This document shows positions 1-64,000 of a stretch of DNA of 64,000 bases, in pieces. The notes beneath the pieces are model-generated. The model was not told the origin of the DNA, did no database searches, and was given only the letters and a program-made list of their open reading frames with translations. Each line of letters opens with the position of its first letter. Position 1 is the first letter of the stretch. This DNA comes from a virus (lineage: Duplodnaviria; Caudoviricetes). The stretch is from the IMG/VR virus record IMGVR_UViG_3300024262_002316, positions 1,268 to 65,267 of that record; one strand, given 5' to 3'. Both the position numbers and the translations under genes were made by a program.

Positions 1-474
1 GTCGTATATGCCGATGTTGACTATGCTTGGAGTAATGATGTTCTTGAAAAGCTTATAGATAAAATTGATTCAGATGACAACGATATGAATATTGTATCTG
101 CTTACAGTCTTCACGCTGACATAAAGCGCCCCCCTATGGAGCTTTACGACAAGTGGGCTACTAGGCATGAAAAAGAGCATGGGTGGTGGAGCTGTACTCC
201 TTATACTTTCCTATCTGAAGAAATTAAATTGTATTCTACTTTCAATGGTCTATGTGTATATGAGGCTAGTCCGTTTGTTGAGGGCCTCAGATTCTCTTCA
301 TCGTCTCAAGAATTTGAAGAAGACGTAGAGCATATTTCTATATGTGAAGGGTTCAGAGAACGTGGACTTGATTCTATTTGGATGATTAAAGCTGCACATG
401 TTCTACATTTTATGGACTGCAACAACTTCAAGCCCTGGCTAGAGCACCAGACTAAAAATACTACTAATGAATAG
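1..474 (+). CDS. Glycosyltransferase (GT-A, Anp1/CAP59-like), 5'-truncated by the window edge
   Basis: Frame 1 is open from base 1 (VVYADVDYAW, a DxD motif) and continues into the 85..474 ORF. STFNGLCVY and EHISIC motifs resemble Anp1/CAP59-type glycosyltransferases. Confidence 0.6.
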   Translation, partial: VVYADVDYAWSNDVLEKLIDKIDSDDNDMNIVSAYSLHADIKRPPMELYDKWATRHEKEHGWWSCTPYTFLSEEIKLYSTFNGLCVYEASPFVEGLRFSSSSQEFEEDVEHISICEGFRERGLDSIWMIKAAHVLHFMDCNNFKPWLEHQTKNTTNE

Positions 475-667
475 AAGAGGAAAAAAAGAAAGAGCAAGGT
501 TTGACCACAAAGGTGGTGCATTTGCAGATGGATTTAAGATTGGAGAAAAGGCTGCATTTTGTAAGATAAAAGAATTTCTTTCAAAAGAGAGTCGAGAAAA
601 CTTACCATTTGATGTAATACAGAATACATTAGACTATATAGAAAGTCAATTCAAGAATGATCGATAA
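467..667 (+). CDS. Hypothetical protein
   Basis: 66 aa ORF overlapping both neighbours in operon fashion. Confidence 0.55.
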   Translation: MNRRGKKERARFDHKGGAFADGFKIGEKAAFCKIKEFLSKESRENLPFDVIQNTLDYIESQFKNDR

Positions 668-2384
668 CTCCTTCCAACCTAAAACTGATGGACAAAGAAA
701 ATACATTCATAGCATAATTAATAACACTATTACATTCGCCACCGGCCCAGCCGGGACCGGGAAAACGATAATCGCAGTTAAGCTTGCAGTAGATGCCCTA
801 AAGAGTGGTGAGGTTAATAAGCTAATTCTATGTAGACCTGCCGTTGCTGCTGGCGAGAAGCTTGGATTTCTTCCTGGAGATATGGCTGCTAAAGTTGACC
901 CCTATCTAAGACCTATCTATGACTATCTCGAAGAGTTTCTGGGGGAAGACTACAGAACTTACGTTACTAGAAAGTACATTGAAGTAGCTCCTATAGCCTT
1001 TATGCGAGGGCGTGCTCAGCCAATGAATTCACTTATATCTACTAAAAATGGCTTTGTAAAGATGGGGTCTTTGAGTGTTGGTGATAAAATAACATCTTCA
1101 ACCGGAAGAGATCAAATAGTTACAGGAATATTCCCACAGGGTAAAAAAGATGTATATAAAATAACATTTTCTGATAATACTTCTTGCCTATCTACAGAGG
1201 ATCATCTTTGGAATGTAAAAACCAGAGAGGATTTTTCAAGATCTAAAGATTTTAGAACTATAACACTAAAAGAAATAATTGACGCTGGTGTGTGGCAAAA
1301 TAAACAGAGAAGGTTTGAAATTCCTATATTGTCTGGGCCAGCTCACTTTAATAAAAATGAATTAGAAATAGACCCATATGTGCTAGGAATTATATTGGGA
1401 GATGGATGCATATCGGGTAATGCTATCTCAATTACAAACAATGATAAAGAAATTTTTGATAATATTTCACTTAGACTAAATGAAGATTTTATTATATCTG
1501 AGCAAAACCCTGGACCTAAAAAAACTAAAACCTTCAATGTAATTAAATCTAATCACAACAATAGTTTTAAAAATGATATAAAGTCAAAATTAGAGTGTCT
1601 TGGACTAATGGGACTTAAATCATATGAAAAATTCATACCCGAAAAATACATTTATAGTGATGTAAGTGATAGATTAGACATACTAAGAGGTTTAATGGAC
1701 TCAGATGGTTCTATATATCGTGATAAAAAATTCAACAGAGTAGAATACTCCTCTACTTCTGAAAGATTGGCAGATGGTGTTATTAAGATAGTTGAGAGTT
1801 TGGGGGGCATCTGCTTTAAAAGAATTAGAACAAAGGAAAATAAAAAAGGTGGTATCGCAAATGGCCGACATGTTATTCATAGAAGAGATTCGTGGACAGT
1901 TGATATTAAACTTCCTGGTTCTATAAACCCATTCTTATTAAAAAGAAAGAGTGATATGTTTGAAAAAATGGGCACATCTACTCCTAGAAGATTTATATCT
2001 AATGTTGAATTAGTGGGAAGTGAAGAGTGTCAATGTATATCGGTGTCTTCCAATGATAAGCTTTATCTAACCGATAATTTCATAGTTACACATAACACTT
2101 TGAAGAAAGCTTTCATTCTAATGGACGAGGCTCAAAACTCTACTGTAGAGCAAATGAAGATGTTCCTTACTAGGTTGGGTGATGGCTCCAGAATGGTTAT
2201 CAATGGTGACATGACTCAAAACGATCTTAAAGAAGACCAAAGATCTGGGCTAGAACATGCTTCAGGGATTCTAAGAGGAATAAGTGGACTAGGTTGGGTA
2301 GATCTTAAGAGCTGTGATGTAGTGAGACACCCAATGGTTACTAAGATTGTAGAAGCCTATGATGAGAGAGATAAACCCCGCTAA
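657..2384 (+). CDS. phoH: PhoH-family ATPase containing an intein
   Basis: Motifs GPAGTGKT, RPAV..GEKLGFLPGD, FMRGR|T, DEAQN, GDxxQxD and VVRHP. Confidence 0.95.
   Translation: MIDNSFQPKTDGQRKYIHSIINNTITFATGPAGTGKTIIAVKLAVDALKSGEVNKLILCRPAVAAGEKLGFLPGDMAAKVDPYLRPIYDYLEEFLGEDYRTYVTRKYIEVAPIAFMRGRAQPMNSLISTKNGFVKMGSLSVGDKITSSTGRDQIVTGIFPQGKKDVYKITFSDNTSCLSTEDHLWNVKTREDFSRSKDFRTITLKEIIDAGVWQNKQRRFEIPILSGPAHFNKNELEIDPYVLGIILGDGCISGNAISITNNDKEIFDNISLRLNEDFIISEQNPGPKKTKTFNVIKSNHNNSFKNDIKSKLECLGLMGLKSYEKFIPEKYIYSDVSDRLDILRGLMDSDGSIYRDKKFNRVEYSSTSERLADGVIKIVESLGGICFKRIRTKENKKGGIANGRHVIHRRDSWTVDIKLPGSINPFLLKRKSDMFEKMGTSTPRRFISNVELVGSEECQCISVSSNDKLYLTDNFIVTHNTLKKAFILMDEAQNSTVEQMKMFLTRLGDGSRMVINGDMTQNDLKEDQRSGLEHASGILRGISGLGWVDLKSCDVVRHPMVTKIVEAYDERDKPR
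1014..2096 (+). mobile_element. Class 3 (Ala1, WCT) intein with LAGLIDADG endonuclease in PhoH, 361 aa
   Basis: Starts AQPMNS after RGR and ends IVTHN|T. Block B is TEDHLW and block F is ECQCISV. LAGLIDADG motifs LGIILGDG and LRGLMDSDG. Confidence 0.9.
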
Positions 2385-2791
2385 TGTCGCGCTTCTCTGC
2401 CAATTGGATAGTAGAAGCATACACGACCTTTAGACTCTCACTTGAGCAGATATCGGATATTGCTGAAAAAGAAGAAATGTACATCCAGGCCCTCCTTGAA
2501 AAAAGAGGAGTTCTAGGCGGAAACTCTAAAAAACTCAAAAAAGTCAGTTTGAGGAAAAGAAATAAAATAGCTTCTTTGATTTATTTAGGTAATAAGTGCA
2601 AAATATGCAAATATAGCAAGTGTGAGGCTGCTCTAGAGTTTCATCATATCCACATGAAAGATAAGAGCTACAACATTTCTTCTGGCTTTAATCGCCCCTG
2701 GGCAGAGCTTAAGAGGGAATTAGATAAATGCATGATTGTCTGCTGCAACTGTCATAAAGAAATACACTACAAGAAAAAGGGGCTTATATGA
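2384..2791 (+). CDS. HNH endonuclease
   Basis: CKIC...LEFHH...KCMIVCCNCHKEIH. Confidence 0.85.
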   Translation: MSRFSANWIVEAYTTFRLSLEQISDIAEKEEMYIQALLEKRGVLGGNSKKLKKVSLRKRNKIASLIYLGNKCKICKYSKCEAALEFHHIHMKDKSYNISSGFNRPWAELKRELDKCMIVCCNCHKEIHYKKKGLI

Positions 2792-3582
2792 ATTGGAAAG
2801 GTATTCCATTAAAAGAAAGATCTATTAAATTCAAAGAATTGTCACTGGGGGCGTCTCATCAAGATAAATTGAATTTAATGGAAAATATGTACAAAGATGA
2901 GGCTATCTATATAGTGTCCTGTGGCCCATCTCTGGCTGACATACCCAAAGAGAAACTATTGGAAAAATTAGGTGACAAGCCTGTATTAACTATAAAACAA
3001 GCATTTGGAAAAGTTGGGGATGTATCAGATATACATCATTTTAACTGTAACAACTTCACAAATTACGATCTTAAAAACACCGTCTCAGTGGCTTCTGCTG
3101 GAAACAGCTCTCTAGACGGTATGCGGAAGTCACTTTGGGGTAACATTGAAGTAGATTTATTTTTTCCAGTTATAAACAATGGCAGAACTGTTTGCCACGA
3201 TAACAACTGGGAGGAAAACACTTATGCTAATAACCCACTCATGAGGCAATGGGGTCCGGGCACACTTCAAGAGACCGCCATATTTACTGCCGTACACACT
3301 GGGGCAAAACACATAGGCTTAATTGGTATAGATTTCGGGCCAATAGAGTGGGACGAATCGAAAGACGGCATATATCTACCACACTTCTATGACTCTGAAA
3401 ATGACCAAAAGCCAGGAAACTCCCCAAAAGGACAATTATTTCATGGTGAAAATAGATTAGTAATAGAGGGTACAAGGCAAATAAAAGAATGGTTAGATTC
3501 AAAGAAGATTAGTATTACTGTTGATAGTAATGGTAGTCATGTTCATGAATCAATAAATAGGGATTTTTGGCTATATGAATAA
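2788..3582 (+). CDS. DUF115/Maf/CstII-like glycosyltransferase-fold protein (putative CMP-ulosonate transferase)
   Basis: IYIVSCGPSL near the N-terminus and GAKHIGLIGIDF...HFY match the GNGPSL and GxKEIYLxGIDF motifs of the GT42/Maf/MptE-like fold. Confidence 0.65.
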   Translation: MNWKGIPLKERSIKFKELSLGASHQDKLNLMENMYKDEAIYIVSCGPSLADIPKEKLLEKLGDKPVLTIKQAFGKVGDVSDIHHFNCNNFTNYDLKNTVSVASAGNSSLDGMRKSLWGNIEVDLFFPVINNGRTVCHDNNWEENTYANNPLMRQWGPGTLQETAIFTAVHTGAKHIGLIGIDFGPIEWDESKDGIYLPHFYDSENDQKPGNSPKGQLFHGENRLVIEGTRQIKEWLDSKKISITVDSNGSHVHESINRDFWLYE

Positions 3583-3628
3583 CGAAAACCGTTTTAATGT
3601 TAGACCCCAGTAGAAATAGAGTAACAAA

Positions 3629-4378
3629 GTGAAACAATTGAAAACTTCTTTAGAAGAATTAAAAAAATTAGGAGTCGTAGGTGTTAAGCAGTCTACCGAA
3701 GACGAGGGCGCAGCATACGAAGATATAGCTTTAATTAGAGATATTTCTAGAAGCTGTGGATTAAAATTAAATATCAAAATTGGAGGCTGTGAAGCTAAAA
3801 CGGACATTTCTTTTTGTAATTCCATTAAAGTAGATGGAATTGTTGCTCCAATGATTGAATCAGAATTTGCGTTACAAAAATTTACAGAAAGCATATGTTG
3901 CATAGAAGATGCTGACTTCTACATAAATATAGAAAGCAGTACAGCAGTTGACAATCTTAATAAGATTTTAGAATCAAATTATTTCAATACTTTAAATGGG
4001 GTTGTTATAGGGCGAACTGATTTAGCTAAATCTTATGGATATGAAAAAGGAATGGTAGATTCCCCAGAAATGCAAAACAAGGTATACGATATCTTGAAAA
4101 CCTGTAGTAAAAAATCTCCCACCATGATAATAGGTGGCAACATTAATAAACAAAGTATTCCTTTTATTGAAAAGCTATATCGTGAGAATCTGTTACATTT
4201 CATAGAAACCAGAAACATTATTATTGATTTAAAAAAAGCTTTTGATAATGACTTAGAGGCAGTAATCAAAAAAGCTCTTATTTTTGAGTCTCTTTGGTTA
4301 GAATTTAAAGCGAATAAGTATTTAATGCAAGGAAAAGAATATATGGATAGGGCAAAACAAATTAGAGGAAGAATATGA
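3629..4378 (+). CDS. HpcH/HpaI aldolase/citrate-lyase family protein
   Basis: KIGGCEA, GIVAPMIES, INIES and IGRTDL motifs. Confidence 0.75.
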   Translation: MKQLKTSLEELKKLGVVGVKQSTEDEGAAYEDIALIRDISRSCGLKLNIKIGGCEAKTDISFCNSIKVDGIVAPMIESEFALQKFTESICCIEDADFYINIESSTAVDNLNKILESNYFNTLNGVVIGRTDLAKSYGYEKGMVDSPEMQNKVYDILKTCSKKSPTMIIGGNINKQSIPFIEKLYRENLLHFIETRNIIIDLKKAFDNDLEAVIKKALIFESLWLEFKANKYLMQGKEYMDRAKQIRGRI

Positions 4379-5523
4379 ATAACAGATATGAACTTTTAAA
4401 AAATTGGCTACTATCAGGCAACTGCTTTAAGATGATTTGTGGAGCAGGAAATGAAGACATAGTTCATGTAGAAAAACTATCTTTTATTTACACGCTTGCA
4501 GGAGCTAAGATTCTAGACGTTTCTGCAAACACATCAGTTGTAAAGGCTGCTAAAAAAGGGATTGATTCTGCCCTTAGTTTTGCTGAACGCGAAAATATAA
4601 ACACAATAGAACGTCCCTTCATTATGGTTAGCATTGGTATGCCAGGAGATCATCATGTTAGAAAATCATACATTGATCCAAATACATGTGTTAGCTGTAA
4701 ACTGTGTATACCAGTTTGCCCAACGGAGGCAATACCAACAGACTTTGTAGGGAGATTAGATTATTTTAAGTCTTTAAACGGCTCTTTGGATGAAGAAGAC
4801 CAGGATAAAGAAATTGTTATCAAAGATTTATGTATAGGTTGTGGAAAATGTAGTGCAATTTGTCCAAAACCAGGCATTATTTCTTACAGGCATAATCATA
4901 GGGAATTAGAAAAATTGTTGCCAGAATGTCTTGAAGCTGGTGCTGAGCTTTTTGAGCTTCATGCAGCAATAGATGACGATGAGCAAACCTTGAAAGAGTG
5001 GAAAATAATAAACGATATTAATTCTACTAATTATAACTCTATTTGTTTGGATAGGCTTAATTTGGGAAACATACATTTAGAACATCGTATTGCAGAAGTG
5101 AAAAAACTTTGCGATGACAGGCTAATTGTTCAAGCAGATGGATATCCTATGAGTGGAGGAGAGGACGACTATAATACTACTCTCCAAGCTGTTGCTTGCG
5201 CTGATGTTATTAATAAAAAATTTAATATGAAGAACAATACAAAACGCATAGTAGATAAGGTTGGAAGAACTAAAATATCTTCTAAGAAAAAATATAAAAA
5301 ATCTACATCTGTTCCTATAATATTATCTGGGGGGACAAATTCTTTTTCAAAAGAGCTTGCAGACAAAACAGAGGTTAGTATTAATGGGGTAGCCATAGGA
5401 ACATTTGCTAGAGATATTGTTCAAGAGTTTATAGAACCTGATGGCTTTCTTGATAATAAAGAAAAAATCATGTTAGCATATAATGTTGCTAGAGAGTTAG
5501 TAAAAAGGAATACTAATGAATAA
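4375..5523 (+). CDS. LdpA-like iron-sulfur protein (two 4Fe-4S motifs plus LdpA C-terminal domain)
   Basis: FKMICGAGNED..YTLAGA, CVSCKLCIPVCP, CIGCGKCSAICP, ELH, QADGYPMSGG, LSGGTN and GVAIGTFAR resemble cyanobacterial LdpA. Confidence 0.75.
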   Translation: MNNRYELLKNWLLSGNCFKMICGAGNEDIVHVEKLSFIYTLAGAKILDVSANTSVVKAAKKGIDSALSFAERENINTIERPFIMVSIGMPGDHHVRKSYIDPNTCVSCKLCIPVCPTEAIPTDFVGRLDYFKSLNGSLDEEDQDKEIVIKDLCIGCGKCSAICPKPGIISYRHNHRELEKLLPECLEAGAELFELHAAIDDDEQTLKEWKIINDINSTNYNSICLDRLNLGNIHLEHRIAEVKKLCDDRLIVQADGYPMSGGEDDYNTTLQAVACADVINKKFNMKNNTKRIVDKVGRTKISSKKKYKKSTSVPIILSGGTNSFSKELADKTEVSINGVAIGTFARDIVQEFIEPDGFLDNKEKIMLAYNVARELVKRNTNE

Positions 5524-5896
5524 TAATAAGTTGATCATAGCAGTAGATTTTGATGGAACTTTGTGCGAGTTCTCATTTCCCGACATAGGGGAACAAAAGG
5601 AAAAGCATAAAGCTTTAATGGATAGATTGATACAATTAAAAAACGAGGGTCACAAGCTCATCTTATGGACTAATAGAGGTGACAATGAAGAATACCCAGT
5701 ATTGACCGAGGCTATTGAATGGTGCAAGGAAAAAGGATTAGAGTTTGATTCTGTTAATGAGAATTTGCCTAATCAAAAAAAGCTATCTGGCTACAGCCCA
5801 AAGATTATGGCCGATGTTTACATTGATGATAAAGCCCTAGAGTTTAATAACAGCGATTCTATCAAAAAAACCTTAGATTTTTTAGCGAATTTATAA
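5516..5896 (+). CDS. HAD-superfamily phosphatase (capsule-biosynthesis/BT0820-like)
   Basis: IAVDFDGT, LWTNR and K..ADVYIDDK motifs. Confidence 0.85.
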   Translation: MNNNKLIIAVDFDGTLCEFSFPDIGEQKEKHKALMDRLIQLKNEGHKLILWTNRGDNEEYPVLTEAIEWCKEKGLEFDSVNENLPNQKKLSGYSPKIMADVYIDDKALEFNNSDSIKKTLDFLANL

Positions 5897-6633
5897 TGAA
5901 TATAAAAGATAAATTAAAATCTGGCGAGAACGTATATGGTACATGGTGTGTAATTCCATCACCTGAAGTTGTTAATGTAATATCAAAATCTGGACTAGAT
6001 TTTATTATTGTTGATATGGAGCATGGGCCTATGGATCATGTTACAGCTCAACGTATGGTTACATCTACTCAATCTGAAAAATGCAACGCTATTGTTAGGG
6101 TTCCAAGTAATAATGAGTCAGATATATTAAAGTCATTAGATATTGGTTCGGATGGTATAATAATACCTCATGTTAATACAGTTGAAGATGTACAAAAGTG
6201 CGTAAGTTATTCTAAATACTCACCAATAGGGAATAGAGGCTATACCCCTTACACTAGATCTGGTGGATATCACAATAAAGTTGACTACAAAAATAAAGAA
6301 AATGAAAAAGGTTTTGTCGGGGTGATTCTTGAGAGTACAGAGGGTCTTAGTAATATTAGCTCAATAGTTGACAATGAACATGTGGACATGGTTTACATTG
6401 GAGCCTATGACCTGTCTGCTAGTTTAGGTTGTTCTGTAAATGACAAGAAAGTTCTGGATGAACTTGAAAGATGTGCCGAAATAACTAGAAATGCTAACAA
6501 GTCAATTGGCTGCTTGTTTCATGATCAAAAAGAATTAAATCTTTTTAAGAACATGGGAGTAAACTTTTTGGTCTATGGAGTAGACAGCTCTGTATTGTAT
6601 AATGGGTTTTCAGAAATTAAAAAATGGAGGTAG
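5896..6633 (+). CDS. HpcH/HpaI class II 2-keto-3-deoxy-acid aldolase
   Basis: DFIIVDMEHG, VRVP, IIPHV, YSPIGNRG and IGAYDLS motifs. Confidence 0.9.
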   Translation: MNIKDKLKSGENVYGTWCVIPSPEVVNVISKSGLDFIIVDMEHGPMDHVTAQRMVTSTQSEKCNAIVRVPSNNESDILKSLDIGSDGIIIPHVNTVEDVQKCVSYSKYSPIGNRGYTPYTRSGGYHNKVDYKNKENEKGFVGVILESTEGLSNISSIVDNEHVDMVYIGAYDLSASLGCSVNDKKVLDELERCAEITRNANKSIGCLFHDQKELNLFKNMGVNFLVYGVDSSVLYNGFSEIKKWR

Positions 6634-6639
6634 ATAACA

Positions 6640-7398
6640 ATGTTTGACAAAAAAGTCGTAGTTATTATACCATCTAGGTATAAATCTACTAGATTTCCCG
6701 GTAAACCTTTAGTGGACATACTAGGAAAGCCTATGGTTATTAGGGTAGCAGAATCATCAGCAGAAGCAGTTGGCAAAGATAGCGTCTATGTAGCAACAGA
6801 TGACAAGAGAATAGGGGAAAGGGCAATAGAACACGGATTCAATGTAATATACACATCAGAAGAATGTTTAACGGGAACTGACAGGGTGGCAGAAGCTTCT
6901 TTGGATATAGATGCGGATGTAATTGTTAATGTTCAGGGAGATGAAGTTTTGCTGGACCCTAGTAATATATTGAAGGTCATTAAAGAAAAAATAAATAGTG
7001 AAAACTCAGTAGTGACCTGTATGGCGAAATTAACACCTTCAGAAGATCCAGGCGATTTAAAAACATGTAAAGTGGTTACTAATCTAAAAAAAGAACTAAT
7101 GTATGCATCAAGAGCCCCTATTCCTTCAAGCAAGAGTGGCATCGTTGAAAATGCCTACAAGCAAATATGTGTATATGCTTTTAATAAAAAACAGCTTAAA
7201 GATTACTACGATAAAGGGAAGCAACAAGGCAAGACGCCATGTGAGTATTCTGAAGACATAGAGATTATTCGTTTTTTAGAGATGGGAATAAAAGTAAAAA
7301 TGGTTGAAGTTGAGGGTGGAACTTTGGCTGTTGATTTCCCTGAAGACGTAAAAGAAGTAGAAAAAATACTTAAGTCGAAAGATTCGATGTATAAATGA
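6640..7398 (+). CDS. kdsB: KdsB-like 3-deoxy-ulosonate cytidylyltransferase (CMP-Kdo synthetase family)
   Basis: IPSRYKSTRFPGKPL, VATDD, TGTDR, NVQGDE, YASRAPIP and EDIEIIRFLE motifs. Confidence 0.9.
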   Translation: MFDKKVVVIIPSRYKSTRFPGKPLVDILGKPMVIRVAESSAEAVGKDSVYVATDDKRIGERAIEHGFNVIYTSEECLTGTDRVAEASLDIDADVIVNVQGDEVLLDPSNILKVIKEKINSENSVVTCMAKLTPSEDPGDLKTCKVVTNLKKELMYASRAPIPSSKSGIVENAYKQICVYAFNKKQLKDYYDKGKQQGKTPCEYSEDIEIIRFLEMGIKVKMVEVEGGTLAVDFPEDVKEVEKILKSKDSMYK

Positions 7399-7619
7399 AG
7401 ATAAGCAGATTTCTTAATCTTATTCCATATTACAAGAATAAAGCAAAAAAAGAAGAGAATAAGGTTAGGGTTCACAACCTAATAGATGATATTGATGATC
7501 AATTTTGTGAAATAAAAAGTAAACTAGCTATGGGCTCTATTGATGAAGATCAAGCTGTTGAGGATATTGTTCTTTTAATGAAACACTTTTTAGATAACTC
7601 TAACAATCAAGGTATCTAG
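7395..7619 (+). CDS. Hypothetical protein
   Basis: 74 aa ORF with ATGA overlap to kdsB; last gene of the + strand operon. Confidence 0.5.
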   Translation: MKISRFLNLIPYYKNKAKKEENKVRVHNLIDDIDDQFCEIKSKLAMGSIDEDQAVEDIVLLMKHFLDNSNNQGI

Positions 7620-8022
7620 TTAGTCTGATTTTCTTCTTTTTTCCCTCGGTACAATGGCATAAGAATTCATCTAATGTTTCAATAGAATGATCGAAGCAGA
7701 TATAGACTAATTTTCCTCTATCTGATTTAGTAGGAATATCGAGAGCCCCGAAAGTTGGAGAGCATATCTGAATGTTCATAGATTCCAACTCTATTACAAT
7801 GTCAAACAACCTATCTTCTATCAAGTTAAAGTAAAAGAGAAGGCTGTCCCTGAGGTGGGTGGCCTTCTCTTTTTTGTTTCGGTCTTTTATCTTCTCAGTT
7901 TCTATCGAAGAAAGCTTATCACTTAGTAGCTCTAATTTGCCAAAAAGATCCTCTACAAACCAAGAATAGTGCTTCAGTAAGGGAAGCATTTGCTTTACTT
8001 GCTCTGTGGTGTAAACAAACAT
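7600..8022 (-). CDS. DUF2203-like protein
   Basis: YTTEQVKQMLPLL N-terminus, coiled coil and GALDIP...VYICF C-terminal motif. Confidence 0.55.
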   Translation of the reverse strand: MFVYTTEQVKQMLPLLKHYSWFVEDLFGKLELLSDKLSSIETEKIKDRNKKEKATHLRDSLLFYFNLIEDRLFDIVIELESMNIQICSPTFGALDIPTKSDRGKLVYICFDHSIETLDEFLCHCTEGKKKKIRLTRYLDC

Positions 8023-8027
8023 GGGTC

Positions 8028-8696
8028 TTATGCACCAAAATTAAAGACACACCCAAGTCTGCCCGTTAGAGCACCACTTGTAGTTGCTGTCGCAGATAAT
8101 CCTAATGCAAAATAATGATCTGTTGCTAGAGAATAGCCATTTCCTACGGTGTGAGGATTAAGAGCTAAAGAAGAGCCAGATCCATTAATTGATGGCCACG
8201 AAGATTGTAAACATCCGTCTTTGTCATATTCGACGGCATAGAACGTTGCCCCGCTTGGGGCGGCTGTTACAGTGATTCCGTCATCCATCCAGATTTCCGC
8301 CGAGTTAACAAGAAAAACAGAGGCGTCATCGCTTGATAGTTTAACGAAAACAGTGCCAGAGGGCCTAAGTGTAAAGTCTGGAAGAGAACCTGAAACTACT
8401 CCGGTTATTCCGGCTAAAGATCCTGAGTATGCTACGGATCCACCTGAGTGAGCAGTAATAGCTACACCTGTGCTTGATATTCTTTTATTGTTTACTAGTT
8501 GTCCAGATGTGCCAGCACTTCCAGCTACGGATCCAGCATCATCAGATATCCAAGTAGTATCTTGGAAAAACCCTGAGACAACACCGGCTCCAGATGTGGA
8601 AGCAGAAAATCTAAAATGATCAAATGTGCCAGAGCCTAGTTCTGCTATTGATACACCTGTTAGTGAACTATGAAAAAATTCTACATTAACAGCCAT
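8028..8696 (-). CDS. Putative virion structural protein (SG-rich)
   Basis: Ser/Gly/Thr-rich beta protein at the end of the tail operon, with a GGAGG RBS and its own CGTATA motif. Confidence 0.6.
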   Translation of the reverse strand: MAVNVEFFHSSLTGVSIAELGSGTFDHFRFSASTSGAGVVSGFFQDTTWISDDAGSVAGSAGTSGQLVNNKRISSTGVAITAHSGGSVAYSGSLAGITGVVSGSLPDFTLRPSGTVFVKLSSDDASVFLVNSAEIWMDDGITVTAAPSGATFYAVEYDKDGCLQSSWPSINGSGSSLALNPHTVGNGYSLATDHYFALGLSATATTSGALTGRLGCVFNFGA

Positions 8697-8720
8697 AGTT
8701 ACCTCCTTTACCTATTCTAT

Positions 8721-8726
8721 TATACG
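8721..8726 (-). promoter_or_regulatory. CGTATA putative late-promoter motif
   Basis: CGTATAATAG upstream of 8696. Confidence 0.5.
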
Positions 8727-8728
8727 TT

Positions 8729-10504
8729 TTAACCTGCATACGAAACTTCTGGATCAGTAGTTGTTATTATGTATGGGTATGTTATTCTAAGTTCTGAGAA
8801 AGACGTTTCTAAAGTTGGAGCCCAACCAGATATTCCTGCTTTTACGCTGTCAACAGTAGAGCTTATATAACTTGAATCCCATCCATATATCCATAGTCCT
8901 AAAACAAGATCTGCGACCATGTTTCCTGCCGTCCAGTGTCCCGGAGGTGATTCGGTCCAATCTCCAGATGGGTGTACTTCTGATTCAACATATTTATATT
9001 GTCTGTCTCCGCCTATTTTAACGGATGTCAATGTTCCACCAAGATGATCTGAATGTCCAGTAAAACCCCCCGCTGTAGCTTCCAATGCCCACATATCAAT
9101 AGGACTAGATGTCGCCTCCGCTCCTCCTCTTGAAGTTGCTCTAAAGCAATCATCAACTTGGTTAAACGATGCATCTGTTACAGTGTCCATATTTGTACTA
9201 GTAAAAGATATAATTTCATCATTTGCTGTAGAGAACCCAGAGCCAGCAGATCCAGATCCAGAGTTTAATGTTCCATCTAATATAAGCTGTGACCCTGGTC
9301 CAAATCTCATTACTCCATTGTCATAGGAAAAAGCATAAGATGGGTTATTTCCAGAGTTAACATCCGTTCCACCTTCGTTGTCTAATGCCAACTGAGCCCA
9401 ACATGCAGTTGGCGACAATTGAAATGTTGAATTTATTGTTCCAGTAACTCCAGTAGTTAAAGATGGCAGAACTTTGTCTCCGTTGGTAGCAAATGGAACT
9501 ATCGCATCTAGAACTGGGTAATCACTATATACAGAAGTATCTATAGTTACAGCCCCGCTAGAAGCAGACCACTTTCCGTCAATAACCATCCATTTACCAA
9601 ATTGTCCTCCTTGAAAGAAAGACCTACCAACAGTGTTGTTATCTAACCAATCATTAACAGTTCCAAAAGCACCACCTCCTCTTGTTGAGGTTGCATAAGT
9701 TGCAGTTGTTTGATCATTATAAAATGTTTCAGTTTGAGGAGGAACCCAAATCAAGCTTTGTAATATCCAAATTGGTGCCATCATCTGTCCATATTGGTGA
9801 TATCCACCATTCTCTGTCACTGGGTCGTTTCCAACCTCTATCTTCTGACTCTGACTACCTTCTATTATTTGCCCATGAACATCTCTTCCGCCTGTAGCAG
9901 TTATGAAGGTATCTAGTCCAGTTGTCCTATTTGTTCCACCTATGTCTATACCAGCAAAAGATGTCATTCCAGATACTTCAGAGACGGTAAATGGCCACAG
10001 TCCGCCTGATGCGCGAGTCAAACAATCTATTGATGCTACTCCAGACCACATAGGAACTTCTACATTATCTCTTATTCTCATTGCGGCAGGAGATCCGGCC
10101 ATCCTCCATCTATAATCAAAAGATCTTCTAAAATAATCTACCATAGTATCTGTATAAGTAGAATTTGTAACTACTCCAGATATTGCTGTTTGAAGATCTC
10201 TAACATATAAGTGAAATGTATTTATAGGACTTAACCCTATTTGTGTCTTCATTTGATTTAAGGTAAAACCACTCATTGAGACAGCGTTGGATTCATCTGG
10301 TCTAAAGTAGCCAGAGAAAATAGTGGCAGCTCCACCTCTCTCAGTTTCAGCAAAGTTGATTCCACTTATACATGCAGCTATGGCTGGGGCAGAGATAGGC
10401 AAGAAATTATCTTGATCTATTGGCTCTAACTCCATAGGTACTGCATTAGATGCTACATAGGCTGTTCTTAATGCTTGCCTGTATGCGTCTGCGCTTATTG
10501 CCAT
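8729..10504 (-). CDS. Putative tail-tip/receptor-binding protein
   Basis: 591 aa, S/G/T-rich, distal tail gene position. Confidence 0.55.
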   Translation of the reverse strand: MAISADAYRQALRTAYVASNAVPMELEPIDQDNFLPISAPAIAACISGINFAETERGGAATIFSGYFRPDESNAVSMSGFTLNQMKTQIGLSPINTFHLYVRDLQTAISGVVTNSTYTDTMVDYFRRSFDYRWRMAGSPAAMRIRDNVEVPMWSGVASIDCLTRASGGLWPFTVSEVSGMTSFAGIDIGGTNRTTGLDTFITATGGRDVHGQIIEGSQSQKIEVGNDPVTENGGYHQYGQMMAPIWILQSLIWVPPQTETFYNDQTTATYATSTRGGGAFGTVNDWLDNNTVGRSFFQGGQFGKWMVIDGKWSASSGAVTIDTSVYSDYPVLDAIVPFATNGDKVLPSLTTGVTGTINSTFQLSPTACWAQLALDNEGGTDVNSGNNPSYAFSYDNGVMRFGPGSQLILDGTLNSGSGSAGSGFSTANDEIISFTSTNMDTVTDASFNQVDDCFRATSRGGAEATSSPIDMWALEATAGGFTGHSDHLGGTLTSVKIGGDRQYKYVESEVHPSGDWTESPPGHWTAGNMVADLVLGLWIYGWDSSYISSTVDSVKAGISGWAPTLETSFSELRITYPYIITTTDPEVSYAG

Positions 10505-10512
10505 ATCTAATC

Positions 10513-13500
10513 CTAACTAGTAGAGAAAGGTAGAGAGGAGAAGGTTGCGCCCATTGACATACATATTAATCTAAATGTAGGAGTAGCAGCTCCCGTGTCT
10601 TCTTTTAGTCTAAAAGCTATTACTGGATCTCCAACCGCAACTGCTCTTGGGTCCATGCTTACAAATCTAACGTTGAAGACTGTTCCATCTATTGTTCCAC
10701 CATCAGTGTACACAGTTTGTCCTATAGAAGAAGTGTAAAGTGATACGGCTCCAGCTAGCCCAGTGTCAGCGGGCGCAGTGCTTACAAAGCCTGCGAAAAC
10801 ACTTGTACCACCTCCAAGGTTGTCAATGAAAAGATCTGAGTCACCATTTCCATCTGGAGTGAAGTCATACTTTCTTATATTAGTTTGACCCCTAGGAGCT
10901 ACAATAGATATCTTAGATCCATTTACTAGTTCTGTATTATTCTGATCTATCAATGGAACATTAGTTAGAACTATAGCAACCCCACTTGTAGATGGAATGG
11001 TCGTGACATCAACTGTAAAGAAATCTGTTCCACTGACCGAAACTGTATTTACATCTGAAGTTATTGTTACAACTTTAGCTTCTGATATATCAACTCCACC
11101 AGTGTAATACTGAACAGAAGATCCGTCTTCCTGCTCTTCGTAGTGATATGTCGCCCTCATGCCTATGTCTAGGAGACCGTCAGTGGCTCTAGCCTCTCTT
11201 GTAGCGGGCGTACCTCCACCAGCCGATAGCGGTCTAGGGTATTCAATGTTGCGATCATCTTTTGAAAGATAATAAGGATCCCCCGTAGCTCTATCAAATA
11301 CCTGAATAACTGTAACTGGAATAGACTTTTTAGCCTTCTCGGAGGCTCCCATCCTTACAGTTCCCTCATCTTCTGGGTTAATAAAATCAGGTAAATTTAG
11401 AGAGTTGTCTCTTATTGCAATTATGTCTTGTTGTATCTTATGAAGGATAAAGCTGAAATCTTCTTCGATTTCATCTAAGACTGGCTTAGCTTTTATTAAC
11501 TGAGGGAAGTGAGGTTTTACACTGTACCTAGTTCTCCAGTAGTCTTGGCCGCCTCTATTTATATTAATAGAGGTAATGCCGTGACTTATCGTTCCATATC
11601 CTTGGCCGTCTTTTGTCTGTTTAGCGAATTCATCAAACGAAATTCCAGGTAATCCTACTTTCTGGACTTCAGCATGTGTAACTGAACTTGTATTTATCTT
11701 TTGGGAAGATAGGTATGCAGTTACATCATCTGTAAGTCTCTCGATACTGTCCTTGTCAGCTCTTGGTTCGAAGTTCCAGGGAGAATATCTCTCGTCGATG
11801 ATAGTCTTTAATCTTTCTCCAGCTCCACTTGTCCAAACAAAAGGATAAGCGTAACCATATCTTCTCTTGGCTTTTATCGGAATAGCTATTCCAACTACAC
11901 CCTCTGTATCTCCACTTGCTGAAATATTGCCAGAAGCACTAAGTTTTTCATAAGGCTCAAGTATATTAATTGGACTTTGGATGTCAGATGTTAGATTCCC
12001 ACTGTAAGCTACTTGTGCCCCACTTGCAGTAACAAACAAACTAGTCAATGTTGTATCAACTTCAATTTGTCTTACAACTCTATTAGGCAATGTTACAGAT
12101 ACTCCCTTTTCATTTCCGTCCCAGTCTATAAGAGGGTCAGTAAATCTACTCCTAGCACTCTTCCACATATCAATCTTAATGGGAATAAACTGATTAGTAG
12201 AGTTCTCATTCCACTTCTCAATTGGTGCAGGAGAAGCCTCTCCTAGATTTCCCCATTGGGTTCCAGACTGGAATACTGCGAATGCTCTAATCTTGTTTGT
12301 TCTGGAGTCATAAAAAGGTGACAACATATTGTACGTTGAGTCTATTTTGTAGCCATCTTCGAACGTTCCAGATGTTTGGTTTTCGAGATTGCACCAAGCT
12401 TGATTGACTACATCGAAGTCATCTATGAACCCATACAAGGTTGAACTAGGACTTAAGATGTAGGTTTTACCATAATGCTGATCTGCGAAAGTTCTAACTC
12501 TGTTGTACCAAGAAACAACCCAAGGTTGGTCTTTGTACCTGTTGGTTATCTGGACTACGTTAACACCTGGAGCATTTGTTTGACTCAAGTCTATGAATCC
12601 AGATACGGGATCCCAACCACTTTGAGTGATTCGGTTTCCTAATCCTTTGTGTGCAGCCCAAATCTCTATGTTTGTTAAAGCTTTTCTAAGCTCAATACTA
12701 GTAGGAGTGTATTCATCTAGTTCACCGTCTGGGCCGAAGTATTTTATAGTTACATCTTCCCAACCGGCATCGAATATTGGTTGACCAACTGTTATACCTA
12801 GATCATACGCCAGGTTGAATGCACCACTTTCGGGGATTAGGGTTCCTGAACCTAGGATTCCCTCCATCCCTGCTCCGAACAACCTAACCTTGTTTGGCTT
12901 GTCGGCTTCGTCGTTTCCGTATTTGAATGAAATTGTCTGAGATGTGTCTCCAGAAAATGGGATTTCTGTTTTAGTAAGAGACACTCCAAACTTTCTATTT
13001 ACAACAGCTACTTTGTTTTCCTTCATGTTCCAGTAAAAATCATAAGAAACGTCTCTTAGTATTCTACCTATGGCAGTAAGGAAATCTGTGGCTATAAATC
13101 TCCAGCGGTATGCGTCAAGATCTCCTGGAAGTTGATTCTCAATTACATCTGGAGTAGGTAGAAGCTCTAGTAGGTTTGAAGTAGTTCCTAGTGTGTTTTC
13201 AAAATAATCAACTGCGTTGTAGATCTGTCTGTAGCTTGCACCATTGTCTCTTATTGATTCAAATTCTTTTACAGCAGTCTGTCTAGCAGAACCAGATGCC
13301 TGAGTCACTACGGTAACTAAGTACCAAAAACATACATCAATTATATTGGTTTCAGGGGTATCATTTCTACCATGAACACCCTGGGTGTCTAAGTAGTAGT
13401 TCTTAAGATCAGTTCTGTGGTCTTCAATAGAAACGCTTATTAGGTTGCCTTTATCACTCTTGGAGTAATCAGCGTGCTTTACTTCTCCTTTTATAAATAA

Positions 13501-13755
13501 CTCACCTACGGAGAATTCAACATCTGTGCCTATGGTTGGAAGTGTTTCTGTTGCAAAGTCGGCAGGTATATATTGTAAGTCAAATCTATGGGCAGACGAA
13601 CCAAATCCAAATGTAGCATTTATACTAGATAGATATGCTTCAACTCCGACTCCCATTACAGCAGACGGAAAAACTACCAATTCATTTTGATACTGAGTTG
13701 ACAGCCCTGATACAGAGACTGTTCCGCTAACCACTAGATAGTCCAAGTCTATCAA
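10513..13755 (-). CDS. Putative tail-tip hub/central fibre protein
   Basis: 1080 aa downstream of the tape measure gene. Hub-like N-terminus (SINATFGFG...SVSIED...YDFYWN...NKVRLFG). Confidence 0.6.
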   Translation of the reverse strand: MIDLDYLVVSGTVSVSGLSTQYQNELVVFPSAVMGVGVEAYLSSINATFGFGSSAHRFDLQYIPADFATETLPTIGTDVEFSVGELFIKGEVKHADYSKSDKGNLISVSIEDHRTDLKNYYLDTQGVHGRNDTPETNIIDVCFWYLVTVVTQASGSARQTAVKEFESIRDNGASYRQIYNAVDYFENTLGTTSNLLELLPTPDVIENQLPGDLDAYRWRFIATDFLTAIGRILRDVSYDFYWNMKENKVAVVNRKFGVSLTKTEIPFSGDTSQTISFKYGNDEADKPNKVRLFGAGMEGILGSGTLIPESGAFNLAYDLGITVGQPIFDAGWEDVTIKYFGPDGELDEYTPTSIELRKALTNIEIWAAHKGLGNRITQSGWDPVSGFIDLSQTNAPGVNVVQITNRYKDQPWVVSWYNRVRTFADQHYGKTYILSPSSTLYGFIDDFDVVNQAWCNLENQTSGTFEDGYKIDSTYNMLSPFYDSRTNKIRAFAVFQSGTQWGNLGEASPAPIEKWNENSTNQFIPIKIDMWKSARSRFTDPLIDWDGNEKGVSVTLPNRVVRQIEVDTTLTSLFVTASGAQVAYSGNLTSDIQSPINILEPYEKLSASGNISASGDTEGVVGIAIPIKAKRRYGYAYPFVWTSGAGERLKTIIDERYSPWNFEPRADKDSIERLTDDVTAYLSSQKINTSSVTHAEVQKVGLPGISFDEFAKQTKDGQGYGTISHGITSININRGGQDYWRTRYSVKPHFPQLIKAKPVLDEIEEDFSFILHKIQQDIIAIRDNSLNLPDFINPEDEGTVRMGASEKAKKSIPVTVIQVFDRATGDPYYLSKDDRNIEYPRPLSAGGGTPATREARATDGLLDIGMRATYHYEEQEDGSSVQYYTGGVDISEAKVVTITSDVNTVSVSGTDFFTVDVTTIPSTSGVAIVLTNVPLIDQNNTELVNGSKISIVAPRGQTNIRKYDFTPDGNGDSDLFIDNLGGGTSVFAGFVSTAPADTGLAGAVSLYTSSIGQTVYTDGGTIDGTVFNVRFVSMDPRAVAVGDPVIAFRLKEDTGAATPTFRLICMSMGATFSSLPFSTS

Positions 13756-13812
13756 TATTTAACATTGAAACCCTTCATTTTGAATTTTATATCCTTATAC
13801 TTGTACCTACCC

Positions 13813-14703
13813 CTAGACATTAAACCCCGTTTCTATTGAATCTGTTAGATAGACTGAACCACTTGGCCCACTATATAGATACGAACAAATTGCAATATAA
13901 TTACCGGGTTGAGCGTAATTTCCAGAAGGATTTACTTTTTGACTACGACCATTGTTTCCAAAGCGCCACCAAAGCAACCCATCAGACGGTGATGATAGTG
14001 ATACTCCGCTAGCTCCGCTACTACTAAAACTAACTGGTAAATAGCTTTCAGAAGTGATTAGCCCAGATTCAGGGGTCGCTGAGCCTGATAGGGCTCCCAA
14101 GTCAGAAGCGGATAGGCCAGAGGCTAGATTTAATCTAAATTTCTCCATATTGACAACACCATCAACGTCTTGTACCCTTGTTGTAATGTTATATATCCCA
14201 CCGTAACTGTAAACATGGGAGGCAGAGAAAACCCCGCTTGTTACGGTTAATCCTCCAGAATAAGAATTTATTCCTTCTGAAAAATCAATTGATGCATTGT
14301 GTATATTTTTTAAACCAGAGTAAGATCCTGAGACTGTAACAATTAGACCTGAGGCACTACTATAATCAAACGAATCCAATTCAGTGGCCCCACTGCCATT
14401 GACTAAGACGGCACCAATGTCTCCAGACGGAATAGGGACTTCTTCCCCCACCCTTATTCTGGCTCCAAAGTCAGTATTGTTAGTTCTTTGTACAGATATA
14501 GAAGAATAAAATTCACCAGATACGGCAAACTCTGCTCCCATAGTTATAAATAAGGGCAACCTATGATCTTGTGCAGTTACACCAGATGAATTAACGACAA
14601 TATCTAATGTCATTAAAGCAGAGGCATTTGAAGTTGTACCAGACCCTATCGCTGACAGATAAGATCCCATCAATCCACTAGCTACTCCTGATACTGTTGC
14701 CAT
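13813..14703 (-). CDS. Virion protein with PKD/Ig-like domains (SG-rich)
   Basis: IDFSEG...SHVYSYGGIYNIT and WRFGN...NPSGNYAQPGNY are PKD-like motifs. Confidence 0.6.
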   Translation of the reverse strand: MATVSGVASGLMGSYLSAIGSGTTSNASALMTLDIVVNSSGVTAQDHRLPLFITMGAEFAVSGEFYSSISVQRTNNTDFGARIRVGEEVPIPSGDIGAVLVNGSGATELDSFDYSSASGLIVTVSGSYSGLKNIHNASIDFSEGINSYSGGLTVTSGVFSASHVYSYGGIYNITTRVQDVDGVVNMEKFRLNLASGLSASDLGALSGSATPESGLITSESYLPVSFSSSGASGVSLSSPSDGLLWWRFGNNGRSQKVNPSGNYAQPGNYIAICSYLYSGPSGSVYLTDSIETGFNV

Positions 14704-15169
14704 CTATAAACTCTTCCCTTGTCTCACCTGTTACAACATCTATTCTATTTTTGTAAATAAAATTATTATCGCAGTCTTTTAACGCTATTACAATAAAATT
14801 CAAATCTCCTGTTTTCAGTGGCTCAGTAGAAGCGACCCACTCTATGTTTCCATCTACTGTTAAATGCTCGCTTAGTATAACTCTATCAAACTCTTCAATA
14901 TTATTATTTAAAAGTCTAACGTCATATAACTCAACAGTAGTTTCTCCGTATTTTACAAAAACCCTAGCTTTATCGTTCTCGACACTAATAACTTCTCCTG
15001 TATAATAATCTGTTCTCATTGGAGTAGTTGCAGTTTTTAATAAAACATATTCTTGGCCTTGAGCTATTAGTTTACTAAATCTAAACTTACCAAAATAACA
15101 TTCAAGATCCAATATTATTTCTTGTTTGTTTCCATGTAAGTCTTCTCTAAATAGTTCTTTATACTGCAT
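14678..15169 (-). CDS. Hypothetical protein
   Basis: 163 aa, low-GC ORF within the tail operon; no SG bias. Confidence 0.55.
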   Translation of the reverse strand: MQYKELFREDLHGNKQEIILDLECYFGKFRFSKLIAQGQEYVLLKTATTPMRTDYYTGEVISVENDKARVFVKYGETTVELYDVRLLNNNIEEFDRVILSEHLTVDGNIEWVASTEPLKTGDLNFIVIALKDCDNNFIYKNRIDVVTGETREEFIDGNSIRSS

Positions 15170-15212
15170 TATTAAACCTTGCTATTCTTGTAAATGATTA
15201 CTATTCCTATGC

Positions 15213-17678
15213 TTATGCAATAAAAGTGTATGAAATTTTCAAATTCCAATTATTACCGAGTCCACCAAGCTGCCCCTTAGTATACGTCCCAGATGGAAGT
15301 GTACTAATGACATAAATATAATCTGATGAACTAGCACTTGAAACTATGCCCGATACTGTTCCAAGTGGTATAGCTGTTCCTTCCGTAGTGGGAAAAGCTG
15401 ACACCCCTACTCCTCCAGACGCCATAGTATGATTTTTTAACCAAGTTCCGCTTGTTTGGTACCATAAATTTATATCTATGCCAGAACCAGTTATATCTGT
15501 TTCGTCAGCAAGCCAAATCTTTGCATCAGTTACTCCTAGGTTTCTCACAACTCCACTTGCGTTATCAAAGTATATGCCAGATGCATCTCCCATTTGGAGT
15601 GTAAGTGCTTGTACTGCTGAAGTTTGATCTCCAGTGGGCTCTATTGAGAAGCGACCAAAATCTAATGCTACCCCAGATTCACCTTGAGCATCGAACCCGC
15701 CTATTAGGTTGCTTTTAGCTTCAGGAAAATATGGAGACGCTGGGTCTTCTATGTGTTTATATCCACTTGGATCATTCTTAGTTAGATCCCAAGACCAGGC
15801 AGTTATTGCTGGCCTAGTTACGGCGAAAGATCCGGTCTGATTAACAGATTCTATCGTCAATAGGTAAGAACCAATAGTTCCACTTTGACTACCACTTGCT
15901 ATGCTAACACCAAGCATATAAGATCCGATGAAGCCTGAACTTGTTCCAGTTGCCCCTGGAGCAAAAAAGTTTCCAGATCCATTATTATATAAATAATCAG
16001 CATGTATATCATTAAGACCACTGTTAAATATTAAGAAGTCTCCCATTGCTCCTGATCCATCTAAGAAATAGTTGTTTGCAGCAACCTTAGCTCCACCGTT
16101 TGTTCCAAGGGTTAGTAACATATTGTGATCTCTAAAACCAGATCCAGTAGTAGTATTAAAAAACTTATTCCAACCATAATTTACATAATGTACTTCCGGC
16201 TGATCGTATGTGGCACTATAGCCAGATCCGTTTACCCAAGCTCTAATACAGCCACGCTCTCTATTTACACTTAATAAATAATGCACCCAGGTATCTTGTA
16301 GATTTGTCATGCCAGAAAACGCAAGACAATCAGACGCAGATGAAACACTTGTAGCACTACTCTCTACCCATTTTAGATTAGTTTGTATTTTATTTTTATT
16401 AGGATCAGCAGAAGTCTCATTTGATTGAGTTATAAACATACCAGTATCAACATCTGAAGTTGCGCCAGATTCAGCTATAGAAAACATTATATGAGAATTA
16501 GTAGTAGTTCCCACTGTGGAACTTGGCCTATACCAAATCGACATTGAAAAATCACCACCAGAATAAGGAGTCGCATTTAAGCCCTCATTTGTCCCAGAAC
16601 TAGCAGTAGTATAAACTTCAAACTCAAAGGCTTGACCATTTGTAGTATTAGCAGCGTCTACTCCAGATAATGACCTAGTGTGAATATTGTCATTAGCTGT
16701 TGTTGAAAAATACCCAGAATTTGCACCTCCAAATATATGTTCCATGTTAGCACCATCTATAGAATCATTAAGTATAGTTCCACTAGTTATAGTGTTTTCA
16801 CTAAACTTCCAATTATGAATGGCTGAATTAAAAATTCCAGATCCACTAACTTGTGGCTTTGCCCCAATTGTTACACCAGATCCATTGTTATATAGTCCCG
16901 AAACTTGTGCGGCAGAAAGTGCTCCAGACCAAATTCCAAATTCACAAACAGCTCCCCCGTTTGAATATAATTCATCTACTATTAGACCTATTGGGTCGGC
17001 GGCAGTTGAAGTGGGAAACCCTGGGTAGTTGTGATTATCAAATGCAGTATTGAGCCCAGATGCAACTAGAACACCATCTTTATACAAATATCCAGAACTA
17101 TTAACAGCATCAACTACACACATTATATTGACCCACTCGTCATATGTTAAAGTCGATCCTACTGTTATTGTGTCAATTGCTGTATTTTCAAAAGTAGAAA
17201 ATCTAAGCGTAGAAGTGTTTGCGCCCTCTAAGTGCCATGTTGCTCTGTTTGCTGTAGCTGCTCCAGCAGCTCCATTGATATCACTTATTTTCATAATAGA
17301 TACTTGTCCAGCACCACTCATAGAAGCAGGTACATTGAACCAACCACCTATAGAAAATGTTCCAGATACTCCACTAGGTACTTTCCAAAAGTCATCTTCT
17401 GCGTGCCACTGCTCAACGTCACCTAGGGTATGCATAAATCCATAAGCTTTTGCACCTGTTTTGCCCCCAGATACCGTTGATACAACTATGTTCTGATTTG
17501 CGACTCCGCTAATTCCAGAAAAGTGACCGGAATCTGCCGTAGTGTCTTGAAATATTATTACATCAGTAGCATTTACTTCATCGTAAATGGAATCACATGC
17601 TTCTGGAGTTGTAGATTCGAATTTCCAATAATGAACTAGTAGTCCACTTACTGTTCCATCCATTCCTGCTAATGCCAT
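15213..17678 (-). CDS. Tail protein with two LamG/concanavalin-like domains
   Basis: Repeated motif pairs HYWKF/HNWKF, FSIGGW/FSMSIW, WVNI/WVHY, YKDG/WVNG and LYNNGSG (twice). Confidence 0.7.
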   Translation of the reverse strand: MALAGMDGTVSGLLVHYWKFESTTPEACDSIYDEVNATDVIIFQDTTADSGHFSGISGVANQNIVVSTVSGGKTGAKAYGFMHTLGDVEQWHAEDDFWKVPSGVSGTFSIGGWFNVPASMSGAGQVSIMKISDINGAAGAATANRATWHLEGANTSTLRFSTFENTAIDTITVGSTLTYDEWVNIMCVVDAVNSSGYLYKDGVLVASGLNTAFDNHNYPGFPTSTAADPIGLIVDELYSNGGAVCEFGIWSGALSAAQVSGLYNNGSGVTIGAKPQVSGSGIFNSAIHNWKFSENTITSGTILNDSIDGANMEHIFGGANSGYFSTTANDNIHTRSLSGVDAANTTNGQAFEFEVYTTASSGTNEGLNATPYSGGDFSMSIWYRPSSTVGTTTNSHIMFSIAESGATSDVDTGMFITQSNETSADPNKNKIQTNLKWVESSATSVSSASDCLAFSGMTNLQDTWVHYLLSVNRERGCIRAWVNGSGYSATYDQPEVHYVNYGWNKFFNTTTGSGFRDHNMLLTLGTNGGAKVAANNYFLDGSGAMGDFLIFNSGLNDIHADYLYNNGSGNFFAPGATGTSSGFIGSYMLGVSIASGSQSGTIGSYLLTIESVNQTGSFAVTRPAITAWSWDLTKNDPSGYKHIEDPASPYFPEAKSNLIGGFDAQGESGVALDFGRFSIEPTGDQTSAVQALTLQMGDASGIYFDNASGVVRNLGVTDAKIWLADETDITGSGIDINLWYQTSGTWLKNHTMASGGVGVSAFPTTEGTAIPLGTVSGIVSSASSSDYIYVISTLPSGTYTKGQLGGLGNNWNLKISYTFIA

Positions 17679-17688
17679 TTAATTCACC

Positions 17689-18246
17689 TTAATATCTAAG
17701 CCCTGAGCCATTGTGAGCCCTGTAGGAGAAGGCAAGAGAGTAGCCGCTCCCAACTCCTCCAAACGTCCCTAGTGTTTCATCTGCTCCAGTTTGAAACTGA
17801 CAGTACAAATATTGTGAAACATCTCCGTCAGTTGAGCCAAAGAAATAAGGGCTTCCATTGCCCGCTCTGATAACCTCTTGTGGGATTACTGCACTGGATG
17901 TTAGATAGGTGCCCCATTCTTCTGGGAATGTTCTAAATGGGAACCAAGTTGGGGAGATATCAAATAGCATTTTATGAGTAGTAGTTAGGAAGTCTGTGCT
18001 TACTAATCTTACTGACACCTCATCAAAAGTATCTGTTGCCACTGTTCCAGAGAAATCAACTGTAAAAACTTTTAACTGTGAGTTCTCAATTCCATCTGTT
18101 CTGAATACATCACCCAAATCTACTACTCCACTAGCAGTAGTTCCTGATGCTCTGATAGCTACAAAAGAAGGTGCCGATATTAGGTGTCTGGATCCAGCCG
18201 GATCACCTGATGCAACGTTCCACTCTCTAACGAAAAAAGTAGCCAT
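17689..18246 (-). CDS. Tail-associated structural protein (paralog of 18256..18798)
   Basis: Shares PxGSRHL, [LF]GxV and YLY/YIY motifs with its neighbours. Confidence 0.55.
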   Translation of the reverse strand: MATFFVREWNVASGDPAGSRHLISAPSFVAIRASGTTASGVVDLGDVFRTDGIENSQLKVFTVDFSGTVATDTFDEVSVRLVSTDFLTTTHKMLFDISPTWFPFRTFPEEWGTYLTSSAVIPQEVIRAGNGSPYFFGSTDGDVSQYLYCQFQTGADETLGTFGGVGSGYSLAFSYRAHNGSGLRY

Positions 18247-18255
18247 TATTTATCC

Positions 18256-18798
18256 TTAAACAAAATTGAATGTTAATCTATACCTTATAGACCCATCGGA
18301 ACCACCAAAAATTCCATTATCAACATCTGTATCTATTGTCATACTTAAGTAAATGTATTCTAAAGCTTCTGAGTCAGAAGCTGCTCCTGAAACTGTGGCA
18401 AAACCATCTTGTCTATATACGTTTTGCGAAGCGGGTAGACTAGTTGAGGAAAAAAGCCCCGACGAGTCTGTTAAACTTATACCAGACACAAAAGAGCCTG
18501 ACACTGCTTGATTGAAAAAATAACTTCCGCCTGAGATGGCATTCTGTATTGGTAGCCAAAACCTAAAGTCAGTTAGAGTACTGGCGTCATTCATTGCAGA
18601 TACAAAAGGAACAACTGTATATGTAGTACTGGAAACCTTAGTGTCTGTATTATTAACTGTTCCAAACTCTAGTACTCCAGTAGCACTAGCATCGAGTTTT
18701 TTAATCCAACCAGACCCAGATTCTAGGTGTCTAGATCCAGAGGGGGAGCCCGATGTGGTAAAGAACTGATTAAATAATATAGTAGGTGGAGTAGCCAT
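18256..18798 (-). CDS. Tail-associated structural protein
   Basis: SG-rich, tail operon, paralogous to 17689..18246. Confidence 0.55.
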   Translation of the reverse strand: MATPPTILFNQFFTTSGSPSGSRHLESGSGWIKKLDASATGVLEFGTVNNTDTKVSSTTYTVVPFVSAMNDASTLTDFRFWLPIQNAISGGSYFFNQAVSGSFVSGISLTDSSGLFSSTSLPASQNVYRQDGFATVSGAASDSEALEYIYLSMTIDTDVDNGIFGGSDGSIRYRLTFNFV

Positions 18799-18809
18799 TT
18801 AAATCCTCA

Positions 18810-20147
18810 TCAATCTAGGCTCACTAGTCCATTTATCTTAGCCGCAGATAAGTTTGTAGTATATGCCCACTGAAGACTAAACTGTAATTCATTAGCAGCT
18901 TCATCTCTTGTTACGTTTTGTGCTACAAGCCTTAAAGAAACATAGTTTGCTGAATCGGGTCTCAATGCATTTATTCTTGTTTCAGCGTAATCTAGCAAGT
19001 CTGTAAAGACATACCCTGCTTCAGCTTTTGCACTTCCAGTTATAGATATGCTTCCCTCTGTAGATGTCCCTATGTTTTGAACAACGTTTCCTAGTGTTCT
19101 ACCAAAGATGGGGAATGTAGCATATACAACCGTTGGTTGGTTGTCAGCAAAATTAATGTCAAATGACTCAACACCTGATGGTAGGTTTTCTTGAGCGTCA
19201 TCTGTATAGCTGTAGTTGTAAGTTATAGATCCATTAAACTCACTCTTTGATATTGATTCACTTGTAGTTGTAGCGGTGTATAGGGTGGCGGATCCGCCTA
19301 GTTGAGAGTACACCCCAGAAGCATCTGCTGGTAGAGCGTCTCTTACTAGGTTGTTCCAACCACTTAGGGCATTTGTAAAGCCTGACGTGCTTCTACCGAG
19401 CCCCTTAACTTCTCCCTGAAGACTAACCGTAGTTATTCCATCTGAAACATCCATACTAGCATCTTGCGTATGAATATAAGCTCCAGAGGAAACTACGAAT
19501 GTTTCGTTTATAGAAAACGAGCCAGCAGCTACGTCTACATCTTCTGATCTCTGACTAGCATAAGCGGTAGTTGTTCCAGAGGCTTGAGCGAAAGCAGGAT
19601 GCGAAGGCGGCTGATTTCCACTACCAACCCTAGTTAGAACAAAAGTTCTCGCGTTATCAAGAGCATTGTTTCCACTAGAACTAGTGTCAAGTCCAATGGC
19701 ACTGACACTGTGAGATAAGTTTATAGTCTTTCTATTTTCATCTTCATCATAGCTCCAGCTTTCAGAATAGTCTGATATAGCATCACTGGAAACTGCTTCT
19801 TCATATATAGCTGTGAATGTATAAGTTGATCTATCGGCCCAAGTTCCTTCGTCCATAGTAAAATCTGTTATCTTGGGATAAACCCCGGATAGTAGACCGG
19901 AACCATTTTCTAATATTGACAATTCTCCATTGTCTGTTTTTAGTGCATCAAGAATGCTATTTCTACTAGATATTACATCTGATATATTGCTAGCATCTCC
20001 ACTTGTTTCTAGAATATTTCCCGCAAAGGACAAAGTATTTCTAAGAGCTACTCCAGATCCCCTAGAGTCTCTGACCATCTCAACGTCCCAAGAAAACAAG
20101 GGTGCTGGGACTAATTGTTGACTATTATACGATACTGTAACAGCCAT
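18810..20147 (-). CDS. Putative distal tail/tail-tip protein
   Basis: First large gene after the tape measure gene; LVPAPLF N-terminal motif and internally repeated beta structure. Confidence 0.55.
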   Translation of the reverse strand: MAVTVSYNSQQLVPAPLFSWDVEMVRDSRGSGVALRNTLSFAGNILETSGDASNISDVISSRNSILDALKTDNGELSILENGSGLLSGVYPKITDFTMDEGTWADRSTYTFTAIYEEAVSSDAISDYSESWSYDEDENRKTINLSHSVSAIGLDTSSSGNNALDNARTFVLTRVGSGNQPPSHPAFAQASGTTTAYASQRSEDVDVAAGSFSINETFVVSSGAYIHTQDASMDVSDGITTVSLQGEVKGLGRSTSGFTNALSGWNNLVRDALPADASGVYSQLGGSATLYTATTTSESISKSEFNGSITYNYSYTDDAQENLPSGVESFDINFADNQPTVVYATFPIFGRTLGNVVQNIGTSTEGSISITGSAKAEAGYVFTDLLDYAETRINALRPDSANYVSLRLVAQNVTRDEAANELQFSLQWAYTTNLSAAKINGLVSLD

Positions 20148-20215
20148 TAGCTACTCCTCTTATTCTTAGCCTTAGTTCTCTTTACTGATTCAGATATTTT
20201 TCTTGTTTTATTCAT
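20147..20215 (-). CDS. Possible 22-aa basic micro-ORF (MNKTRKISESVKRTKAKNKRSS)
   Basis: ATG 3 nt after the tape-measure stop, with GGAAGG upstream. Its TAA overlaps the next ATG (TAATG). Confidence 0.3.
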   Translation of the reverse strand: MNKTRKISESVKRTKAKNKRSS

Positions 20216-20218
20216 TTC

Positions 20219-23200
20219 TTACCTTCCCAAAGCATCCGAAAGGCCGACTTCATTCATTCGCGTTATGATATCAAGTATAAGCCCCGATATGGCTTCCATC
20301 TCTCCACCTGACGCAAACTTTCCGGCCAACTCTCTTTCAAGTCTTTGGCTTAAACCTTCGACTCCTCTTAAGTTAATATTTCTTTGCGTGTCCACATTTA
20401 ACTGCACACTCTGGACACCTCCAGTTGCCACATCTGCTCTGAGTCCTCTTATCTCTCCAACTAAGGACTCCATAAGAGTATTTAATGCAGTTGTATCAGC
20501 ATTTCCATTAGCTGCAAATTTTTGACTTCTAGGTTTAAAGCCTAGGCTGTTTGATTGCCTTCTTGTTAATACGGTCTCAGAAGTGTTGGCTAGCATTAGT
20601 TTTGATCCAGCGGGCATTAATCTTTTTTCTTTTCTTGCAGCTCCAACTAGTCCGTTTATCTCAGCTCCAGAAAGAGTTCCACCGGCAGCCCCACCTATTG
20701 CTTCTCTTCCTGAGAAGGATATAGATCTTAGAGCACTAACAATATCTCTACCAACGCTTTTTATAGATACATTGAAATCTCTAGTCTTATCTTCAATTCC
20801 CTGCAACTTGTCAAGGGCTCTGTCTGTGTAGAACTTCAAGGTGCTGGCGTCGGCAACGGCAACGTTTCTTGTCGCGGTAGCTTCAGCTAGGTTGTTTAAC
20901 GCAATTTGCTTTTGAAGATTAGCAACTGACAATTGGTCCTTTGCAGTTCTAACACCCTCTTCTGCTTGGGCAGCGGCAGATTGTGTAGCAGCTAAGGAAT
21001 CTTGAGTAGCAGTTAACTGCTCTTTAGAAACTGAATCGGTGGCTAGCTGTAGCGACACCTGTCTAAGCTGTTCTAATTGTCCTGCTAACCCGGTTTGCTC
21101 AGAACCGAATCCTTCTAACTGTTCTCTTAGTCCAGGTATAATATCCGTGAACCCAGCAACGGCACTTCTTAGTTCCTCTGGAACGGCAGCCGCACTAATG
21201 TCTCCCGATGCAACCCCTTGGGCTATCTGTTGAGCCTGTTGAAGTTGATTTCTCTGTTGGTCTGATGCCGTGAAGAAACTAACTGCGAACCCACTTATAC
21301 TAGATGCTAGCTGTGTGACTTTCTGTAGCAATTCGGCGGCAGATTGCGCTCTAATCTGGGATAGTAATTGTTCACTAGCAATTGTTCTGTTTAATTGGTT
21401 TGTTACTTGATCTATGTTAGAAGCGGCGAAGTCAAAAGCATTAGCTAGACTAAGCTGAACCCCAGTAGATTCAAGAGCAGCTCTTTGTGCATTGCTAACA
21501 TCAACTGCATATCTAGCTTGAGCATCCGCAGCTTCTCTAAGTGCAGTTACAATATCAGAGTTTGCAGAAGCCAATTCGGCTCTAGCAGAAGCTAATCCTT
21601 GTTCAGCAGATATGATGGCTTGGTTAGATGCCAACACTTTTTCAGCAGCTTCAACCCTATCTTTTTCTGAAGAGGTAACTCTTCTACTAGACTCTTCAGA
21701 TATCTTAGCAATTCCTTCGAATGCTTTATTTATCTGAGACTCTATTAGAGCGGCTCTTTCGATTACAGCAGTTCTATCTGTGTCCTGTCTTCCAAGTGCT
21801 TCACCTTGGGTTCTGGCGGTTCCTTGTAGCTGAGCAAGAGATGATTCGGCAGCTACCACTCTCTCAGAGTCGTTTAATAGTTCAGCAGCTTTAACTAGCT
21901 CTTTGGCATTCTTAATCTCTTTAGAATTTAATAACTCCCTCTGTCTCTTAGCAACATTTATCTGAAGCTCCCTATTTAGTTTTTCTTGAAGAAGACCTTT
22001 TTCAATCTCTAGAATGTTAATAGGCTTATTGTTAGTTTCTCCCTTAAGTTTTCTTATTTGAATTTCTCTTGCAATTATTTCATCAGCACTTCTAATTCGT
22101 TGAGACTCAATAGACTGTATTTGATTGCGAAATTCTAATTCCTTCTTAGTCTCTTCAAAAATTCTCTTTTGAGAGTTGGCAGCAATCTCTGTGGTTTTCT
22201 CAATCCCTTTTAATTGCTCTTGAATCAATCTATAAGCAGAAAGTGAATCATTTAAAAGCTTAGCCTGCTTCTTGTCTTCTTCGGTTAGCCTTGCACCAAG
22301 CTCTTGGGTTTTTGTAGCAACTTCGTTTATTTTAAGAGATACTCCCGCTGCTTTCTGTAATTCTTTAACTCTCTTTTCAGCCTCTTCTGATAGCCTTCCA
22401 GCTACGTCAATGGCGCTTTCTTCTGACGTTAATAGGTCTTGGGCGAGATCTTGAAGTAATCCAATTCCCTTAAAAAGATCACTTTTCCCAATAGGGATAC
22501 CAAGAAAATTATCTTTTTGCCCCAGTTTATCGAATCCTTGTTTAAACGACCCTATTTTATCCCTTAGATTCTTGGTAGCATCCTCAGCATTTTTACTATT
22601 ATTAGCTATTTCCTTCATGTCTTTAGCTAGCTTAGTAAGTGGTTCTATAGCCTCATCTGCCAATGCTTGAAGTCTAGCTAATTCTACGTTAGACTCACTA
22701 ATAGCTTCTTTTAATTTTGAAGTCTGGGCTGTCTGTATCTTGAATGGAGCATCACCCTCTGCTATTCCGTTTAATGCTTCGGCTTGGACAAAAGGATTTG
22801 ATGATGTATTAAAATCTCTTTTTTGTCCAATATTGATTCCTCTTCCATCTGGACTAAATCCATCTTGTTCTATTCTCCCTAGTTTGCCAATACCTTTTTC
22901 TAATTCAGAAACGGCAGATGCGAACGTAGACGATAATCCGGTTGACTCTAAGTCTTGTTGCCTTAGTGTTTTCAAATAATCCTCTGACGCCTGATTAACT
23001 TTCTCAATAATATCTACTCGCCTTTTATCAGCAATTATGTCTTTGGAAATCTCGATAGACAGGTTAGATAATCCTTGACTTGCCTGGTTAAGTCCTTGCA
23101 CTATAGGAACAGTATTTATTTTGTCAAGGGTGTTAGCTATGAAGTTATCTTTAATAGCAGATTCGGCCTTTGCAAATGCATCACCTATTCTCTTGGCGGC

Positions 23201-25438
23201 AAACTCTAGAGAGCCTGTAAGGAAAGCTGTGGCCACGCCAGTTTTTCCAAAGAGACTACCAAGCAATGCTCCATTTTTAACAAACGAACCAGCAAAATTA
23301 CTAGTGTCTGCTCCAAGCTTACCAAGGAAAGTATCTGTCTTTATAATAGTAGTACCTAGTTTTGCAAATACACTTCCAAGAACATCAGCTCCAGCAAATA
23401 ACGCTGCGGTCCTCCCTCCTGTTGACAACCCTCCTTTAGCTCCGGCTCTTACTTTAGATGTTTGGGCTTCAAGGTTTATCAAGATATCAGCACGTTGCTG
23501 TTCAAGTTTAATTCTATTTTTTAAACCTAATATTAATTTTTGGTCGCCAGCAATTTCAGCAGACAGAAGTTGGGCTCTTGCACTTAGTTGATTGTTTATT
23601 GAGCCCTCAAGTTGAATACGTCTAGATAAAGATTTCTGTACAGCACTGTTTACGGCTAAGTTGTTATTATTCTTATTTTTCTTCTGTAGAGCCTGACCTC
23701 TAAGAAATACTTTCTGTTGCTCTATTAGGTTTTGAGTTAGGTTTTGAGCCCCTTTAGTTGATGTCTGGAAGAAGTCTCTGGCCCCGGCGATCAGTGGGCC
23801 TTTTAAAAGTGTTATTAGTCCAACTATTCCGCCGACTAATGCAGACTTAACAACACCTCCAAGGTTTATAAATCCAACTTCAACTGAATCAAGAGCTGTG
23901 GTAATTCCAGTTAGAGTAGATATAGTTCCGGTTAGGGAATCTATTAGCTCTCCAGCGAACCCAGCAGCTCCATCTTGGCCCCCAGTTGATATTCCAGCTA
24001 AGCTTGCACTTAATGCTTTGAATGATGTAGTTAAGTTCGTTGCTCTTACAGATAGTTTTGCTAACTCAGCTTCGTTTTTAGCATTTAGAGCAGCAGATCC
24101 ATCCACCTCCGTGTTGTATAGGCTCTGAGCTTTTTGTAGGTTGTTGATAGCTCCAATAAATACGTTAGTCTGTCTAACTCCAGCAACTTGGTTTGCAACT
24201 TGGTTTTTCTGTTGCGCGTTGAGTAGAGGGAAGATTTTAGCTATCTTAGTGAAGATGTCAAGAACGCTGTCACTTGAATTAATTACAGCATCTTGTGCTC
24301 CAACTGCATTAGCGAATCCATTATTTAGTTCTACAATTTCTTTTCTGAACTTTTGAGTTCTAGCAAACAATGTCTTAAACGCAGTACCAACAGTTGATGC
24401 ACCTAGTCTTGTTTGTTCTAATGTTCCAGCAAGTAGCCCTGTTAGTTCTTCGAAGCTAACACCGGCAGCTTCAGCAGACGAAGCTGATCTTAGGAATGCC
24501 GTTCCGACTTCTGTAACGCTGGTAGCAGACTGGTCTGCAAATACTGCTATTGTTCCTAGTTTTTGAGATAGCTCTCCAGCAGTAATGCCGAACACTTGTT
24601 GGGCAGCCGTAGCTAGTCGAGCAGAGTCAGCAGCACTTAGAGTTGAAATGTTAGAAAGCTTCAAAGCCTCCTCTGAAAACCTAGCGGCTTCTGCTAGTGA
24701 CTTGCCCTGACGAACGAATTCGTTTATAGAAGTACTTACTTCTTCGATGCTTCTACCAGTTTTCAAAGCAGTGCTTGTTAGTGCTCCAAATGCTGCACCT
24801 ATGTTTCCAGCAGCTCTTTGAACTTTCGACAAGTCTTGGATAGCTTTATCAAAGTCAAAAACCCCTGCGAACCCTGCCCCAACTAGGTTCTGAGCTACAC
24901 CAACTGCTCTAATAGCTATGGCATACTCTGCGAATCTTTGAGTAATGGCGGAGACCCTTGCACCAAGCTCTTTAAAAGAAACCCCGCCCTGTCCAACAGC
25001 TCTGTTGTATCTCTGTTGGGCTCTAAGAGCACTCGGAGTTGATCTAGTTGCAATCTCTTCAACTAAGCTTTTGAAAGAACGAGCATTGGCTAGATCTCTA
25101 CCTTTGATCAGAGCATCTCCTGGAGAGCCAGCAGGTTGAGTTCCAACTTGAGTCGGACTCTTCTGGCCTTGACCAGCGGTTACATTTAGCTTTATGCTAG
25201 AAAGTTCTTTTTGAAGCTGAGTCTTTAGTCTAGTTAAAGCACTTTGACTTATCTTTATCTTATTTAGGGTAAGAGTTATATCCTTAAACGCAGCATTGAT
25301 AGCACTTTTGCTAACTTTAATTTTATCTATAGAAACATTACGAAGCTGCTTGGCAATAGTGTCAGTTAGCGTCTTTGTATCGATGGACGACTTATCTATC
25401 TTAAATCCAATATTTAGTATAAGATCATTCTTAGCCAA
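20219..25438 (-). CDS. Tail tape measure protein
   Basis: 1739 aa, Ala/Gln-rich and helical, with a TP901-type TMP core (A..AGVSFEELTG...GTAFKT). Located downstream of tail tube and chaperones. Confidence 0.92.
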   Translation of the reverse strand: MAKNDLILNIGFKIDKSSIDTKTLTDTIAKQLRNVSIDKIKVSKSAINAAFKDITLTLNKIKISQSALTRLKTQLQKELSSIKLNVTAGQGQKSPTQVGTQPAGSPGDALIKGRDLANARSFKSLVEEIATRSTPSALRAQQRYNRAVGQGGVSFKELGARVSAITQRFAEYAIAIRAVGVAQNLVGAGFAGVFDFDKAIQDLSKVQRAAGNIGAAFGALTSTALKTGRSIEEVSTSINEFVRQGKSLAEAARFSEEALKLSNISTLSAADSARLATAAQQVFGITAGELSQKLGTIAVFADQSATSVTEVGTAFLRSASSAEAAGVSFEELTGLLAGTLEQTRLGASTVGTAFKTLFARTQKFRKEIVELNNGFANAVGAQDAVINSSDSVLDIFTKIAKIFPLLNAQQKNQVANQVAGVRQTNVFIGAINNLQKAQSLYNTEVDGSAALNAKNEAELAKLSVRATNLTTSFKALSASLAGISTGGQDGAAGFAGELIDSLTGTISTLTGITTALDSVEVGFINLGGVVKSALVGGIVGLITLLKGPLIAGARDFFQTSTKGAQNLTQNLIEQQKVFLRGQALQKKNKNNNNLAVNSAVQKSLSRRIQLEGSINNQLSARAQLLSAEIAGDQKLILGLKNRIKLEQQRADILINLEAQTSKVRAGAKGGLSTGGRTAALFAGADVLGSVFAKLGTTIIKTDTFLGKLGADTSNFAGSFVKNGALLGSLFGKTGVATAFLTGSLEFAAKRIGDAFAKAESAIKDNFIANTLDKINTVPIVQGLNQASQGLSNLSIEISKDIIADKRRVDIIEKVNQASEDYLKTLRQQDLESTGLSSTFASAVSELEKGIGKLGRIEQDGFSPDGRGINIGQKRDFNTSSNPFVQAEALNGIAEGDAPFKIQTAQTSKLKEAISESNVELARLQALADEAIEPLTKLAKDMKEIANNSKNAEDATKNLRDKIGSFKQGFDKLGQKDNFLGIPIGKSDLFKGIGLLQDLAQDLLTSEESAIDVAGRLSEEAEKRVKELQKAAGVSLKINEVATKTQELGARLTEEDKKQAKLLNDSLSAYRLIQEQLKGIEKTTEIAANSQKRIFEETKKELEFRNQIQSIESQRIRSADEIIAREIQIRKLKGETNNKPINILEIEKGLLQEKLNRELQINVAKRQRELLNSKEIKNAKELVKAAELLNDSERVVAAESSLAQLQGTARTQGEALGRQDTDRTAVIERAALIESQINKAFEGIAKISEESSRRVTSSEKDRVEAAEKVLASNQAIISAEQGLASARAELASANSDIVTALREAADAQARYAVDVSNAQRAALESTGVQLSLANAFDFAASNIDQVTNQLNRTIASEQLLSQIRAQSAAELLQKVTQLASSISGFAVSFFTASDQQRNQLQQAQQIAQGVASGDISAAAVPEELRSAVAGFTDIIPGLREQLEGFGSEQTGLAGQLEQLRQVSLQLATDSVSKEQLTATQDSLAATQSAAAQAEEGVRTAKDQLSVANLQKQIALNNLAEATATRNVAVADASTLKFYTDRALDKLQGIEDKTRDFNVSIKSVGRDIVSALRSISFSGREAIGGAAGGTLSGAEINGLVGAARKEKRLMPAGSKLMLANTSETVLTRRQSNSLGFKPRSQKFAANGNADTTALNTLMESLVGEIRGLRADVATGGVQSVQLNVDTQRNINLRGVEGLSQRLERELAGKFASGGEMEAISGLILDIITRMNEVGLSDALGR

Positions 25439-25452
25439 GACTCACTCCTCTT

Positions 25453-26130
25453 TTACTTTTTATTAGAAGTACGCGGTTTCCTAGGTTTAATAACTTTCTT
25501 TTTGGTTAAAACTTTAGCTTCTTCTTTCTCTTCTAATTCATGAGCCCTATTAAGAAACAAGATTTCTTCCCAGTCATCTGTAAGATCTCTGTCTTTATCA
25601 AATCCATGCTGTGCTAAATATGCTGCTGTTAAAATCTTTCCAAAGTCATCAGGATTATCAAAACTATATTTCTCTAAATCTTCATTGGTGTCAAAAACGT
25701 TTTTACCATTCTCATCAACAGTAGCAACTCTTATATAAAGAAATACTCTCTCTTGGTTGGCGGTTCCTTCTGCTGTCTGTCTAAACAGTTCCATTTTTTC
25801 ACCTATTAACGAAGTTAGATCAGCTCTAGCAGTAATCATCTTTGCCATCACTTCTTTAGATTCGTCATTGAACTTATCAAAAGTTTTTATTTTCTCAGAA
25901 AGATCATTAAGTTCCATAGCAAGCCTAGCAACTTCTTGCTCTTGTTCTTTACACCAAGATCCGTTCTTTTCATAAAGACGTGCAGCCTGTTTTTCGGTCA
26001 TTAGACCAAGCTTAATGCATTCTCCGAATATCTTTCGATAATATCTATCAAGTTCAAATATCTCTCTTTGAGTAATGTCCTTAAAAGAAAAATCAGATAA
26101 TTCCCCATTTATAGAAATCTTATTCTCCAT
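25453..26130 (-). CDS. Putative tail assembly chaperone
   Basis: Lies between tail tube and tape measure; resembles the N-terminal two thirds of 26353..27396. Confidence 0.5.
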   Translation of the reverse strand: MENKISINGELSDFSFKDITQREIFELDRYYRKIFGECIKLGLMTEKQAARLYEKNGSWCKEQEQEVARLAMELNDLSEKIKTFDKFNDESKEVMAKMITARADLTSLIGEKMELFRQTAEGTANQERVFLYIRVATVDENGKNVFDTNEDLEKYSFDNPDDFGKILTAAYLAQHGFDKDRDLTDDWEEILFLNRAHELEEKEEAKVLTKKKVIKPRKPRTSNKK

Positions 26131-26350
26131 CTTTAAAATCCTCCCTTTTTTCCTGAAAAGCTTTTTGGACCCTTCTTATGGCGTCATTCCCATTTCTAAG
26201 AATAGATGATCTCATGGTTCCAAATCCAGGAGACTTTTTACCGCCTAGCATGATCTCTAAAATATCTAAAGTCGATTTAAACATTCCTTTTATTTGTAAT
26301 TCACAGTAAGTCTGAAGCTCTAAAAGCTCACGATCTTCGTCTTTCTTCAT
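26120..26350 (-). CDS. Hypothetical protein
   Basis: 76 aa coupled ORF containing FGTMRSSILRNGNDAIR. Confidence 0.6.
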   Translation of the reverse strand: MKKDEDRELLELQTYCELQIKGMFKSTLDILEIMLGGKKSPGFGTMRSSILRNGNDAIRRVQKAFQEKREDFKDGE

Positions 26351-26352
26351 GC

Positions 26353-27396
26353 TTATTGTCTACCCTTCCTAAAGTCTTTCTTAACATGCCAATCCTTGAC
26401 AGTCCCCTCTTTGTCAATCTTCTCTTTGGTCTCTTTTATTATCTGTCTAGACATAGTAGTATTTTCGTTATAAATCTCTTGAATTGTCTCAGTATCATTA
26501 TTGTCTACCATAATAAACTCTTCCAGGAATTCGCTACTCTTTCCACTTATCTTAAGTCCCTTTTTACTACCTACAGAAGACCTTTTAGCCTCTTTATTTT
26601 GATCTTCAACCCATCTGTCTAGGGTAGCATCGTCTTCTATGGTGCGAGCATCTGGGCGGTCCATAGATTCGAACACATAGTCATAGTACTGAGACCAGTA
26701 GACAAGAGAATTCTGAACCTGGGTCCACTCTGAGATGGGCTTGCCAAATAGGCTTTCTCCGTTTTTAGACGCACTCCACCTATATCTCCATGATCCAGAT
26801 CTGGCTATTTTACGCAAATTCTTTTCTGTGTTCAAGTTGTTATTTATATATTTTATTGTCAAGTTAAATATAAGCTCTTCGTCGGTTGAATCCAGATAAG
26901 CGTCTTCGTTTGCCCAGAGTTGGGAGCCATCTTCTTTTGTAGCACTGAGATATATCATATGCCTATTCATTACTTCTTCTGCATATCTCTCTGCACTAAT
27001 AGAAAAAAGCTCTATATTATAGTTCTCTATCTTTTCCAAATCTTTAGAAAGAGAATCTATCTTTCTTGTTAAAGCCCTCTGTCTTACTTTACTGGCTTTT
27101 ATTTTAGACCTAAGTCCAATTAATTTTTTAATTTCTTTTTTTAGTTTTGCTACTTCTTTATCGTCTTCTTCGGTCCAGATCTCATTCTGTAAATAGAAAT
27201 ACTCTAACTCCTCTTTACTGAGGATATTAGAGCTAAAGGCTAAATTTAGACTTTTTTCGTGAACGAAGTCTAATTCATTTTGTTCGGCTATAGTTAAAGA
27301 GCGAAGAATATAGGTTCTTTCTTCTAAGCTTCCGTCTAATACAGAAACTATGGATTTTCCCCATAGTATTTTTCGTATCTCTTTTTCTATGTCCAA
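26353..27396 (-). CDS. Putative tail assembly chaperone (long form)
   Basis: Directly after the tail tube gene; C-terminal WSQYYDYVFES..RP...IEDDATLDRW. Confidence 0.5.
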   Translation of the reverse strand: MDIEKEIRKILWGKSIVSVLDGSLEERTYILRSLTIAEQNELDFVHEKSLNLAFSSNILSKEELEYFYLQNEIWTEEDDKEVAKLKKEIKKLIGLRSKIKASKVRQRALTRKIDSLSKDLEKIENYNIELFSISAERYAEEVMNRHMIYLSATKEDGSQLWANEDAYLDSTDEELIFNLTIKYINNNLNTEKNLRKIARSGSWRYRWSASKNGESLFGKPISEWTQVQNSLVYWSQYYDYVFESMDRPDARTIEDDATLDRWVEDQNKEAKRSSVGSKKGLKISGKSSEFLEEFIMVDNNDTETIQEIYNENTTMSRQIIKETKEKIDKEGTVKDWHVKKDFRKGRQ

Positions 27397-27439
27397 CTTT
27401 AATCCCCAAGCCTTTAGAATCCCTTGCCTTTTTAATATA

Positions 27440-27469
27440 GTGGGGGGGCCACTATGGACCCCCCCCCAC
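27440..27469 (-). terminator. GC-rich hairpin after the major tail gene (possible terminator/attenuator)
   Basis: GTGGGGGGG...CCCCCCCAC inverted repeat with only a weak U-tract. Confidence 0.45.
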
Positions 27470-27483
27470 CATTAAAACATCAC

Positions 27484-28728
27484 TTAGTTTTGCACCCGAT
27501 TAGGAGTCGCTGCGTCGAAGTTCTCGTGAGAAATATTAAGGCTGTTACTATTTTGATAAGTAATAGTTAGTAGACCATTTCCACCAGTTGCGTCGTACCC
27601 ACCAAAATCAACACTAGAAACCTTGTTCGCTGTTCCAAGATCAATAGTTAACCCTCCATCGGTGACGAGGATAATAGATCTATTAGTTAGGTTGTTAGCT
27701 GTTGACACTGCTTCAATTTTATCACCTTCAGAAGTTACTATTTCAAAAGTTGTCTCTACTGTTATCGGGAAAGTTACCGATTTAAAGAATGAAGCCTTTT
27801 GTCCTAGTTTGAAAATATCTTCTCGGGCGACATCGACTGAAATATCAATACTTTGAATACTGTCGTCTGCTATGATAATGTCAGCAGGCAATGTTGAAGC
27901 ACCTACGTTAAAGTCTTCCGCTCTGGAAACACCTGAACCAATAATTGCAGCATCATAGGCATTTGAAGTACTGAACACGGCATCGGGTACACCCTCTGTG
28001 GCGGTCCAAGTTTTATCATCTCCCTGAAGCGTAACTGTTTCAGTAAAGTTTCCATCTGTAGTCATTGAAATTGCATAGGAAGATAGTACCATGCCTGAGC
28101 AAGTTACTGTGCTGTCTGCTATTCCAGATGCGCTTGATTGAGTATCCGGGTATATTGAGACAGCTACGTCGGCTTCCCATGCAGCCGTAGAACCTTTTAG
28201 GGTTGTAAAGTCAGCATCGGTAACTAGTAGCCATAGGGGTTTAGTTCCGTCAAGAACCTTCTCTATGGTTACTTCGATTTCCGGCGTTCCTTCTACGTTC
28301 TCATAGGCATCTAGTTGCCCTAGAGTGAATACATCTTCAAGGCTGAAGTTAGTTGTAATTGAAACTGACTGAACTCCAAGAGGCACTTGCCACCCTGCAA
28401 TTTCAATCTTAGCTCCACTTGCGTGTATAGCATCGGTAGTACCGAATGCTCCTCTGACTACGCCTGATATAGTGTCACCCAAAATACCTGAAGAATATGT
28501 TGCATATTCTTTAACATTTGAGCCTGAGCCCTCAATTATAAGCGTCCCAGTGGCGGGCCAGTGACCAGAGAAATTGGTCGCATTGAGAATAATAGTGGTA
28601 GCAGCAGGCGCGAGAGTGCCAGAAACCAAGGTCCCACTATAAAATCCCATTACATCTGACCCCGAAGGGAGTGCGTTGTCTTTAAGGGCAAGCTGAGCAG
28701 TCGCGTACGTAATTCTATTGTTGGGCAT
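27484..28728 (-). CDS. Major tail (tube) protein
   Basis: GVQSVSITTNFSLEDVFTLGQL.YEN.EG.PEIEV and REDIFKLGQK repeats; lies after the tail-completion gene. Confidence 0.75.
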   Translation of the reverse strand: MPNNRITYATAQLALKDNALPSGSDVMGFYSGTLVSGTLAPAATTIILNATNFSGHWPATGTLIIEGSGSNVKEYATYSSGILGDTISGVVRGAFGTTDAIHASGAKIEIAGWQVPLGVQSVSITTNFSLEDVFTLGQLDAYENVEGTPEIEVTIEKVLDGTKPLWLLVTDADFTTLKGSTAAWEADVAVSIYPDTQSSASGIADSTVTCSGMVLSSYAISMTTDGNFTETVTLQGDDKTWTATEGVPDAVFSTSNAYDAAIIGSGVSRAEDFNVGASTLPADIIIADDSIQSIDISVDVAREDIFKLGQKASFFKSVTFPITVETTFEIVTSEGDKIEAVSTANNLTNRSIILVTDGGLTIDLGTANKVSSVDFGGYDATGGNGLLTITYQNSNSLNISHENFDAATPNRVQN

Positions 28729-28954
28729 CGTAAGTCCCCATTTCTATTGAGCTTATGTTAATTCGAATCATTTTTCTAAGTTTATTTATGTAACATTTAG
28801 ACCTTTCAGCCTGAATAGATGGATCTTGATGATATGTACTTAATTGGCGCTTCCCTCTAATCGTCCTGTGTTCGTCGCAGTAATGATATTTTTTATCATA
28901 TCCAGGTCTATTAGACGTTTCTTTTTCACATTTTCCATATCCACAATTACTCAA
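28715..28954 (-). CDS. Small Cys/His-rich hypothetical protein
   Basis: TTG start with GGAGG RBS; CxxxxC...YCxxH motif. Confidence 0.45.
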   Translation of the reverse strand: MSNCGYGKCEKETSNRPGYDKKYHYCDEHRTIRGKRQLSTYHQDPSIQAERSKCYINKLRKMIRINISSIEMGTYDAQQ

Positions 28955-28993
28955 AAATCCTCCTAATACAAAGTGATGTCGTCCTTATAATAA

Positions 28994-28999
28994 TATACG
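28994..28999 (-). promoter_or_regulatory. CGTATA putative late-promoter motif (tail tube)
   Basis: CGTATATTATTA upstream of 28954 and 28728. Confidence 0.5.
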
Positions 29000-29025
29000 A
29001 ATTTTTTTAGTATAACTTGTACAAG

Positions 29026-29910
29026 TTACTGAAGATAGAACTTCATTCCCCAGTCAACTCTAGCTGTATAAATTCCTAGGTTTTCCCTAGATGGCTCTGC
29101 CAACTTAGCTTCATCAATATAGAGCTTATTCCACTGTATAGCTCCACTAGCTTGCAATGTAGTAAAATCAACATATGTAGAAGCTTTATCTCCATAAAAA
29201 TCAAATTGTTCTGGAGCTAGATTGAAATCAACTCCCTGTATTTTATTGTGATATGATGATGTAGTTAAAACGTCAATTATTTTATTCATATCTCTTCTAT
29301 TATTTGCCACAATATGAAAACTAACATCTTGGTTTACTATCTGGCCACCTCCCATTTGCCAGGGAGTAGAGTCTCTATCTATTGGGTTTACTGCTATTAG
29401 TGGTAACTGTGAACTATTTCCACTAGGTAGATTTATAGCAGAGGCATCTTGTCCATATCGGAATCGAGAGAAAATGATCCTCGCGGCCTCTGAGTCTGGA
29501 GAAGTTACATTAACTCTTTTATAGCTAAAGTCTGCATTTACTACTGATCCAGAAGGTACAGCGTTTTCAAATACCACCGTTCCATTTTTATAGTCAATGT
29601 GGGGAACGTAGGTGCCGCTTCCAGTTGGCTCAAATACACCTGATACATAGACCCCAGATACGGCTGTTATATCATACCCAGATGGCCCAGTTACGTCACC
29701 TTCAAATACCCAGTTATCAAAGCTACTTTGGTAAGTCGTTGAATTGACACGAGTTAAGGTGTCCATCCTATCTCCACTATACCAATCCTGAGATAAGTAT
29801 ACGTTAGAATACATTCCATTTAATAAAAACCTATGGTCTAAATATTGTTTAATATTAAACTCTAATAGATCTGAATTATCATATAGCTTGAATACAGCAG
29901 ATGGAGACAT
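29026..29910 (-). CDS. Putative tail completion/terminator protein
   Basis: Immediately upstream of the tail tube gene; HIDYKNGTVVF, QLP.IAV and WQMGGG motifs. Confidence 0.55.
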   Translation of the reverse strand: MSPSAVFKLYDNSDLLEFNIKQYLDHRFLLNGMYSNVYLSQDWYSGDRMDTLTRVNSTTYQSSFDNWVFEGDVTGPSGYDITAVSGVYVSGVFEPTGSGTYVPHIDYKNGTVVFENAVPSGSVVNADFSYKRVNVTSPDSEAARIIFSRFRYGQDASAINLPSGNSSQLPLIAVNPIDRDSTPWQMGGGQIVNQDVSFHIVANNRRDMNKIIDVLTTSSYHNKIQGVDFNLAPEQFDFYGDKASTYVDFTTLQASGAIQWNKLYIDEAKLAEPSRENLGIYTARVDWGMKFYLQ

Positions 29911-30524
29911 TATTTCACCTTCCTTTGCAATATGGTAGCTATTCCTGCGCTGACTTCTTTTTTACTTATACTTCTAGCTATCTTATCAAATATTTTAGTT
30001 CTAGGTAATTTAAAGAGACCAGTTCCTTCTACCATTCTTCCTTCTTTAGATCTAGAGAATTTTCCACCGCCGTCTTCGAACGCATAGCCTGTTATACTAA
30101 GACCGTTCTCAAGCCAATCGACCCAAGATACTGTCTGTACAACTTCAAACGCACCAGTTTTAGAATTAAGCTTAGTTAGATCGTGTTGAGCAACCTCGTG
30201 ATTTTTCAAGGCGTCAAAGTCAATCCATTCTAAAACAACAGTATCTCTATTAGCTCTTATTTTAGTTATCTTTTTATCTGTTTTTATGATATTAATCACT
30301 CTATCGATATCTGTGACTTCACTATCTGTAAAACCAAATTCTCCACGTAATGAACCTTTTATGTCCTTGAATTCTTTTGATTCTGCAAATTTGTCACCAA
30401 GCATTTCATTCACTTTAACAAGGTATTTTTCAAGATCTTTAATAACTTGCTTTTGCTTATTATTAATAATCTCCTTAAGTTTTCTTTCAAACCCTCCTGG
30501 GTCAGATAGGGTCACTCTAGCCAT
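29910..30524 (-). CDS. Putative neck protein
   Basis: Basic protein between head closure and tail completion; SWVDWL...SRS..GRM motif. Confidence 0.5.
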   Translation of the reverse strand: MARVTLSDPGGFERKLKEIINNKQKQVIKDLEKYLVKVNEMLGDKFAESKEFKDIKGSLRGEFGFTDSEVTDIDRVINIIKTDKKITKIRANRDTVVLEWIDFDALKNHEVAQHDLTKLNSKTGAFEVVQTVSWVDWLENGLSITGYAFEDGGGKFSRSKEGRMVEGTGLFKLPRTKIFDKIARSISKKEVSAGIATILQRKVK

Positions 30525-32254
30525 TATTCAATTCTTTTCCAAAAAGAAGTTAAAAATGTCCTAGTCTGCAAACCCTTTTGAATCGGGTCGCCTTCTAGTT
30601 GGTAGAAGTTGCCCTCTATTTTAACTTTGGTTGCATTTTCTACATCACTTCTTGATTCTATTCTGGTCTTAAGTCTAGCAACCTCAGTTTTTTTGATTCC
30701 AGTTTCTTCAAAGGCCCAGTCGTCAGGATTGTACTTAATAAGAGCTGTCCATATTTTGGTGTCCTCTGTTAGTAGTTTTCCTCTCCCTGCACAGATAGGG
30801 CATATAGCCCCAAGGGGGAAAGACCTGTTTAGAGATGTATTTATAGTGTTAGGATTCCCAGAGTTGTATTTACCGTCTGATCTTCCATCTGGTGAAATCC
30901 CGCAATTTCCGACTGCAACGCCATTTGCAATATAACTGTGAGTATTTGTTACCCTAAAGTTATAAACCTTTGCTCTTGAAATGTAATCTATGCTTGACAA
31001 CATTGGTCTAGTTTCATAGTGACATTTTACGCGCCTCTTAGTTAAATTGCTGTTTGGGTTAGTGGAGTAACTAATTCTATATGTATCTTTTCTAGAAATT
31101 CCCTTTTTATCCACATAAGAATCAGATTTTGAAACATAAGGCAAGTACTTATTAGATTGCCAGATAGAGAAGACCTGATTACATAAAATATTTGAAATGG
31201 TTGTTAATCTAACAACATTAGTATTTTTGTATTTGACAATATTTCCATCTCCAGCAACCATATATTCTACTAATTTTGTTAATTGCTTTAAGTTGAGATT
31301 ATTGTATAAATAATCAGGTATTTGTTTATTTTCAGATGTGTGTCCAATTTGTTCTAATAATAGTTTAGAAAATTCTGTACTATAAAAGTTAACAAGTAGA
31401 TTTTTAGCATTTTCTCTAAACTCTTTAACTCCAGTTATTCCAAATTTTTCATTGAAAATTCTTATAAGCTTATCTGCAACCCATTCCTCTTTCTCGGAAT
31501 TCAGACAGTACGAAAATTGTCTGGGATATCCAGAGCCCAGATGTACACAGCCTTCAGCTATGAACCAACCAATTGCAAACAAAACATCATCATCTATTTT
31601 AATGTCGTCATTGAAAGCCACTCTTGGCTTGTAGTTCTTTTTACAAACATTCTTTACGGAATGTACGCTAATTCCTGTTTTATTAGATATATACATAGGC
31701 TCAGCCCCCGCTAAAGCCAACTCTCTTACCTCTTCAACTTGGTTGATAGTAAAACCTTTGTTTGTGTAATTCTCCCACTTTATATTTATAAATTTTAAAT
31801 CTTCATCTGAATATTTAGTAAGAGGAAATACCAACATGTCTCCTGTTTTAAGTTCTTCTGAGGGTACTTTTACAAAATTACCGCTTCTTTCAACAACAAC
31901 TTTGTGATTGCTGGTTGAAGAAAACATGTTAGTATACCCTTCTATTTTTAATTTAGTAAAGCTGCCGCTATAATCTCTACTGTAAAGTTTATCGACCGTT
32001 TGAATTTGGCCTAGGTGATCTAAAACTGAATCTCCTATTTTTATATCTTCTATATTCTTATATCCAAGTGGTGTTTTTACTAAAGTTCCTGCCTCAAAAC
32101 AATTGGGGCAGTCACTTGTAGTTGGAGTCAGATAAAGTGTGACGGGGTAGCCCAGGTCTTTTATTAGCTGATTTATTGCATCTTCATACAAACCCTGTTG
32201 GGTTGAATCAAGGTACAAGCCCTTAGTAGGTAGAATGCTATCATCTTCAGCCAT
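30524..32254 (-). CDS. Putative head-closure protein with two CxxC motifs, interrupted by an intein
   Basis: Spliced extein is 177 aa with CPN|C and CPIC. Synteny is adaptor, closure, neck, tail completion, tail tube. Confidence 0.65.
   Translation of the reverse strand: MAEDDSILPTKGLYLDSTQQGLYEDAINQLIKDLGYPVTLYLTPTTSDCPNCFEAGTLVKTPLGYKNIEDIKIGDSVLDHLGQIQTVDKLYSRDYSGSFTKLKIEGYTNMFSSTSNHKVVVERSGNFVKVPSEELKTGDMLVFPLTKYSDEDLKFINIKWENYTNKGFTINQVEEVRELALAGAEPMYISNKTGISVHSVKNVCKKNYKPRVAFNDDIKIDDDVLFAIGWFIAEGCVHLGSGYPRQFSYCLNSEKEEWVADKLIRIFNEKFGITGVKEFRENAKNLLVNFYSTEFSKLLLEQIGHTSENKQIPDYLYNNLNLKQLTKLVEYMVAGDGNIVKYKNTNVVRLTTISNILCNQVFSIWQSNKYLPYVSKSDSYVDKKGISRKDTYRISYSTNPNSNLTKRRVKCHYETRPMLSSIDYISRAKVYNFRVTNTHSYIANGVAVGNCGISPDGRSDGKYNSGNPNTINTSLNRSFPLGAICPICAGRGKLLTEDTKIWTALIKYNPDDWAFEETGIKKTEVARLKTRIESRSDVENATKVKIEGNFYQLEGDPIQKGLQTRTFLTSFWKRIE
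30905..32101 (-). mobile_element. Intein (399 aa) with LAGLIDADG and HTH-like insert
   Basis: CFEAGTLVKT, STSNHKV, VYNFRV..THSYIANGVAVGN|C; LAGLIDADG motifs IGWFIAEG and MVAGDG. Confidence 0.9.
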
Positions 32255-32263
32255 TTAAGATTC

Positions 32264-33121
32264 CTAACAAAGATCTTGCGGACCACTGCTAGAATCAAAA
32301 GGACTGCTATAGTCCCTGGTTCCAGCCGAGTCTCCAGCGTGATCTACATCTGTTATTGTAAAACTGTTATCATACGTTATAAGTCCACCGTGAAGAGCTG
32401 GGTTAGAAGAAGAATTAGGATCATTGAATAGATATTTTGCTACAGCGTCACTTAACTCTGAACATGCATCAAGGACTACTTGGTTATGTCCACCGAAACT
32501 AGCTGTAGTATCTATCTCTGAATCGCCATCTCTAACTTTGATGCCTTTTCCAACAGAGTTTCTTCTTATGTTTTTTGATATTAGACATTCCATTTGCAAA
32601 ATTATCAAGTCATGAACACTAGAGTCTGGAGTTGGAAGAACACTACTTGTAGTTTGATCCAATGACAGCTCATAGTCAGTTCCGGTTAAGCTAAGATTCC
32701 TATTAAGTCTATTCAAAGATTTTACCATAAATATATCCATTTGAGCATCTGTAAACAGAGTATCATCTATGGCTAGATCTAGTTTTACTTGATCATAGAA
32801 ATTATCAACATTAGTAAACCCAGCATCTAAAGCGGTAGCCACCTCAAATGATTCGCTATGTGAAGTAGTAACTCCAACTGGGCTTATTACTGTCCAAGTT
32901 ATTAGCCAGCCAGTAAGGGCACCTGAGGGGACAGCTCCAAAGTTTCTAGCATCATGGTGGCCTACGGTTTGTTTAAACCCAGATACTCCACTTGGAGCTA
33001 GCTTTGTTCCACTTGGATCAAATATATCAAAAGTTATACCAGATGGGTCAGTTAAGACTCCACCGAATCTAGTGTAAATATCAAGACCAGATGGTACTGA
33101 TCCCGCCTGTATTAATGGCAT
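32264..33121 (-). CDS. Putative head-tail adaptor with an N-terminal SG-rich domain
   Basis: Helical C-terminal half (QVKLDL...SLNRLN...IKVRDGDSEID); position upstream of the head-closure gene. Confidence 0.5.
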   Translation of the reverse strand: MPLIQAGSVPSGLDIYTRFGGVLTDPSGITFDIFDPSGTKLAPSGVSGFKQTVGHHDARNFGAVPSGALTGWLITWTVISPVGVTTSHSESFEVATALDAGFTNVDNFYDQVKLDLAIDDTLFTDAQMDIFMVKSLNRLNRNLSLTGTDYELSLDQTTSSVLPTPDSSVHDLIILQMECLISKNIRRNSVGKGIKVRDGDSEIDTTASFGGHNQVVLDACSELSDAVAKYLFNDPNSSSNPALHGGLITYDNSFTITDVDHAGDSAGTRDYSSPFDSSSGPQDLC

Positions 33122-33133
33122 TCTGCCTCCTTA

Positions 33134-34306
33134 TTAATCAAGAAATAGTACTTCCATACTGGAGGGCGTTCCTCCTCCTCCTCCAGATCCAATGATCTGA
33201 GGAGTAACAAGTCCGCTCACTATAACATTACAATTAGGACCAGAGTTGTCAGTATAGTGTCCTACTCCTCTGATAACAATAGTTCCAGATACGCATGAAG
33301 AATCTATTAGTATGTTGGCAGAGTCTACATCTAAAGAAGCCGCCATATTAGGACCATTGAATCCGCTTACCTGTAATCCACCATGATAGCCGCGTAAATT
33401 CAACTGTAGACCAGATATTCCTGCTGCGTCAATTATTGGTGTACTAGTTCCAGCAACATTGCTGAAGCAATCAACAAACTCAACTATGTCATCGGCGTCC
33501 GTGTTGGCCAATGAAATTGTTCCAGCAAGTCCACCCTTAATCATGCGTCCTTCAAAGTCAGCAATAGAAGAGAATGACGAAACATCTCTGGCTGTGATTG
33601 AACCATTTAAATCTCCAGTAAGTATCATCGCTCTAAAAACAGAGTTGGCATTCGATGCTCCAGTAATGAAGTTTATGCTAGCCAATTTGGAATCATCTCC
33701 CACTATATCGTAGTTGTCAATTGACTCCCCAGATCCAACTACTAACGCACCGCGTAAGTGAATTCTATTGGGTAGGGTTCTTTGCACAATAATAGTTTGA
33801 GCGTCAGCCAGGTTGTTAACTGGTGAGCCAGGAGTACCTAAAGGAAAACTTGTCCCCGGTGTCCCAGCATCTATGTCAATCCAAACTCGTGCATCTGTAA
33901 ATGATTGATCTTCTACCTGTTTAGAGTAAGTAAGACCAGCAGAGTTGGCCGTGTTTACTCCAACTTGGTTCTTGATTGTTTTATCAGCTATGTTAGAGTT
34001 ACCTCCAACTATATTTACGTTATACAAACCATCTTCAAATAAAACTACATATGGAGTAAGGATTTCAACCACCCTAGCCAATGTTACACCCGCTACCGTG
34101 AGTGGAGCGGTGTGAACGTGATTAGTAGGAAATACCATTCCTTTTTCGTCATCCATTAGATCATTCAATATCTTACGGAAGTCATCAATATTTAACTGAC
34201 GAATTTCTGTAGGGCCACCAAACGTCACATCGGTCATATCCGTTTTAGGGATATTGATAATGTACTGTGGAGTGTTCTGATTAGAATAGTCAATGGTTAT
34301 GGCCAT
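33134..34306 (-). CDS. Virion accessory protein
   Basis: MAITID...VAGVTLARVVEI..Y.V.FEDG.YNVN...NSAGL N-terminal domain and a GTPGSPVNNLADA motif. Confidence 0.55.
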   Translation of the reverse strand: MAITIDYSNQNTPQYIINIPKTDMTDVTFGGPTEIRQLNIDDFRKILNDLMDDEKGMVFPTNHVHTAPLTVAGVTLARVVEILTPYVVLFEDGLYNVNIVGGNSNIADKTIKNQVGVNTANSAGLTYSKQVEDQSFTDARVWIDIDAGTPGTSFPLGTPGSPVNNLADAQTIIVQRTLPNRIHLRGALVVGSGESIDNYDIVGDDSKLASINFITGASNANSVFRAMILTGDLNGSITARDVSSFSSIADFEGRMIKGGLAGTISLANTDADDIVEFVDCFSNVAGTSTPIIDAAGISGLQLNLRGYHGGLQVSGFNGPNMAASLDVDSANILIDSSCVSGTIVIRGVGHYTDNSGPNCNVIVSGLVTPQIIGSGGGGGTPSSMEVLFLD

Positions 34307-34309
34307 GAC

Positions 34310-34510
34310 TTAAGCGGTTGGTCCGCTCCCCCTACCGATTAACATGGCCTTTTGCATTTGCAGCATTAATTGAGTTATTCTATTATGGAGATTTGTAATC
34401 TCTGCTCTGAGAACTTTAATCTCATCCTGTTGTTCGTTGTATCTTACGTTTATTTTTTCGCAATGTTTAATCATACGTTCAACGTTTTGTTTTTCGTTAT
34501 CACTTGGCAT
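34310..34510 (-). CDS. Small coiled-coil hypothetical protein
   Basis: 66 aa with RBS, embedded in the operon. Confidence 0.5.
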   Translation of the reverse strand: MPSDNEKQNVERMIKHCEKINVRYNEQQDEIKVLRAEITNLHNRITQLMLQMQKAMLIGRGSGPTA

Positions 34511-34524
34511 ATTTAAACCTTTCT

Positions 34525-36378
34525 TTATTCATCTACTACTAGAGAAACGATTGAAGAGAATCCGTTCGAAGTTATTGTGCCGGAAACTGGGCCAGTCTTA
34601 TAAAATGGAGTTGTGGATCCTTTGCGAAGAACTCCTGTTACTGGTTGGTCTGACACATAGTTGTAGCCAGTATCCTCGACTACACCAGCCGCACTAGTTA
34701 GTCCGGTAAGAATTTGGGCAGCTACGGATAGGGTTCCGGTAGCGTCTGCTCCAGGGTCGCTACCCATAGTATAGGTGAAGACTGTCGTACTGGATACTGT
34801 TACCGTGAAGGTTCCATTGTACGCGCCTTGATTTGCTCCGCGAACTATTACTGTGTCCCCTGTGGTCAGTCCGTGGACCGCTCCCATTGTGCAGGTAGCA
34901 ACAGTTGTAACGTGCGTGATGCTGGTGACCGTATCTCCAGCATCGACCAATGGTCCGCCTGCGTCAGCCTCCAAGTTGAGCCTGACATTCTGAATGTTAG
35001 AAGAGTCGGCTGCGGAGATCGCCTTTACGGATACTGTCACTGAGTTGTTGATAACAACTGTTGCACCCGCAGTCTTATACGTTGGCGTGTTACCGCCTCC
35101 TCCGATGTTTAGAGTCACTGTACCTGTGGTCTCCGTAATATCGATGGCAGCCGCATCTGAGGCTATTGCTCCGTATCCAGTGAAGGTCAACCCAGTAAGA
35201 GTGTAGGATCCAGATGTTGCAATTTCGATAGCGTGTCCTGCTCCACCTTGAGTGAAGTCGGTATCGTGTAGTCCTGTAGTTGTTCCGAATGTAGGATCAG
35301 TTATCGTTGCAACTGAAGTGATGGATGTAGTTGTGATAGCGCAGTTCTGTATTTCCGCAGTTCCTTGTGTTATATCCTCAACTTCTATAGAGCACCCATC
35401 AATATCTACAGGTGATGTCAGTATAAGTTGTGCTAGGTTTTTCATAGTAACTGTATTCATAGTAACAGTTCCGGTTGCTGCTGTTCCTACAAATTCCACA
35501 ATGAGGCGTGTATCCTCAGATGTTGTGTAGCCCAGTCCAAGAGTATTGTCTTTCTCACCTCGTGAGCTTATCACTGAGTCAGAAAGTGAGAACGTAGTGG
35601 CCGCATTTCCCAGATTGGTTCGAAGGCGTGCGAATCCAGTAGCGAAGTAGCCATTATTCCAAACCAGAACCTTAGAGGAGTCGCTGAACTGTGTAGAGGC
35701 AGCAGTCTCAGACGTATTCTCACCAACGCTTAAGCGACCGTTTATAAAGACGATGCCCGCCTGTGTGGATACATAACCCCAGCGATTTCCAGTTGTTCCT
35801 TCGTCGGCTGTAACAAAATCTTCTATGTCACTGGCAGCCCCAATTACGTGGAGACCGGCACCAATGTCGATTGCGTCGATGATCAAGTTCTCAGCTTTGG
35901 ACCCAGTCGAGAAGTTGCCTAGTACGCCGAAATAGTCTACAGACGTGAGCGCGGCGGGGCCACCTCCGTTAGTGACATCTCTATATCCAGCCACATTTGG
36001 ATCTATGGCAAGTAGAAGCCACCCACCTTTTGGTGGATAGTTGTCATTGCCTGCGACATAATAATCATACGTTCTAGTTGAAGAATCTCCAAGTCTAACG
36101 TGGAGAGCGGGGGTGGTGCGAGCAAATAACACTGCGGGGTTCGTAACGGATACTTTACACAACCAACAGTTTCGGTCTGTCGCGGTCATGTCTACCCCTC
36201 CAGCAGCAGGATTGTAGTCTCTGCCGCGTAGCACATCGACTTTGCGTGACTGACATCCTGCACCTTGGTATACGATATCTCCCTCAGCCGCGACACCTCC
36301 ACCACCACCAATATTCCCCCAGTTAGTGGTGGAGACTGCATCTGAAAATCTATTATTGTCGGCTGATACGGTTCCCAA
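34525..36378 (-). CDS. Virion accessory/fibre protein
   Basis: Thr/Gly-rich with an HGLTTGDTV...YNGTFTV domain; elevated GC. Confidence 0.55.
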   Translation of the reverse strand: MGTVSADNNRFSDAVSTTNWGNIGGGGGVAAEGDIVYQGAGCQSRKVDVLRGRDYNPAAGGVDMTATDRNCWLCKVSVTNPAVLFARTTPALHVRLGDSSTRTYDYYVAGNDNYPPKGGWLLLAIDPNVAGYRDVTNGGGPAALTSVDYFGVLGNFSTGSKAENLIIDAIDIGAGLHVIGAASDIEDFVTADEGTTGNRWGYVSTQAGIVFINGRLSVGENTSETAASTQFSDSSKVLVWNNGYFATGFARLRTNLGNAATTFSLSDSVISSRGEKDNTLGLGYTTSEDTRLIVEFVGTAATGTVTMNTVTMKNLAQLILTSPVDIDGCSIEVEDITQGTAEIQNCAITTTSITSVATITDPTFGTTTGLHDTDFTQGGAGHAIEIATSGSYTLTGLTFTGYGAIASDAAAIDITETTGTVTLNIGGGGNTPTYKTAGATVVINNSVTVSVKAISAADSSNIQNVRLNLEADAGGPLVDAGDTVTSITHVTTVATCTMGAVHGLTTGDTVIVRGANQGAYNGTFTVTVSSTTVFTYTMGSDPGADATGTLSVAAQILTGLTSAAGVVEDTGYNYVSDQPVTGVLRKGSTTPFYKTGPVSGTITSNGFSSIVSLVVDE

Positions 36379-36392
36379 AGTACTACCCCTTT

Positions 36393-38495
36393 TTAAACAT
36401 CGGAGGTCCGAATAGCAGCAATTGAAGCGTTGGCTGAACCGAAAGTAGCAGGAGATTCGAAGGTTTTAATTCCTTCTGCATCACCAGCGGTTCCACCATC
36501 CCGCACTCGCACGAATAAGTCAACGTCTGTTGTATATACCGCAGTGTAAGATAGTGATGTTCCACCAAGAGCATCAATGTAAGATATGTAACCGCCAACA
36601 GAGACAATTGGATTGGTCGTAGTGTCCACGTCTGCCGTTGTCGTTGAAGGAGCTGTAATAGTATCGTTGTTAATTGGATCAGATCCGGTTAGCATCCGAA
36701 TTACCATGTCTCCAGTCGTACCGTCGTCTTGCAGATAGAGTAACTCTGCTGTTCCGCCTCCGCCAAACGTCAGAGTCTCTCCAACTATGAAACTTGCCAC
36801 TGCTTCGTTATCATAGCTAAGAGTATGAGTAGCGCCAGCAGAGGGTAGTGTTCCAGTTAACGTATAAGTTGAAGTTGTTCGTGAAGTGAAAGGAACGCGG
36901 TCATAGAACTCACCATTGAACACTCTTAGTGTTCCAGATGGAGGTGTTCCAGCAGGTATTGTTCCAATCGTTACATAGGTTGCAGCACCAGAAGCGTTCT
37001 GACCAGTTGCACCAAGTAATTGTTCAGTTTCCAACACTCCAGCAAGTCTTGGGCCAACCAATACTCTATCCTCTGTGGCTGTCAAACCAGTAACGGTGAA
37101 CGTCACGTTGTTGGGTGGCTCACGTAGTGTTCCAAGTAGATCTGTAAGCTTATCTCCAACACTTAGGTCAGTAGAAGGGTCAACAATGCCAACTCCGAAA
37201 GCTCCAATGACGTTAGCTCCAGTAGACGCTCCAATGAAGGTTGCAGGAATTGTCCGTGTGACAGCAGAACCATTGGTAGTCATAACCTGAGTGTGATCAT
37301 CAATTGCGTAGGTTACAGTAGAGGCACTGGGTGCTGTACCCTTGATAATCTGAACCCAGACAGTTCCCGTTGTTCCTAGGTCATTGACGGCTAATACTGT
37401 TGCGACTCCACCGCCAGTTGTCTGACCAACGGGGCCTGCGGAAGAAGTCGCAGTTGCAAGAGAAGTGAAGCCAGTTATAAGCTCTGCATTCTGCCATGTT
37501 CCAGTTTCAGTAGCGATAACTAAAGACGTGTTAGTAGCATCAACGCTCAAAATGCGACCTACTGCAAGTGAAGTTCCGCCAGTTACTTTCTCTCCAACTT
37601 GGAAGGTTCCAGTTATGACTCCAGTGTTAAGAAATGTTCCCCATGAGTAAGAGTCATTTGTAGCAGGTTGTGCGCCAGCTTCTCCAGTGTATGCCCACTC
37701 GTGACTGATGCCACGAAAGAGACTTCCATTCATGCCGTGGATTGTCTCGGCTGTTCCGCGCCTCTGAATGTCTTTTCCAAATTCATATAGGTCGGGAGGA
37801 GTCTGTGCTCCAAGATTCCAACCGCTATAATAATCTTCGTCAACTAAGTCTCCTGTTACGTCAATGCCCTGAAAACCTTCTATTGGGTTAGTTATTCCCC
37901 AAGCATTTACAGTAGCCTGAGCAGTCGCATTGTTGAGATCGTCAGAGGTAAATAGCGCAGCAGTGTTGTTACCTAGGGCCATTGTCACTGAGAATTCCGC
38001 GTACGTATCATTAAACTCTCGTGCTTGGCATGTTATTCTAGAGCCATTTATATTGGCTCCATCAGCCCTAGTCTTAACTAATTTTCTCATTAGGATAAGG
38101 TTGCCCGCATCGGCGTTTGGAGCAGCAGTCCAAGTGTCAGTTAATAGAGCATTATCTTGTACAATAATGATATTGGTCCCGGCAACTACGTCTCCCACGA
38201 CTACTAGTCCTGAGTAAACAGTGTCTCCACTGTCCTGTGTTATAGATCCATCATAGAAGAATACAGCAGTAGCGTCATTAATGTTGTATCCATTAATTAG
38301 TGTTATAATGTTGTCGGTCGAGCGATCAGATGGGGTTTCACTTGTAATAGCCACGATATCATCTGAAGTTGCCGGAACGGCATCATCAGCAACGTCCATT
38401 AGCCAGCGGTGCAATTCGAGAACAGTATAGTTAGTGGCAACTCCACCCCTAATATCTCCATCTTTATTAATAGTAAAATCATCCTGTATAGCCAT
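36393..38495 (-). CDS. Virion accessory/fibre protein (start reassigned to MAIQDD)
   Basis: AGGA RBS before the ATG at 38495; repeated FxVGExxT domains; elevated GC. Confidence 0.6.
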   Translation of the reverse strand: MAIQDDFTINKDGDIRGGVATNYTVLELHRWLMDVADDAVPATSDDIVAITSETPSDRSTDNIITLINGYNINDATAVFFYDGSITQDSGDTVYSGLVVVGDVVAGTNIIIVQDNALLTDTWTAAPNADAGNLILMRKLVKTRADGANINGSRITCQAREFNDTYAEFSVTMALGNNTAALFTSDDLNNATAQATVNAWGITNPIEGFQGIDVTGDLVDEDYYSGWNLGAQTPPDLYEFGKDIQRRGTAETIHGMNGSLFRGISHEWAYTGEAGAQPATNDSYSWGTFLNTGVITGTFQVGEKVTGGTSLAVGRILSVDATNTSLVIATETGTWQNAELITGFTSLATATSSAGPVGQTTGGGVATVLAVNDLGTTGTVWVQIIKGTAPSASTVTYAIDDHTQVMTTNGSAVTRTIPATFIGASTGANVIGAFGVGIVDPSTDLSVGDKLTDLLGTLREPPNNVTFTVTGLTATEDRVLVGPRLAGVLETEQLLGATGQNASGAATYVTIGTIPAGTPPSGTLRVFNGEFYDRVPFTSRTTSTYTLTGTLPSAGATHTLSYDNEAVASFIVGETLTFGGGGTAELLYLQDDGTTGDMVIRMLTGSDPINNDTITAPSTTTADVDTTTNPIVSVGGYISYIDALGGTSLSYTAVYTTDVDLFVRVRDGGTAGDAEGIKTFESPATFGSANASIAAIRTSDV

Positions 38496-38555
38496 AGTTT
38501 TTCCTTTCAAAAATGATAAAATAAATTTTCCATGTAACAAATGTTACTACTATAT

Positions 38556-38561
38556 TATACG
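38556..38561 (-). promoter_or_regulatory. CGTATA putative late-promoter motif
   Basis: CGTATAATATAG upstream of 38495. Confidence 0.5.
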
Positions 38562-38648
38562 AATCAGGCCAAGTGCGTTAAACTATAATAATAGCTAAAA
38601 TTAACACAAAGTATATTAAAGTGGCTATATTTATATATTTACGCTAAA

Positions 38649-39164
38649 TCATTCTTCTATTTTCCAATATTTTTTCTCGGCTTCCTTGCGAACTGCCATA
38701 GCTTCCTCATAGGTATGGAAGGAGCCTAGATATTTATTATCCCCATTAACCCCAATGGTAACTTCCCATTCTTTTATTACTTTTCTGTTTTCCATTCTTC
38801 TTACTCCTGGGTAGGGATTATTTGTATTAGTAAATTTACCCCTGTTTATGTTTTGCTCCATTTTGGTGCATTTGCGTAAGTTTTCCCAACGATTATCATG
38901 GCCATTTCTATTGATGTGATCTACTGTAATCATATTAGTAAACTCACATGGCTGTTCTCCAGTTTTCAAATACCAACATACATTATGATACATGAAGCAC
39001 TTTTGTTCAAATTTTACAACCATATATTCACGATGCTTACACCCAGCTTTAGAACCCTTTTTAGTTCCTCTTTTACCTTTTATCCAAGTAAGATCCCCAG
39101 TCTCTTCATTATAACTCAAGTATTCTCTTATACTTTCAGGAATCTCAACTCTCAACTCAGACAT
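38649..39164 (-). mobile_element. Free-standing HNH-AP2 homing endonuclease
   Basis: LSYNEETG.LTW, VDHINRNGHDNRWENLR, YPGV and YLGSFHTYEEA motifs. Probable start is MSELRV at 39164. Confidence 0.85.
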
Positions 39165-39180
39165 ACTATGCTCGCTTTCT

Positions 39181-39217
39181 ATTAAAAAATGGGAGAGAGC
39201 GAAATTGCTCTCTCCCA
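39181..39217 (-). terminator. Rho-independent terminator after the major capsid gene
   Basis: 11-bp stem TGGGAGAGAGC/GCTCTCTCCCA followed on the - strand by TTTTTT. Confidence 0.85.
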
Positions 39218-39270
39218 CCTTATACGAACATATTTATCCGTCCAACCAAATAAAGTTGGTTATTTTACGA

Positions 39271-40272
39271 TTAGAGTGAACCTAGTATCGCACGACGGTT
39301 ATCGAGGCAAGCGAAGCCAAGCTCCATCCAACCATACACTCCAGCTTTACCCGAACGGTGAAGCGCAGCGTCGTCGAACATTTCCATGTCCTCACGAACC
39401 GGCATTACGAAGCTATCTCTGCGACCGAGGTCAAGTCCTACACAGAACTCAGCATCAGAAGCCGCGAGTGAAGCACTGATAGTGCCAGTAAGGTAAGTTT
39501 GGAACTCTTGAGCAACACCAAGCTCTTGAAGCTCGCGAAGGCGAACACCAAAGAGACTGGGAAGCGGCTCTTCACCATCATGGTTGATTAGTGAGCGAAG
39601 GGTTGCATCGTCAACTAAAGTATCGCTAAAGTTACGGATATCCGCAATAGCCTCAGGGCTAAGGAAGAGATCAGTGAGCTTGCCATCACGGTTTCCAGTG
39701 AGACGCTTCACGCTGGTTTGCATACCAGTTAGAAGGGCCTTAGTGAACACTCCAGAAGAAGCGGCAGAATCACTTACAACCGAGTTGTCGTTGGCACAAG
39801 CGAGAATGACGTGCCAGCCATCGTCGTTCATCTTGCGAGTGAAACCGTTAGTGAAAACGGAAATCGCACGCTCAATGACATCCCAACGTGCATCGCGGGC
39901 GTATTCAAGGTTCCAAGAGATAGCATTAGCAATCTTATAAGTAGGAACGTGGACCTCATCGCCGTCGATCACGCGGTTAGGAATGCGACCTTCAGCCGGT
40001 ACGACGAATGCTTTATGCTCATCAGAGCCAGCAACAGTCGGGCTGTAGAAGTCAAGAGGAAACTTAGCATCAATACCCGGAGCAACATCTATGCGGGTAA
40101 AAATCTCATCAAGGATGTCCGGCTCGAATGCTCCAGTTTTCCAAACCTGCTCCATAACCTGCGCTAGTACAGCGCGGTTCTCAAGACTCTTCGGATCAGA
40201 CCCAGCGGTAGATCTGAGCAAGTCTTTTCTCTCATTTAGTTCAGTGTTGTCTTCATGACTCATTTTGTTCAC
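39271..40272 (-). CDS. Major capsid protein
   Basis: 333 aa after the protease and decoration genes, with biased codon usage and a strong terminator. Motifs YARDARWDV, LFLSPEA and FGV.L..L.ELG. Confidence 0.8.
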   Translation of the reverse strand: MNKMSHEDNTELNERKDLLRSTAGSDPKSLENRAVLAQVMEQVWKTGAFEPDILDEIFTRIDVAPGIDAKFPLDFYSPTVAGSDEHKAFVVPAEGRIPNRVIDGDEVHVPTYKIANAISWNLEYARDARWDVIERAISVFTNGFTRKMNDDGWHVILACANDNSVVSDSAASSGVFTKALLTGMQTSVKRLTGNRDGKLTDLFLSPEAIADIRNFSDTLVDDATLRSLINHDGEEPLPSLFGVRLRELQELGVAQEFQTYLTGTISASLAASDAEFCVGLDLGRRDSFVMPVREDMEMFDDAALHRSGKAGVYGWMELGFACLDNRRAILGSL

Positions 40273-40307
40273 CTTATCTTTCTTATCTTAATTGTTTATA
40301 ATTAGAA

Positions 40308-40781
40308 TTAAACGTCTAGGTAGATTTTCACGAAACCTGTAAAGGTGTCGTTGAGATCCTCTAGAGCGTAACCAACTTCTTGCATTCCTGCATTTGCTTG
40401 GGTAGCAGAAAGCTGTCCACTAGCAGAAACATAAAGGGTTGCGCCTTTAGCGATAGCTCCAGAAACTTGGTCGGTTACACATTCACCTTTTTTGAGTAGA
40501 CGAATAACACCAGAGACATAAGTCTCATTCTTGTTCATGTTACGCGGAAGCGTGGTCGTTCCCGTGTCATCTCCAAGAGTAGTTAGGTTTCCAGGAAGGC
40601 CACGAGTAACGGTATCCATTAGGAGGAGACCCGCAACCCGCTTACCACTTGGATTAGCCGCTACTTCGACTTCTCCATCTACCGTAGTAGAAATATTGCA
40701 AATAATTCCACGCTCTTGAACACTTCCAAGGCGGAAGTTGATGTCGTCGGCGTGAATATTCTGATGCGCTTTCAATGCCAT
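40308..40781 (-). CDS. Head decoration/cement protein
   Basis: 157 aa directly upstream of the capsid gene; G.LL, LLKKGECVTD and G.TLYV...GQL motifs. Confidence 0.65.
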   Translation of the reverse strand: MALKAHQNIHADDINFRLGSVQERGIICNISTTVDGEVEVAANPSGKRVAGLLLMDTVTRGLPGNLTTLGDDTGTTTLPRNMNKNETYVSGVIRLLKKGECVTDQVSGAIAKGATLYVSASGQLSATQANAGMQEVGYALEDLNDTFTGFVKIYLDV

Positions 40782-40792
40782 TGTATAACTCC

Positions 40793-42715
40793 TTATCTTT
40801 TACGCTTGTTTTTAGTAACCATGCTGGATACTACTTTTAAAAATTTATCGTGAATTGTGTCAGACACAGGATTGTTTTCTTCAATATTCATTTCTGTAGA
40901 AGTAGGTTCAATTTCATCAAGGTTGAATTCAGAAACCTCTACAATTTCCTCTTCTGAGGAGGCAGTAGTTTGTTCTTGCTCAACTTGCTTTTCTTCTTTT
41001 TCTTCAACAACTTCTGAAGCTTTAACAATTCCTTTTATATCTTCTATATAGGAATTAAACTCATCCTTGTCCATTAACACTGCTTTTTGCATTCTTGAAC
41101 TAATTAATTCTTCACTTAGACCGGCTTGCACTAAGTCATTATGTCTCTGCGCTATAACAGCTTCAGACTCTAAGAGGACGACTTTTTCATCCAAAGATGC
41201 TATGATGTCATTCTGCTTAGCAAACATTCCAGTCATTGTTCCGATAACAAACTCAAGTTCCGCAACTCTAGCCATAATCTCAGGATGATCATGAGCACCA
41301 AAGAGATCGGCTTCGACCGAATCTAATTGAGCTTCAGTCTCTTCGACTTGACTATTGTCGGAGTTTTCTATCTCCTCTACGGAATCTTCAATTTCGCTCT
41401 CAGTAGAAGCTTCAATGGATTCGGATTCATCAGCTACAACTTCTGTATCAACTACAACATCTGCTTGGCTTAAAGCCTCTACTACTTCGGAATCATCGAC
41501 TACAAATTTAACCGTTAAGGTCATATCGGCGTCTTTGTTCTCTTCAGTAGAATCATTGTCAGATGCGGTGACACTAGGAGTTGCCTCCTCAGATTCCTGA
41601 ACCTCTTGATGCTGCTCCTGAAGATCGATATTGGTTTCATCAGTAGAAAGATCTAGATCATCCTTCTGTACTTCATCTCCCATATTTTCCTCCTTCAGAG
41701 CCTCTCTTAAGTCATTCGACTCCCTATACTCTCCAATGACATGAGAGGCTAAAACAACTTCTTCAGATGCCATAGCGTTCTCAACGTCTCCAACTTCTAA
41801 AATCAATGACTCAGGATTAGCAGGAGTCGCTACCACCCCAACGCCACCGAACATTATACTTCTAAGAACTCTTGCTACTTTCTTACCTTGAAAGTTTCCA
41901 TCACCACCATTTATTCTTAAGTGACCTTCAAGTACACTAGAAGTGGCTTCTGTTCTTTTTATTATTTCGCCACCAAGTAAATAGTCATATTCAGAGAACC
42001 AAGCTTCTACTGATACAAACAACTGATTACGTGATGCTAAAGATTGAATTCTTCCGGCTATTTCAGGAAAAATGTACGCATAAATAACAGCCTCATTGAC
42101 GATATCAATCTCTTCTTCTATATCAATATCATCTAGATCTTCTAGGATATGACCATCTTTTGATACAGCATAGGTGCTAAGTATGTGCCCGATTATATCT
42201 GAATCTTCGTGTTCAATATTAACTGGCTTATTAGCTCCTGTGGACCTAGCTCTTACAAGTTCTTCTTTTAGAAACACATCGTCATTTAGGTTCATTCCTT
42301 GTGAAACTAGAACTGACTTCATTCTTAAAAGATCTGGATCCAACTCTTCAGATGCTTTAGATCTTAGTGTATCTTTGTTTATAACATCAGAGGCCCAAGC
42401 TTTTCCTTCTTGGCCCCCGTATAGATTATCAGAAACAGTGTCTTCGCCATTTCTGCTAAAATACTTATTTATTCTGTTAACCGCACTTATTGATAGATCT
42501 TTTCCACTAGCAATATCATTAGCAACTGACACTCTTAGCTTAGAAGCTTTCGCTCCTTCTTCAACTTGCTTAAGTCCAAGCTCTGCGCTATCTATCATAT
42601 CTTGGGTTGGTTGGAATAAAGCATTAGATCTAACTATCTGCAACGGCTCAGAGATGTCATTTTTAGACATCTTTGTTAGCTGAGCCAATGCTCTTAATTC
42701 TGTTTTATACTTCAT
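40793..42715 (-). CDS. Prohead protease/scaffold fusion
   Basis: NLNDDVF, KPVNIEH...IIGH, VSVEAW, FGGVGVVATPANPES, followed by a long acidic coiled-coil scaffold. Confidence 0.8.
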   Translation of the reverse strand: MKYKTELRALAQLTKMSKNDISEPLQIVRSNALFQPTQDMIDSAELGLKQVEEGAKASKLRVSVANDIASGKDLSISAVNRINKYFSRNGEDTVSDNLYGGQEGKAWASDVINKDTLRSKASEELDPDLLRMKSVLVSQGMNLNDDVFLKEELVRARSTGANKPVNIEHEDSDIIGHILSTYAVSKDGHILEDLDDIDIEEEIDIVNEAVIYAYIFPEIAGRIQSLASRNQLFVSVEAWFSEYDYLLGGEIIKRTEATSSVLEGHLRINGGDGNFQGKKVARVLRSIMFGGVGVVATPANPESLILEVGDVENAMASEEVVLASHVIGEYRESNDLREALKEENMGDEVQKDDLDLSTDETNIDLQEQHQEVQESEEATPSVTASDNDSTEENKDADMTLTVKFVVDDSEVVEALSQADVVVDTEVVADESESIEASTESEIEDSVEEIENSDNSQVEETEAQLDSVEADLFGAHDHPEIMARVAELEFVIGTMTGMFAKQNDIIASLDEKVVLLESEAVIAQRHNDLVQAGLSEELISSRMQKAVLMDKDEFNSYIEDIKGIVKASEVVEEKEEKQVEQEQTTASSEEEIVEVSEFNLDEIEPTSTEMNIEENNPVSDTIHDKFLKVVSSMVTKNKRKR

Positions 42716-42768
42716 ATATTAAACCCTCATGTTAAATTAACTATGCTAAAACACATTATCTACTATTA

Positions 42769-42774
42769 TATACG
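42769..42774 (-). promoter_or_regulatory. CGTATA putative late-promoter motif (protease/capsid operon)
   Basis: CGTATATAATAG upstream of 42715. Confidence 0.5.
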
Positions 42775-42786
42775 AACTTACAATTG

Positions 42787-43254
42787 TTAATCTTTGTTTT
42801 CGATTTTTTCTTTAACTAAGTCTTTATAGGCTTTCAATAATTGCTTGTGGCCCATTATTTTGTCAGCAGTCTTTTCTACCCCACGACTACCTATGTATCC
42901 ACCAATTCCTATTTTAATAACATCCCATGCATCAGGGGGAAGGTCTTTAGCTCCATTGATTCCGAAGTGTTCAAGTACAACCAAGAGAAAGAGGCCAGTC
43001 ACGACTATTGGTCTCCATGACCTTGTTAGCCAAGAATCACTTCCTGCTTCGGCGGTTATAATAGAAGCTTGGCCATCTATCTTGGCTTTCTCCAGCTCTA
43101 TCATTTTTTCTTTGACACCTACTTGTATCTTAGCCATCTCGTTTTCCAGCTTCATCTTCTCTTCTTTACTAAGATGTAGATCATCGATTAAATCGACTGC
43201 TGGCTTAAATATAGATGCTATAAATGCTAATATGCTCATTATATATTGATCCAA
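42787..43254 (-). CDS. Holin (3TM, GTA-holin-like)
   Basis: IDDLH.S.EEK, EA.S.SWL.RSWRP, hydrophobic segments and GYIGSRG.EK. Confidence 0.8.
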   Translation of the reverse strand: MDQYIMSILAFIASIFKPAVDLIDDLHLSKEEKMKLENEMAKIQVGVKEKMIELEKAKIDGQASIITAEAGSDSWLTRSWRPIVVTGLFLLVVLEHFGINGAKDLPPDAWDVIKIGIGGYIGSRGVEKTADKIMGHKQLLKAYKDLVKEKIENKD

Positions 43255-43260
43255 TCTTTT

Positions 43261-43752
43261 TTAACTAAAGTTAGCGTAGAATCTACCATAATAAGCACTA
43301 TCTGTATCTGATCTATGTAAAAGCACAAAATCAACAGCATTAGCTGTAGCGGTCAGCGTGGGAATTGTTCCACCTGGCCACTGAACTTCTGCTGGCCAGG
43401 TTATTGTTCCACTCCCAGCGGGGTTTTGATGAATAACAAACTTATAATCAGCTCCACCTATGACGTTGGAAAAATCTAAAGTTGTACCTGATGTACTAAG
43501 ACTTAGATTTACCATAATCCCATCTGCAAAATCTATAGAGGTTCCAGATCCGGTAACTGTTACAGGTTGTTCGACAATATATGTATCAGCAATCATTAGT
43601 CTACCAGATGCATCAACTTTTACGGGATATCCGTTTTCTCCATTTGAAAAAACCGAAAGCGTAGAACCAGAGGTTCCTCCGTTTGTTAGAATTCTTCCAT
43701 CTGTGTCAACAGAAATCGCATTTCCAGTTGGTCCATATCTAAATATTGGCAT
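43261..43752 (-). CDS. Fibre-associated protein (paralog of the C-terminus of 43767..45284)
   Basis: VDxxGxL repeats plus QxxxGxxTITWP..V.WPGG..PTLT..ANAVD domain. Confidence 0.55.
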   Translation of the reverse strand: MPIFRYGPTGNAISVDTDGRILTNGGTSGSTLSVFSNGENGYPVKVDASGRLMIADTYIVEQPVTVTGSGTSIDFADGIMVNLSLSTSGTTLDFSNVIGGADYKFVIHQNPAGSGTITWPAEVQWPGGTIPTLTATANAVDFVLLHRSDTDSAYYGRFYANFS

Positions 43753-43766
43753 TATATATCTTTCTA

Positions 43767-45284
43767 TTAACTATAGTCTTCACCTGTTATTGTATAATAT
43801 TTTCCATCTCGAATGGAATAATGTAGTTCTCCCCAGTGAACCTCACCTGATCCTATCGGACTATATGGATTAACTCCACCTGGATGACTGGTTGTGGTAA
43901 TGAAATTTATACCTCCACCAAATCCACTATTTTGATGAACAATAAGATTATATTGTTTACTGCCAACTTGGACCCCCTGAATAGACCAAAACGTAGAGGA
44001 GGCCCTGTCACTTTGTATATGTAAAGAATCACCGTTGTCAAAATTTGAAGTAGGAAAGCTTATAGTATTGGTTTGTGATTGCTCTGAGTATTCTTGAGTA
44101 ACTAGTTTAGTCAAAAGCATTCCGTTTAAATCTGTTGCCATTGGGTTTCCCTCTTGTCCAAAAGCATATATATAGGGAGCAGAAGCCTGATTAGAGCTAG
44201 TTAATAAGTTTCCGCTTGCATCAACAAATATGCTTTTACCCAGTGGACTAAATTCTGCTACAAGAGGAAAATCCTCTTGTTCTAACGCTCCGATATCATA
44301 CCCAGCGCCCAGAGGGCGAGTTGTACCAATCATGTCAGTCGTTATTCCCTGAGCAGTAAGGTCCGCTCCCGTGTCAAAGAGGAGTCCGTTATAGTTGGGA
44401 GTAAGATTCTCTGTCCCGACCGTGACATTGGTGAACGTGTCCGTATTATATGGAACGTTTCTTAAGGAGGCCGTAATTGCCTCTGCATTGCTCGTCGCGT
44501 CGTTGGCCCCTCGGTTGATTGTAGCAAGGAGAATGTCGTTGTAGATAGTAGAAGACTCAACTGAGCGCGAGAAGTAGTTGTTGTTTGAGTCCCATGTATC
44601 CGCGTTCCTAATACTAAGAAGTATGCAGGTTCCGCTGGGCTTATCGTTAACAATGACTGTGTTGTTGTAGAATGTGTGAGTGAGGGCGCTCAATGCCGTC
44701 GCCTGAATAAAGCAGGTGTTTAGTTGCCCTGTGGCACCATTCGCGTTGTAGATAAAAATGTTGTTTGTGAATTCGCAAATGTCGTTAGGTCCGATTACAT
44801 CAAATATCGGACCCTCTTGGTTAGATGCATCTGCCGGTGTTGCTTGCGTCGAGATTAGCAGGCAGCTATCTATAGATACAGAGTTCGCACCAACCAGTGA
44901 GTACAGACACTTCGACGTTCCCGTCATAGCGCAATCGACTTGAATACCCTGAACCAGGATATCGCACCTCGGGAACAGGAGCCCATTGTTCCCACCAGGG
45001 TTGCCTTGCATATAAGCTTCGGATGTGTTGAGTGTTCCGGTACCTGTGTACTCTGATCCCGCCTGGGCGCGAACCACTACACGGTTTGTCTTCGTTGTCG
45101 TCCATCCCAGGAAGTCCACGCGTCCCGTGGGGTTCCCTACGTTGGTTCCGCCGATCACCTCAGCTACGGCGATCGTGTCGTCGCCCGTGGCGAGGGTTAG
45201 GTCCCGCTGTTGCGCGGCTTCCCACGCAACCAGGGACGAGTAGTCTCCGCCTGATCCGACTGTGTGAATGACTTCAGTTGCCAT
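43767..45284 (-). CDS. Fibre/spike protein with beta-helix-like domain
   Basis: GDYSSL.AWE N-terminus, NN-ladder (FTNNIF, FYNNTV) and TD..G..RP.G..YDIGA.E motif. Confidence 0.6.
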   Translation of the reverse strand: MATEVIHTVGSGGDYSSLVAWEAAQQRDLTLATGDDTIAVAEVIGGTNVGNPTGRVDFLGWTTTKTNRVVVRAQAGSEYTGTGTLNTSEAYMQGNPGGNNGLLFPRCDILVQGIQVDCAMTGTSKCLYSLVGANSVSIDSCLLISTQATPADASNQEGPIFDVIGPNDICEFTNNIFIYNANGATGQLNTCFIQATALSALTHTFYNNTVIVNDKPSGTCILLSIRNADTWDSNNNYFSRSVESSTIYNDILLATINRGANDATSNAEAITASLRNVPYNTDTFTNVTVGTENLTPNYNGLLFDTGADLTAQGITTDMIGTTRPLGAGYDIGALEQEDFPLVAEFSPLGKSIFVDASGNLLTSSNQASAPYIYAFGQEGNPMATDLNGMLLTKLVTQEYSEQSQTNTISFPTSNFDNGDSLHIQSDRASSTFWSIQGVQVGSKQYNLIVHQNSGFGGGINFITTTSHPGGVNPYSPIGSGEVHWGELHYSIRDGKYYTITGEDYS

Positions 45285-45616
45285 TATCCACCACCCCTAT
45301 TTTGTCCAGCAATAGGAGAAGCGTTTATTGGTAAAGGAGGCGGAACTACTGAAGGAAGTCCTTCTACGTCCTCATATTCTGTGAGGTCCGTGCCCACAAT
45401 CTTCCACCGTGAGCGGCGCGTCTCGATACTGCCGAGGAATGTTGCAATAGCAGCAGATGCAGTAGGGCTACCTACGTCTACATCTGGAATCTGAATAATA
45501 TTGAATATTGGATCTGTCATCTCTTCTAGTCCCCAATTATGTCCATCGGGACGTATATCTATAACATCCCCGATCTCATATCCATTTGTAGCTATAGCTA
45601 TTGTTAGGAGTTCCAC
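45284..45616 (-). CDS. Hypothetical virion-associated protein
   Basis: YEIGDVIDIRPDGHNWG..E motif; coupled to the downstream fibre gene. Confidence 0.55.
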   Translation of the reverse strand: MELLTIAIATNGYEIGDVIDIRPDGHNWGLEEMTDPIFNIIQIPDVDVGSPTASAAIATFLGSIETRRSRWKIVGTDLTEYEDVEGLPSVVPPPLPINASPIAGQNRGGG

Positions 45617-45703
45617 TGTATATCCTATTCTTCACTTTGTATATTTAATAAAAAACAACTCATATTTTCATCATTTATGTTAATAGAGTTAAGCATGGTA
45701 TAA

Positions 45704-45709
45704 TATACG
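45704..45709 (-). promoter_or_regulatory. CGTATA putative late-promoter motif
   Basis: CGTATATTATA in the intergenic gap upstream of 45616. Confidence 0.45.
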
Positions 45710-45723
45710 GTCTACCACTAATA

Positions 45724-47790
45724 TTAATTTGTAGGGTTTTTGCATAAAGCAAATGCCTTTTGTGTTATTTCTTTTAACTTGTCTTTTGGCGGTCTGCGAC
45801 CGTTTAGAGATACAAAATCGTTAACCTGATTGTTAATTGATTTTTGAATCATGTCATTTATCTGAGAGGGAACATTTGTTTTATTAATTTCATCTATGTT
45901 ATCTGAATATTTAACATAAATCATAGCTGGAACAATGTTTTCTACAAGTATATCCATCACCTCGTCTAAATCTTCATTCTTCATAAACCTAGCATCGCTA
46001 TAGCTTTTATCTTCACATACACATATTTTTGCACTGGTATAAGTATGCTCAAAAGCTTGATCTATTTCTTTTTTAGTAAAGATTATCTTTGTAGCAGCCT
46101 GCCCAACTGGGTTAGTAGGTTCAACCACTTTGGGTCTATTTTTAGGGCCAGTAGGACTTCCCCCGTCTTTGCCGTTTTGTTCCTGAGCTGAGGGAAGATT
46201 TTCCTTTGGCTCCAGTAATTCAGAAATTCCGGGTGGGCCTGTTGGATACTGAGGACCAAATTTCCCAACCCTAAGAAGCGCAAACGGGCTCTCTTCTTTT
46301 ATAGCATCTCTCTTTTTATCTTCTTCTATCATCCGACTAGACTCAATTTCTATGTTCTCACCAAACCTAGCTATTAGAGTTTCATAAGATAAGGCATTTC
46401 TGTCAAATAGCTCAAGCATGAACTTCTTTTGAATTTCTTCGTTGGTCAGAGACATGTTAACAAGTCTAACGTGAGGTCCAGATCTGAATCCCATGTTCTT
46501 AGTGACTATCTCAACTTGCTCAGTTATAAAATCTAGAAGTTGCTGCCTACCAGTCTCTAGCCTCTCAAGGAGAGTTTTAACCGAGAGAAAGGAGTTACTG
46601 TAGTTTCCGCCACCACCGTTGATTAAGATTTCTGCTATCCCTAGGCCACTTCGGATGTCATCATCGACCTGCTTGTATTTCTCGGCTGAGAAGAAATCTT
46701 TAACTGGAGGATACTCGGTCTCTACACTAATTAGATCGTCCCAAACAATAGTCTTAGATTTACTTGGGTTCTTGAGCATGTTGACCATCTTGTTATATTT
46801 GTTTTTAGATGGAAGAATTCCTTCTTTAGAGTCTCCTAGCTTAACAATGGTTAAGACATTTGTAACGCCCTCTGCTATGGATATGTCCATGTCTCTAATT
46901 TGTTTTTTAAATTTTACGTCTTCAATAACCCTCCATAGCATTGGATTGGCCCAACAACGATATCCATCTTTTTTGTAAAACAACATATTAAACCTATTTG
47001 GATCAAGTGTGGCTAATCCAGTTTTAATGAAACTTTCCCACTCTTCTGTTGTCATACTGTTTTTTATATTTTTAACAGAATCACTATTAGTCTTACCTGC
47101 TAAGTCTTTGCACTCTTCTTTATTATACTGGTATGACCAACGATAGTCTCCTATTATGTCATTCCCTGTTTTTCTAAGGTTCATAACATCTAATACCCTA
47201 TATTTGTAAGGTATTATCTTGCTACCCTGCAAGGTTTTATCTTCAAATAGATGATCATTAGAACTCTTTTTACCGAAACTCCTCTTAAATTTCTCAGCTT
47301 CGGCATCACTAATTCTTCCAGTGGAGGATAAGATTGGGACGTTTCCATCTCTGTAAATGCATTTTAGTATTTGTTCAGACAAGTCTCTAAGGGCAACTTT
47401 CTTAGCCCACTGTTTAAAAAACTTTTCTATTTGCTTTGAGGGGTGATATATCTCTATTCCCTCTATTCCAAAGTCGGTCATTAGGTCAATAATGTTGCCT
47501 ATAATTCCAACATTCTCATATGCCTCTCGACACGAACCTATTCTGTCTTTTATTTGCTGTTCGTTTGCGCCAGATCTTTCGGTGCTTCCATCGAACTTTA
47601 CTTTGCTCCTGCCAAATGCTCCTGAGTCAGATTTGGATATAAAATCTCCCTCTTTAGCAAGGAACCCATCAAAGTATTTAGACCTCTTGATGTTAGTTTC
47701 TCGCTCAGAAGGAGTTTTTTTTGTTCTAGGTTTTCTAATTGAGGGCTTTTCAGAGTTGTCAGTGCCCTCGTTATTTGCATCATTGATCAT
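45724..47790 (-). CDS. Portal protein
   Basis: 688 aa directly after TerL; AYENVGII.NIIDLM.DF and KTIVWDD...YP motifs. Confidence 0.75.
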   Translation of the reverse strand: MINDANNEGTDNSEKPSIRKPRTKKTPSERETNIKRSKYFDGFLAKEGDFISKSDSGAFGRSKVKFDGSTERSGANEQQIKDRIGSCREAYENVGIIGNIIDLMTDFGIEGIEIYHPSKQIEKFFKQWAKKVALRDLSEQILKCIYRDGNVPILSSTGRISDAEAEKFKRSFGKKSSNDHLFEDKTLQGSKIIPYKYRVLDVMNLRKTGNDIIGDYRWSYQYNKEECKDLAGKTNSDSVKNIKNSMTTEEWESFIKTGLATLDPNRFNMLFYKKDGYRCWANPMLWRVIEDVKFKKQIRDMDISIAEGVTNVLTIVKLGDSKEGILPSKNKYNKMVNMLKNPSKSKTIVWDDLISVETEYPPVKDFFSAEKYKQVDDDIRSGLGIAEILINGGGGNYSNSFLSVKTLLERLETGRQQLLDFITEQVEIVTKNMGFRSGPHVRLVNMSLTNEEIQKKFMLELFDRNALSYETLIARFGENIEIESSRMIEEDKKRDAIKEESPFALLRVGKFGPQYPTGPPGISELLEPKENLPSAQEQNGKDGGSPTGPKNRPKVVEPTNPVGQAATKIIFTKKEIDQAFEHTYTSAKICVCEDKSYSDARFMKNEDLDEVMDILVENIVPAMIYVKYSDNIDEINKTNVPSQINDMIQKSINNQVNDFVSLNGRRPPKDKLKEITQKAFALCKNPTN

Positions 47791-47830
47791 ATTATTCTCC
47801 AGTAAAAGAGTGCTAGTGCTCTACTATTAC

Positions 47831-47836
47831 TATACG
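47831..47836 (-). promoter_or_regulatory. CGTATA putative late-promoter motif (portal)
   Basis: CGTATAGTAATAG, 41 nt upstream of the portal start. Confidence 0.5.
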
Positions 47837-47839
47837 ATC

Positions 47840-50800
47840 TCAGACTGGAGAGCTTCCAAATTCTTCTGCCCATCCACCCATAGCGTCGTCATCATTGTAT
47901 CTTCTTCTTGCCACTATTTTATCATTTAAAGTCATGTCTTCATACTTTGAAGCCATATAGTTAGACAAAAGAAGTGAACTGTATCTATCCTTATGTTTAG
48001 TGGTGTCGTCAGTTTTGGAGTTCATGGGTTTTAGATTAAAGTGTTTGCGCCCAGTAGTTGTATATGTTACAGTAATTGATAGTAATTCTTTTTTAAGTTC
48101 AGATATTTCATAAATTATATCCTCATACTCCTCATTTGTGTAATCCGAGTGAGGTCTAGGGAACATTAACTTCTTATCTTCTATGTTCTTTTGTAGTAAG
48201 GAGTTAGCTTCCTCAATCCAACTACTATTAAAAGCCTGCATGTTCAGAATACGAATAGCTTTATCATCTCTAGAGTCATCCTCTATTCTTACAATCTTAG
48301 GCTCACTATCTTTCTTTATGTCGTATCCATCTGGAGACTTGTCTATGTTTAACAGTTCTTCTATAGCCATACCTCCTCCGCCGGAGTCCATGTTTATACC
48401 TATGACATTGAAATCTCTCATTAGTTGTCTCATCTTCGCGGCAGCAAAAGAATATTTCTTGTTTTGACAAGTCCAATGATAAACTACTTTATTGGGCTGT
48501 CCTATCTCAATTATGCTAATAGAAAACCTATCTATTGTTCTAGCAGGGTCTACTCCCATAATGTAGTTTCTATCTTTTCTGCCCTTTACTTTTATCTGAA
48601 ATCCATCAAAGGAATTAGCTGTGGCTTCTTTGAGATCTCTAGCCTTGAAGAACCCAGCCGAGTCATCTGCAAATTCAGCGTTATACTCCATATCAAATAT
48701 ATGTTTAGGCATAGTAGCTTTAGCAGCCTGGATTAGTTTTCTATCCATCATACCTTCTGGGAGTTGATCATATCTATATTTTACAATACAATAATCTCTA
48801 AAGTCAACCTCATACTCATCGTCTGATCCTAAGAGGTCAGTAAACTCATTAGCTTTGCCTTTAAGTTGATTTGCGATAATTGCAGCATAGTGTTTGTATT
48901 GGTGATAAAATGGTCCATTGGTGTATCCAGCAGTTCCAGCTAATATTATCTTGTTTCCAATACTTATGAACTCATTGTCAAGAGAATCCTCTTCTCCGTC
49001 TTGAGCGGCCTCTTTTGCCTTCTGCCAAGGATCTGATTGAGTTGCACCAAAGCCTCTGATTACCTTGTTAAATATCTCTGAGTCTATGCTGTCGAATTCG
49101 TCTGCCATAATTACGTGACCACGTTCTCCCCTAATCTTCTCACCATTACCTAGTGGTAGAGCTGTTATAGAAGATCCGCAAACACTATATCTACAGGTAT
49201 CTGTTCCAATTCTGGGCTCACCATCAGACATAGATCTTAGTATTGGCGCTTTATCATATATTCTTTTAATTTCAGAGAAGATCAACTTGGAGTTGTGACT
49301 GATTAAGCCATTTGAAAAATAATCATGCACTTTGTCAACTGAAAAATCATATGTTTTATTTCTCTTGTTTTCCTTTGAGACAATTTTACTATAGTGAAAA
49401 TCGCTTCTAATCATTGATTGAAGCTTATTCAAACTGTCACAGATTATATTGTTGTTTTGACAGTAAGATATTATTCTTTCAACATAAGTTCTAGTGAAGC
49501 TGCTTTTTTCATAGTTAGAACAAATAAGAAGACTTCTTATTGGATCTGAATTAACTCTATTTTCTTTTCTAAAGCTAGTTATAGAATCCATCACTTCTCT
49601 CATATGTTTACCAATATTAGGAATAATATCTCTATTGCTCCTTCTGTTTGTTGACATGATTTTATCACAAACAAAATTAAGTTTGTCCATTTTTCTAGAT
49701 AAAGAGAATCCTATTTCCTCTTTAAACTTCAATATAGACTCCTTTGAACATATTTCTAATTGAAATAGGGTTCTTTTTCTTCCTGAATTGTTTTCAGACA
49801 GCCCGGCAATTATGCCAAAGTTAAGAAGAGCAGTTTGCAGTTGCCTAGCTAAGACATCTGACGTTGTGGCGAAAGAAACCTTGTTCTTGGTAACTTGATC
49901 ATATACGCCGCCATCTGAATCAAATAGGCTTCTTATGAAACTGGACTGAACAGACTTCGGAGATTGAAGAATTTGACTTGGTATAAATTTTTCATAAGAC
50001 TTTTTCCCTGCTAGTCCAAATCTCTCAAAGAGACCCCAACCTACGACGGAACCCTTTGATATTTGGGTCACACCATCTTTCTTGATGCTAATATTTGGGC
50101 TTTTGTTGAAATACCTACAATATAATTTTTCCATTATATCTAAATATTCCTTTTCTTTGTTTATAAACAACAAGTAGTTCTTTTGAGTTAAGCAGCCATC
50201 TCCCACTAAGGATCCCATAAAATATGCAAGATCTTCATCTATAACCTGAGGGAAGCTACATCTATCATATGGATCATCTGGAATCATGTCTCCGATAAAT
50301 ACACTATCTTTGTTCCAAAGTTCAGGCTTAGATACTACAGAGTAGTCCCCTTCTTTTACGTCTTTTAACTCACGATACTCTAGCTCTCCGTCACCATTAA
50401 CTATTAGTATTTTATGTCCAGTAGAACCCTCTAGTTGGACTCCAAGCTCTGACTTAATCTTTATAGTATCTTGCTCTTCGTTTTCCCAAAAGTCAAGACA
50501 TTTTTGGTACCCCTCAGATGACACAATGTACTCAGGCTTAGATTTAAGTTGGTCAACTCTTATCATTCCTTTGTTAGTCATTATATAAGTATCTCCAGTT
50601 ACACATTGCCTGAAAGATGCTGACACTAGTATTATCCTTGTATTTGGGAACATTACTGCGTGATAAACTGCATATATCGCCAGCATCATGGTGTTGTGAG
50701 ATATCATTCCATTGGAAACAAATGAGTGTGTTCCTGGTATGTTGAAATCGTATGTTACACACCTTGAGTCTTCTTTATGTTCGACTTTTCTATATATGTA

Positions 50801-52213
50801 ATTAGAGTCTATAAGTCTAGATAGTTCAATAGTACTCCCAGATGTCCACTTGTTCTCTACACAGATATTGAGAAGTCTGTATATTTTCTTTTTTGTAAGC
50901 CCATACGTGGAAGAATTATATTCTGAAAACCCACTAGGAGATAACCCTTTTACTCCTTGTTCTTTTAACTCTGAAACTATTTTTCTAGCTACATCGGCAA
51001 AAGGATATATGTCAACATTTGAGTTAAACTCGGTTTCGCTCATTCTGTTGCAAATATTATCTAGTTGCTCCTTTTTCCTTGGAAGTCTAAATCCTATGTC
51101 TTTCCTAAATTTAAGTAGATTTTCTCCATATATTGAAACTACATAGGCTTTCCCGAAATCACTATTAGTTTTCTTTTCTCTAAGACTAGAGTCTATTCCC
51201 ATATTCAATAAAATTGCTTGAACTTGGGATGCTAAAGTTTTGGAAACTGAACAAAATGTGACCATTCTGTCCCCTTCACAGCCCCCATCTGAGTCAAATA
51301 GTCCACTTAAAAACGCACCAAGTCTCTTTTTATCCCCTGCTCTTATTTTTACAGGTATTTCTTTGTCATAAGATAAGCTGTAATTTAGATCAAATTTATC
51401 TTCAATATATTTTCTATTCTTTTTTCCGTAGCACTTGTAATCATAATTAGCGACATGTTTTAGGTACATGCCATGTTCTTCCATTGTTTTTCTAGCTGAC
51501 TCTATAATGAAATCATCTGCACTGCTTAGGGTTGTCATTCTGTCGCAGGATAAACCTCCATCTCCGGTCATTAGTCCGACGAAGTAAAAGTCATCTTCCG
51601 ATAAGTCTCCAGTGTAAACTGGGTACACATTAGAGCCATATGACAATTTAACAATGTCACCAACTTCAACTTCATCTAATCTTCTCCAGGTTGGTGTACC
51701 AAGCTCATTATCTATTATCTGAATTTTATGCTCTGGAGTTCCTTCCAGTTCAGACCCATTGGATAGCCTTATAAGCTTTGTATTATCCTCTGCGTTTACA
51801 ACAGAGTATGCCGTATTCTCATAGTATTCGCCGTTGAATACACTGTGAGACTCTGGCCTCACTATGTCTCGATTATCTTTCCCTATAACTTCTTCTATTT
51901 TCATCATTCCACTAGAAGTATGAACTAGAGTGTCCCCTCTTACGCACTTGCCCGCTCCACGAGACAAAAGCAGCATCGGGAATTTAAACTTAAGCATTGC
52001 AAGAATCATAGATAATTGATGTTCCAATAAGTTAATATTCATTATATATTTGATGCCAAAAATAGGAGAGTAGAACGGATTGGAGAGCTTATAAAACTCT
52101 GTCAACTCGTCTTGCTCTTTAAGTTCATTTGGGGCATCCATTAATGGATTCTTAAGTAGTGCGGCTGGAGGTAATCCCTTCATCCAGTCATAGTCAGGGT
52201 TGAATATCCCCAT
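47840..52213 (-). CDS. terL: Terminase large subunit with two inteins
   Basis: SRGAGK|T (Walker A), IRGERG...ADEF (Walker B), MEY.AEF, MGVDPAR, D.GGGG and KDRYS motifs. Extein is 601 aa. Confidence 0.93.
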   Translation of the reverse strand: MGIFNPDYDWMKGLPPAALLKNPLMDAPNELKEQDELTEFYKLSNPFYSPIFGIKYIMNINLLEHQLSMILAMLKFKFPMLLLSRGAGKCVRGDTLVHTSSGMMKIEEVIGKDNRDIVRPESHSVFNGEYYENTAYSVVNAEDNTKLIRLSNGSELEGTPEHKIQIIDNELGTPTWRRLDEVEVGDIVKLSYGSNVYPVYTGDLSEDDFYFVGLMTGDGGLSCDRMTTLSSADDFIIESARKTMEEHGMYLKHVANYDYKCYGKKNRKYIEDKFDLNYSLSYDKEIPVKIRAGDKKRLGAFLSGLFDSDGGCEGDRMVTFCSVSKTLASQVQAILLNMGIDSSLREKKTNSDFGKAYVVSIYGENLLKFRKDIGFRLPRKKEQLDNICNRMSETEFNSNVDIYPFADVARKIVSELKEQGVKGLSPSGFSEYNSSTYGLTKKKIYRLLNICVENKWTSGSTIELSRLIDSNYIYRKVEHKEDSRCVTYDFNIPGTHSFVSNGMISHNTMMLAIYAVYHAVMFPNTRIILVSASFRQCVTGDTYIMTNKGMIRVDQLKSKPEYIVSSEGYQKCLDFWENEEQDTIKIKSELGVQLEGSTGHKILIVNGDGELEYRELKDVKEGDYSVVSKPELWNKDSVFIGDMIPDDPYDRCSFPQVIDEDLAYFMGSLVGDGCLTQKNYLLFINKEKEYLDIMEKLYCRYFNKSPNISIKKDGVTQISKGSVVGWGLFERFGLAGKKSYEKFIPSQILQSPKSVQSSFIRSLFDSDGGVYDQVTKNKVSFATTSDVLARQLQTALLNFGIIAGLSENNSGRKRTLFQLEICSKESILKFKEEIGFSLSRKMDKLNFVCDKIMSTNRRSNRDIIPNIGKHMREVMDSITSFRKENRVNSDPIRSLLICSNYEKSSFTRTYVERIISYCQNNNIICDSLNKLQSMIRSDFHYSKIVSKENKRNKTYDFSVDKVHDYFSNGLISHNSKLIFSEIKRIYDKAPILRSMSDGEPRIGTDTCRYSVCGSSITALPLGNGEKIRGERGHVIMADEFDSIDSEIFNKVIRGFGATQSDPWQKAKEAAQDGEEDSLDNEFISIGNKIILAGTAGYTNGPFYHQYKHYAAIIANQLKGKANEFTDLLGSDDEYEVDFRDYCIVKYRYDQLPEGMMDRKLIQAAKATMPKHIFDMEYNAEFADDSAGFFKARDLKEATANSFDGFQIKVKGRKDRNYIMGVDPARTIDRFSISIIEIGQPNKVVYHWTCQNKKYSFAAAKMRQLMRDFNVIGINMDSGGGGMAIEELLNIDKSPDGYDIKKDSEPKIVRIEDDSRDDKAIRILNMQAFNSSWIEEANSLLQKNIEDKKLMFPRPHSDYTNEEYEDIIYEISELKKELLSITVTYTTTGRKHFNLKPMNSKTDDTTKHKDRYSSLLLSNYMASKYEDMTLNDKIVARRRYNDDDAMGGWAEEFGSSPV
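49292..50605 (-). mobile_element. TerL intein 2 (438 aa, LAGLIDADG)
   Basis: FRQ|CVTGDT...STGH...TYDFSV...NGLISHN|S. Confidence 0.92.
50693..51946 (-). mobile_element. TerL intein 1 (418 aa, LAGLIDADG), inserted in the Walker A motif
   Basis: GK|CVRGDT...TPEH...TYDFNI..THSFVSNGMISHN|T. Confidence 0.92.
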
Positions 52214-52683
52214 TAAACTATTCCATCCATTCTGTAGTTGTATGCTTTAATCAGTAGGTTTCTAGTTATCTGTTGGGCCTGTTTTCTGTCTCCAGCAAAA
52301 ATAAACTGTACTCCATATTTAAGATTAAATGCCAAAATTGACCCAAGAATAGTTGGACCACTTAAAGTAGTGTGTTTTTTATATTGAAATATTGAAGCCC
52401 AATGATCTTCTACTATAACATATCTAAATTTAATAGATTTCATTCTCTCAAGCTCTGCTTCAAATCTAACTCTATTCTTACCTAGGTTTCCACAAAGTTC
52501 TATTATGGAATTCTTTCTCTCTACAGTTATTAGATTTTCAAAACCCTTAATAGAATAATCTCCAGCATCTAGTTTGGCTATTTCGTAACCATCACATGTT
52601 GAACTAGCTCTGAATTTAAAAGGCTCTCTCTCTCTAGAGTCAATAATTATTATTGGCCTAGGGTAATCATTTTTCTTTGCCAT
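52213..52683 (-). CDS. ERCC4/XPF-domain nuclease
   Basis: IIIDSRE, GDY and VERK motifs. Probable start is MAKKND (GGAGG RBS). Confidence 0.85.
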   Translation of the reverse strand: MAKKNDYPRPIIIIDSREREPFKFRASSTCDGYEIAKLDAGDYSIKGFENLITVERKNSIIELCGNLGKNRVRFEAELERMKSIKFRYVIVEDHWASIFQYKKHTTLSGPTILGSILAFNLKYGVQFIFAGDRKQAQQITRNLLIKAYNYRMDGIV

Positions 52684-53485
52684 TGTTCCTCCCCAAAAAG
52701 TCTTCTGTGAACTGTTCTGGTTTCTTTCCATTTACAAAGTTTTCATCTACATTGACAGTAGAGTCGTCCCCTGCATATATTGTTAATCCTATGTTTTTTT
52801 CATAGTGAAGTTCAGCCATATATTTAAGCATAGCAGCTTCATATCCTATTTCTGATCTTTTATTAGGATCTTGAAGTTCTTTGATTATATTGGTAAAGGT
52901 TATGCTTTGATCTTGGTTGTCTTTTAGTCTTTGCTCTCTTGTCACGTTGAGCGATTTTTCACACTTATAGATGGTGTCTTGACACTCCTGAATCTCTCTG
53001 GACCTACTAGCTTGACTACCAGTGTCTCTAAAGTTCTTCTCATCTTCTAGATACCTAATCATCCTTATTTCAGATATGGTTTTTCTATGAAGAGTATCTT
53101 TTTCTGAAGCAGTCATTGTTTCTACCGTTGGGTCCATCATAAATTCAAGATATCTTTCTTCGTAGAACTGTTTCTCTAAATCATCTATTGATTTAATGGT
53201 TGTTCTGTATTGAGCAGTTGCCCGCAGCTCATCTAGAAAGACTCTCTTCTTTTCTCCATCAGACATGCTATTGACGAATGCCTTCTTCTTCATATCATTA
53301 TCTGTATTGCTCTTTTTTGTAACCTTAGAGCCTTGTTTGTTTAAATTGTTTCTTTTTCTATATTGAATTATAGAATTTCTATCTCTGTTTATAGCATCTG
53401 CTAAGTCTTTATCACTCATACTAAGAAAATTTTGCCTTATAAAAGCTTCTTCGCTCTTATCGAATCTTCCTTTTTTCTTACTCAT
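52667..53485 (-). CDS. HTH-containing protein, possible terminase small subunit
   Basis: N-terminal HTH-like segment and helical body ending L..TREQR; lies two genes upstream of TerL. Confidence 0.45.
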   Translation of the reverse strand: MSKKKGRFDKSEEAFIRQNFLSMSDKDLADAINRDRNSIIQYRKRNNLNKQGSKVTKKSNTDNDMKKKAFVNSMSDGEKKRVFLDELRATAQYRTTIKSIDDLEKQFYEERYLEFMMDPTVETMTASEKDTLHRKTISEIRMIRYLEDEKNFRDTGSQASRSREIQECQDTIYKCEKSLNVTREQRLKDNQDQSITFTNIIKELQDPNKRSEIGYEAAMLKYMAELHYEKNIGLTIYAGDDSTVNVDENFVNGKKPEQFTEDFLGRNNGKEK

Positions 53486-54204
53486 TATTCTCCGCCTCTT
53501 TTATAGATATGAGATATTTCATCTTTTAATATATCAAGATCACCGTCTTGAAGCTTTGAACAGTCATAATTGAATCCTACTAATAGTTTAAATACGTCAT
53601 AGGCCAACCCTGTTAGTTTGTTTTCCAAGAATTCGTTGAAATCTATGTTTTCAAATATGGCCTCTTGATACTCAGAGGCACTAGTTCCAGAAGTACTGTG
53701 CATATAGCCACTTACCTCAGAAGAAGAATCTCCATCATAAAGAGATGGCTTACTAGTTGTATAATTACCATAAGTAGATCCTAGCATGTATTTAGACTTA
53801 TAGAGTGTAATATATCTTTCGTAAAGGTCACAGCTATCTTTATTTACGTATTTTCTACAATCATGCTCTCCACGCTTGCTTTTTATCTTGTCCCACATTG
53901 GGCAGGTTTTACACGGAAGCTTGTGAAAATATAGATGCTTTCTCTTTAAATCTGCGACTATATTGTCTGCACACCTAGAGAAGTATAACATGTATTTTTC
54001 ATGATATGCCTTGCTGGGATCAAATTTATGAAGAGCTTTTAAAAGCTTTATAATTATTTCTTGTTCTAGGTCTTCCTTGGTAAACCAGAACTTATTAAGC
54101 TTAGCATGGTGTCTTGATTTAACATTAGCTATGCTCATAATGTCTTCCCACATTTTTTCCCTAGTTATTCCACTAGGGAGATTTATATCATCCCAATTTA
54201 TCAA
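53485..54204 (-). CDS. Sigma-70-like factor with Cys-rich insertion
   Basis: EDLEQE...L.KFDPSK...Y......N...DLKRK (region 2), then CKTC...C...C. Confidence 0.65.
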   Translation of the reverse strand: MINWDDINLPSGITREKMWEDIMSIANVKSRHHAKLNKFWFTKEDLEQEIIIKLLKALHKFDPSKAYHEKYMLYFSRCADNIVADLKRKHLYFHKLPCKTCPMWDKIKSKRGEHDCRKYVNKDSCDLYERYITLYKSKYMLGSTYGNYTTSKPSLYDGDSSSEVSGYMHSTSGTSASEYQEAIFENIDFNEFLENKLTGLAYDVFKLLVGFNYDCSKLQDGDLDILKDEISHIYKRGGE

Positions 54205-54206
54205 AA

Positions 54207-54794
54207 TTACAGCCTTTTAACAATTCTAACTCCTTGATGGATAAAGTCTTCAACATTTGGCATTATGTTTGTTATGCCTACAAAGTATCTGCAACTTTCT
54301 TTTATATCTGATATAAAGCTTGTAGCAAATTCGTTGCCAATACATACAATAGCATCTTTTTCGATAGTTTTATAAATAAAGTTGTTAAATATTAGATTTA
54401 GTATTTCTATCTTTGTATCAAATACTTTAGATCGATTAATATTTAAAGTAGTGTAACCGTCTTCGTATTGATATATACTTGCAAGAAAAATAGGGTCTCT
54501 AAGATCTTTTGAGATGTATGTAGATACGTCTACACCTATCTCGCACCCTATTAGTTTCCCATTTATTTCTTTAACACAAGTTAGAATGCTAGATATGTTA
54601 TGCAAAGAGCATATGAAGTGTGCATTGAAGCTTTTAGACGAACAAGATATTACGTGTCTCATAATTTTTCTATTGTCATAGTGCTCATCATCTGCATCTA
54701 TAACAAAAGACTTAATATCATCGTTTGCTCTTACAACGTTTTTAATTGATGAAAAAGTAGGCTTTGCAACTACGTTCAGTGTATCTAATTCCAT
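54207..54794 (-). CDS. Hypothetical protein
   Basis: 195 aa ORF in the operon. Confidence 0.55.
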   Translation of the reverse strand: MELDTLNVVAKPTFSSIKNVVRANDDIKSFVIDADDEHYDNRKIMRHVISCSSKSFNAHFICSLHNISSILTCVKEINGKLIGCEIGVDVSTYISKDLRDPIFLASIYQYEDGYTTLNINRSKVFDTKIEILNLIFNNFIYKTIEKDAIVCIGNEFATSFISDIKESCRYFVGITNIMPNVEDFIHQGVRIVKRL

Positions 54795-54801
54795 ATTGAC
54801 C

Positions 54802-55815
54802 TTACCTTAGTCCTGAGCTTCCGAATCCCTTCTCTCCGCGACCACTCTTTCCAAGATGACCGATCTCTTTCTCTTGAAAATCAAAGTCTACGATAGGAGT
54901 CGGAACAAGTTGAACTAACCTTGATGGTAGCTCTAAATCTGGCATAGACTCATCTATCTTAATCAAAGGGACTTTTATCTCTCCTCTATACGATCTGTCA
55001 ATTATCCCAACTCCATTAGCTAGTATGTAGCCACTCTTTATGATCGAAGAACGTGGAGCCAGAATAAAGTACCAACCCAGATCAGGCTTAACAATTATAC
55101 CAGTAGAGTACATTTCTACCTTGCCAATGTTCCCACTTTTTTCTAAAAGAGTGATGTCGAAGCCTGAGTCAGATGCCCTAGCCTTAAATGGGTTTACTGC
55201 ATCTTCTCTTGTTTTAGCAAATTCAAAGCTGAATTTTGCATTATAGCTTTTGATATTTGATATATTTATTCTGGCTACTGAATATTCTTTATATGTATAT
55301 TTATCATGAAAGCCAGAATTTCTATATAGAGTAGTTAAAAAATCTAGCTTTTCATGTTCGGGCCATCTGTAAGTGTTTCCACCTTCGAATATGGGCTTAG
55401 ATTCAACTATAGATTCTATAAATTTAAGTTGACTATCAGTTAGTCTTATAGAGGTTGTATCCTCTTCTCCAAACATTCTGTTAAATTCATACATGCCTCT
55501 AATGAATGCAATTGTATCAATCTTGTTCTTTGATGTAGGTATTCCTTCAGAGTCTAGTAGTCCGCTTTTTAGCAATGAATCTACGTCTTGTTCACTGTTA
55601 GAATGCATGACATCTCTGCCTAGGAATAAATTCACAGTATTGAAATATTTATTACAATAGGTTTTAATACCTAGTTTTTTAATCTCACTACATACTTCTT
55701 CTACTGTGTCAGAATATTTGATACTTATTCTTATGTCGTAGCCTTGCGTTCTGAAATTTTTAGAAGCTTTAACAAAACCTAGTGAGTAATGCAGCTTTTC
55801 ATTATTTGATTTCAC
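54802..55815 (-). CDS. dut: dUTPase with a degenerate LAGLIDADG-like N-terminal domain
   Basis: SGFD, PRSS, GIIDRSYRGEI, QL and RGEKGFGSSG motifs. Likely GTG start at 55815 after GGAGG; the ORF track starts it at 55863. Confidence 0.85.
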   Translation of the reverse strand: MKSNNEKLHYSLGFVKASKNFRTQGYDIRISIKYSDTVEEVCSEIKKLGIKTYCNKYFNTVNLFLGRDVMHSNSEQDVDSLLKSGLLDSEGIPTSKNKIDTIAFIRGMYEFNRMFGEEDTTSIRLTDSQLKFIESIVESKPIFEGGNTYRWPEHEKLDFLTTLYRNSGFHDKYTYKEYSVARINISNIKSYNAKFSFEFAKTREDAVNPFKARASDSGFDITLLEKSGNIGKVEMYSTGIIVKPDLGWYFILAPRSSIIKSGYILANGVGIIDRSYRGEIKVPLIKIDESMPDLELPSRLVQLVPTPIVDFDFQEKEIGHLGKSGRGEKGFGSSGLR

Positions 55816-58800
55816 AGCTACCACCCCCTCCACATGCAAGCTCCTGAGATCCAGTGGTCCCATCTTCTAGTTCAAACATGCTTAGTTGGCTGTAGTCAAT
55901 TATGGGCATTTCCTTAAGCATCTTGTTATACTTCTTCTCATCAACTTTTTCATATGGAGCCTGTTCATATGCCCCAGAATCGAAGGGCAGGAAGGATACT
56001 CCAGCAATGTAATCCCAGTTCTTGTAGACCCAATTGCCAACCTCTAGCCACTCATCATCTTTTACGTAGATAGTCGCACTAGCGTTGTGCTCACACCAAT
56101 TCTCTTGTAGTAGCTTATAGTGCTCTAGCTGCTGCATTGCAGTTAGTTGTTCTCTAGTTATAGAATCTTCAGGAGATTTAATAGGGAAAGAGACTACCCA
56201 GGTATTAACCTTATCTTCCGTCCAGCGTTTCCCTTTTTCATATATAGTAGATAGGGAGGTTTCGCCATCTTGAGCTTTAACCCAGTCTTCTTTTCTCTGA
56301 CCATTCTCAGGTGTCATATCTAGACCCTGCGACTTCATCATTTTGAATAGAGGATCTATGGAAGCAATTCTGTAGCGACGAATATAGAAAGTGGACCATC
56401 GCGGATGCAAACCAGAAGAAGAGTTGACTAGCTGTGAAACCGTATTATGGCTAATATAGCTATTTGCAATGTACCTATTGTTTTCAGGAACCTCTATGTC
56501 AAAAGTTTCACATTCAGAATCCTCAATAAAATCCACAACATCTGGGACATATTGGTTTTTAAGATTCATTTTTTCCAACTGAAAATAGAATCTACCTAGG
56601 CCACTGTGCGAATAATCGCCTGACCACCCCTTGTTTGTAGTGATTCTATATCTCATATTTTCACCCCAGCTAGTCTTAGTTGGTGGCATTAGTTTTACGG
56701 AACACACGGAGCCAAGAGCCCTGAGAACAACTGGTAATTGCTCTGACATTTTTTTAGAGATTGTACAAAAAACATGTTCTCCGCGTTTAGTTATGTGACC
56801 ATCTGCATCTCTATATCCATCTATGAAAGCAGAAATAACAGATGTCGTAGACTTGCGAACCAATAGTGGAATATCCACATCGTCAGTCTTGTTCTTTGTC
56901 AAGCCATTGGCACTTAGGAAAGCTTTTAGCCAAGTAGAATTTATGTACAGGTCAGCATTGTTTCCTTGGGTTCTTTTATAAATAATACCGTCGAGTCCAA
57001 AAAGATCCTTAATGTAACCCTTGGCTTTATTTAGTGGCCCCATATCCTCTGCGTTTCCAGCAATCCTGATTCCCTTGTTGTGGTTTGAGCCATCTCCAAC
57101 GTAGAGGCCAATGATGTATGCTAATTTTTCACATAGAACACCTGGCTGCTTCATTTCTTTGACATTACAATAAGGCTTGTCTACGGAGTAAAGACTTTGA
57201 ACCTCACCAAATTCATATCCTCCAATTTTATATGGTAAAACATCACCCTCTTGAATCTCATCTGCCCGAGACCAAACTAATCCAGCATCCCGCAACGTCT
57301 TGTACTGATGATTGTGTGTACTCTCAAGAACAATTCCAGACCTCATGTGGATTTTTTTGGTTTTAGCCTTGCCATTTACAAAAAACTTAGTGCTTCTTTT
57401 ATCATCGGATTGTGATGCTACAAGCATGTTGTGATTTTGCCACGTTTCTCCTTTTGTATCGCCAATCTCCTCTAGAGACAAAATTCCATTAGACGTTAGA
57501 AGTATTGTGTCTTTCTTTTGGCAGCCAGATGGCTTGACACATGTGACGGCTGCGGAGAAGTTGATCCCTAGTATTTTGGAGGCTTTTTTAGCTATTTTTA
57601 AAGCCTTAGCTTTCATTGCCTTTATCATGGAGGGGTTGGACATCATAGCGTAATTGTCCATTTGTCCAGTCAACGAAACACCAAGCAGTCTTTCCTCTCT
57701 ACAGTTCTTTGCCCACTGAGGAGATAGATACGGGAATTTTGTTAGTGTAGATTGAATAGCACCTAGCCAAGTCGCTGTCTCGATCTTGTCCAACACATCA
57801 TCAAGATCGTCTTCAGCTCTGACTACTACTTCTGTCAAATTGCAGAACTGTTTAGACCTTAGTAGGATCTCAGCACAATTGGAAACCAAGCATCCGCCAG
57901 TCCAATATGTATGTTCTTCTGCCTCTACTGTTATATCATAGACTGCCTCTTGTCCTAAGTGTTCAACAGTTTTAATATTAGAGGTTTTAGATTTTGGTCT
58001 AGTTTCCATAGGTTCTATTTGTTTATATTTTTGAATAAAACCAATCTGGCTCATAAAATTTTCTCTATCTGAAGTAATATTTATAGCATAACTATCTTTG
58101 CAAACATAATCTCCATTATTAAAATTTATTAATTTAGGCTTATTATGTGTTATATAAGAACTTATACCTAAAGCAGACAACATGTCTTGAACTTGATTTA
58201 TCAAAGATAAACTAGATTGTTTTAATTCAATCCTGTTGGCATTATTCACACAGCCATTTGCAGAAAAAAGACCTCTAAGAAACCCGCGCATCTTATTTAA
58301 ATCTCCATAATAAAAATTATCTGGGACCACTCTTTCAAATATTGGAGAAAGGCACCCATGATTTATGGTTGTTTTTACTTCATAAAAAGACTCTTTTATA
58401 GACGGTCTATGTTTGCCAATCAAGTGTGAGACTTCGCTATCAAAATAATCTTGATCTTTCTCGCCTATATATAATCCTATTAAATTATTACTAGCTTTAT
58501 GCTTGCCGCCGTCTCCTATGACTAATCCATCTAAAATATTTTGAGAATCTAGCTTAGCTAAACTTTTAATATTAGGTCCAACTACAGAATCAATAGCTTT
58601 TGCATCCTTAGCTTCACACCGTTCACCATTTTCAATTATCTTATGATTAGGCGTTCCAATAAATCGACCTCTGGTGGTTCTATATTCATAAACATCTTTA
58701 ACACCCGTCATTACTTTATTTGTAACTTTTGTCCATTGTTTTCCAGACCAAATAGTTGACCCTATTTCAATGTCATCAAAAGTTTTTATTCCATCTGGTG

Positions 58801-60703
58801 TTAAAACTGTTGCGTATCCAGGTTGACAAGGATTAACGCCCTCAAGCTTAGTAGAATTCCTTCTCTCTGGTGCTCTTTTTTTAGCTCCCTCTAGATTAAC
58901 AATCCCTCTTTCTCCGCTTCCACTGTCAGCCATGTTCGCCCACTCTTTCATGAAGACAATGGGTCCAGGTTTTATGTGGTAGACAGCAGAGTTATTTGAC
59001 ATAGCCCTATGTAGAGGGAAAGGCCAGTTCTTAGCTGTGGACATATCTTGATCTTCTAGATCGGATAGGCTGATCTCAGAACTTCTTCTGACTCCACCAA
59101 CTACTACTATCTCAGCAATCTTGTTTAGCAGGTCGAGGCATTCTATTGATTTTAGCTTTCTGCCTTGAGCTTCTGAGAATGTCTTTCTTATGAACTCATG
59201 TAGAGAGATTAGAGGGGCTGGTCCAGAGCTTCTTCCACCGAACTTCTTAAGTCTAGCTCCTTTGGGTCTAAGTAGAGAGTAGTCAAACTCTAGATCCTTT
59301 CCAGCATATAGAGCTGTCATTAGGTGCTTAATAGAATCTGCCCAGCCTTCTTTAGAATCCTCAATAACAGAAGTACCAATTCCATCACCGTGCATTGCTT
59401 CAATGACAGGAAGCTTAGTTATATGCTTGCCCTCTACTGAGAATCCATATCCAGTTCCACACATAAGGATATAGAGACACTCAGCGAATGCGTCTACACA
59501 GTCTACATTTTGGTAAGCGCAGTTTCCTGTTGTTATACCATTCGGCATGACGAATGATTGATCATCTTCTACCTCTAGACACCAAGTTTCTTCTTCTCCA
59601 GAATTATCAATTGACACAACTCTCCACATTGCATTTGTGGATGTAGCCTTATTCTCAGATATAACGAATCTAGAAGTCTTACCTCTAATTCCGAAGTTTG
59701 TTTCTTGTCCAGTGTAATCATCTTCTCTTAAAATGTATAGACCACACATTGGAAGAGCCTTACGAAGAAATTCTATAGACTCCTCTCCACTCTGTTGGAT
59801 TGATAGCCATTCTCCAGGTCTATTAGTATTTTTGGTCCCATCGGCATCCATAAATCCGGCCATAAATGCCTTTATTAGATTAATAGGATCTTTTCCTAAG
59901 TCTGGCAGAGTCTTTTTGTAAGAACCAGTGTAAGCCATAAAATCACCATTAAGAGAATGACTAGACGACGTTTTAAAACCTAAGTCTTCAAACCTCTTTG
60001 CAAAATGTCTATCTTTATTGCACAGTCTAACCATAGAATAATCACCACTACTGGTTTTGTTTACGGTCCCATCTCCATAGACGTAACCATAAGCCCAATA
60101 CAACCTCTCCTCTGGTGTTGCGTCTCCAAAATCCCAATTCCAGATGCTTGGAGCAGATAAAACATTATCCCCTTCTGACAGGCTAGTTGTGATAGATCCA
60201 TCAGGCAGTATCCACCTATGATCTGGAGTAGCCTTAACATTGAAGTCAGACCCTCTACCTCCTTTTTTAAATGTTATATTGTCAACTTGCTTTGTCCCAT
60301 ATTTTCTAACTACAGCATTCTTCCAATTCCCCGAATGTGTTAGAACACTTAGTTCTTGTCCATCGAAACAATCATTGAATGATTTAACTCCATTAGAAGA
60401 TATAAATTCAGCCTCAGAAGTTAAACAGTTGTACAAGGTTACATGGTTGGTCTCAGCGGCCTCTCCAGCCGCCCAGATAGCCCTCATGCTCCCGACTGAA
60501 GAGAACTGTAGCAAGTACTGCTTAGCTTTTCTAAAGACCTTCTGAGGAACCCTGTCCCCAGTTTGCTTCTCAAGAAATTCTATGTACCTATCTACAGTCT
60601 CATTCCAGTTCTCTCTTCTGGACTTCTCTTCAATCCACCGAGAGTATGTTCTGTAATAAACGAACTTAGAAGCTTCGTTTGGGAACTCTACTTTTTTATT
60701 CAT
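55802..60703 (-). CDS. nrdJ: Class II (B12-dependent) ribonucleotide reductase with three inteins
   Basis: YYRTYSR, YN|C, LMCGTGYGFSV, GGVRRS, NP|CAEI, FCNLTEV, KPSG|TVSQL and C-terminal ACGGGGSCE. Extein is 654 aa. Confidence 0.93.
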   Translation of the reverse strand: MNKKVEFPNEASKFVYYRTYSRWIEEKSRRENWNETVDRYIEFLEKQTGDRVPQKVFRKAKQYLLQFSSVGSMRAIWAAGEAAETNHVTLYNCLTSEAEFISSNGVKSFNDCFDGQELSVLTHSGNWKNAVVRKYGTKQVDNITFKKGGRGSDFNVKATPDHRWILPDGSITTSLSEGDNVLSAPSIWNWDFGDATPEERLYWAYGYVYGDGTVNKTSSGDYSMVRLCNKDRHFAKRFEDLGFKTSSSHSLNGDFMAYTGSYKKTLPDLGKDPINLIKAFMAGFMDADGTKNTNRPGEWLSIQQSGEESIEFLRKALPMCGLYILREDDYTGQETNFGIRGKTSRFVISENKATSTNAMWRVVSIDNSGEEETWCLEVEDDQSFVMPNGITTGNCAYQNVDCVDAFAECLYILMCGTGYGFSVEGKHITKLPVIEAMHGDGIGTSVIEDSKEGWADSIKHLMTALYAGKDLEFDYSLLRPKGARLKKFGGRSSGPAPLISLHEFIRKTFSEAQGRKLKSIECLDLLNKIAEIVVVGGVRRSSEISLSDLEDQDMSTAKNWPFPLHRAMSNNSAVYHIKPGPIVFMKEWANMADSGSGERGIVNLEGAKKRAPERRNSTKLEGVNPCQPGYATVLTPDGIKTFDDIEIGSTIWSGKQWTKVTNKVMTGVKDVYEYRTTRGRFIGTPNHKIIENGERCEAKDAKAIDSVVGPNIKSLAKLDSQNILDGLVIGDGGKHKASNNLIGLYIGEKDQDYFDSEVSHLIGKHRPSIKESFYEVKTTINHGCLSPIFERVVPDNFYYGDLNKMRGFLRGLFSANGCVNNANRIELKQSSLSLINQVQDMLSALGISSYITHNKPKLINFNNGDYVCKDSYAINITSDRENFMSQIGFIQKYKQIEPMETRPKSKTSNIKTVEHLGQEAVYDITVEAEEHTYWTGGCLVSNCAEILLRSKQFCNLTEVVVRAEDDLDDVLDKIETATWLGAIQSTLTKFPYLSPQWAKNCREERLLGVSLTGQMDNYAMMSNPSMIKAMKAKALKIAKKASKILGINFSAAVTCVKPSGCQKKDTILLTSNGILSLEEIGDTKGETWQNHNMLVASQSDDKRSTKFFVNGKAKTKKIHMRSGIVLESTHNHQYKTLRDAGLVWSRADEIQEGDVLPYKIGGYEFGEVQSLYSVDKPYCNVKEMKQPGVLCEKLAYIIGLYVGDGSNHNKGIRIAGNAEDMGPLNKAKGYIKDLFGLDGIIYKRTQGNNADLYINSTWLKAFLSANGLTKNKTDDVDIPLLVRKSTTSVISAFIDGYRDADGHITKRGEHVFCTISKKMSEQLPVVLRALGSVCSVKLMPPTKTSWGENMRYRITTNKGWSGDYSHSGLGRFYFQLEKMNLKNQYVPDVVDFIEDSECETFDIEVPENNRYIANSYISHNTVSQLVNSSSGLHPRWSTFYIRRYRIASIDPLFKMMKSQGLDMTPENGQRKEDWVKAQDGETSLSTIYEKGKRWTEDKVNTWVVSFPIKSPEDSITREQLTAMQQLEHYKLLQENWCEHNASATIYVKDDEWLEVGNWVYKNWDYIAGVSFLPFDSGAYEQAPYEKVDEKKYNKMLKEMPIIDYSQLSMFELEDGTTGSQELACGGGGSCEIK
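56444..57523 (-). mobile_element. RNR intein 3 (360 aa, LAGLIDADG)
   Basis: KPSG|CQKKDT...THNH...TFDIEV...YISHN|T. Confidence 0.9.
57878..58828 (-). mobile_element. RNR intein 2 (317 aa, LAGLIDADG) at the catalytic NP|C
   Basis: NP|CQPGYA...TPNH...VYDITV...CLVSN|C. Confidence 0.9.
59522..60427 (-). mobile_element. RNR intein 1 (302 aa, LAGLIDADG)
   Basis: YN|CLTSEA...TPDHRW...GITTGN|C. Confidence 0.9.
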
Positions 60704-61839
60704 TTGATTAAAAACTCCCCCTTTTCTCTTTCATAATATTTCCCCCCAACAACTGCAAAGTCGCTTATGTTTACATACTCCCAGTTTGTTTGATTTGTTT
60801 TAGTATCGACATGTATTAGCATCATTCCTGTATTCCACGGAGTACCATCGGCATAAGATGCGTCTGCTATGTGGAAACCTCCAAGTTGGTGCCAAGTATA
60901 GCTACCGAAGGTTTGATTGAACATTGGCCACGCTTGATATTTGTGGTGGTGTCCATGTGCGCCCGGCATACCGCTTTTCATTCTTGCACTAGGAAAGTGA
61001 CTTATTATAAAAGAATCATGATAAATCTTATAATTCTTAGATACTTCTTTTCTAGTATCGGCAGGTGTCCACGCTGTTAGATCACTTTTAGCAACATAAT
61101 TGATCTGAAATTTATCAAGACCAAATATGTCTTCTAACTTCATACCGTGAACCGAACTTAGTATATCCATAAGAGCAGGAGAATTATCACATACATGATT
61201 AAGCAACCTAGCTTCATGGTTGCCCTCTATCAAGTCAATCTGTACGTCTGGAGCAGCTTTTCTTAATGGTTTAAGTATCTTCTCGTGTACAAATTTTATC
61301 TTACCAGATGCATCCCAGGTTCTAGGATCTACAAAATATTTACCGAATTCAGGTACGTCAAAAAGATCTCCGCCAATTATTATGTTGTCTAAACTATCTA
61401 TTCGTTTGATTGTATCCAGCATGACTCTTAGTGCGAAAGCATCACACATCTCGTCATGTATGTCAGTAAACATTAGGCATGTTTTATACCTATTGTTATT
61501 GGGCTTTAGGTACCTAGCACCCCAAGATTTTCTCTCCTCTGAGATAGATCTAATTTTATCTAATGAGGAGTGCTTAGCAATGCTGTTTAACATTTTACGT
61601 TCTGTGCGAGACGGAATGAGTCCAGCTTCAGATTTCAACTGTGTAAAAGTACCAAACTCTTTTTCAATAACTGATCTTGGGATATCTGTTCTCTCCTCAA
61701 AGCTTCTTCGAGTTACAGTCCCATCAAGAGAAGATAAGGCTTGAACAATATCTACTAAATCCTCTTTATTCAGAGAACCAGAATCTATAGTTTTACCACT
61801 ATCTATCTTCTTTATCCATTTATCTTTTCTTGAAGACAT
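60700..61839 (-). CDS. Calcineurin-like metallophosphoesterase
   Basis: DIH, GGDLFD, EGNHE and GHHH motifs. Confidence 0.8.
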   Translation of the reverse strand: MSSRKDKWIKKIDSGKTIDSGSLNKEDLVDIVQALSSLDGTVTRRSFEERTDIPRSVIEKEFGTFTQLKSEAGLIPSRTERKMLNSIAKHSSLDKIRSISEERKSWGARYLKPNNNRYKTCLMFTDIHDEMCDAFALRVMLDTIKRIDSLDNIIIGGDLFDVPEFGKYFVDPRTWDASGKIKFVHEKILKPLRKAAPDVQIDLIEGNHEARLLNHVCDNSPALMDILSSVHGMKLEDIFGLDKFQINYVAKSDLTAWTPADTRKEVSKNYKIYHDSFIISHFPSARMKSGMPGAHGHHHKYQAWPMFNQTFGSYTWHQLGGFHIADASYADGTPWNTGMMLIHVDTKTNQTNWEYVNISDFAVVGGKYYEREKGEFLIK

Positions 61840-61842
61840 AAC

Positions 61843-62898
61843 TTACTGCCCTTCTAGGAGGTGGGCTCCATTCTCTTTAAAACCCACTGAAGTGTTCTTT
61901 ATGAATATAGCATTTTCTCTAAGTTCTTTTAGGTTTAATGCGTTACAATATGTCATTCCTGATCTCACACCGGCACAGAGTGTTTGTATGACAGATGAAG
62001 CTGGGCCTTTCATAGAAACCAAGGTAGACTCGCCTTCTGCTGCAACATCTCTATAAGAGTCGCCTCTCCAATTCATCATTGCGTCTTTTGAGGCCATTCC
62101 ACGGTAAACTTTGTATCTAGTTCCATTCTCTTTAACGATAATTTGTCCAGGGGTTTCTTCTGTTCCAGACAAGAGAGATCCAGTTATAATAGAGGATGCT
62201 CCAGCAGCTAGTGCTTTAATTGCGTCTCCAGAATTTCTAACCCCACCATCACAAATTAGAGGAATTCCGTCTTCTCCAGTTATAGAAAAACAATCCATTA
62301 AAGAGGTTAAAAGTGGAACGCCTGCCCCTGCTATTTTTCTTGTTATGCAAACACTACCATTTCCAATTCCAACCTTTATAGCATCAGCTCCAGCATCTAC
62401 TAAAATTTCAGTAGTTCTAGCGGTAGCTACATTTCCAGCGATAACTTGGAATGGGTAATTATGCTTAATGTACTTAATAGCTTCTACAACTCTATCACAC
62501 GCACCATGAGCTACATCAACTGTTACAACTTTGTTGACAAGGTTTCGAGGATCTATTCTGTAGATTCTTTCAAGAGTATCTACATAGTCATTAGAGATAC
62601 CAACAGAAAAAGAGATGGGGTTGACCCCTATTTCGATAGCCTTCTCAATTTGTTTGGCCACTAAGTCATCGGACATGAAGCGATGGAGTATCCCTACGCC
62701 ACCAGCATTCTGCATAGCTTTCATCATCTCGTGCTCAGTTACAGTATCCATATTTGAAGATACAATGGGGCAGTCCATTTCTATATCTTTAGTTAGTCTT
62801 GTTTTTAGGTTTACGTCTTTTCTAGAATGTATCTCTGTATATTGAGGTACTAGAAGTACGTCATCAAAAGTTAAGCCCATATCTTCTCTGATTATCAT
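61843..62898 (-). CDS. IMP dehydrogenase/GMP reductase (CBS-less)
   Basis: LTFDDVLLVP, MDTVT, DVAHG, AGNV, KVGIGNGSVCITR, DGG, YRGMAS and EG motifs. Confidence 0.9.
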   Translation of the reverse strand: MIIREDMGLTFDDVLLVPQYTEIHSRKDVNLKTRLTKDIEMDCPIVSSNMDTVTEHEMMKAMQNAGGVGILHRFMSDDLVAKQIEKAIEIGVNPISFSVGISNDYVDTLERIYRIDPRNLVNKVVTVDVAHGACDRVVEAIKYIKHNYPFQVIAGNVATARTTEILVDAGADAIKVGIGNGSVCITRKIAGAGVPLLTSLMDCFSITGEDGIPLICDGGVRNSGDAIKALAAGASSIITGSLLSGTEETPGQIIVKENGTRYKVYRGMASKDAMMNWRGDSYRDVAAEGESTLVSMKGPASSVIQTLCAGVRSGMTYCNALNLKELRENAIFIKNTSVGFKENGAHLLEGQ

Positions 62899-62901
62899 TT
62901 A

Positions 62902-63294
62902 TTAAGTTCCAGTCGTTCTACTCTTTGTTATAGACTTAAGAATAACATCTCTATATTCTACTCTTTTTGCTGTAATCTTAGTGGTAGCTAGATCTACTGC
63001 TTCATTTATGCTACTAGCTAATACATATTGTTTACCGTTAGTTGAGGTTCTAGTTGCCTCGGTGTACTTTACTACTGAAACACTCTGGACTTTTAGCTCT
63101 TCTTCGGGATCTGATTCTGGTAGGTTATAGAATTCAACAGCATACATATCTCTACCATTCATTAATTCGTGGCCAACACCTTTGTTTATTCTCATATAAC
63201 TAAGTCCAAATAACACTGACAGCTCTTTAGCTTGAGATTCTCCATCTGCATAACCAACAATTTCTCCATCTTTAATTAAAACTATTACACTCAT
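62902..63294 (-). CDS. Hypothetical protein
   Basis: 130 aa, TAATG-coupled to gmd. Confidence 0.55.
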   Translation of the reverse strand: MSVIVLIKDGEIVGYADGESQAKELSVLFGLSYMRINKGVGHELMNGRDMYAVEFYNLPESDPEEELKVQSVSVVKYTEATRTSTNGKQYVLASSINEAVDLATTKITAKRVEYRDVILKSITKSRTTGT

Positions 63295-64000
63295 TAAATC
63301 TTCTCCTTTATTTCTCTTACTCTTCTTAGATCAGCTTCGACCATTTCTTCAATCATACTCTTAAACGAGATAAGAGGCTCCCAACCAAGAAGATTTTTAG
63401 CTTTAGAATAATCACCTTGTAGGTGTTTAACGTCGGCAGGCCGCCCTTTGTCAGCGAGAACAATATGGTCACGCCAGTTATCTATCTCAATATGCTTAAA
63501 TGCTAGTCTACACAAATCATCAACTCCGTAAACCTTATTTGTAGCTAGTACAAAATCATCTGGCTCATGGTGTTGAAGCATTAAATGCATACCTCTAACA
63601 TAGTCTACACTATGACCCCAGTCTCTTTTTGAGTCAAGATTTAACAACTGTATATTTTTCTGAATTCCATAATTTATTCTTGCAACCCCGTCTGTAATCT
63701 TGCGGGTTACGAATTCGATTCCACGAAGGGGGCTATTATGCGTTCTAATGTTCCCAACTCCGGCATGTAAAGCTGAACTCTCCGTTTCTAGATCGTAGAA
63801 CCAACATTCAATGTCTGGAAGATCAATTATTTTTTTTACTTCATTATTTGTCCTCTTGAGATGATGAGTGATTGGCTCATATAGTCCACTTCTAATCTTT
63901 CTTATAAACGTCCTGCTTACCCCGGTTTGCCTACTGACTTCCCTTTGAGAAATCTCATCCCCGTAGCTTAAAACCAGCTCTCTTTTTTCTTCCGAATTGG
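63294..64000 (-). CDS. gmd: GDP-mannose 4,6-dehydratase, C-terminal part (5' end beyond window), intein-containing
   Basis: The frame is open to the window end: ...HN|SPLRGIEFVTRKITDGVARI...LNLDSKRDWGH..DYV..M.LMLQ..EPDDFVLAT...RPADV..LQGD.SKA...LGW. Confidence 0.9.
   Translation of the reverse strand, partial: NSEEKRELVLSYGDEISQREVSRQTGVSRTFIRKIRSGLYEPITHHLKRTNNEVKKIIDLPDIECWFYDLETESSALHAGVGNIRTHNSPLRGIEFVTRKITDGVARINYGIQKNIQLLNLDSKRDWGHSVDYVRGMHLMLQHHEPDDFVLATNKVYGVDDLCRLAFKHIEIDNWRDHIVLADKGRPADVKHLQGDYSKAKNLLGWEPLISFKSMIEEMVEADLRRVREIKEKI
63735..64000 (-). mobile_element. C-terminal part of an intein in Gmd
   Basis: Manual translation gives ...ISQREVSRQTGVSRTFIRKIR...EVKKII...WFYDLETESSALHAGVGNIRTHN|S. 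Confidence 0.85.

Follow-up and report, generated by a model that had tools for sequence, protein, structure and literature searches.

As listed in Table 1, a plus-strand operon for a CMP-activated sugar acid adjoins a minus-strand tail module in the 64,000-nt stretch of phage DNA analysed here (the window), which covers 43% of a siphophage genome of roughly 150-180 kb with a T5-type tail tube. The CAP59/GT2-like gene begins at genome position 914, 5' of the window, and opens a variable glyco-island. Just before it, at genome 7-927 and outside the window, lies a truncated core GT4-like gene, and this fragment shows 57.5% identity over 106 aa to a 1021-aa GT4-like protein of G002, a complete relative of 168,570 bp whose tail module is syntenic with 8028..20147.

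Table 1 Features of the window, with supporting matches and Ser-Gly (SG) counts, observed vs expected.
Feature	Coordinates	Strand	Evidence or remark
CAP59/GT2-like glycosyltransferase, C-terminal part of 275 aa	1..474	+	PF11735 1.6e-13, PF00535 4.6e-7 (full ORF)
264-aa MptE/DUF115-like protein, Maf/sialyltransferase-like predicted fold	2788..3582	+	PF01973 26.8 bits, cut-off 34.6
Divergent HpcH/HpaI-type aldolase-like protein	3629..4378	+	PF03328 1.2e-6; NCBIfam weak, sub-threshold
LdpA-like protein, two 4Fe-4S clusters	4375..5523	+	Fer4 families, PF12617
Small HAD-type phosphatase, BT0820-related	5516..5896	+	NF046079 2e-26, 93 bits vs cut-off 165
HpaI/GarL-like class II pyruvate aldolase	5896..6633	+	PF03328 1.7e-28; TIGR02311 5.1e-40, below equivalog cut-off
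KdsB-type cytidylyltransferase (CMP-Kdo synthetase subfamily)	6640..7398	+	PF02348 2.4e-40
Distal tail module, nine ORFs	8028..20147	-	3' of tape measure; per-ORF SG z 2.9 to 9.1
Distal tail ORFs, part 1	8028..8696, 8729..10504, 10513..13755, 13813..14703, 14678..15169	-	
Distal tail ORFs, part 2	15213..17678, 17689..18246, 18256..18798, 18810..20147	-	
Tape measure, 1739 aa	20219..25438	-	PF10145 3.4e-21
Major tail tube protein, T5 pb6 type	27484..28728	-	predicted fold matches PDB tail tubes
294-aa SG-rich protein adjoining tail tube gene	29026..29910	-	SG 8 vs 2.1, z=4.4
285- and 390-aa proteins, milder SG excess	32264..34306	-	SG 7 vs 3.0 (z=2.5); 7 vs 3.7 (z=1.9)
Two Gly-rich proteins, 617 and 715 aa	34525..38540	-	GC 0.46-0.48, higher-GC stretch
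Major capsid protein	39271..40272	-	PF25209, 27.4 bits vs cut-off 27
157-aa candidate capsid cement/decoration protein	40308..40781	-	PF09956 Phage_cement_2, 21.2 bits, cut-off 24
163-aa protein, tail-fibre-like C-terminus	43261..43752	-	tail fibre PHROGs 9017 and 7760
Portal protein, 688 aa	45724..47790	-	phrog_16240 1.2e-6
Gmd (GDP-mannose 4,6-dehydratase), C-terminal part, cut by window end	63294..63998	-	PF16363 1.5e-38

In the operon, the cytidylyltransferase passed the NCBIfam models NF009905 (265.8 bits, cut-off 255) and NF003952 (232, cut-off 193) and reached 31 bits of the 205.7 that PseF requires, which makes it a KdsB (Kdo) type and not PseF/NeuA. The aldolase at 5896..6633 would make a 3-deoxy-2-ulosonic acid. 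The LdpA-like protein matched NF045992 (LdpA) at 2.8e-43, but its 148 bits fall short of the cut-off (450). The model of the 264-aa protein (pLDDT 77.7) had the Maf glycosyltransferase 5mu5 as its best PDB match (E 4e-5), and next came MptE HPPK and ST8SiaIII sialyltransferases; on this predicted fold the protein is a candidate for transferring a CMP-activated ulosonic acid. The first-pass annotation had called a CstII/Maf-like protein, KdsB, aldolases, another glycosyltransferase and Gmd from the same DNA, and these calls hold, the aldolases being HpcH-type and the glycosyltransferase GT2/CAP59-like.

The SG dipeptide was scored in 49 ORFs of the window with 2000 composition-preserving shuffles per protein, and the results showed z>=3 in 10 of them, with a top z of 9.1. 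When the 14 listed virion proteins were pooled (5523 aa), SG was found 170 times against 62.2 expected (z=16.3), and it was the sole outlier among the 400 dipeptides, the runner-up being VS (z=4.5). No excess was seen in the same proteins for GS (z=1.4), NG (z=0.1), DG (z=-0.9), AG or GG, and TG was depleted there (z=-2.4), yet enriched elsewhere. The directional enrichment proposed earlier therefore survives shuffling, and the SG and GS counts behind it were all reproduced exactly. The nine consecutive ORFs of 8028..20147, taken unselected, contained 128 SG against 48.0 expected and 57 GS, and no SG excess was seen in the 26 minus-strand proteins outside the list (69 vs 73.4 in 12,504 aa). 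The Ser codons at SG were mixed (TCT 80, AGT 41, TCA 29, AGC 12, TCG 5, TCC 3), and with six codons used the claim of a protein-level signal stands. BLAST among the 14 proteins found no paralogy joining any of them to another; the lone match involving a listed protein was between 43261..43752 and 43767..45284, which is not on the list. T5, lambda and T4 served as control phages, and SG z stayed at or below 3.0 in all 116 of their ORFs of at least 140 aa.

Eight of the nine distal tail ORFs were SG-rich, the exception being the 163-aa ORF 14678..15169 with zero SG. SG outnumbered GS by 39 to 12 in 15213..17678 and by 20 to 6 in 13813..14703. Eleven SG were present in the tail tube protein (z=4.1), 8 of them within its first 110 residues, and an excess was also found in the candidate cement protein (4 vs 0.9 expected, z=3.7) and, more mildly, in the 163-aa protein at 43261..43752 (5 vs 2.0, z=2.4). 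The 294-aa protein, which by its position only may have a neck or tail-completion role, has orthologues that keep 5 of its 8 SG sites in G001 and 3 of 8 in G002. The 821-aa protein of the distal tail module showed likeness to viral LamG/ConA-like proteins (score 0.91), which we take as a lead only.

No enrichment was observed in the tail-internal tape measure (6 SG vs 11.8 expected), the portal protein (4 vs 3.3) or the Gly-rich 617- and 715-aa proteins (2 vs 6.1 and 5 vs 5.1), so the low counts of 6, 4 and 2 reported earlier for the tape measure, the portal and the 617-aa protein at 34525 are upheld. The major capsid protein had 2 SG against 1.7 expected, and its G002 orthologue had none. Tape measure, portal, capsid and chaperone-position genes likewise showed no SG enrichment in G000, G002, G019 and G034. 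The first Gly-rich protein matched phrog_19630 'virion structural protein' at 2.4e-7; BLAST of the pair against G001 and G002 gave no match, and the pair was probably acquired recently.

The surroundings of SG were compared in six genomes, between 782 sites in 47 SG-rich proteins and 710 sites in 591 other proteins. P/A at -1 was enriched 2.68x in the SG-rich proteins versus 1.05x in the others, charged residues at -1 stood at 0.33x versus 0.94x, and hydrophobic residues at +2 at 1.55x versus 1.05x. The motif has an uncharged residue at -3 and is free at -2; P/A (also V/G) at -1 precedes the Ser-Gly pair, which is followed by V/I/L/T at +2 and a hydrophobic residue at +3. Charge is depleted at -3, -1 and +2 of virion SG sites. 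This extended context was absent from TG, AG and NG of the same SG-rich proteins and from SG in the other proteins of the six genomes, and the motif was recovered separately in G002, G003, G010, G019 and G034.

The exposure of SG was judged from the secondary structure of one protein model, that of the tail tube (pLDDT 76.8), whose fold matched the T5, SH-Ab15497 and P74-26 tail tube proteins in the PDB. Ten of its 11 SG lay outside strands and helices, in loops mostly just N-terminal of strands, as the first-pass annotation had expected of exposed sites; the expectation failed for S211-G212, which sits inside a predicted strand. All 39 homologues kept this pair and 38 of them kept S265-G266, and the remaining sites were kept in 1-21 of the 39. 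Being invariant and within a strand, S211-G212 appears structural and not part of an acceptor loop. The G002 orthologue, at 54% identity, has 4 of the 11 sites in common. Across 120 tail tube homologues SG reached 800 against 413 expected, and GS 428 against 413. In these sequence comparisons, the SG sites turn over and their density is maintained.

The SG bias was present throughout the phage's whole clade of T5-like siphophages (roughly 140-180 kb), sampled as 41 records, of which 13 were at least 90% complete (complete genomes); clade GC ranged from 0.31 to 0.49, and contigs were binned with MAGs of many phyla. Tail-module z values in G002 went up to 6.5. Judged from the proteins compared, the SG excess represents a motif that is under selection at the protein level and common to the whole clade, and it may mark sugar attachment sites on outer virion proteins.

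The glycosylation genes were distributed very differently from one another. KdsB (PF02348) occurred in 2 of 41 records, neither of them among the 13 complete genomes, PF01973 had no match in G001 and G002, and none of the six CMP-sugar operon genes had a homologue in G002, whose tail module has the same bias. The operon is rare and thus cannot explain the SG pattern, contrary to the cause first proposed. The core GT4-like gene (~560 aa) occurred in 35 of 41 records, PF00534 in 34 and the Gmd family in 38, each in all 13 complete genomes; the co-occurrence of SG enrichment with glycan gene clusters, proposed earlier as a check, breaks down for KdsB. Because every complete genome has the core transferase, a natural negative control is absent from the clade. 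The bias in G002 without the operon is literally what the first-pass annotation had named as counting against it, but other glycosylation genes are present there. Since relatives carry the core GT4-like enzyme, Gmd and other glycosyltransferases, SG glycosylation is still tenable, although probably initiated by another enzyme. Cassettes are swapped at one fixed position between the core transferase and the tail genes: the KdsB/Maf-like operon is one variant of this glycosyltransferase island, G002 has GT9 and GT2 instead, and in a second lineage, L165, KdsB and the Maf-like gene again sit at this location, adjoining SG-rich tail proteins. The core enzyme had weak PDB sequence matches (BshA, E 7e-4; GtfA, 0.09-0.18), and its Atlas neighbours were viral GT4 proteins.

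We tentatively propose that SG marks serine O-glycosylation of virion proteins by the conserved machinery of the clade. The serine of a strand-turn-strand motif would receive an O-linked glycan in the cytoplasm, while its outer virion protein is folding or once it has folded. The proteins concerned would be the tail tube, in its outer domain, those of the distal tail and fibres, and the cement protein of the capsid. The core GT4-like enzyme would transfer the first sugar, a GDP-6-deoxyhexose precursor would come from Gmd, and the variable island, lying between the core transferase gene and the tail module's end, would lengthen or cap the glycan lineage by lineage; here the aldolase/HAD/KdsB/Maf-like cassette would make a CMP-activated Kdo-like acid added as an outer sugar. 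We infer which enzyme acts on SG, what the glycan is and that the motif is modified at all. Counted for glycosylation were the sequon-like specificity of an enrichment seen for SG only, the extended context specific to virion SG, the confinement of the excess to certain virion proteins with the high-GC newcomers spared, the turnover of sites at maintained density, the loop position of tail tube SG, the conserved core GT4-like and Gmd genes with their cassette-swapping island, and the serine precedent of TibC/TibA. ThyA-type enzymes are required in the classical hydroxymethyl-pyrimidine route to glycosylated DNA, and their presence in 2 of 41 records only was counted for protein glycosylation rather than DNA modification. 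Counted against it were the lack of an SG excess in the major capsid protein, although no exposed protein is more abundant, the invariant S211-G212 in its predicted strand, and the possibility that the glycosyltransferases target DNA by a non-ThyA route or host envelope glycans.

Rather unlikely, in our judgement, is that [P/A]-S-G-hydrophobic is a structural motif only, a favoured tight turn into a beta strand that is reused unmodified in beta-rich tail and fibre proteins, with the glycosyltransferases serving another target such as DNA or the host surface. The loop-to-strand position of SG in the tail tube model would fit such a turn, hydrophobic residues at -3, +2 and +3 suit a strand-turn-strand element, and two tail tube sites behave like structural residues in 38-39 of 39 homologues. 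However, NG and DG, the classical turn formers, show no enrichment in the same virion proteins and TG is depleted there, T5, lambda and T4 stay within z=3.0 in their beta-rich tail, fibre and Ig-bearing proteins, the phage's own Gly-rich, high-GC structural-like proteins have no SG bias, and the 14 proteins have no detectable homology able to spread one fold motif.

It is improbable that the SG serines are targets of other chemistry (phosphorylation, acylation) or of a host cytoplasmic O-glycosyltransferase shared by the clade's hosts. Ser-specific, Gly-dependent selection would suit any enzyme needing an accessible Ser hydroxyl, and the bins of the clade contigs span many phyla; but in an unsystematic look no kinase or acyltransferase pointers were noticed in the clade genomes, a shared host enzyme is hard to reconcile with the GC range and wide bin scatter, and conserved phage-encoded transferases are a simpler source. 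That the Maf-like protein O-links the operon's CMP-activated acid directly to SG serines as the primary cause of the bias is very unlikely and largely refuted: KdsB is genuine, the predicted fold fits and the operon abuts the tail module, as in L165, but besides the rarity of the cassette and the bias of operon-free G002, the protein has 9 relatives including itself in 5.8 billion proteins (the tail tube has over 300), and its 264 aa, compared with 632 residues in the solved Maf chain, leave no space for a substrate-binding domain.

Returning to virion O-glycosylation by the conserved machinery, several known systems can be compared. Eukaryotic proteoglycan xylosylation also uses Ser-Gly as its attachment dipeptide, but its sequon needs acidic neighbours, and the analogy drawn in the first-pass annotation fails because charged residues are depleted around the phage SG. 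Chlorovirus PBCV-1 has its own Gmd and glycosyltransferases, and its virion protein is glycosylated in the cytoplasm at a non-canonical sequon; it differs from the phage proposal in being a eukaryotic virus with N-linked glycans on the major capsid protein. With Maf flagellin glycosyltransferases the phage shares the MptE/DUF115-type predicted fold and a Maf-like gene that neighbours a CMP-sugar-acid synthetase, but its protein is far shorter and below the PF01973 cut-off, no flagellin is involved, and, unlike in CMP-nonulosonic systems, the cytidylyltransferase is of the KdsB type in a cassette rare in the clade.

As summarised in PMC12619734, which cites Freeman et al. 2023, phage-encoded glycosyltransferases of mycobacteriophages decorate capsid and tail tube subunits. 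The glycans there are described at the C-termini of two proteins, whereas here a short motif is dispersed through at least 12 proteins, the capsid protein is spared, and glycosylation is a proposal. For the bacterial autotransporter heptosyltransferases (BAHT; TibC/Aah acting on TibA/AIDA-I), PMC4358343 and PMC3835316 describe how a beta-rich surface protein is hyper-glycosylated at many serines in the cytoplasm, with the acceptor loop between strands and a substrate rich in SGG. TibC modifies serine and not threonine, for example Ser-313 in NSGG, via a loop protrusion (PMC4358343), and TibA glycopeptides are rich in SGG (PMC3835316, its Table 1). GT9-type genes adjoin the tail module in three close relatives of the phage, which is a further likeness, but GT9 occurs in 3 of 41 clade records only, the GT9 profile has no match in this genome's 65 kb, and the phage GT9 proteins matched no PDB sequence. 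The phage motif favours P/A at -1 and not N, and its substrates are many unrelated virion proteins, not one repeat protein.

The dipeptides Ser-Gly (SG) and Gly-Ser (GS) were counted in the translations of the window's 49 main ORFs, and each protein was compared with 2000 shuffles that preserve its composition. The counts in the first-pass annotation, which had proposed SG as a candidate glycosylation sequon of virion surface proteins, were all reproduced exactly, and the shuffles showed the bias to be significant and directional, with SG favoured over GS. SG reached z ≥ 3 in 10 of the 49 ORFs. The 821-aa protein carried 39 SG versus 12 GS (z = 9.1) and the 296-aa protein 20 versus 6 (z = 5.7), while SG was low in the 1739-aa tape measure (6), the 688-aa portal (4) and a 617-aa protein at 34525 (2). 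Nine consecutive ORFs 3' of the tape measure, taken without selection, held 128 SG against 48.0 expected, and 57 GS. When the 14 putative virion proteins listed by the annotation were pooled, SG was the sole outlier of 400 dipeptides (170 against 62.2 expected, z = 16.3), the runner-up being VS at z = 4.5; GS (z = 1.4), NG (z = 0.1), DG (z = -0.9), AG and GG were flat, and TG was depleted (z = -2.4). The remaining 26 minus-strand proteins had 69 SG against 73.4 expected, with TG mildly enriched. The only non-virion ORF of the window with a noticeable SG excess encodes 353 aa, ends in a dUTPase domain and is unexplained in its N-terminal half (7 SG against 2.9 expected, z = 2.8).

Related genomes showed a like pattern. 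G002 is a complete, terminally repeated clade genome of 168,570 bp whose virion module is syntenic with the window; its ORFs with z ≥ 3 were concentrated in that module, with z up to 6.5, and its tape measure (8 SG, 8.5 expected), its portal and its capsid protein (no SG) were flat. Four further clade genomes (G003, G010, G019 and G034) resembled it, with giant proteins holding 53 SG against 18.7 expected, 76 against 31.1, 96 against 34.6 and 55 against 20.0; the capsid protein and portal of G019 and the genes at the tape-measure position in G019 and G034 were flat. In 120 tail tube homologues SG numbered 800 against 413 expected and GS 428 against 413, and in 72 IMG/VR loci, taken out to 10 kb from the tail tube gene in both directions, the median observed/expected ratio was 1.57 for SG and 1.02 for GS. 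Eight of the 11 SG sites of the tail tube were common to the related genome G001 and four to G002; two were kept in 38-39 of 39 homologues and the rest in 1-21, and the compared proteins indicate that SG sites turn over. The giant SG-rich proteins of the distant members G019 and G034 (1348-4148 aa) occupied two set positions, one flanked by capsid and neck genes, the other right after the tape measure, and had no BLAST match in the window.

Several explanations of this excess were weighed. The main rival to the reading we prefer, that SG is purely a structural turn motif, seems to us somewhat less likely than that reading: SG lies in loops preceding strands in the secondary structure of one tail tube model and two tail tube sites are invariant, as such a turn would have it, but NG and DG are not enriched, TG is depleted and the control phages are flat. 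These controls, 116 ORFs of T5, lambda and T4 with sheath, fibre and baseplate proteins and the Ig-bearing Hoc among them, peaked at z = 3.0, with overall observed/expected SG of 1.09-1.45, which argues against a common trait of phage tail proteins. Substitution of deamidation-prone NG and DG was rejected, as NG (32 against 31.7 expected) and DG (32 against 37.3) show a deficit too small for about 108 extra SG. LamG 'DSSG' motifs were likewise discarded; the 821-aa protein looks LamG-like, as a lead only, and a few such domains could hardly yield 39 sites. Paralogy or a shared domain was set aside because the 14 proteins have no BLAST matches to one another, the only match touching any of them being that of 43261..43752 with the non-listed 43767..45284. 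A DNA-level repeat or codon artefact fails, since both Ser codon boxes are used at SG, as the annotation had observed, and same-strand non-virion genes lack the bias. Because codons are mixed, no homology is detectable and T5, lambda and T4 are flat, the SG bias is real, directional and protein-level, and is no general feature of phage tail proteins.

The residues around SG were also patterned. At the 170 window sites, position -1 was P, V, A or G, with D once and R never, +2 was V/T/A/L and +3 was F/Y/L/I, and the same pattern was found independently in five relatives. Pooling six genomes, we then compared 782 SG sites from 47 SG-rich virion proteins with 710 from 591 other proteins; choosing proteins by SG count leaves the flanking positions unbiased. 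P/A at -1 was represented 2.68-fold in the SG-rich proteins and 1.05-fold in the others, hydrophobic residues at +2 1.55-fold and 1.05-fold, and charged residues at -1 0.33-fold and 0.94-fold. Charged residues in the SG-rich proteins were also low at -3 (0.47-fold) and +2 (0.53-fold), and this depletion at all three positions speaks against a proteoglycan-like acidic SG sequon. TG, AG and NG of the same virion proteins lacked the SG context. Because that context is peculiar to the SG of virion proteins, the unit under selection is an extended motif, roughly uncharged, x, P/A, S, G, hydrophobic. A separate peptide, SG-x-[IM]-GSY-[ML]-L, may be a docking or assembly motif: the 821-aa protein has two copies around residues 580-605, and the N-terminus of the 296-aa protein has one.

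Features of the window and of related genomes (window positions unless a genome is named)
Feature	Position	Strand	Remark
PhoH	657..2384		intein
Maf/sialyltransferase-like fold	2788..3582	+	PF01973 below Pfam cut-off; best fold match Maf 5mu5
HpcH-type aldolase-like protein, divergent	3629..4378	+	
LdpA-like Fe-S protein	4375..5523	+	
Small HAD phosphatase	5516..5896	+	
HpaI/GarL-like aldolase	5896..6633	+	
KdsB-type cytidylyltransferase	6640..7398	+	above two NCBIfam subfamily cut-offs; PF02348 139.1 bits vs 22.6
Nine tail-module ORFs	8028..20147	-	
296-aa protein	13813..14703		
821-aa protein	15213..17678		
Tail tube	27484..28728		
576-aa virion-module protein	30524..32254		intein
Stretch of higher GC	33134..39218		
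Holin-like gene	42787..43254		phrog_3427, 6.8e-28
1457-aa protein adjoining portal	47840..52213		intein
353-aa dUTPase-domain protein	54802..55863		
Class II ribonucleotide reductase	55802..60703		intein
G002 core GT4-like gene	81220..84285		intein
G002 DnaE	85719..92642		intein
G019 giant SG-rich proteins	94958..99085, 112329..119999		
G034 giant SG-rich proteins	129023..141469, 155316..159362		

Next to the tail module lies a six-gene CMP-sugar-acid operon, whose gene calls by the first-pass annotation were upheld. The KdsB-type protein scored 265.8 bits against a cut-off of 255 for NF009905 and 232 against 193 for NF003952; it fell below the equivalog models TIGR00466 (127.9 against 155.2) and NF003948 (154.6 against 281), so the assignment holds at subfamily level only, and its family suggests Kdo as the substrate for CTP activation. 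Canonical KdsA and KdsD are missing from the operon, with HpcH-type aldolases in their stead. The Fe-S protein inside the operon is a homologue of the cyanobacterial clock-associated protein LdpA (2.8e-43, below cut-off), for which we know of no role in ulosonic acid synthesis. The Maf-like protein matched PF01973 with 26.8 bits (gathering score 34.6) over profile positions 135-167 alone, and a precomputed database label gives PF01973 for it and its eight relatives. Its model (pLDDT 77.7) has a fold like that of the Maf/sialyltransferase catalytic domain, Foldseek giving Maf 5mu5 first (E 4e-5, prob 1.00, TMq 0.48), then the MptE HPPK kinase 8sd5 and ST8SiaIII 5bo8. A complete Maf protein has about 600 aa, its catalytic part being flanked by substrate-binding domains; the phage protein lacks this layout (264 aa versus 632 residues in 5mu5; target-normalised TM 0.23), and a PDB sequence search with it gave no match. 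It is reasonable to infer a pathway from pyruvate aldolase through phosphatase and CMP activation to transfer of a Kdo-like acid.

The annotation had proposed this operon as the source of the SG bias, a claim that did not survive the comparison with relatives which the annotation itself had named as a refutation: G002 is SG-biased, yet none of the six genes has a homologue there. PF02348 occurred in two of 41 clade records (G000, the source contig, and G005), and the Maf-like protein has nine relatives including itself, with four loci in IMG/VR. Since the operon genes are absent from G002 and PF02348 is found in 0/13 genomes at least 90% complete, the SG bias occurs without the operon.

The relatives do carry other glycosylation genes. 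A core GT4-like protein of about 560 aa, at times intein-split, was present in 35/41 clade records and 13/13 complete genomes, PF00534 (GT4-type) in 34/41 and 13/13, the Gmd family (PF16363) in 38/41 and 13/13, and PF00535 (GT2) in 32/41 and 12/13. The window covers bases 1268-65267 of the 65,267-bp viral contig G000, rated 43% complete; the contig starts inside the core GT4-like homologue, just outside the window, and the far end of the window cuts a Gmd gene. A variable island occupies the interval from the core transferase gene to the tail module, whose end is convergent with it. In G002 it comprises a GT9+GT2 fusion, an AAA protein, an MT-A70 methylase, GT2 and GT9; in G000, a CAP59/GT2-like transferase, the intein-bearing PhoH and the KdsB/Maf-like cassette. 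The related locus L165 runs from core transferase, CAP59-like transferase and KdsB fusion through more genes to a Maf-like gene and then SG-rich tail proteins. The island is convergent with the tail-module end in G000, G002, G010, G019 and L165, and about 30 kb off in G034. GT9 (PF01075) was found in G002, G003 and G009 only (3/41 records), with no match in the 43% fragment G000; the G002 GT9 protein had no match in a PDB sequence search. Enzymes of the ThyA type, on which glycosylated hydroxymethyl bases usually depend, occurred in 2/41 records.

Our preferred reading, offered tentatively, is that the motif Ser is O-glycosylated in the cytoplasm by conserved clade machinery. The core GT4-like enzyme would initiate the glycan on the motif Ser, and island enzymes would extend or cap it; the G000 operon would then add an outer sugar in its own lineage and would not be what causes the SG bias. 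A single conserved initiator is favoured on grounds of economy, since otherwise several unrelated families of transferases would all have to read one motif. The capsid protein, which has no SG excess, counts against glycosylation, and every complete clade genome carries the core transferase, so that the clade offers no natural negative control for it. More broadly, and more doubtfully, a widespread uncultured clade of T5-like siphophages might bear an O-glycan coat on tail, fibres and capsid cement at an SG sequon across at least 12 unrelated virion proteins, started by the GT4-like enzyme and diversified into phage serotypes by a hypervariable island (Kdo-like or GT9/GT2 cassette).

The many orphan glycosyltransferases, Gmd genes and sugar-acid cassettes of large phages are by default usually assigned to DNA modification or host-surface change. 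If SG is an acceptor site, they would gain a concrete role, virion glycoproteins would be predictable from sequence alone, an entire, environmentally widespread phage clade would carry a glycan coat, and the variable island adjoining the fibre genes would suggest that the phage surface itself is under diversifying selection. Should SG prove to be structural and nothing more, the dipeptide bias is nonetheless of unusual strength and specific to the lineage, and a warning against calling sequons from composition.

The genes identified in the window include tape measure, portal, holin, capsid protein and tail tube. The last is predicted to be a T5 pb6-type tail tube: its model (pLDDT 76.8) matched tail tube proteins of T5, SH-Ab15497 and P74-26 (7qg9_G, E 1.1e-7; 8xan_A, 6.2e-7; 9iny_A, 3.3e-5; 8ed0_A, 1.6e-4; TMq 0.40-0.45). 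Its relatives in the protein database number over 300; in IMG/VR 144 stretches are related to it, and contigs of 140-180 kb carry many of these. No match was found for the tail tube or the 821-aa protein by tblastn against 50,697 phage records, for the 821-aa protein in an IMG/VR scan, for the 821-aa and 1080-aa proteins in PDB sequence searches, or for the nine tail-module ORFs and 25453..26130 in PHROGs. For most SG-rich proteins PHROGs, Pfam and PDB sequence searches gave no match, and their putative roles come from gene order. Tail tube relatives at loci L152-L163 sit on contigs binned to MAGs of Omnitrophota, Alphaproteobacteria, Flavobacteriales, SAR202, Verrucomicrobiales and Promethearchaeota; one homologue is labelled Hodarchaeales, and another lies on a 4.9-Mb record titled Heimdallarchaeota chromosome, which might be a provirus or a mis-join.

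The holin-like gene stands within the head module, between the portal and capsid protein genes. A stretch with GC of 0.46-0.48 versus about 0.39 looks like a recent insertion between capsid and neck genes; it encodes 390-, 617- and 715-aa proteins without G001 or G002 homologues, followed by an HNH endonuclease. The two longer proteins have no SG bias, and the 390-aa one is but mildly enriched (7 against 3.7, z = 1.9). Inteins (Hint and LAGLIDADG domains) are unusually numerous in the genome; homologues of the intein-bearing 576-aa protein in G001 and G002 are just 178-182 aa long.

To our knowledge, very few cases of phage virion glycosylation exist and none has been linked to a sequence motif. 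Literature searches on phage O-glycosylation, capsid Maf/pseudaminic acid, virion glycosylation sequons and phage Gmd turned up no SG motif in phage virions. The proteoglycan SG sequon has acidic flanks, which the phage sites lack. In BAHT-type Ser O-heptosylation a GT9 enzyme is encoded with its substrate, whereas the G000 fragment gave no GT9 match; its use of Ser, not Thr, in short inter-strand loops, often with Gly next, may have a counterpart in the phage, where the sequence bias agrees (SG at z = 16.3 versus TG at z = -2.4, and SG in loops before strands in one model). The TibC/Aah family is the nearest precedent for the proposed Ser modification: PMC4358343 describes serine but not threonine as modified, within inter-strand loops, Ser-313 in NSGG being one instance, and PMC3835316 describes the substrates as rich in SGG. 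As in mycobacteriophage-type virion glycosylation, glycosyltransferase genes of the clade lie beside structural genes, a likeness read here from the genes.
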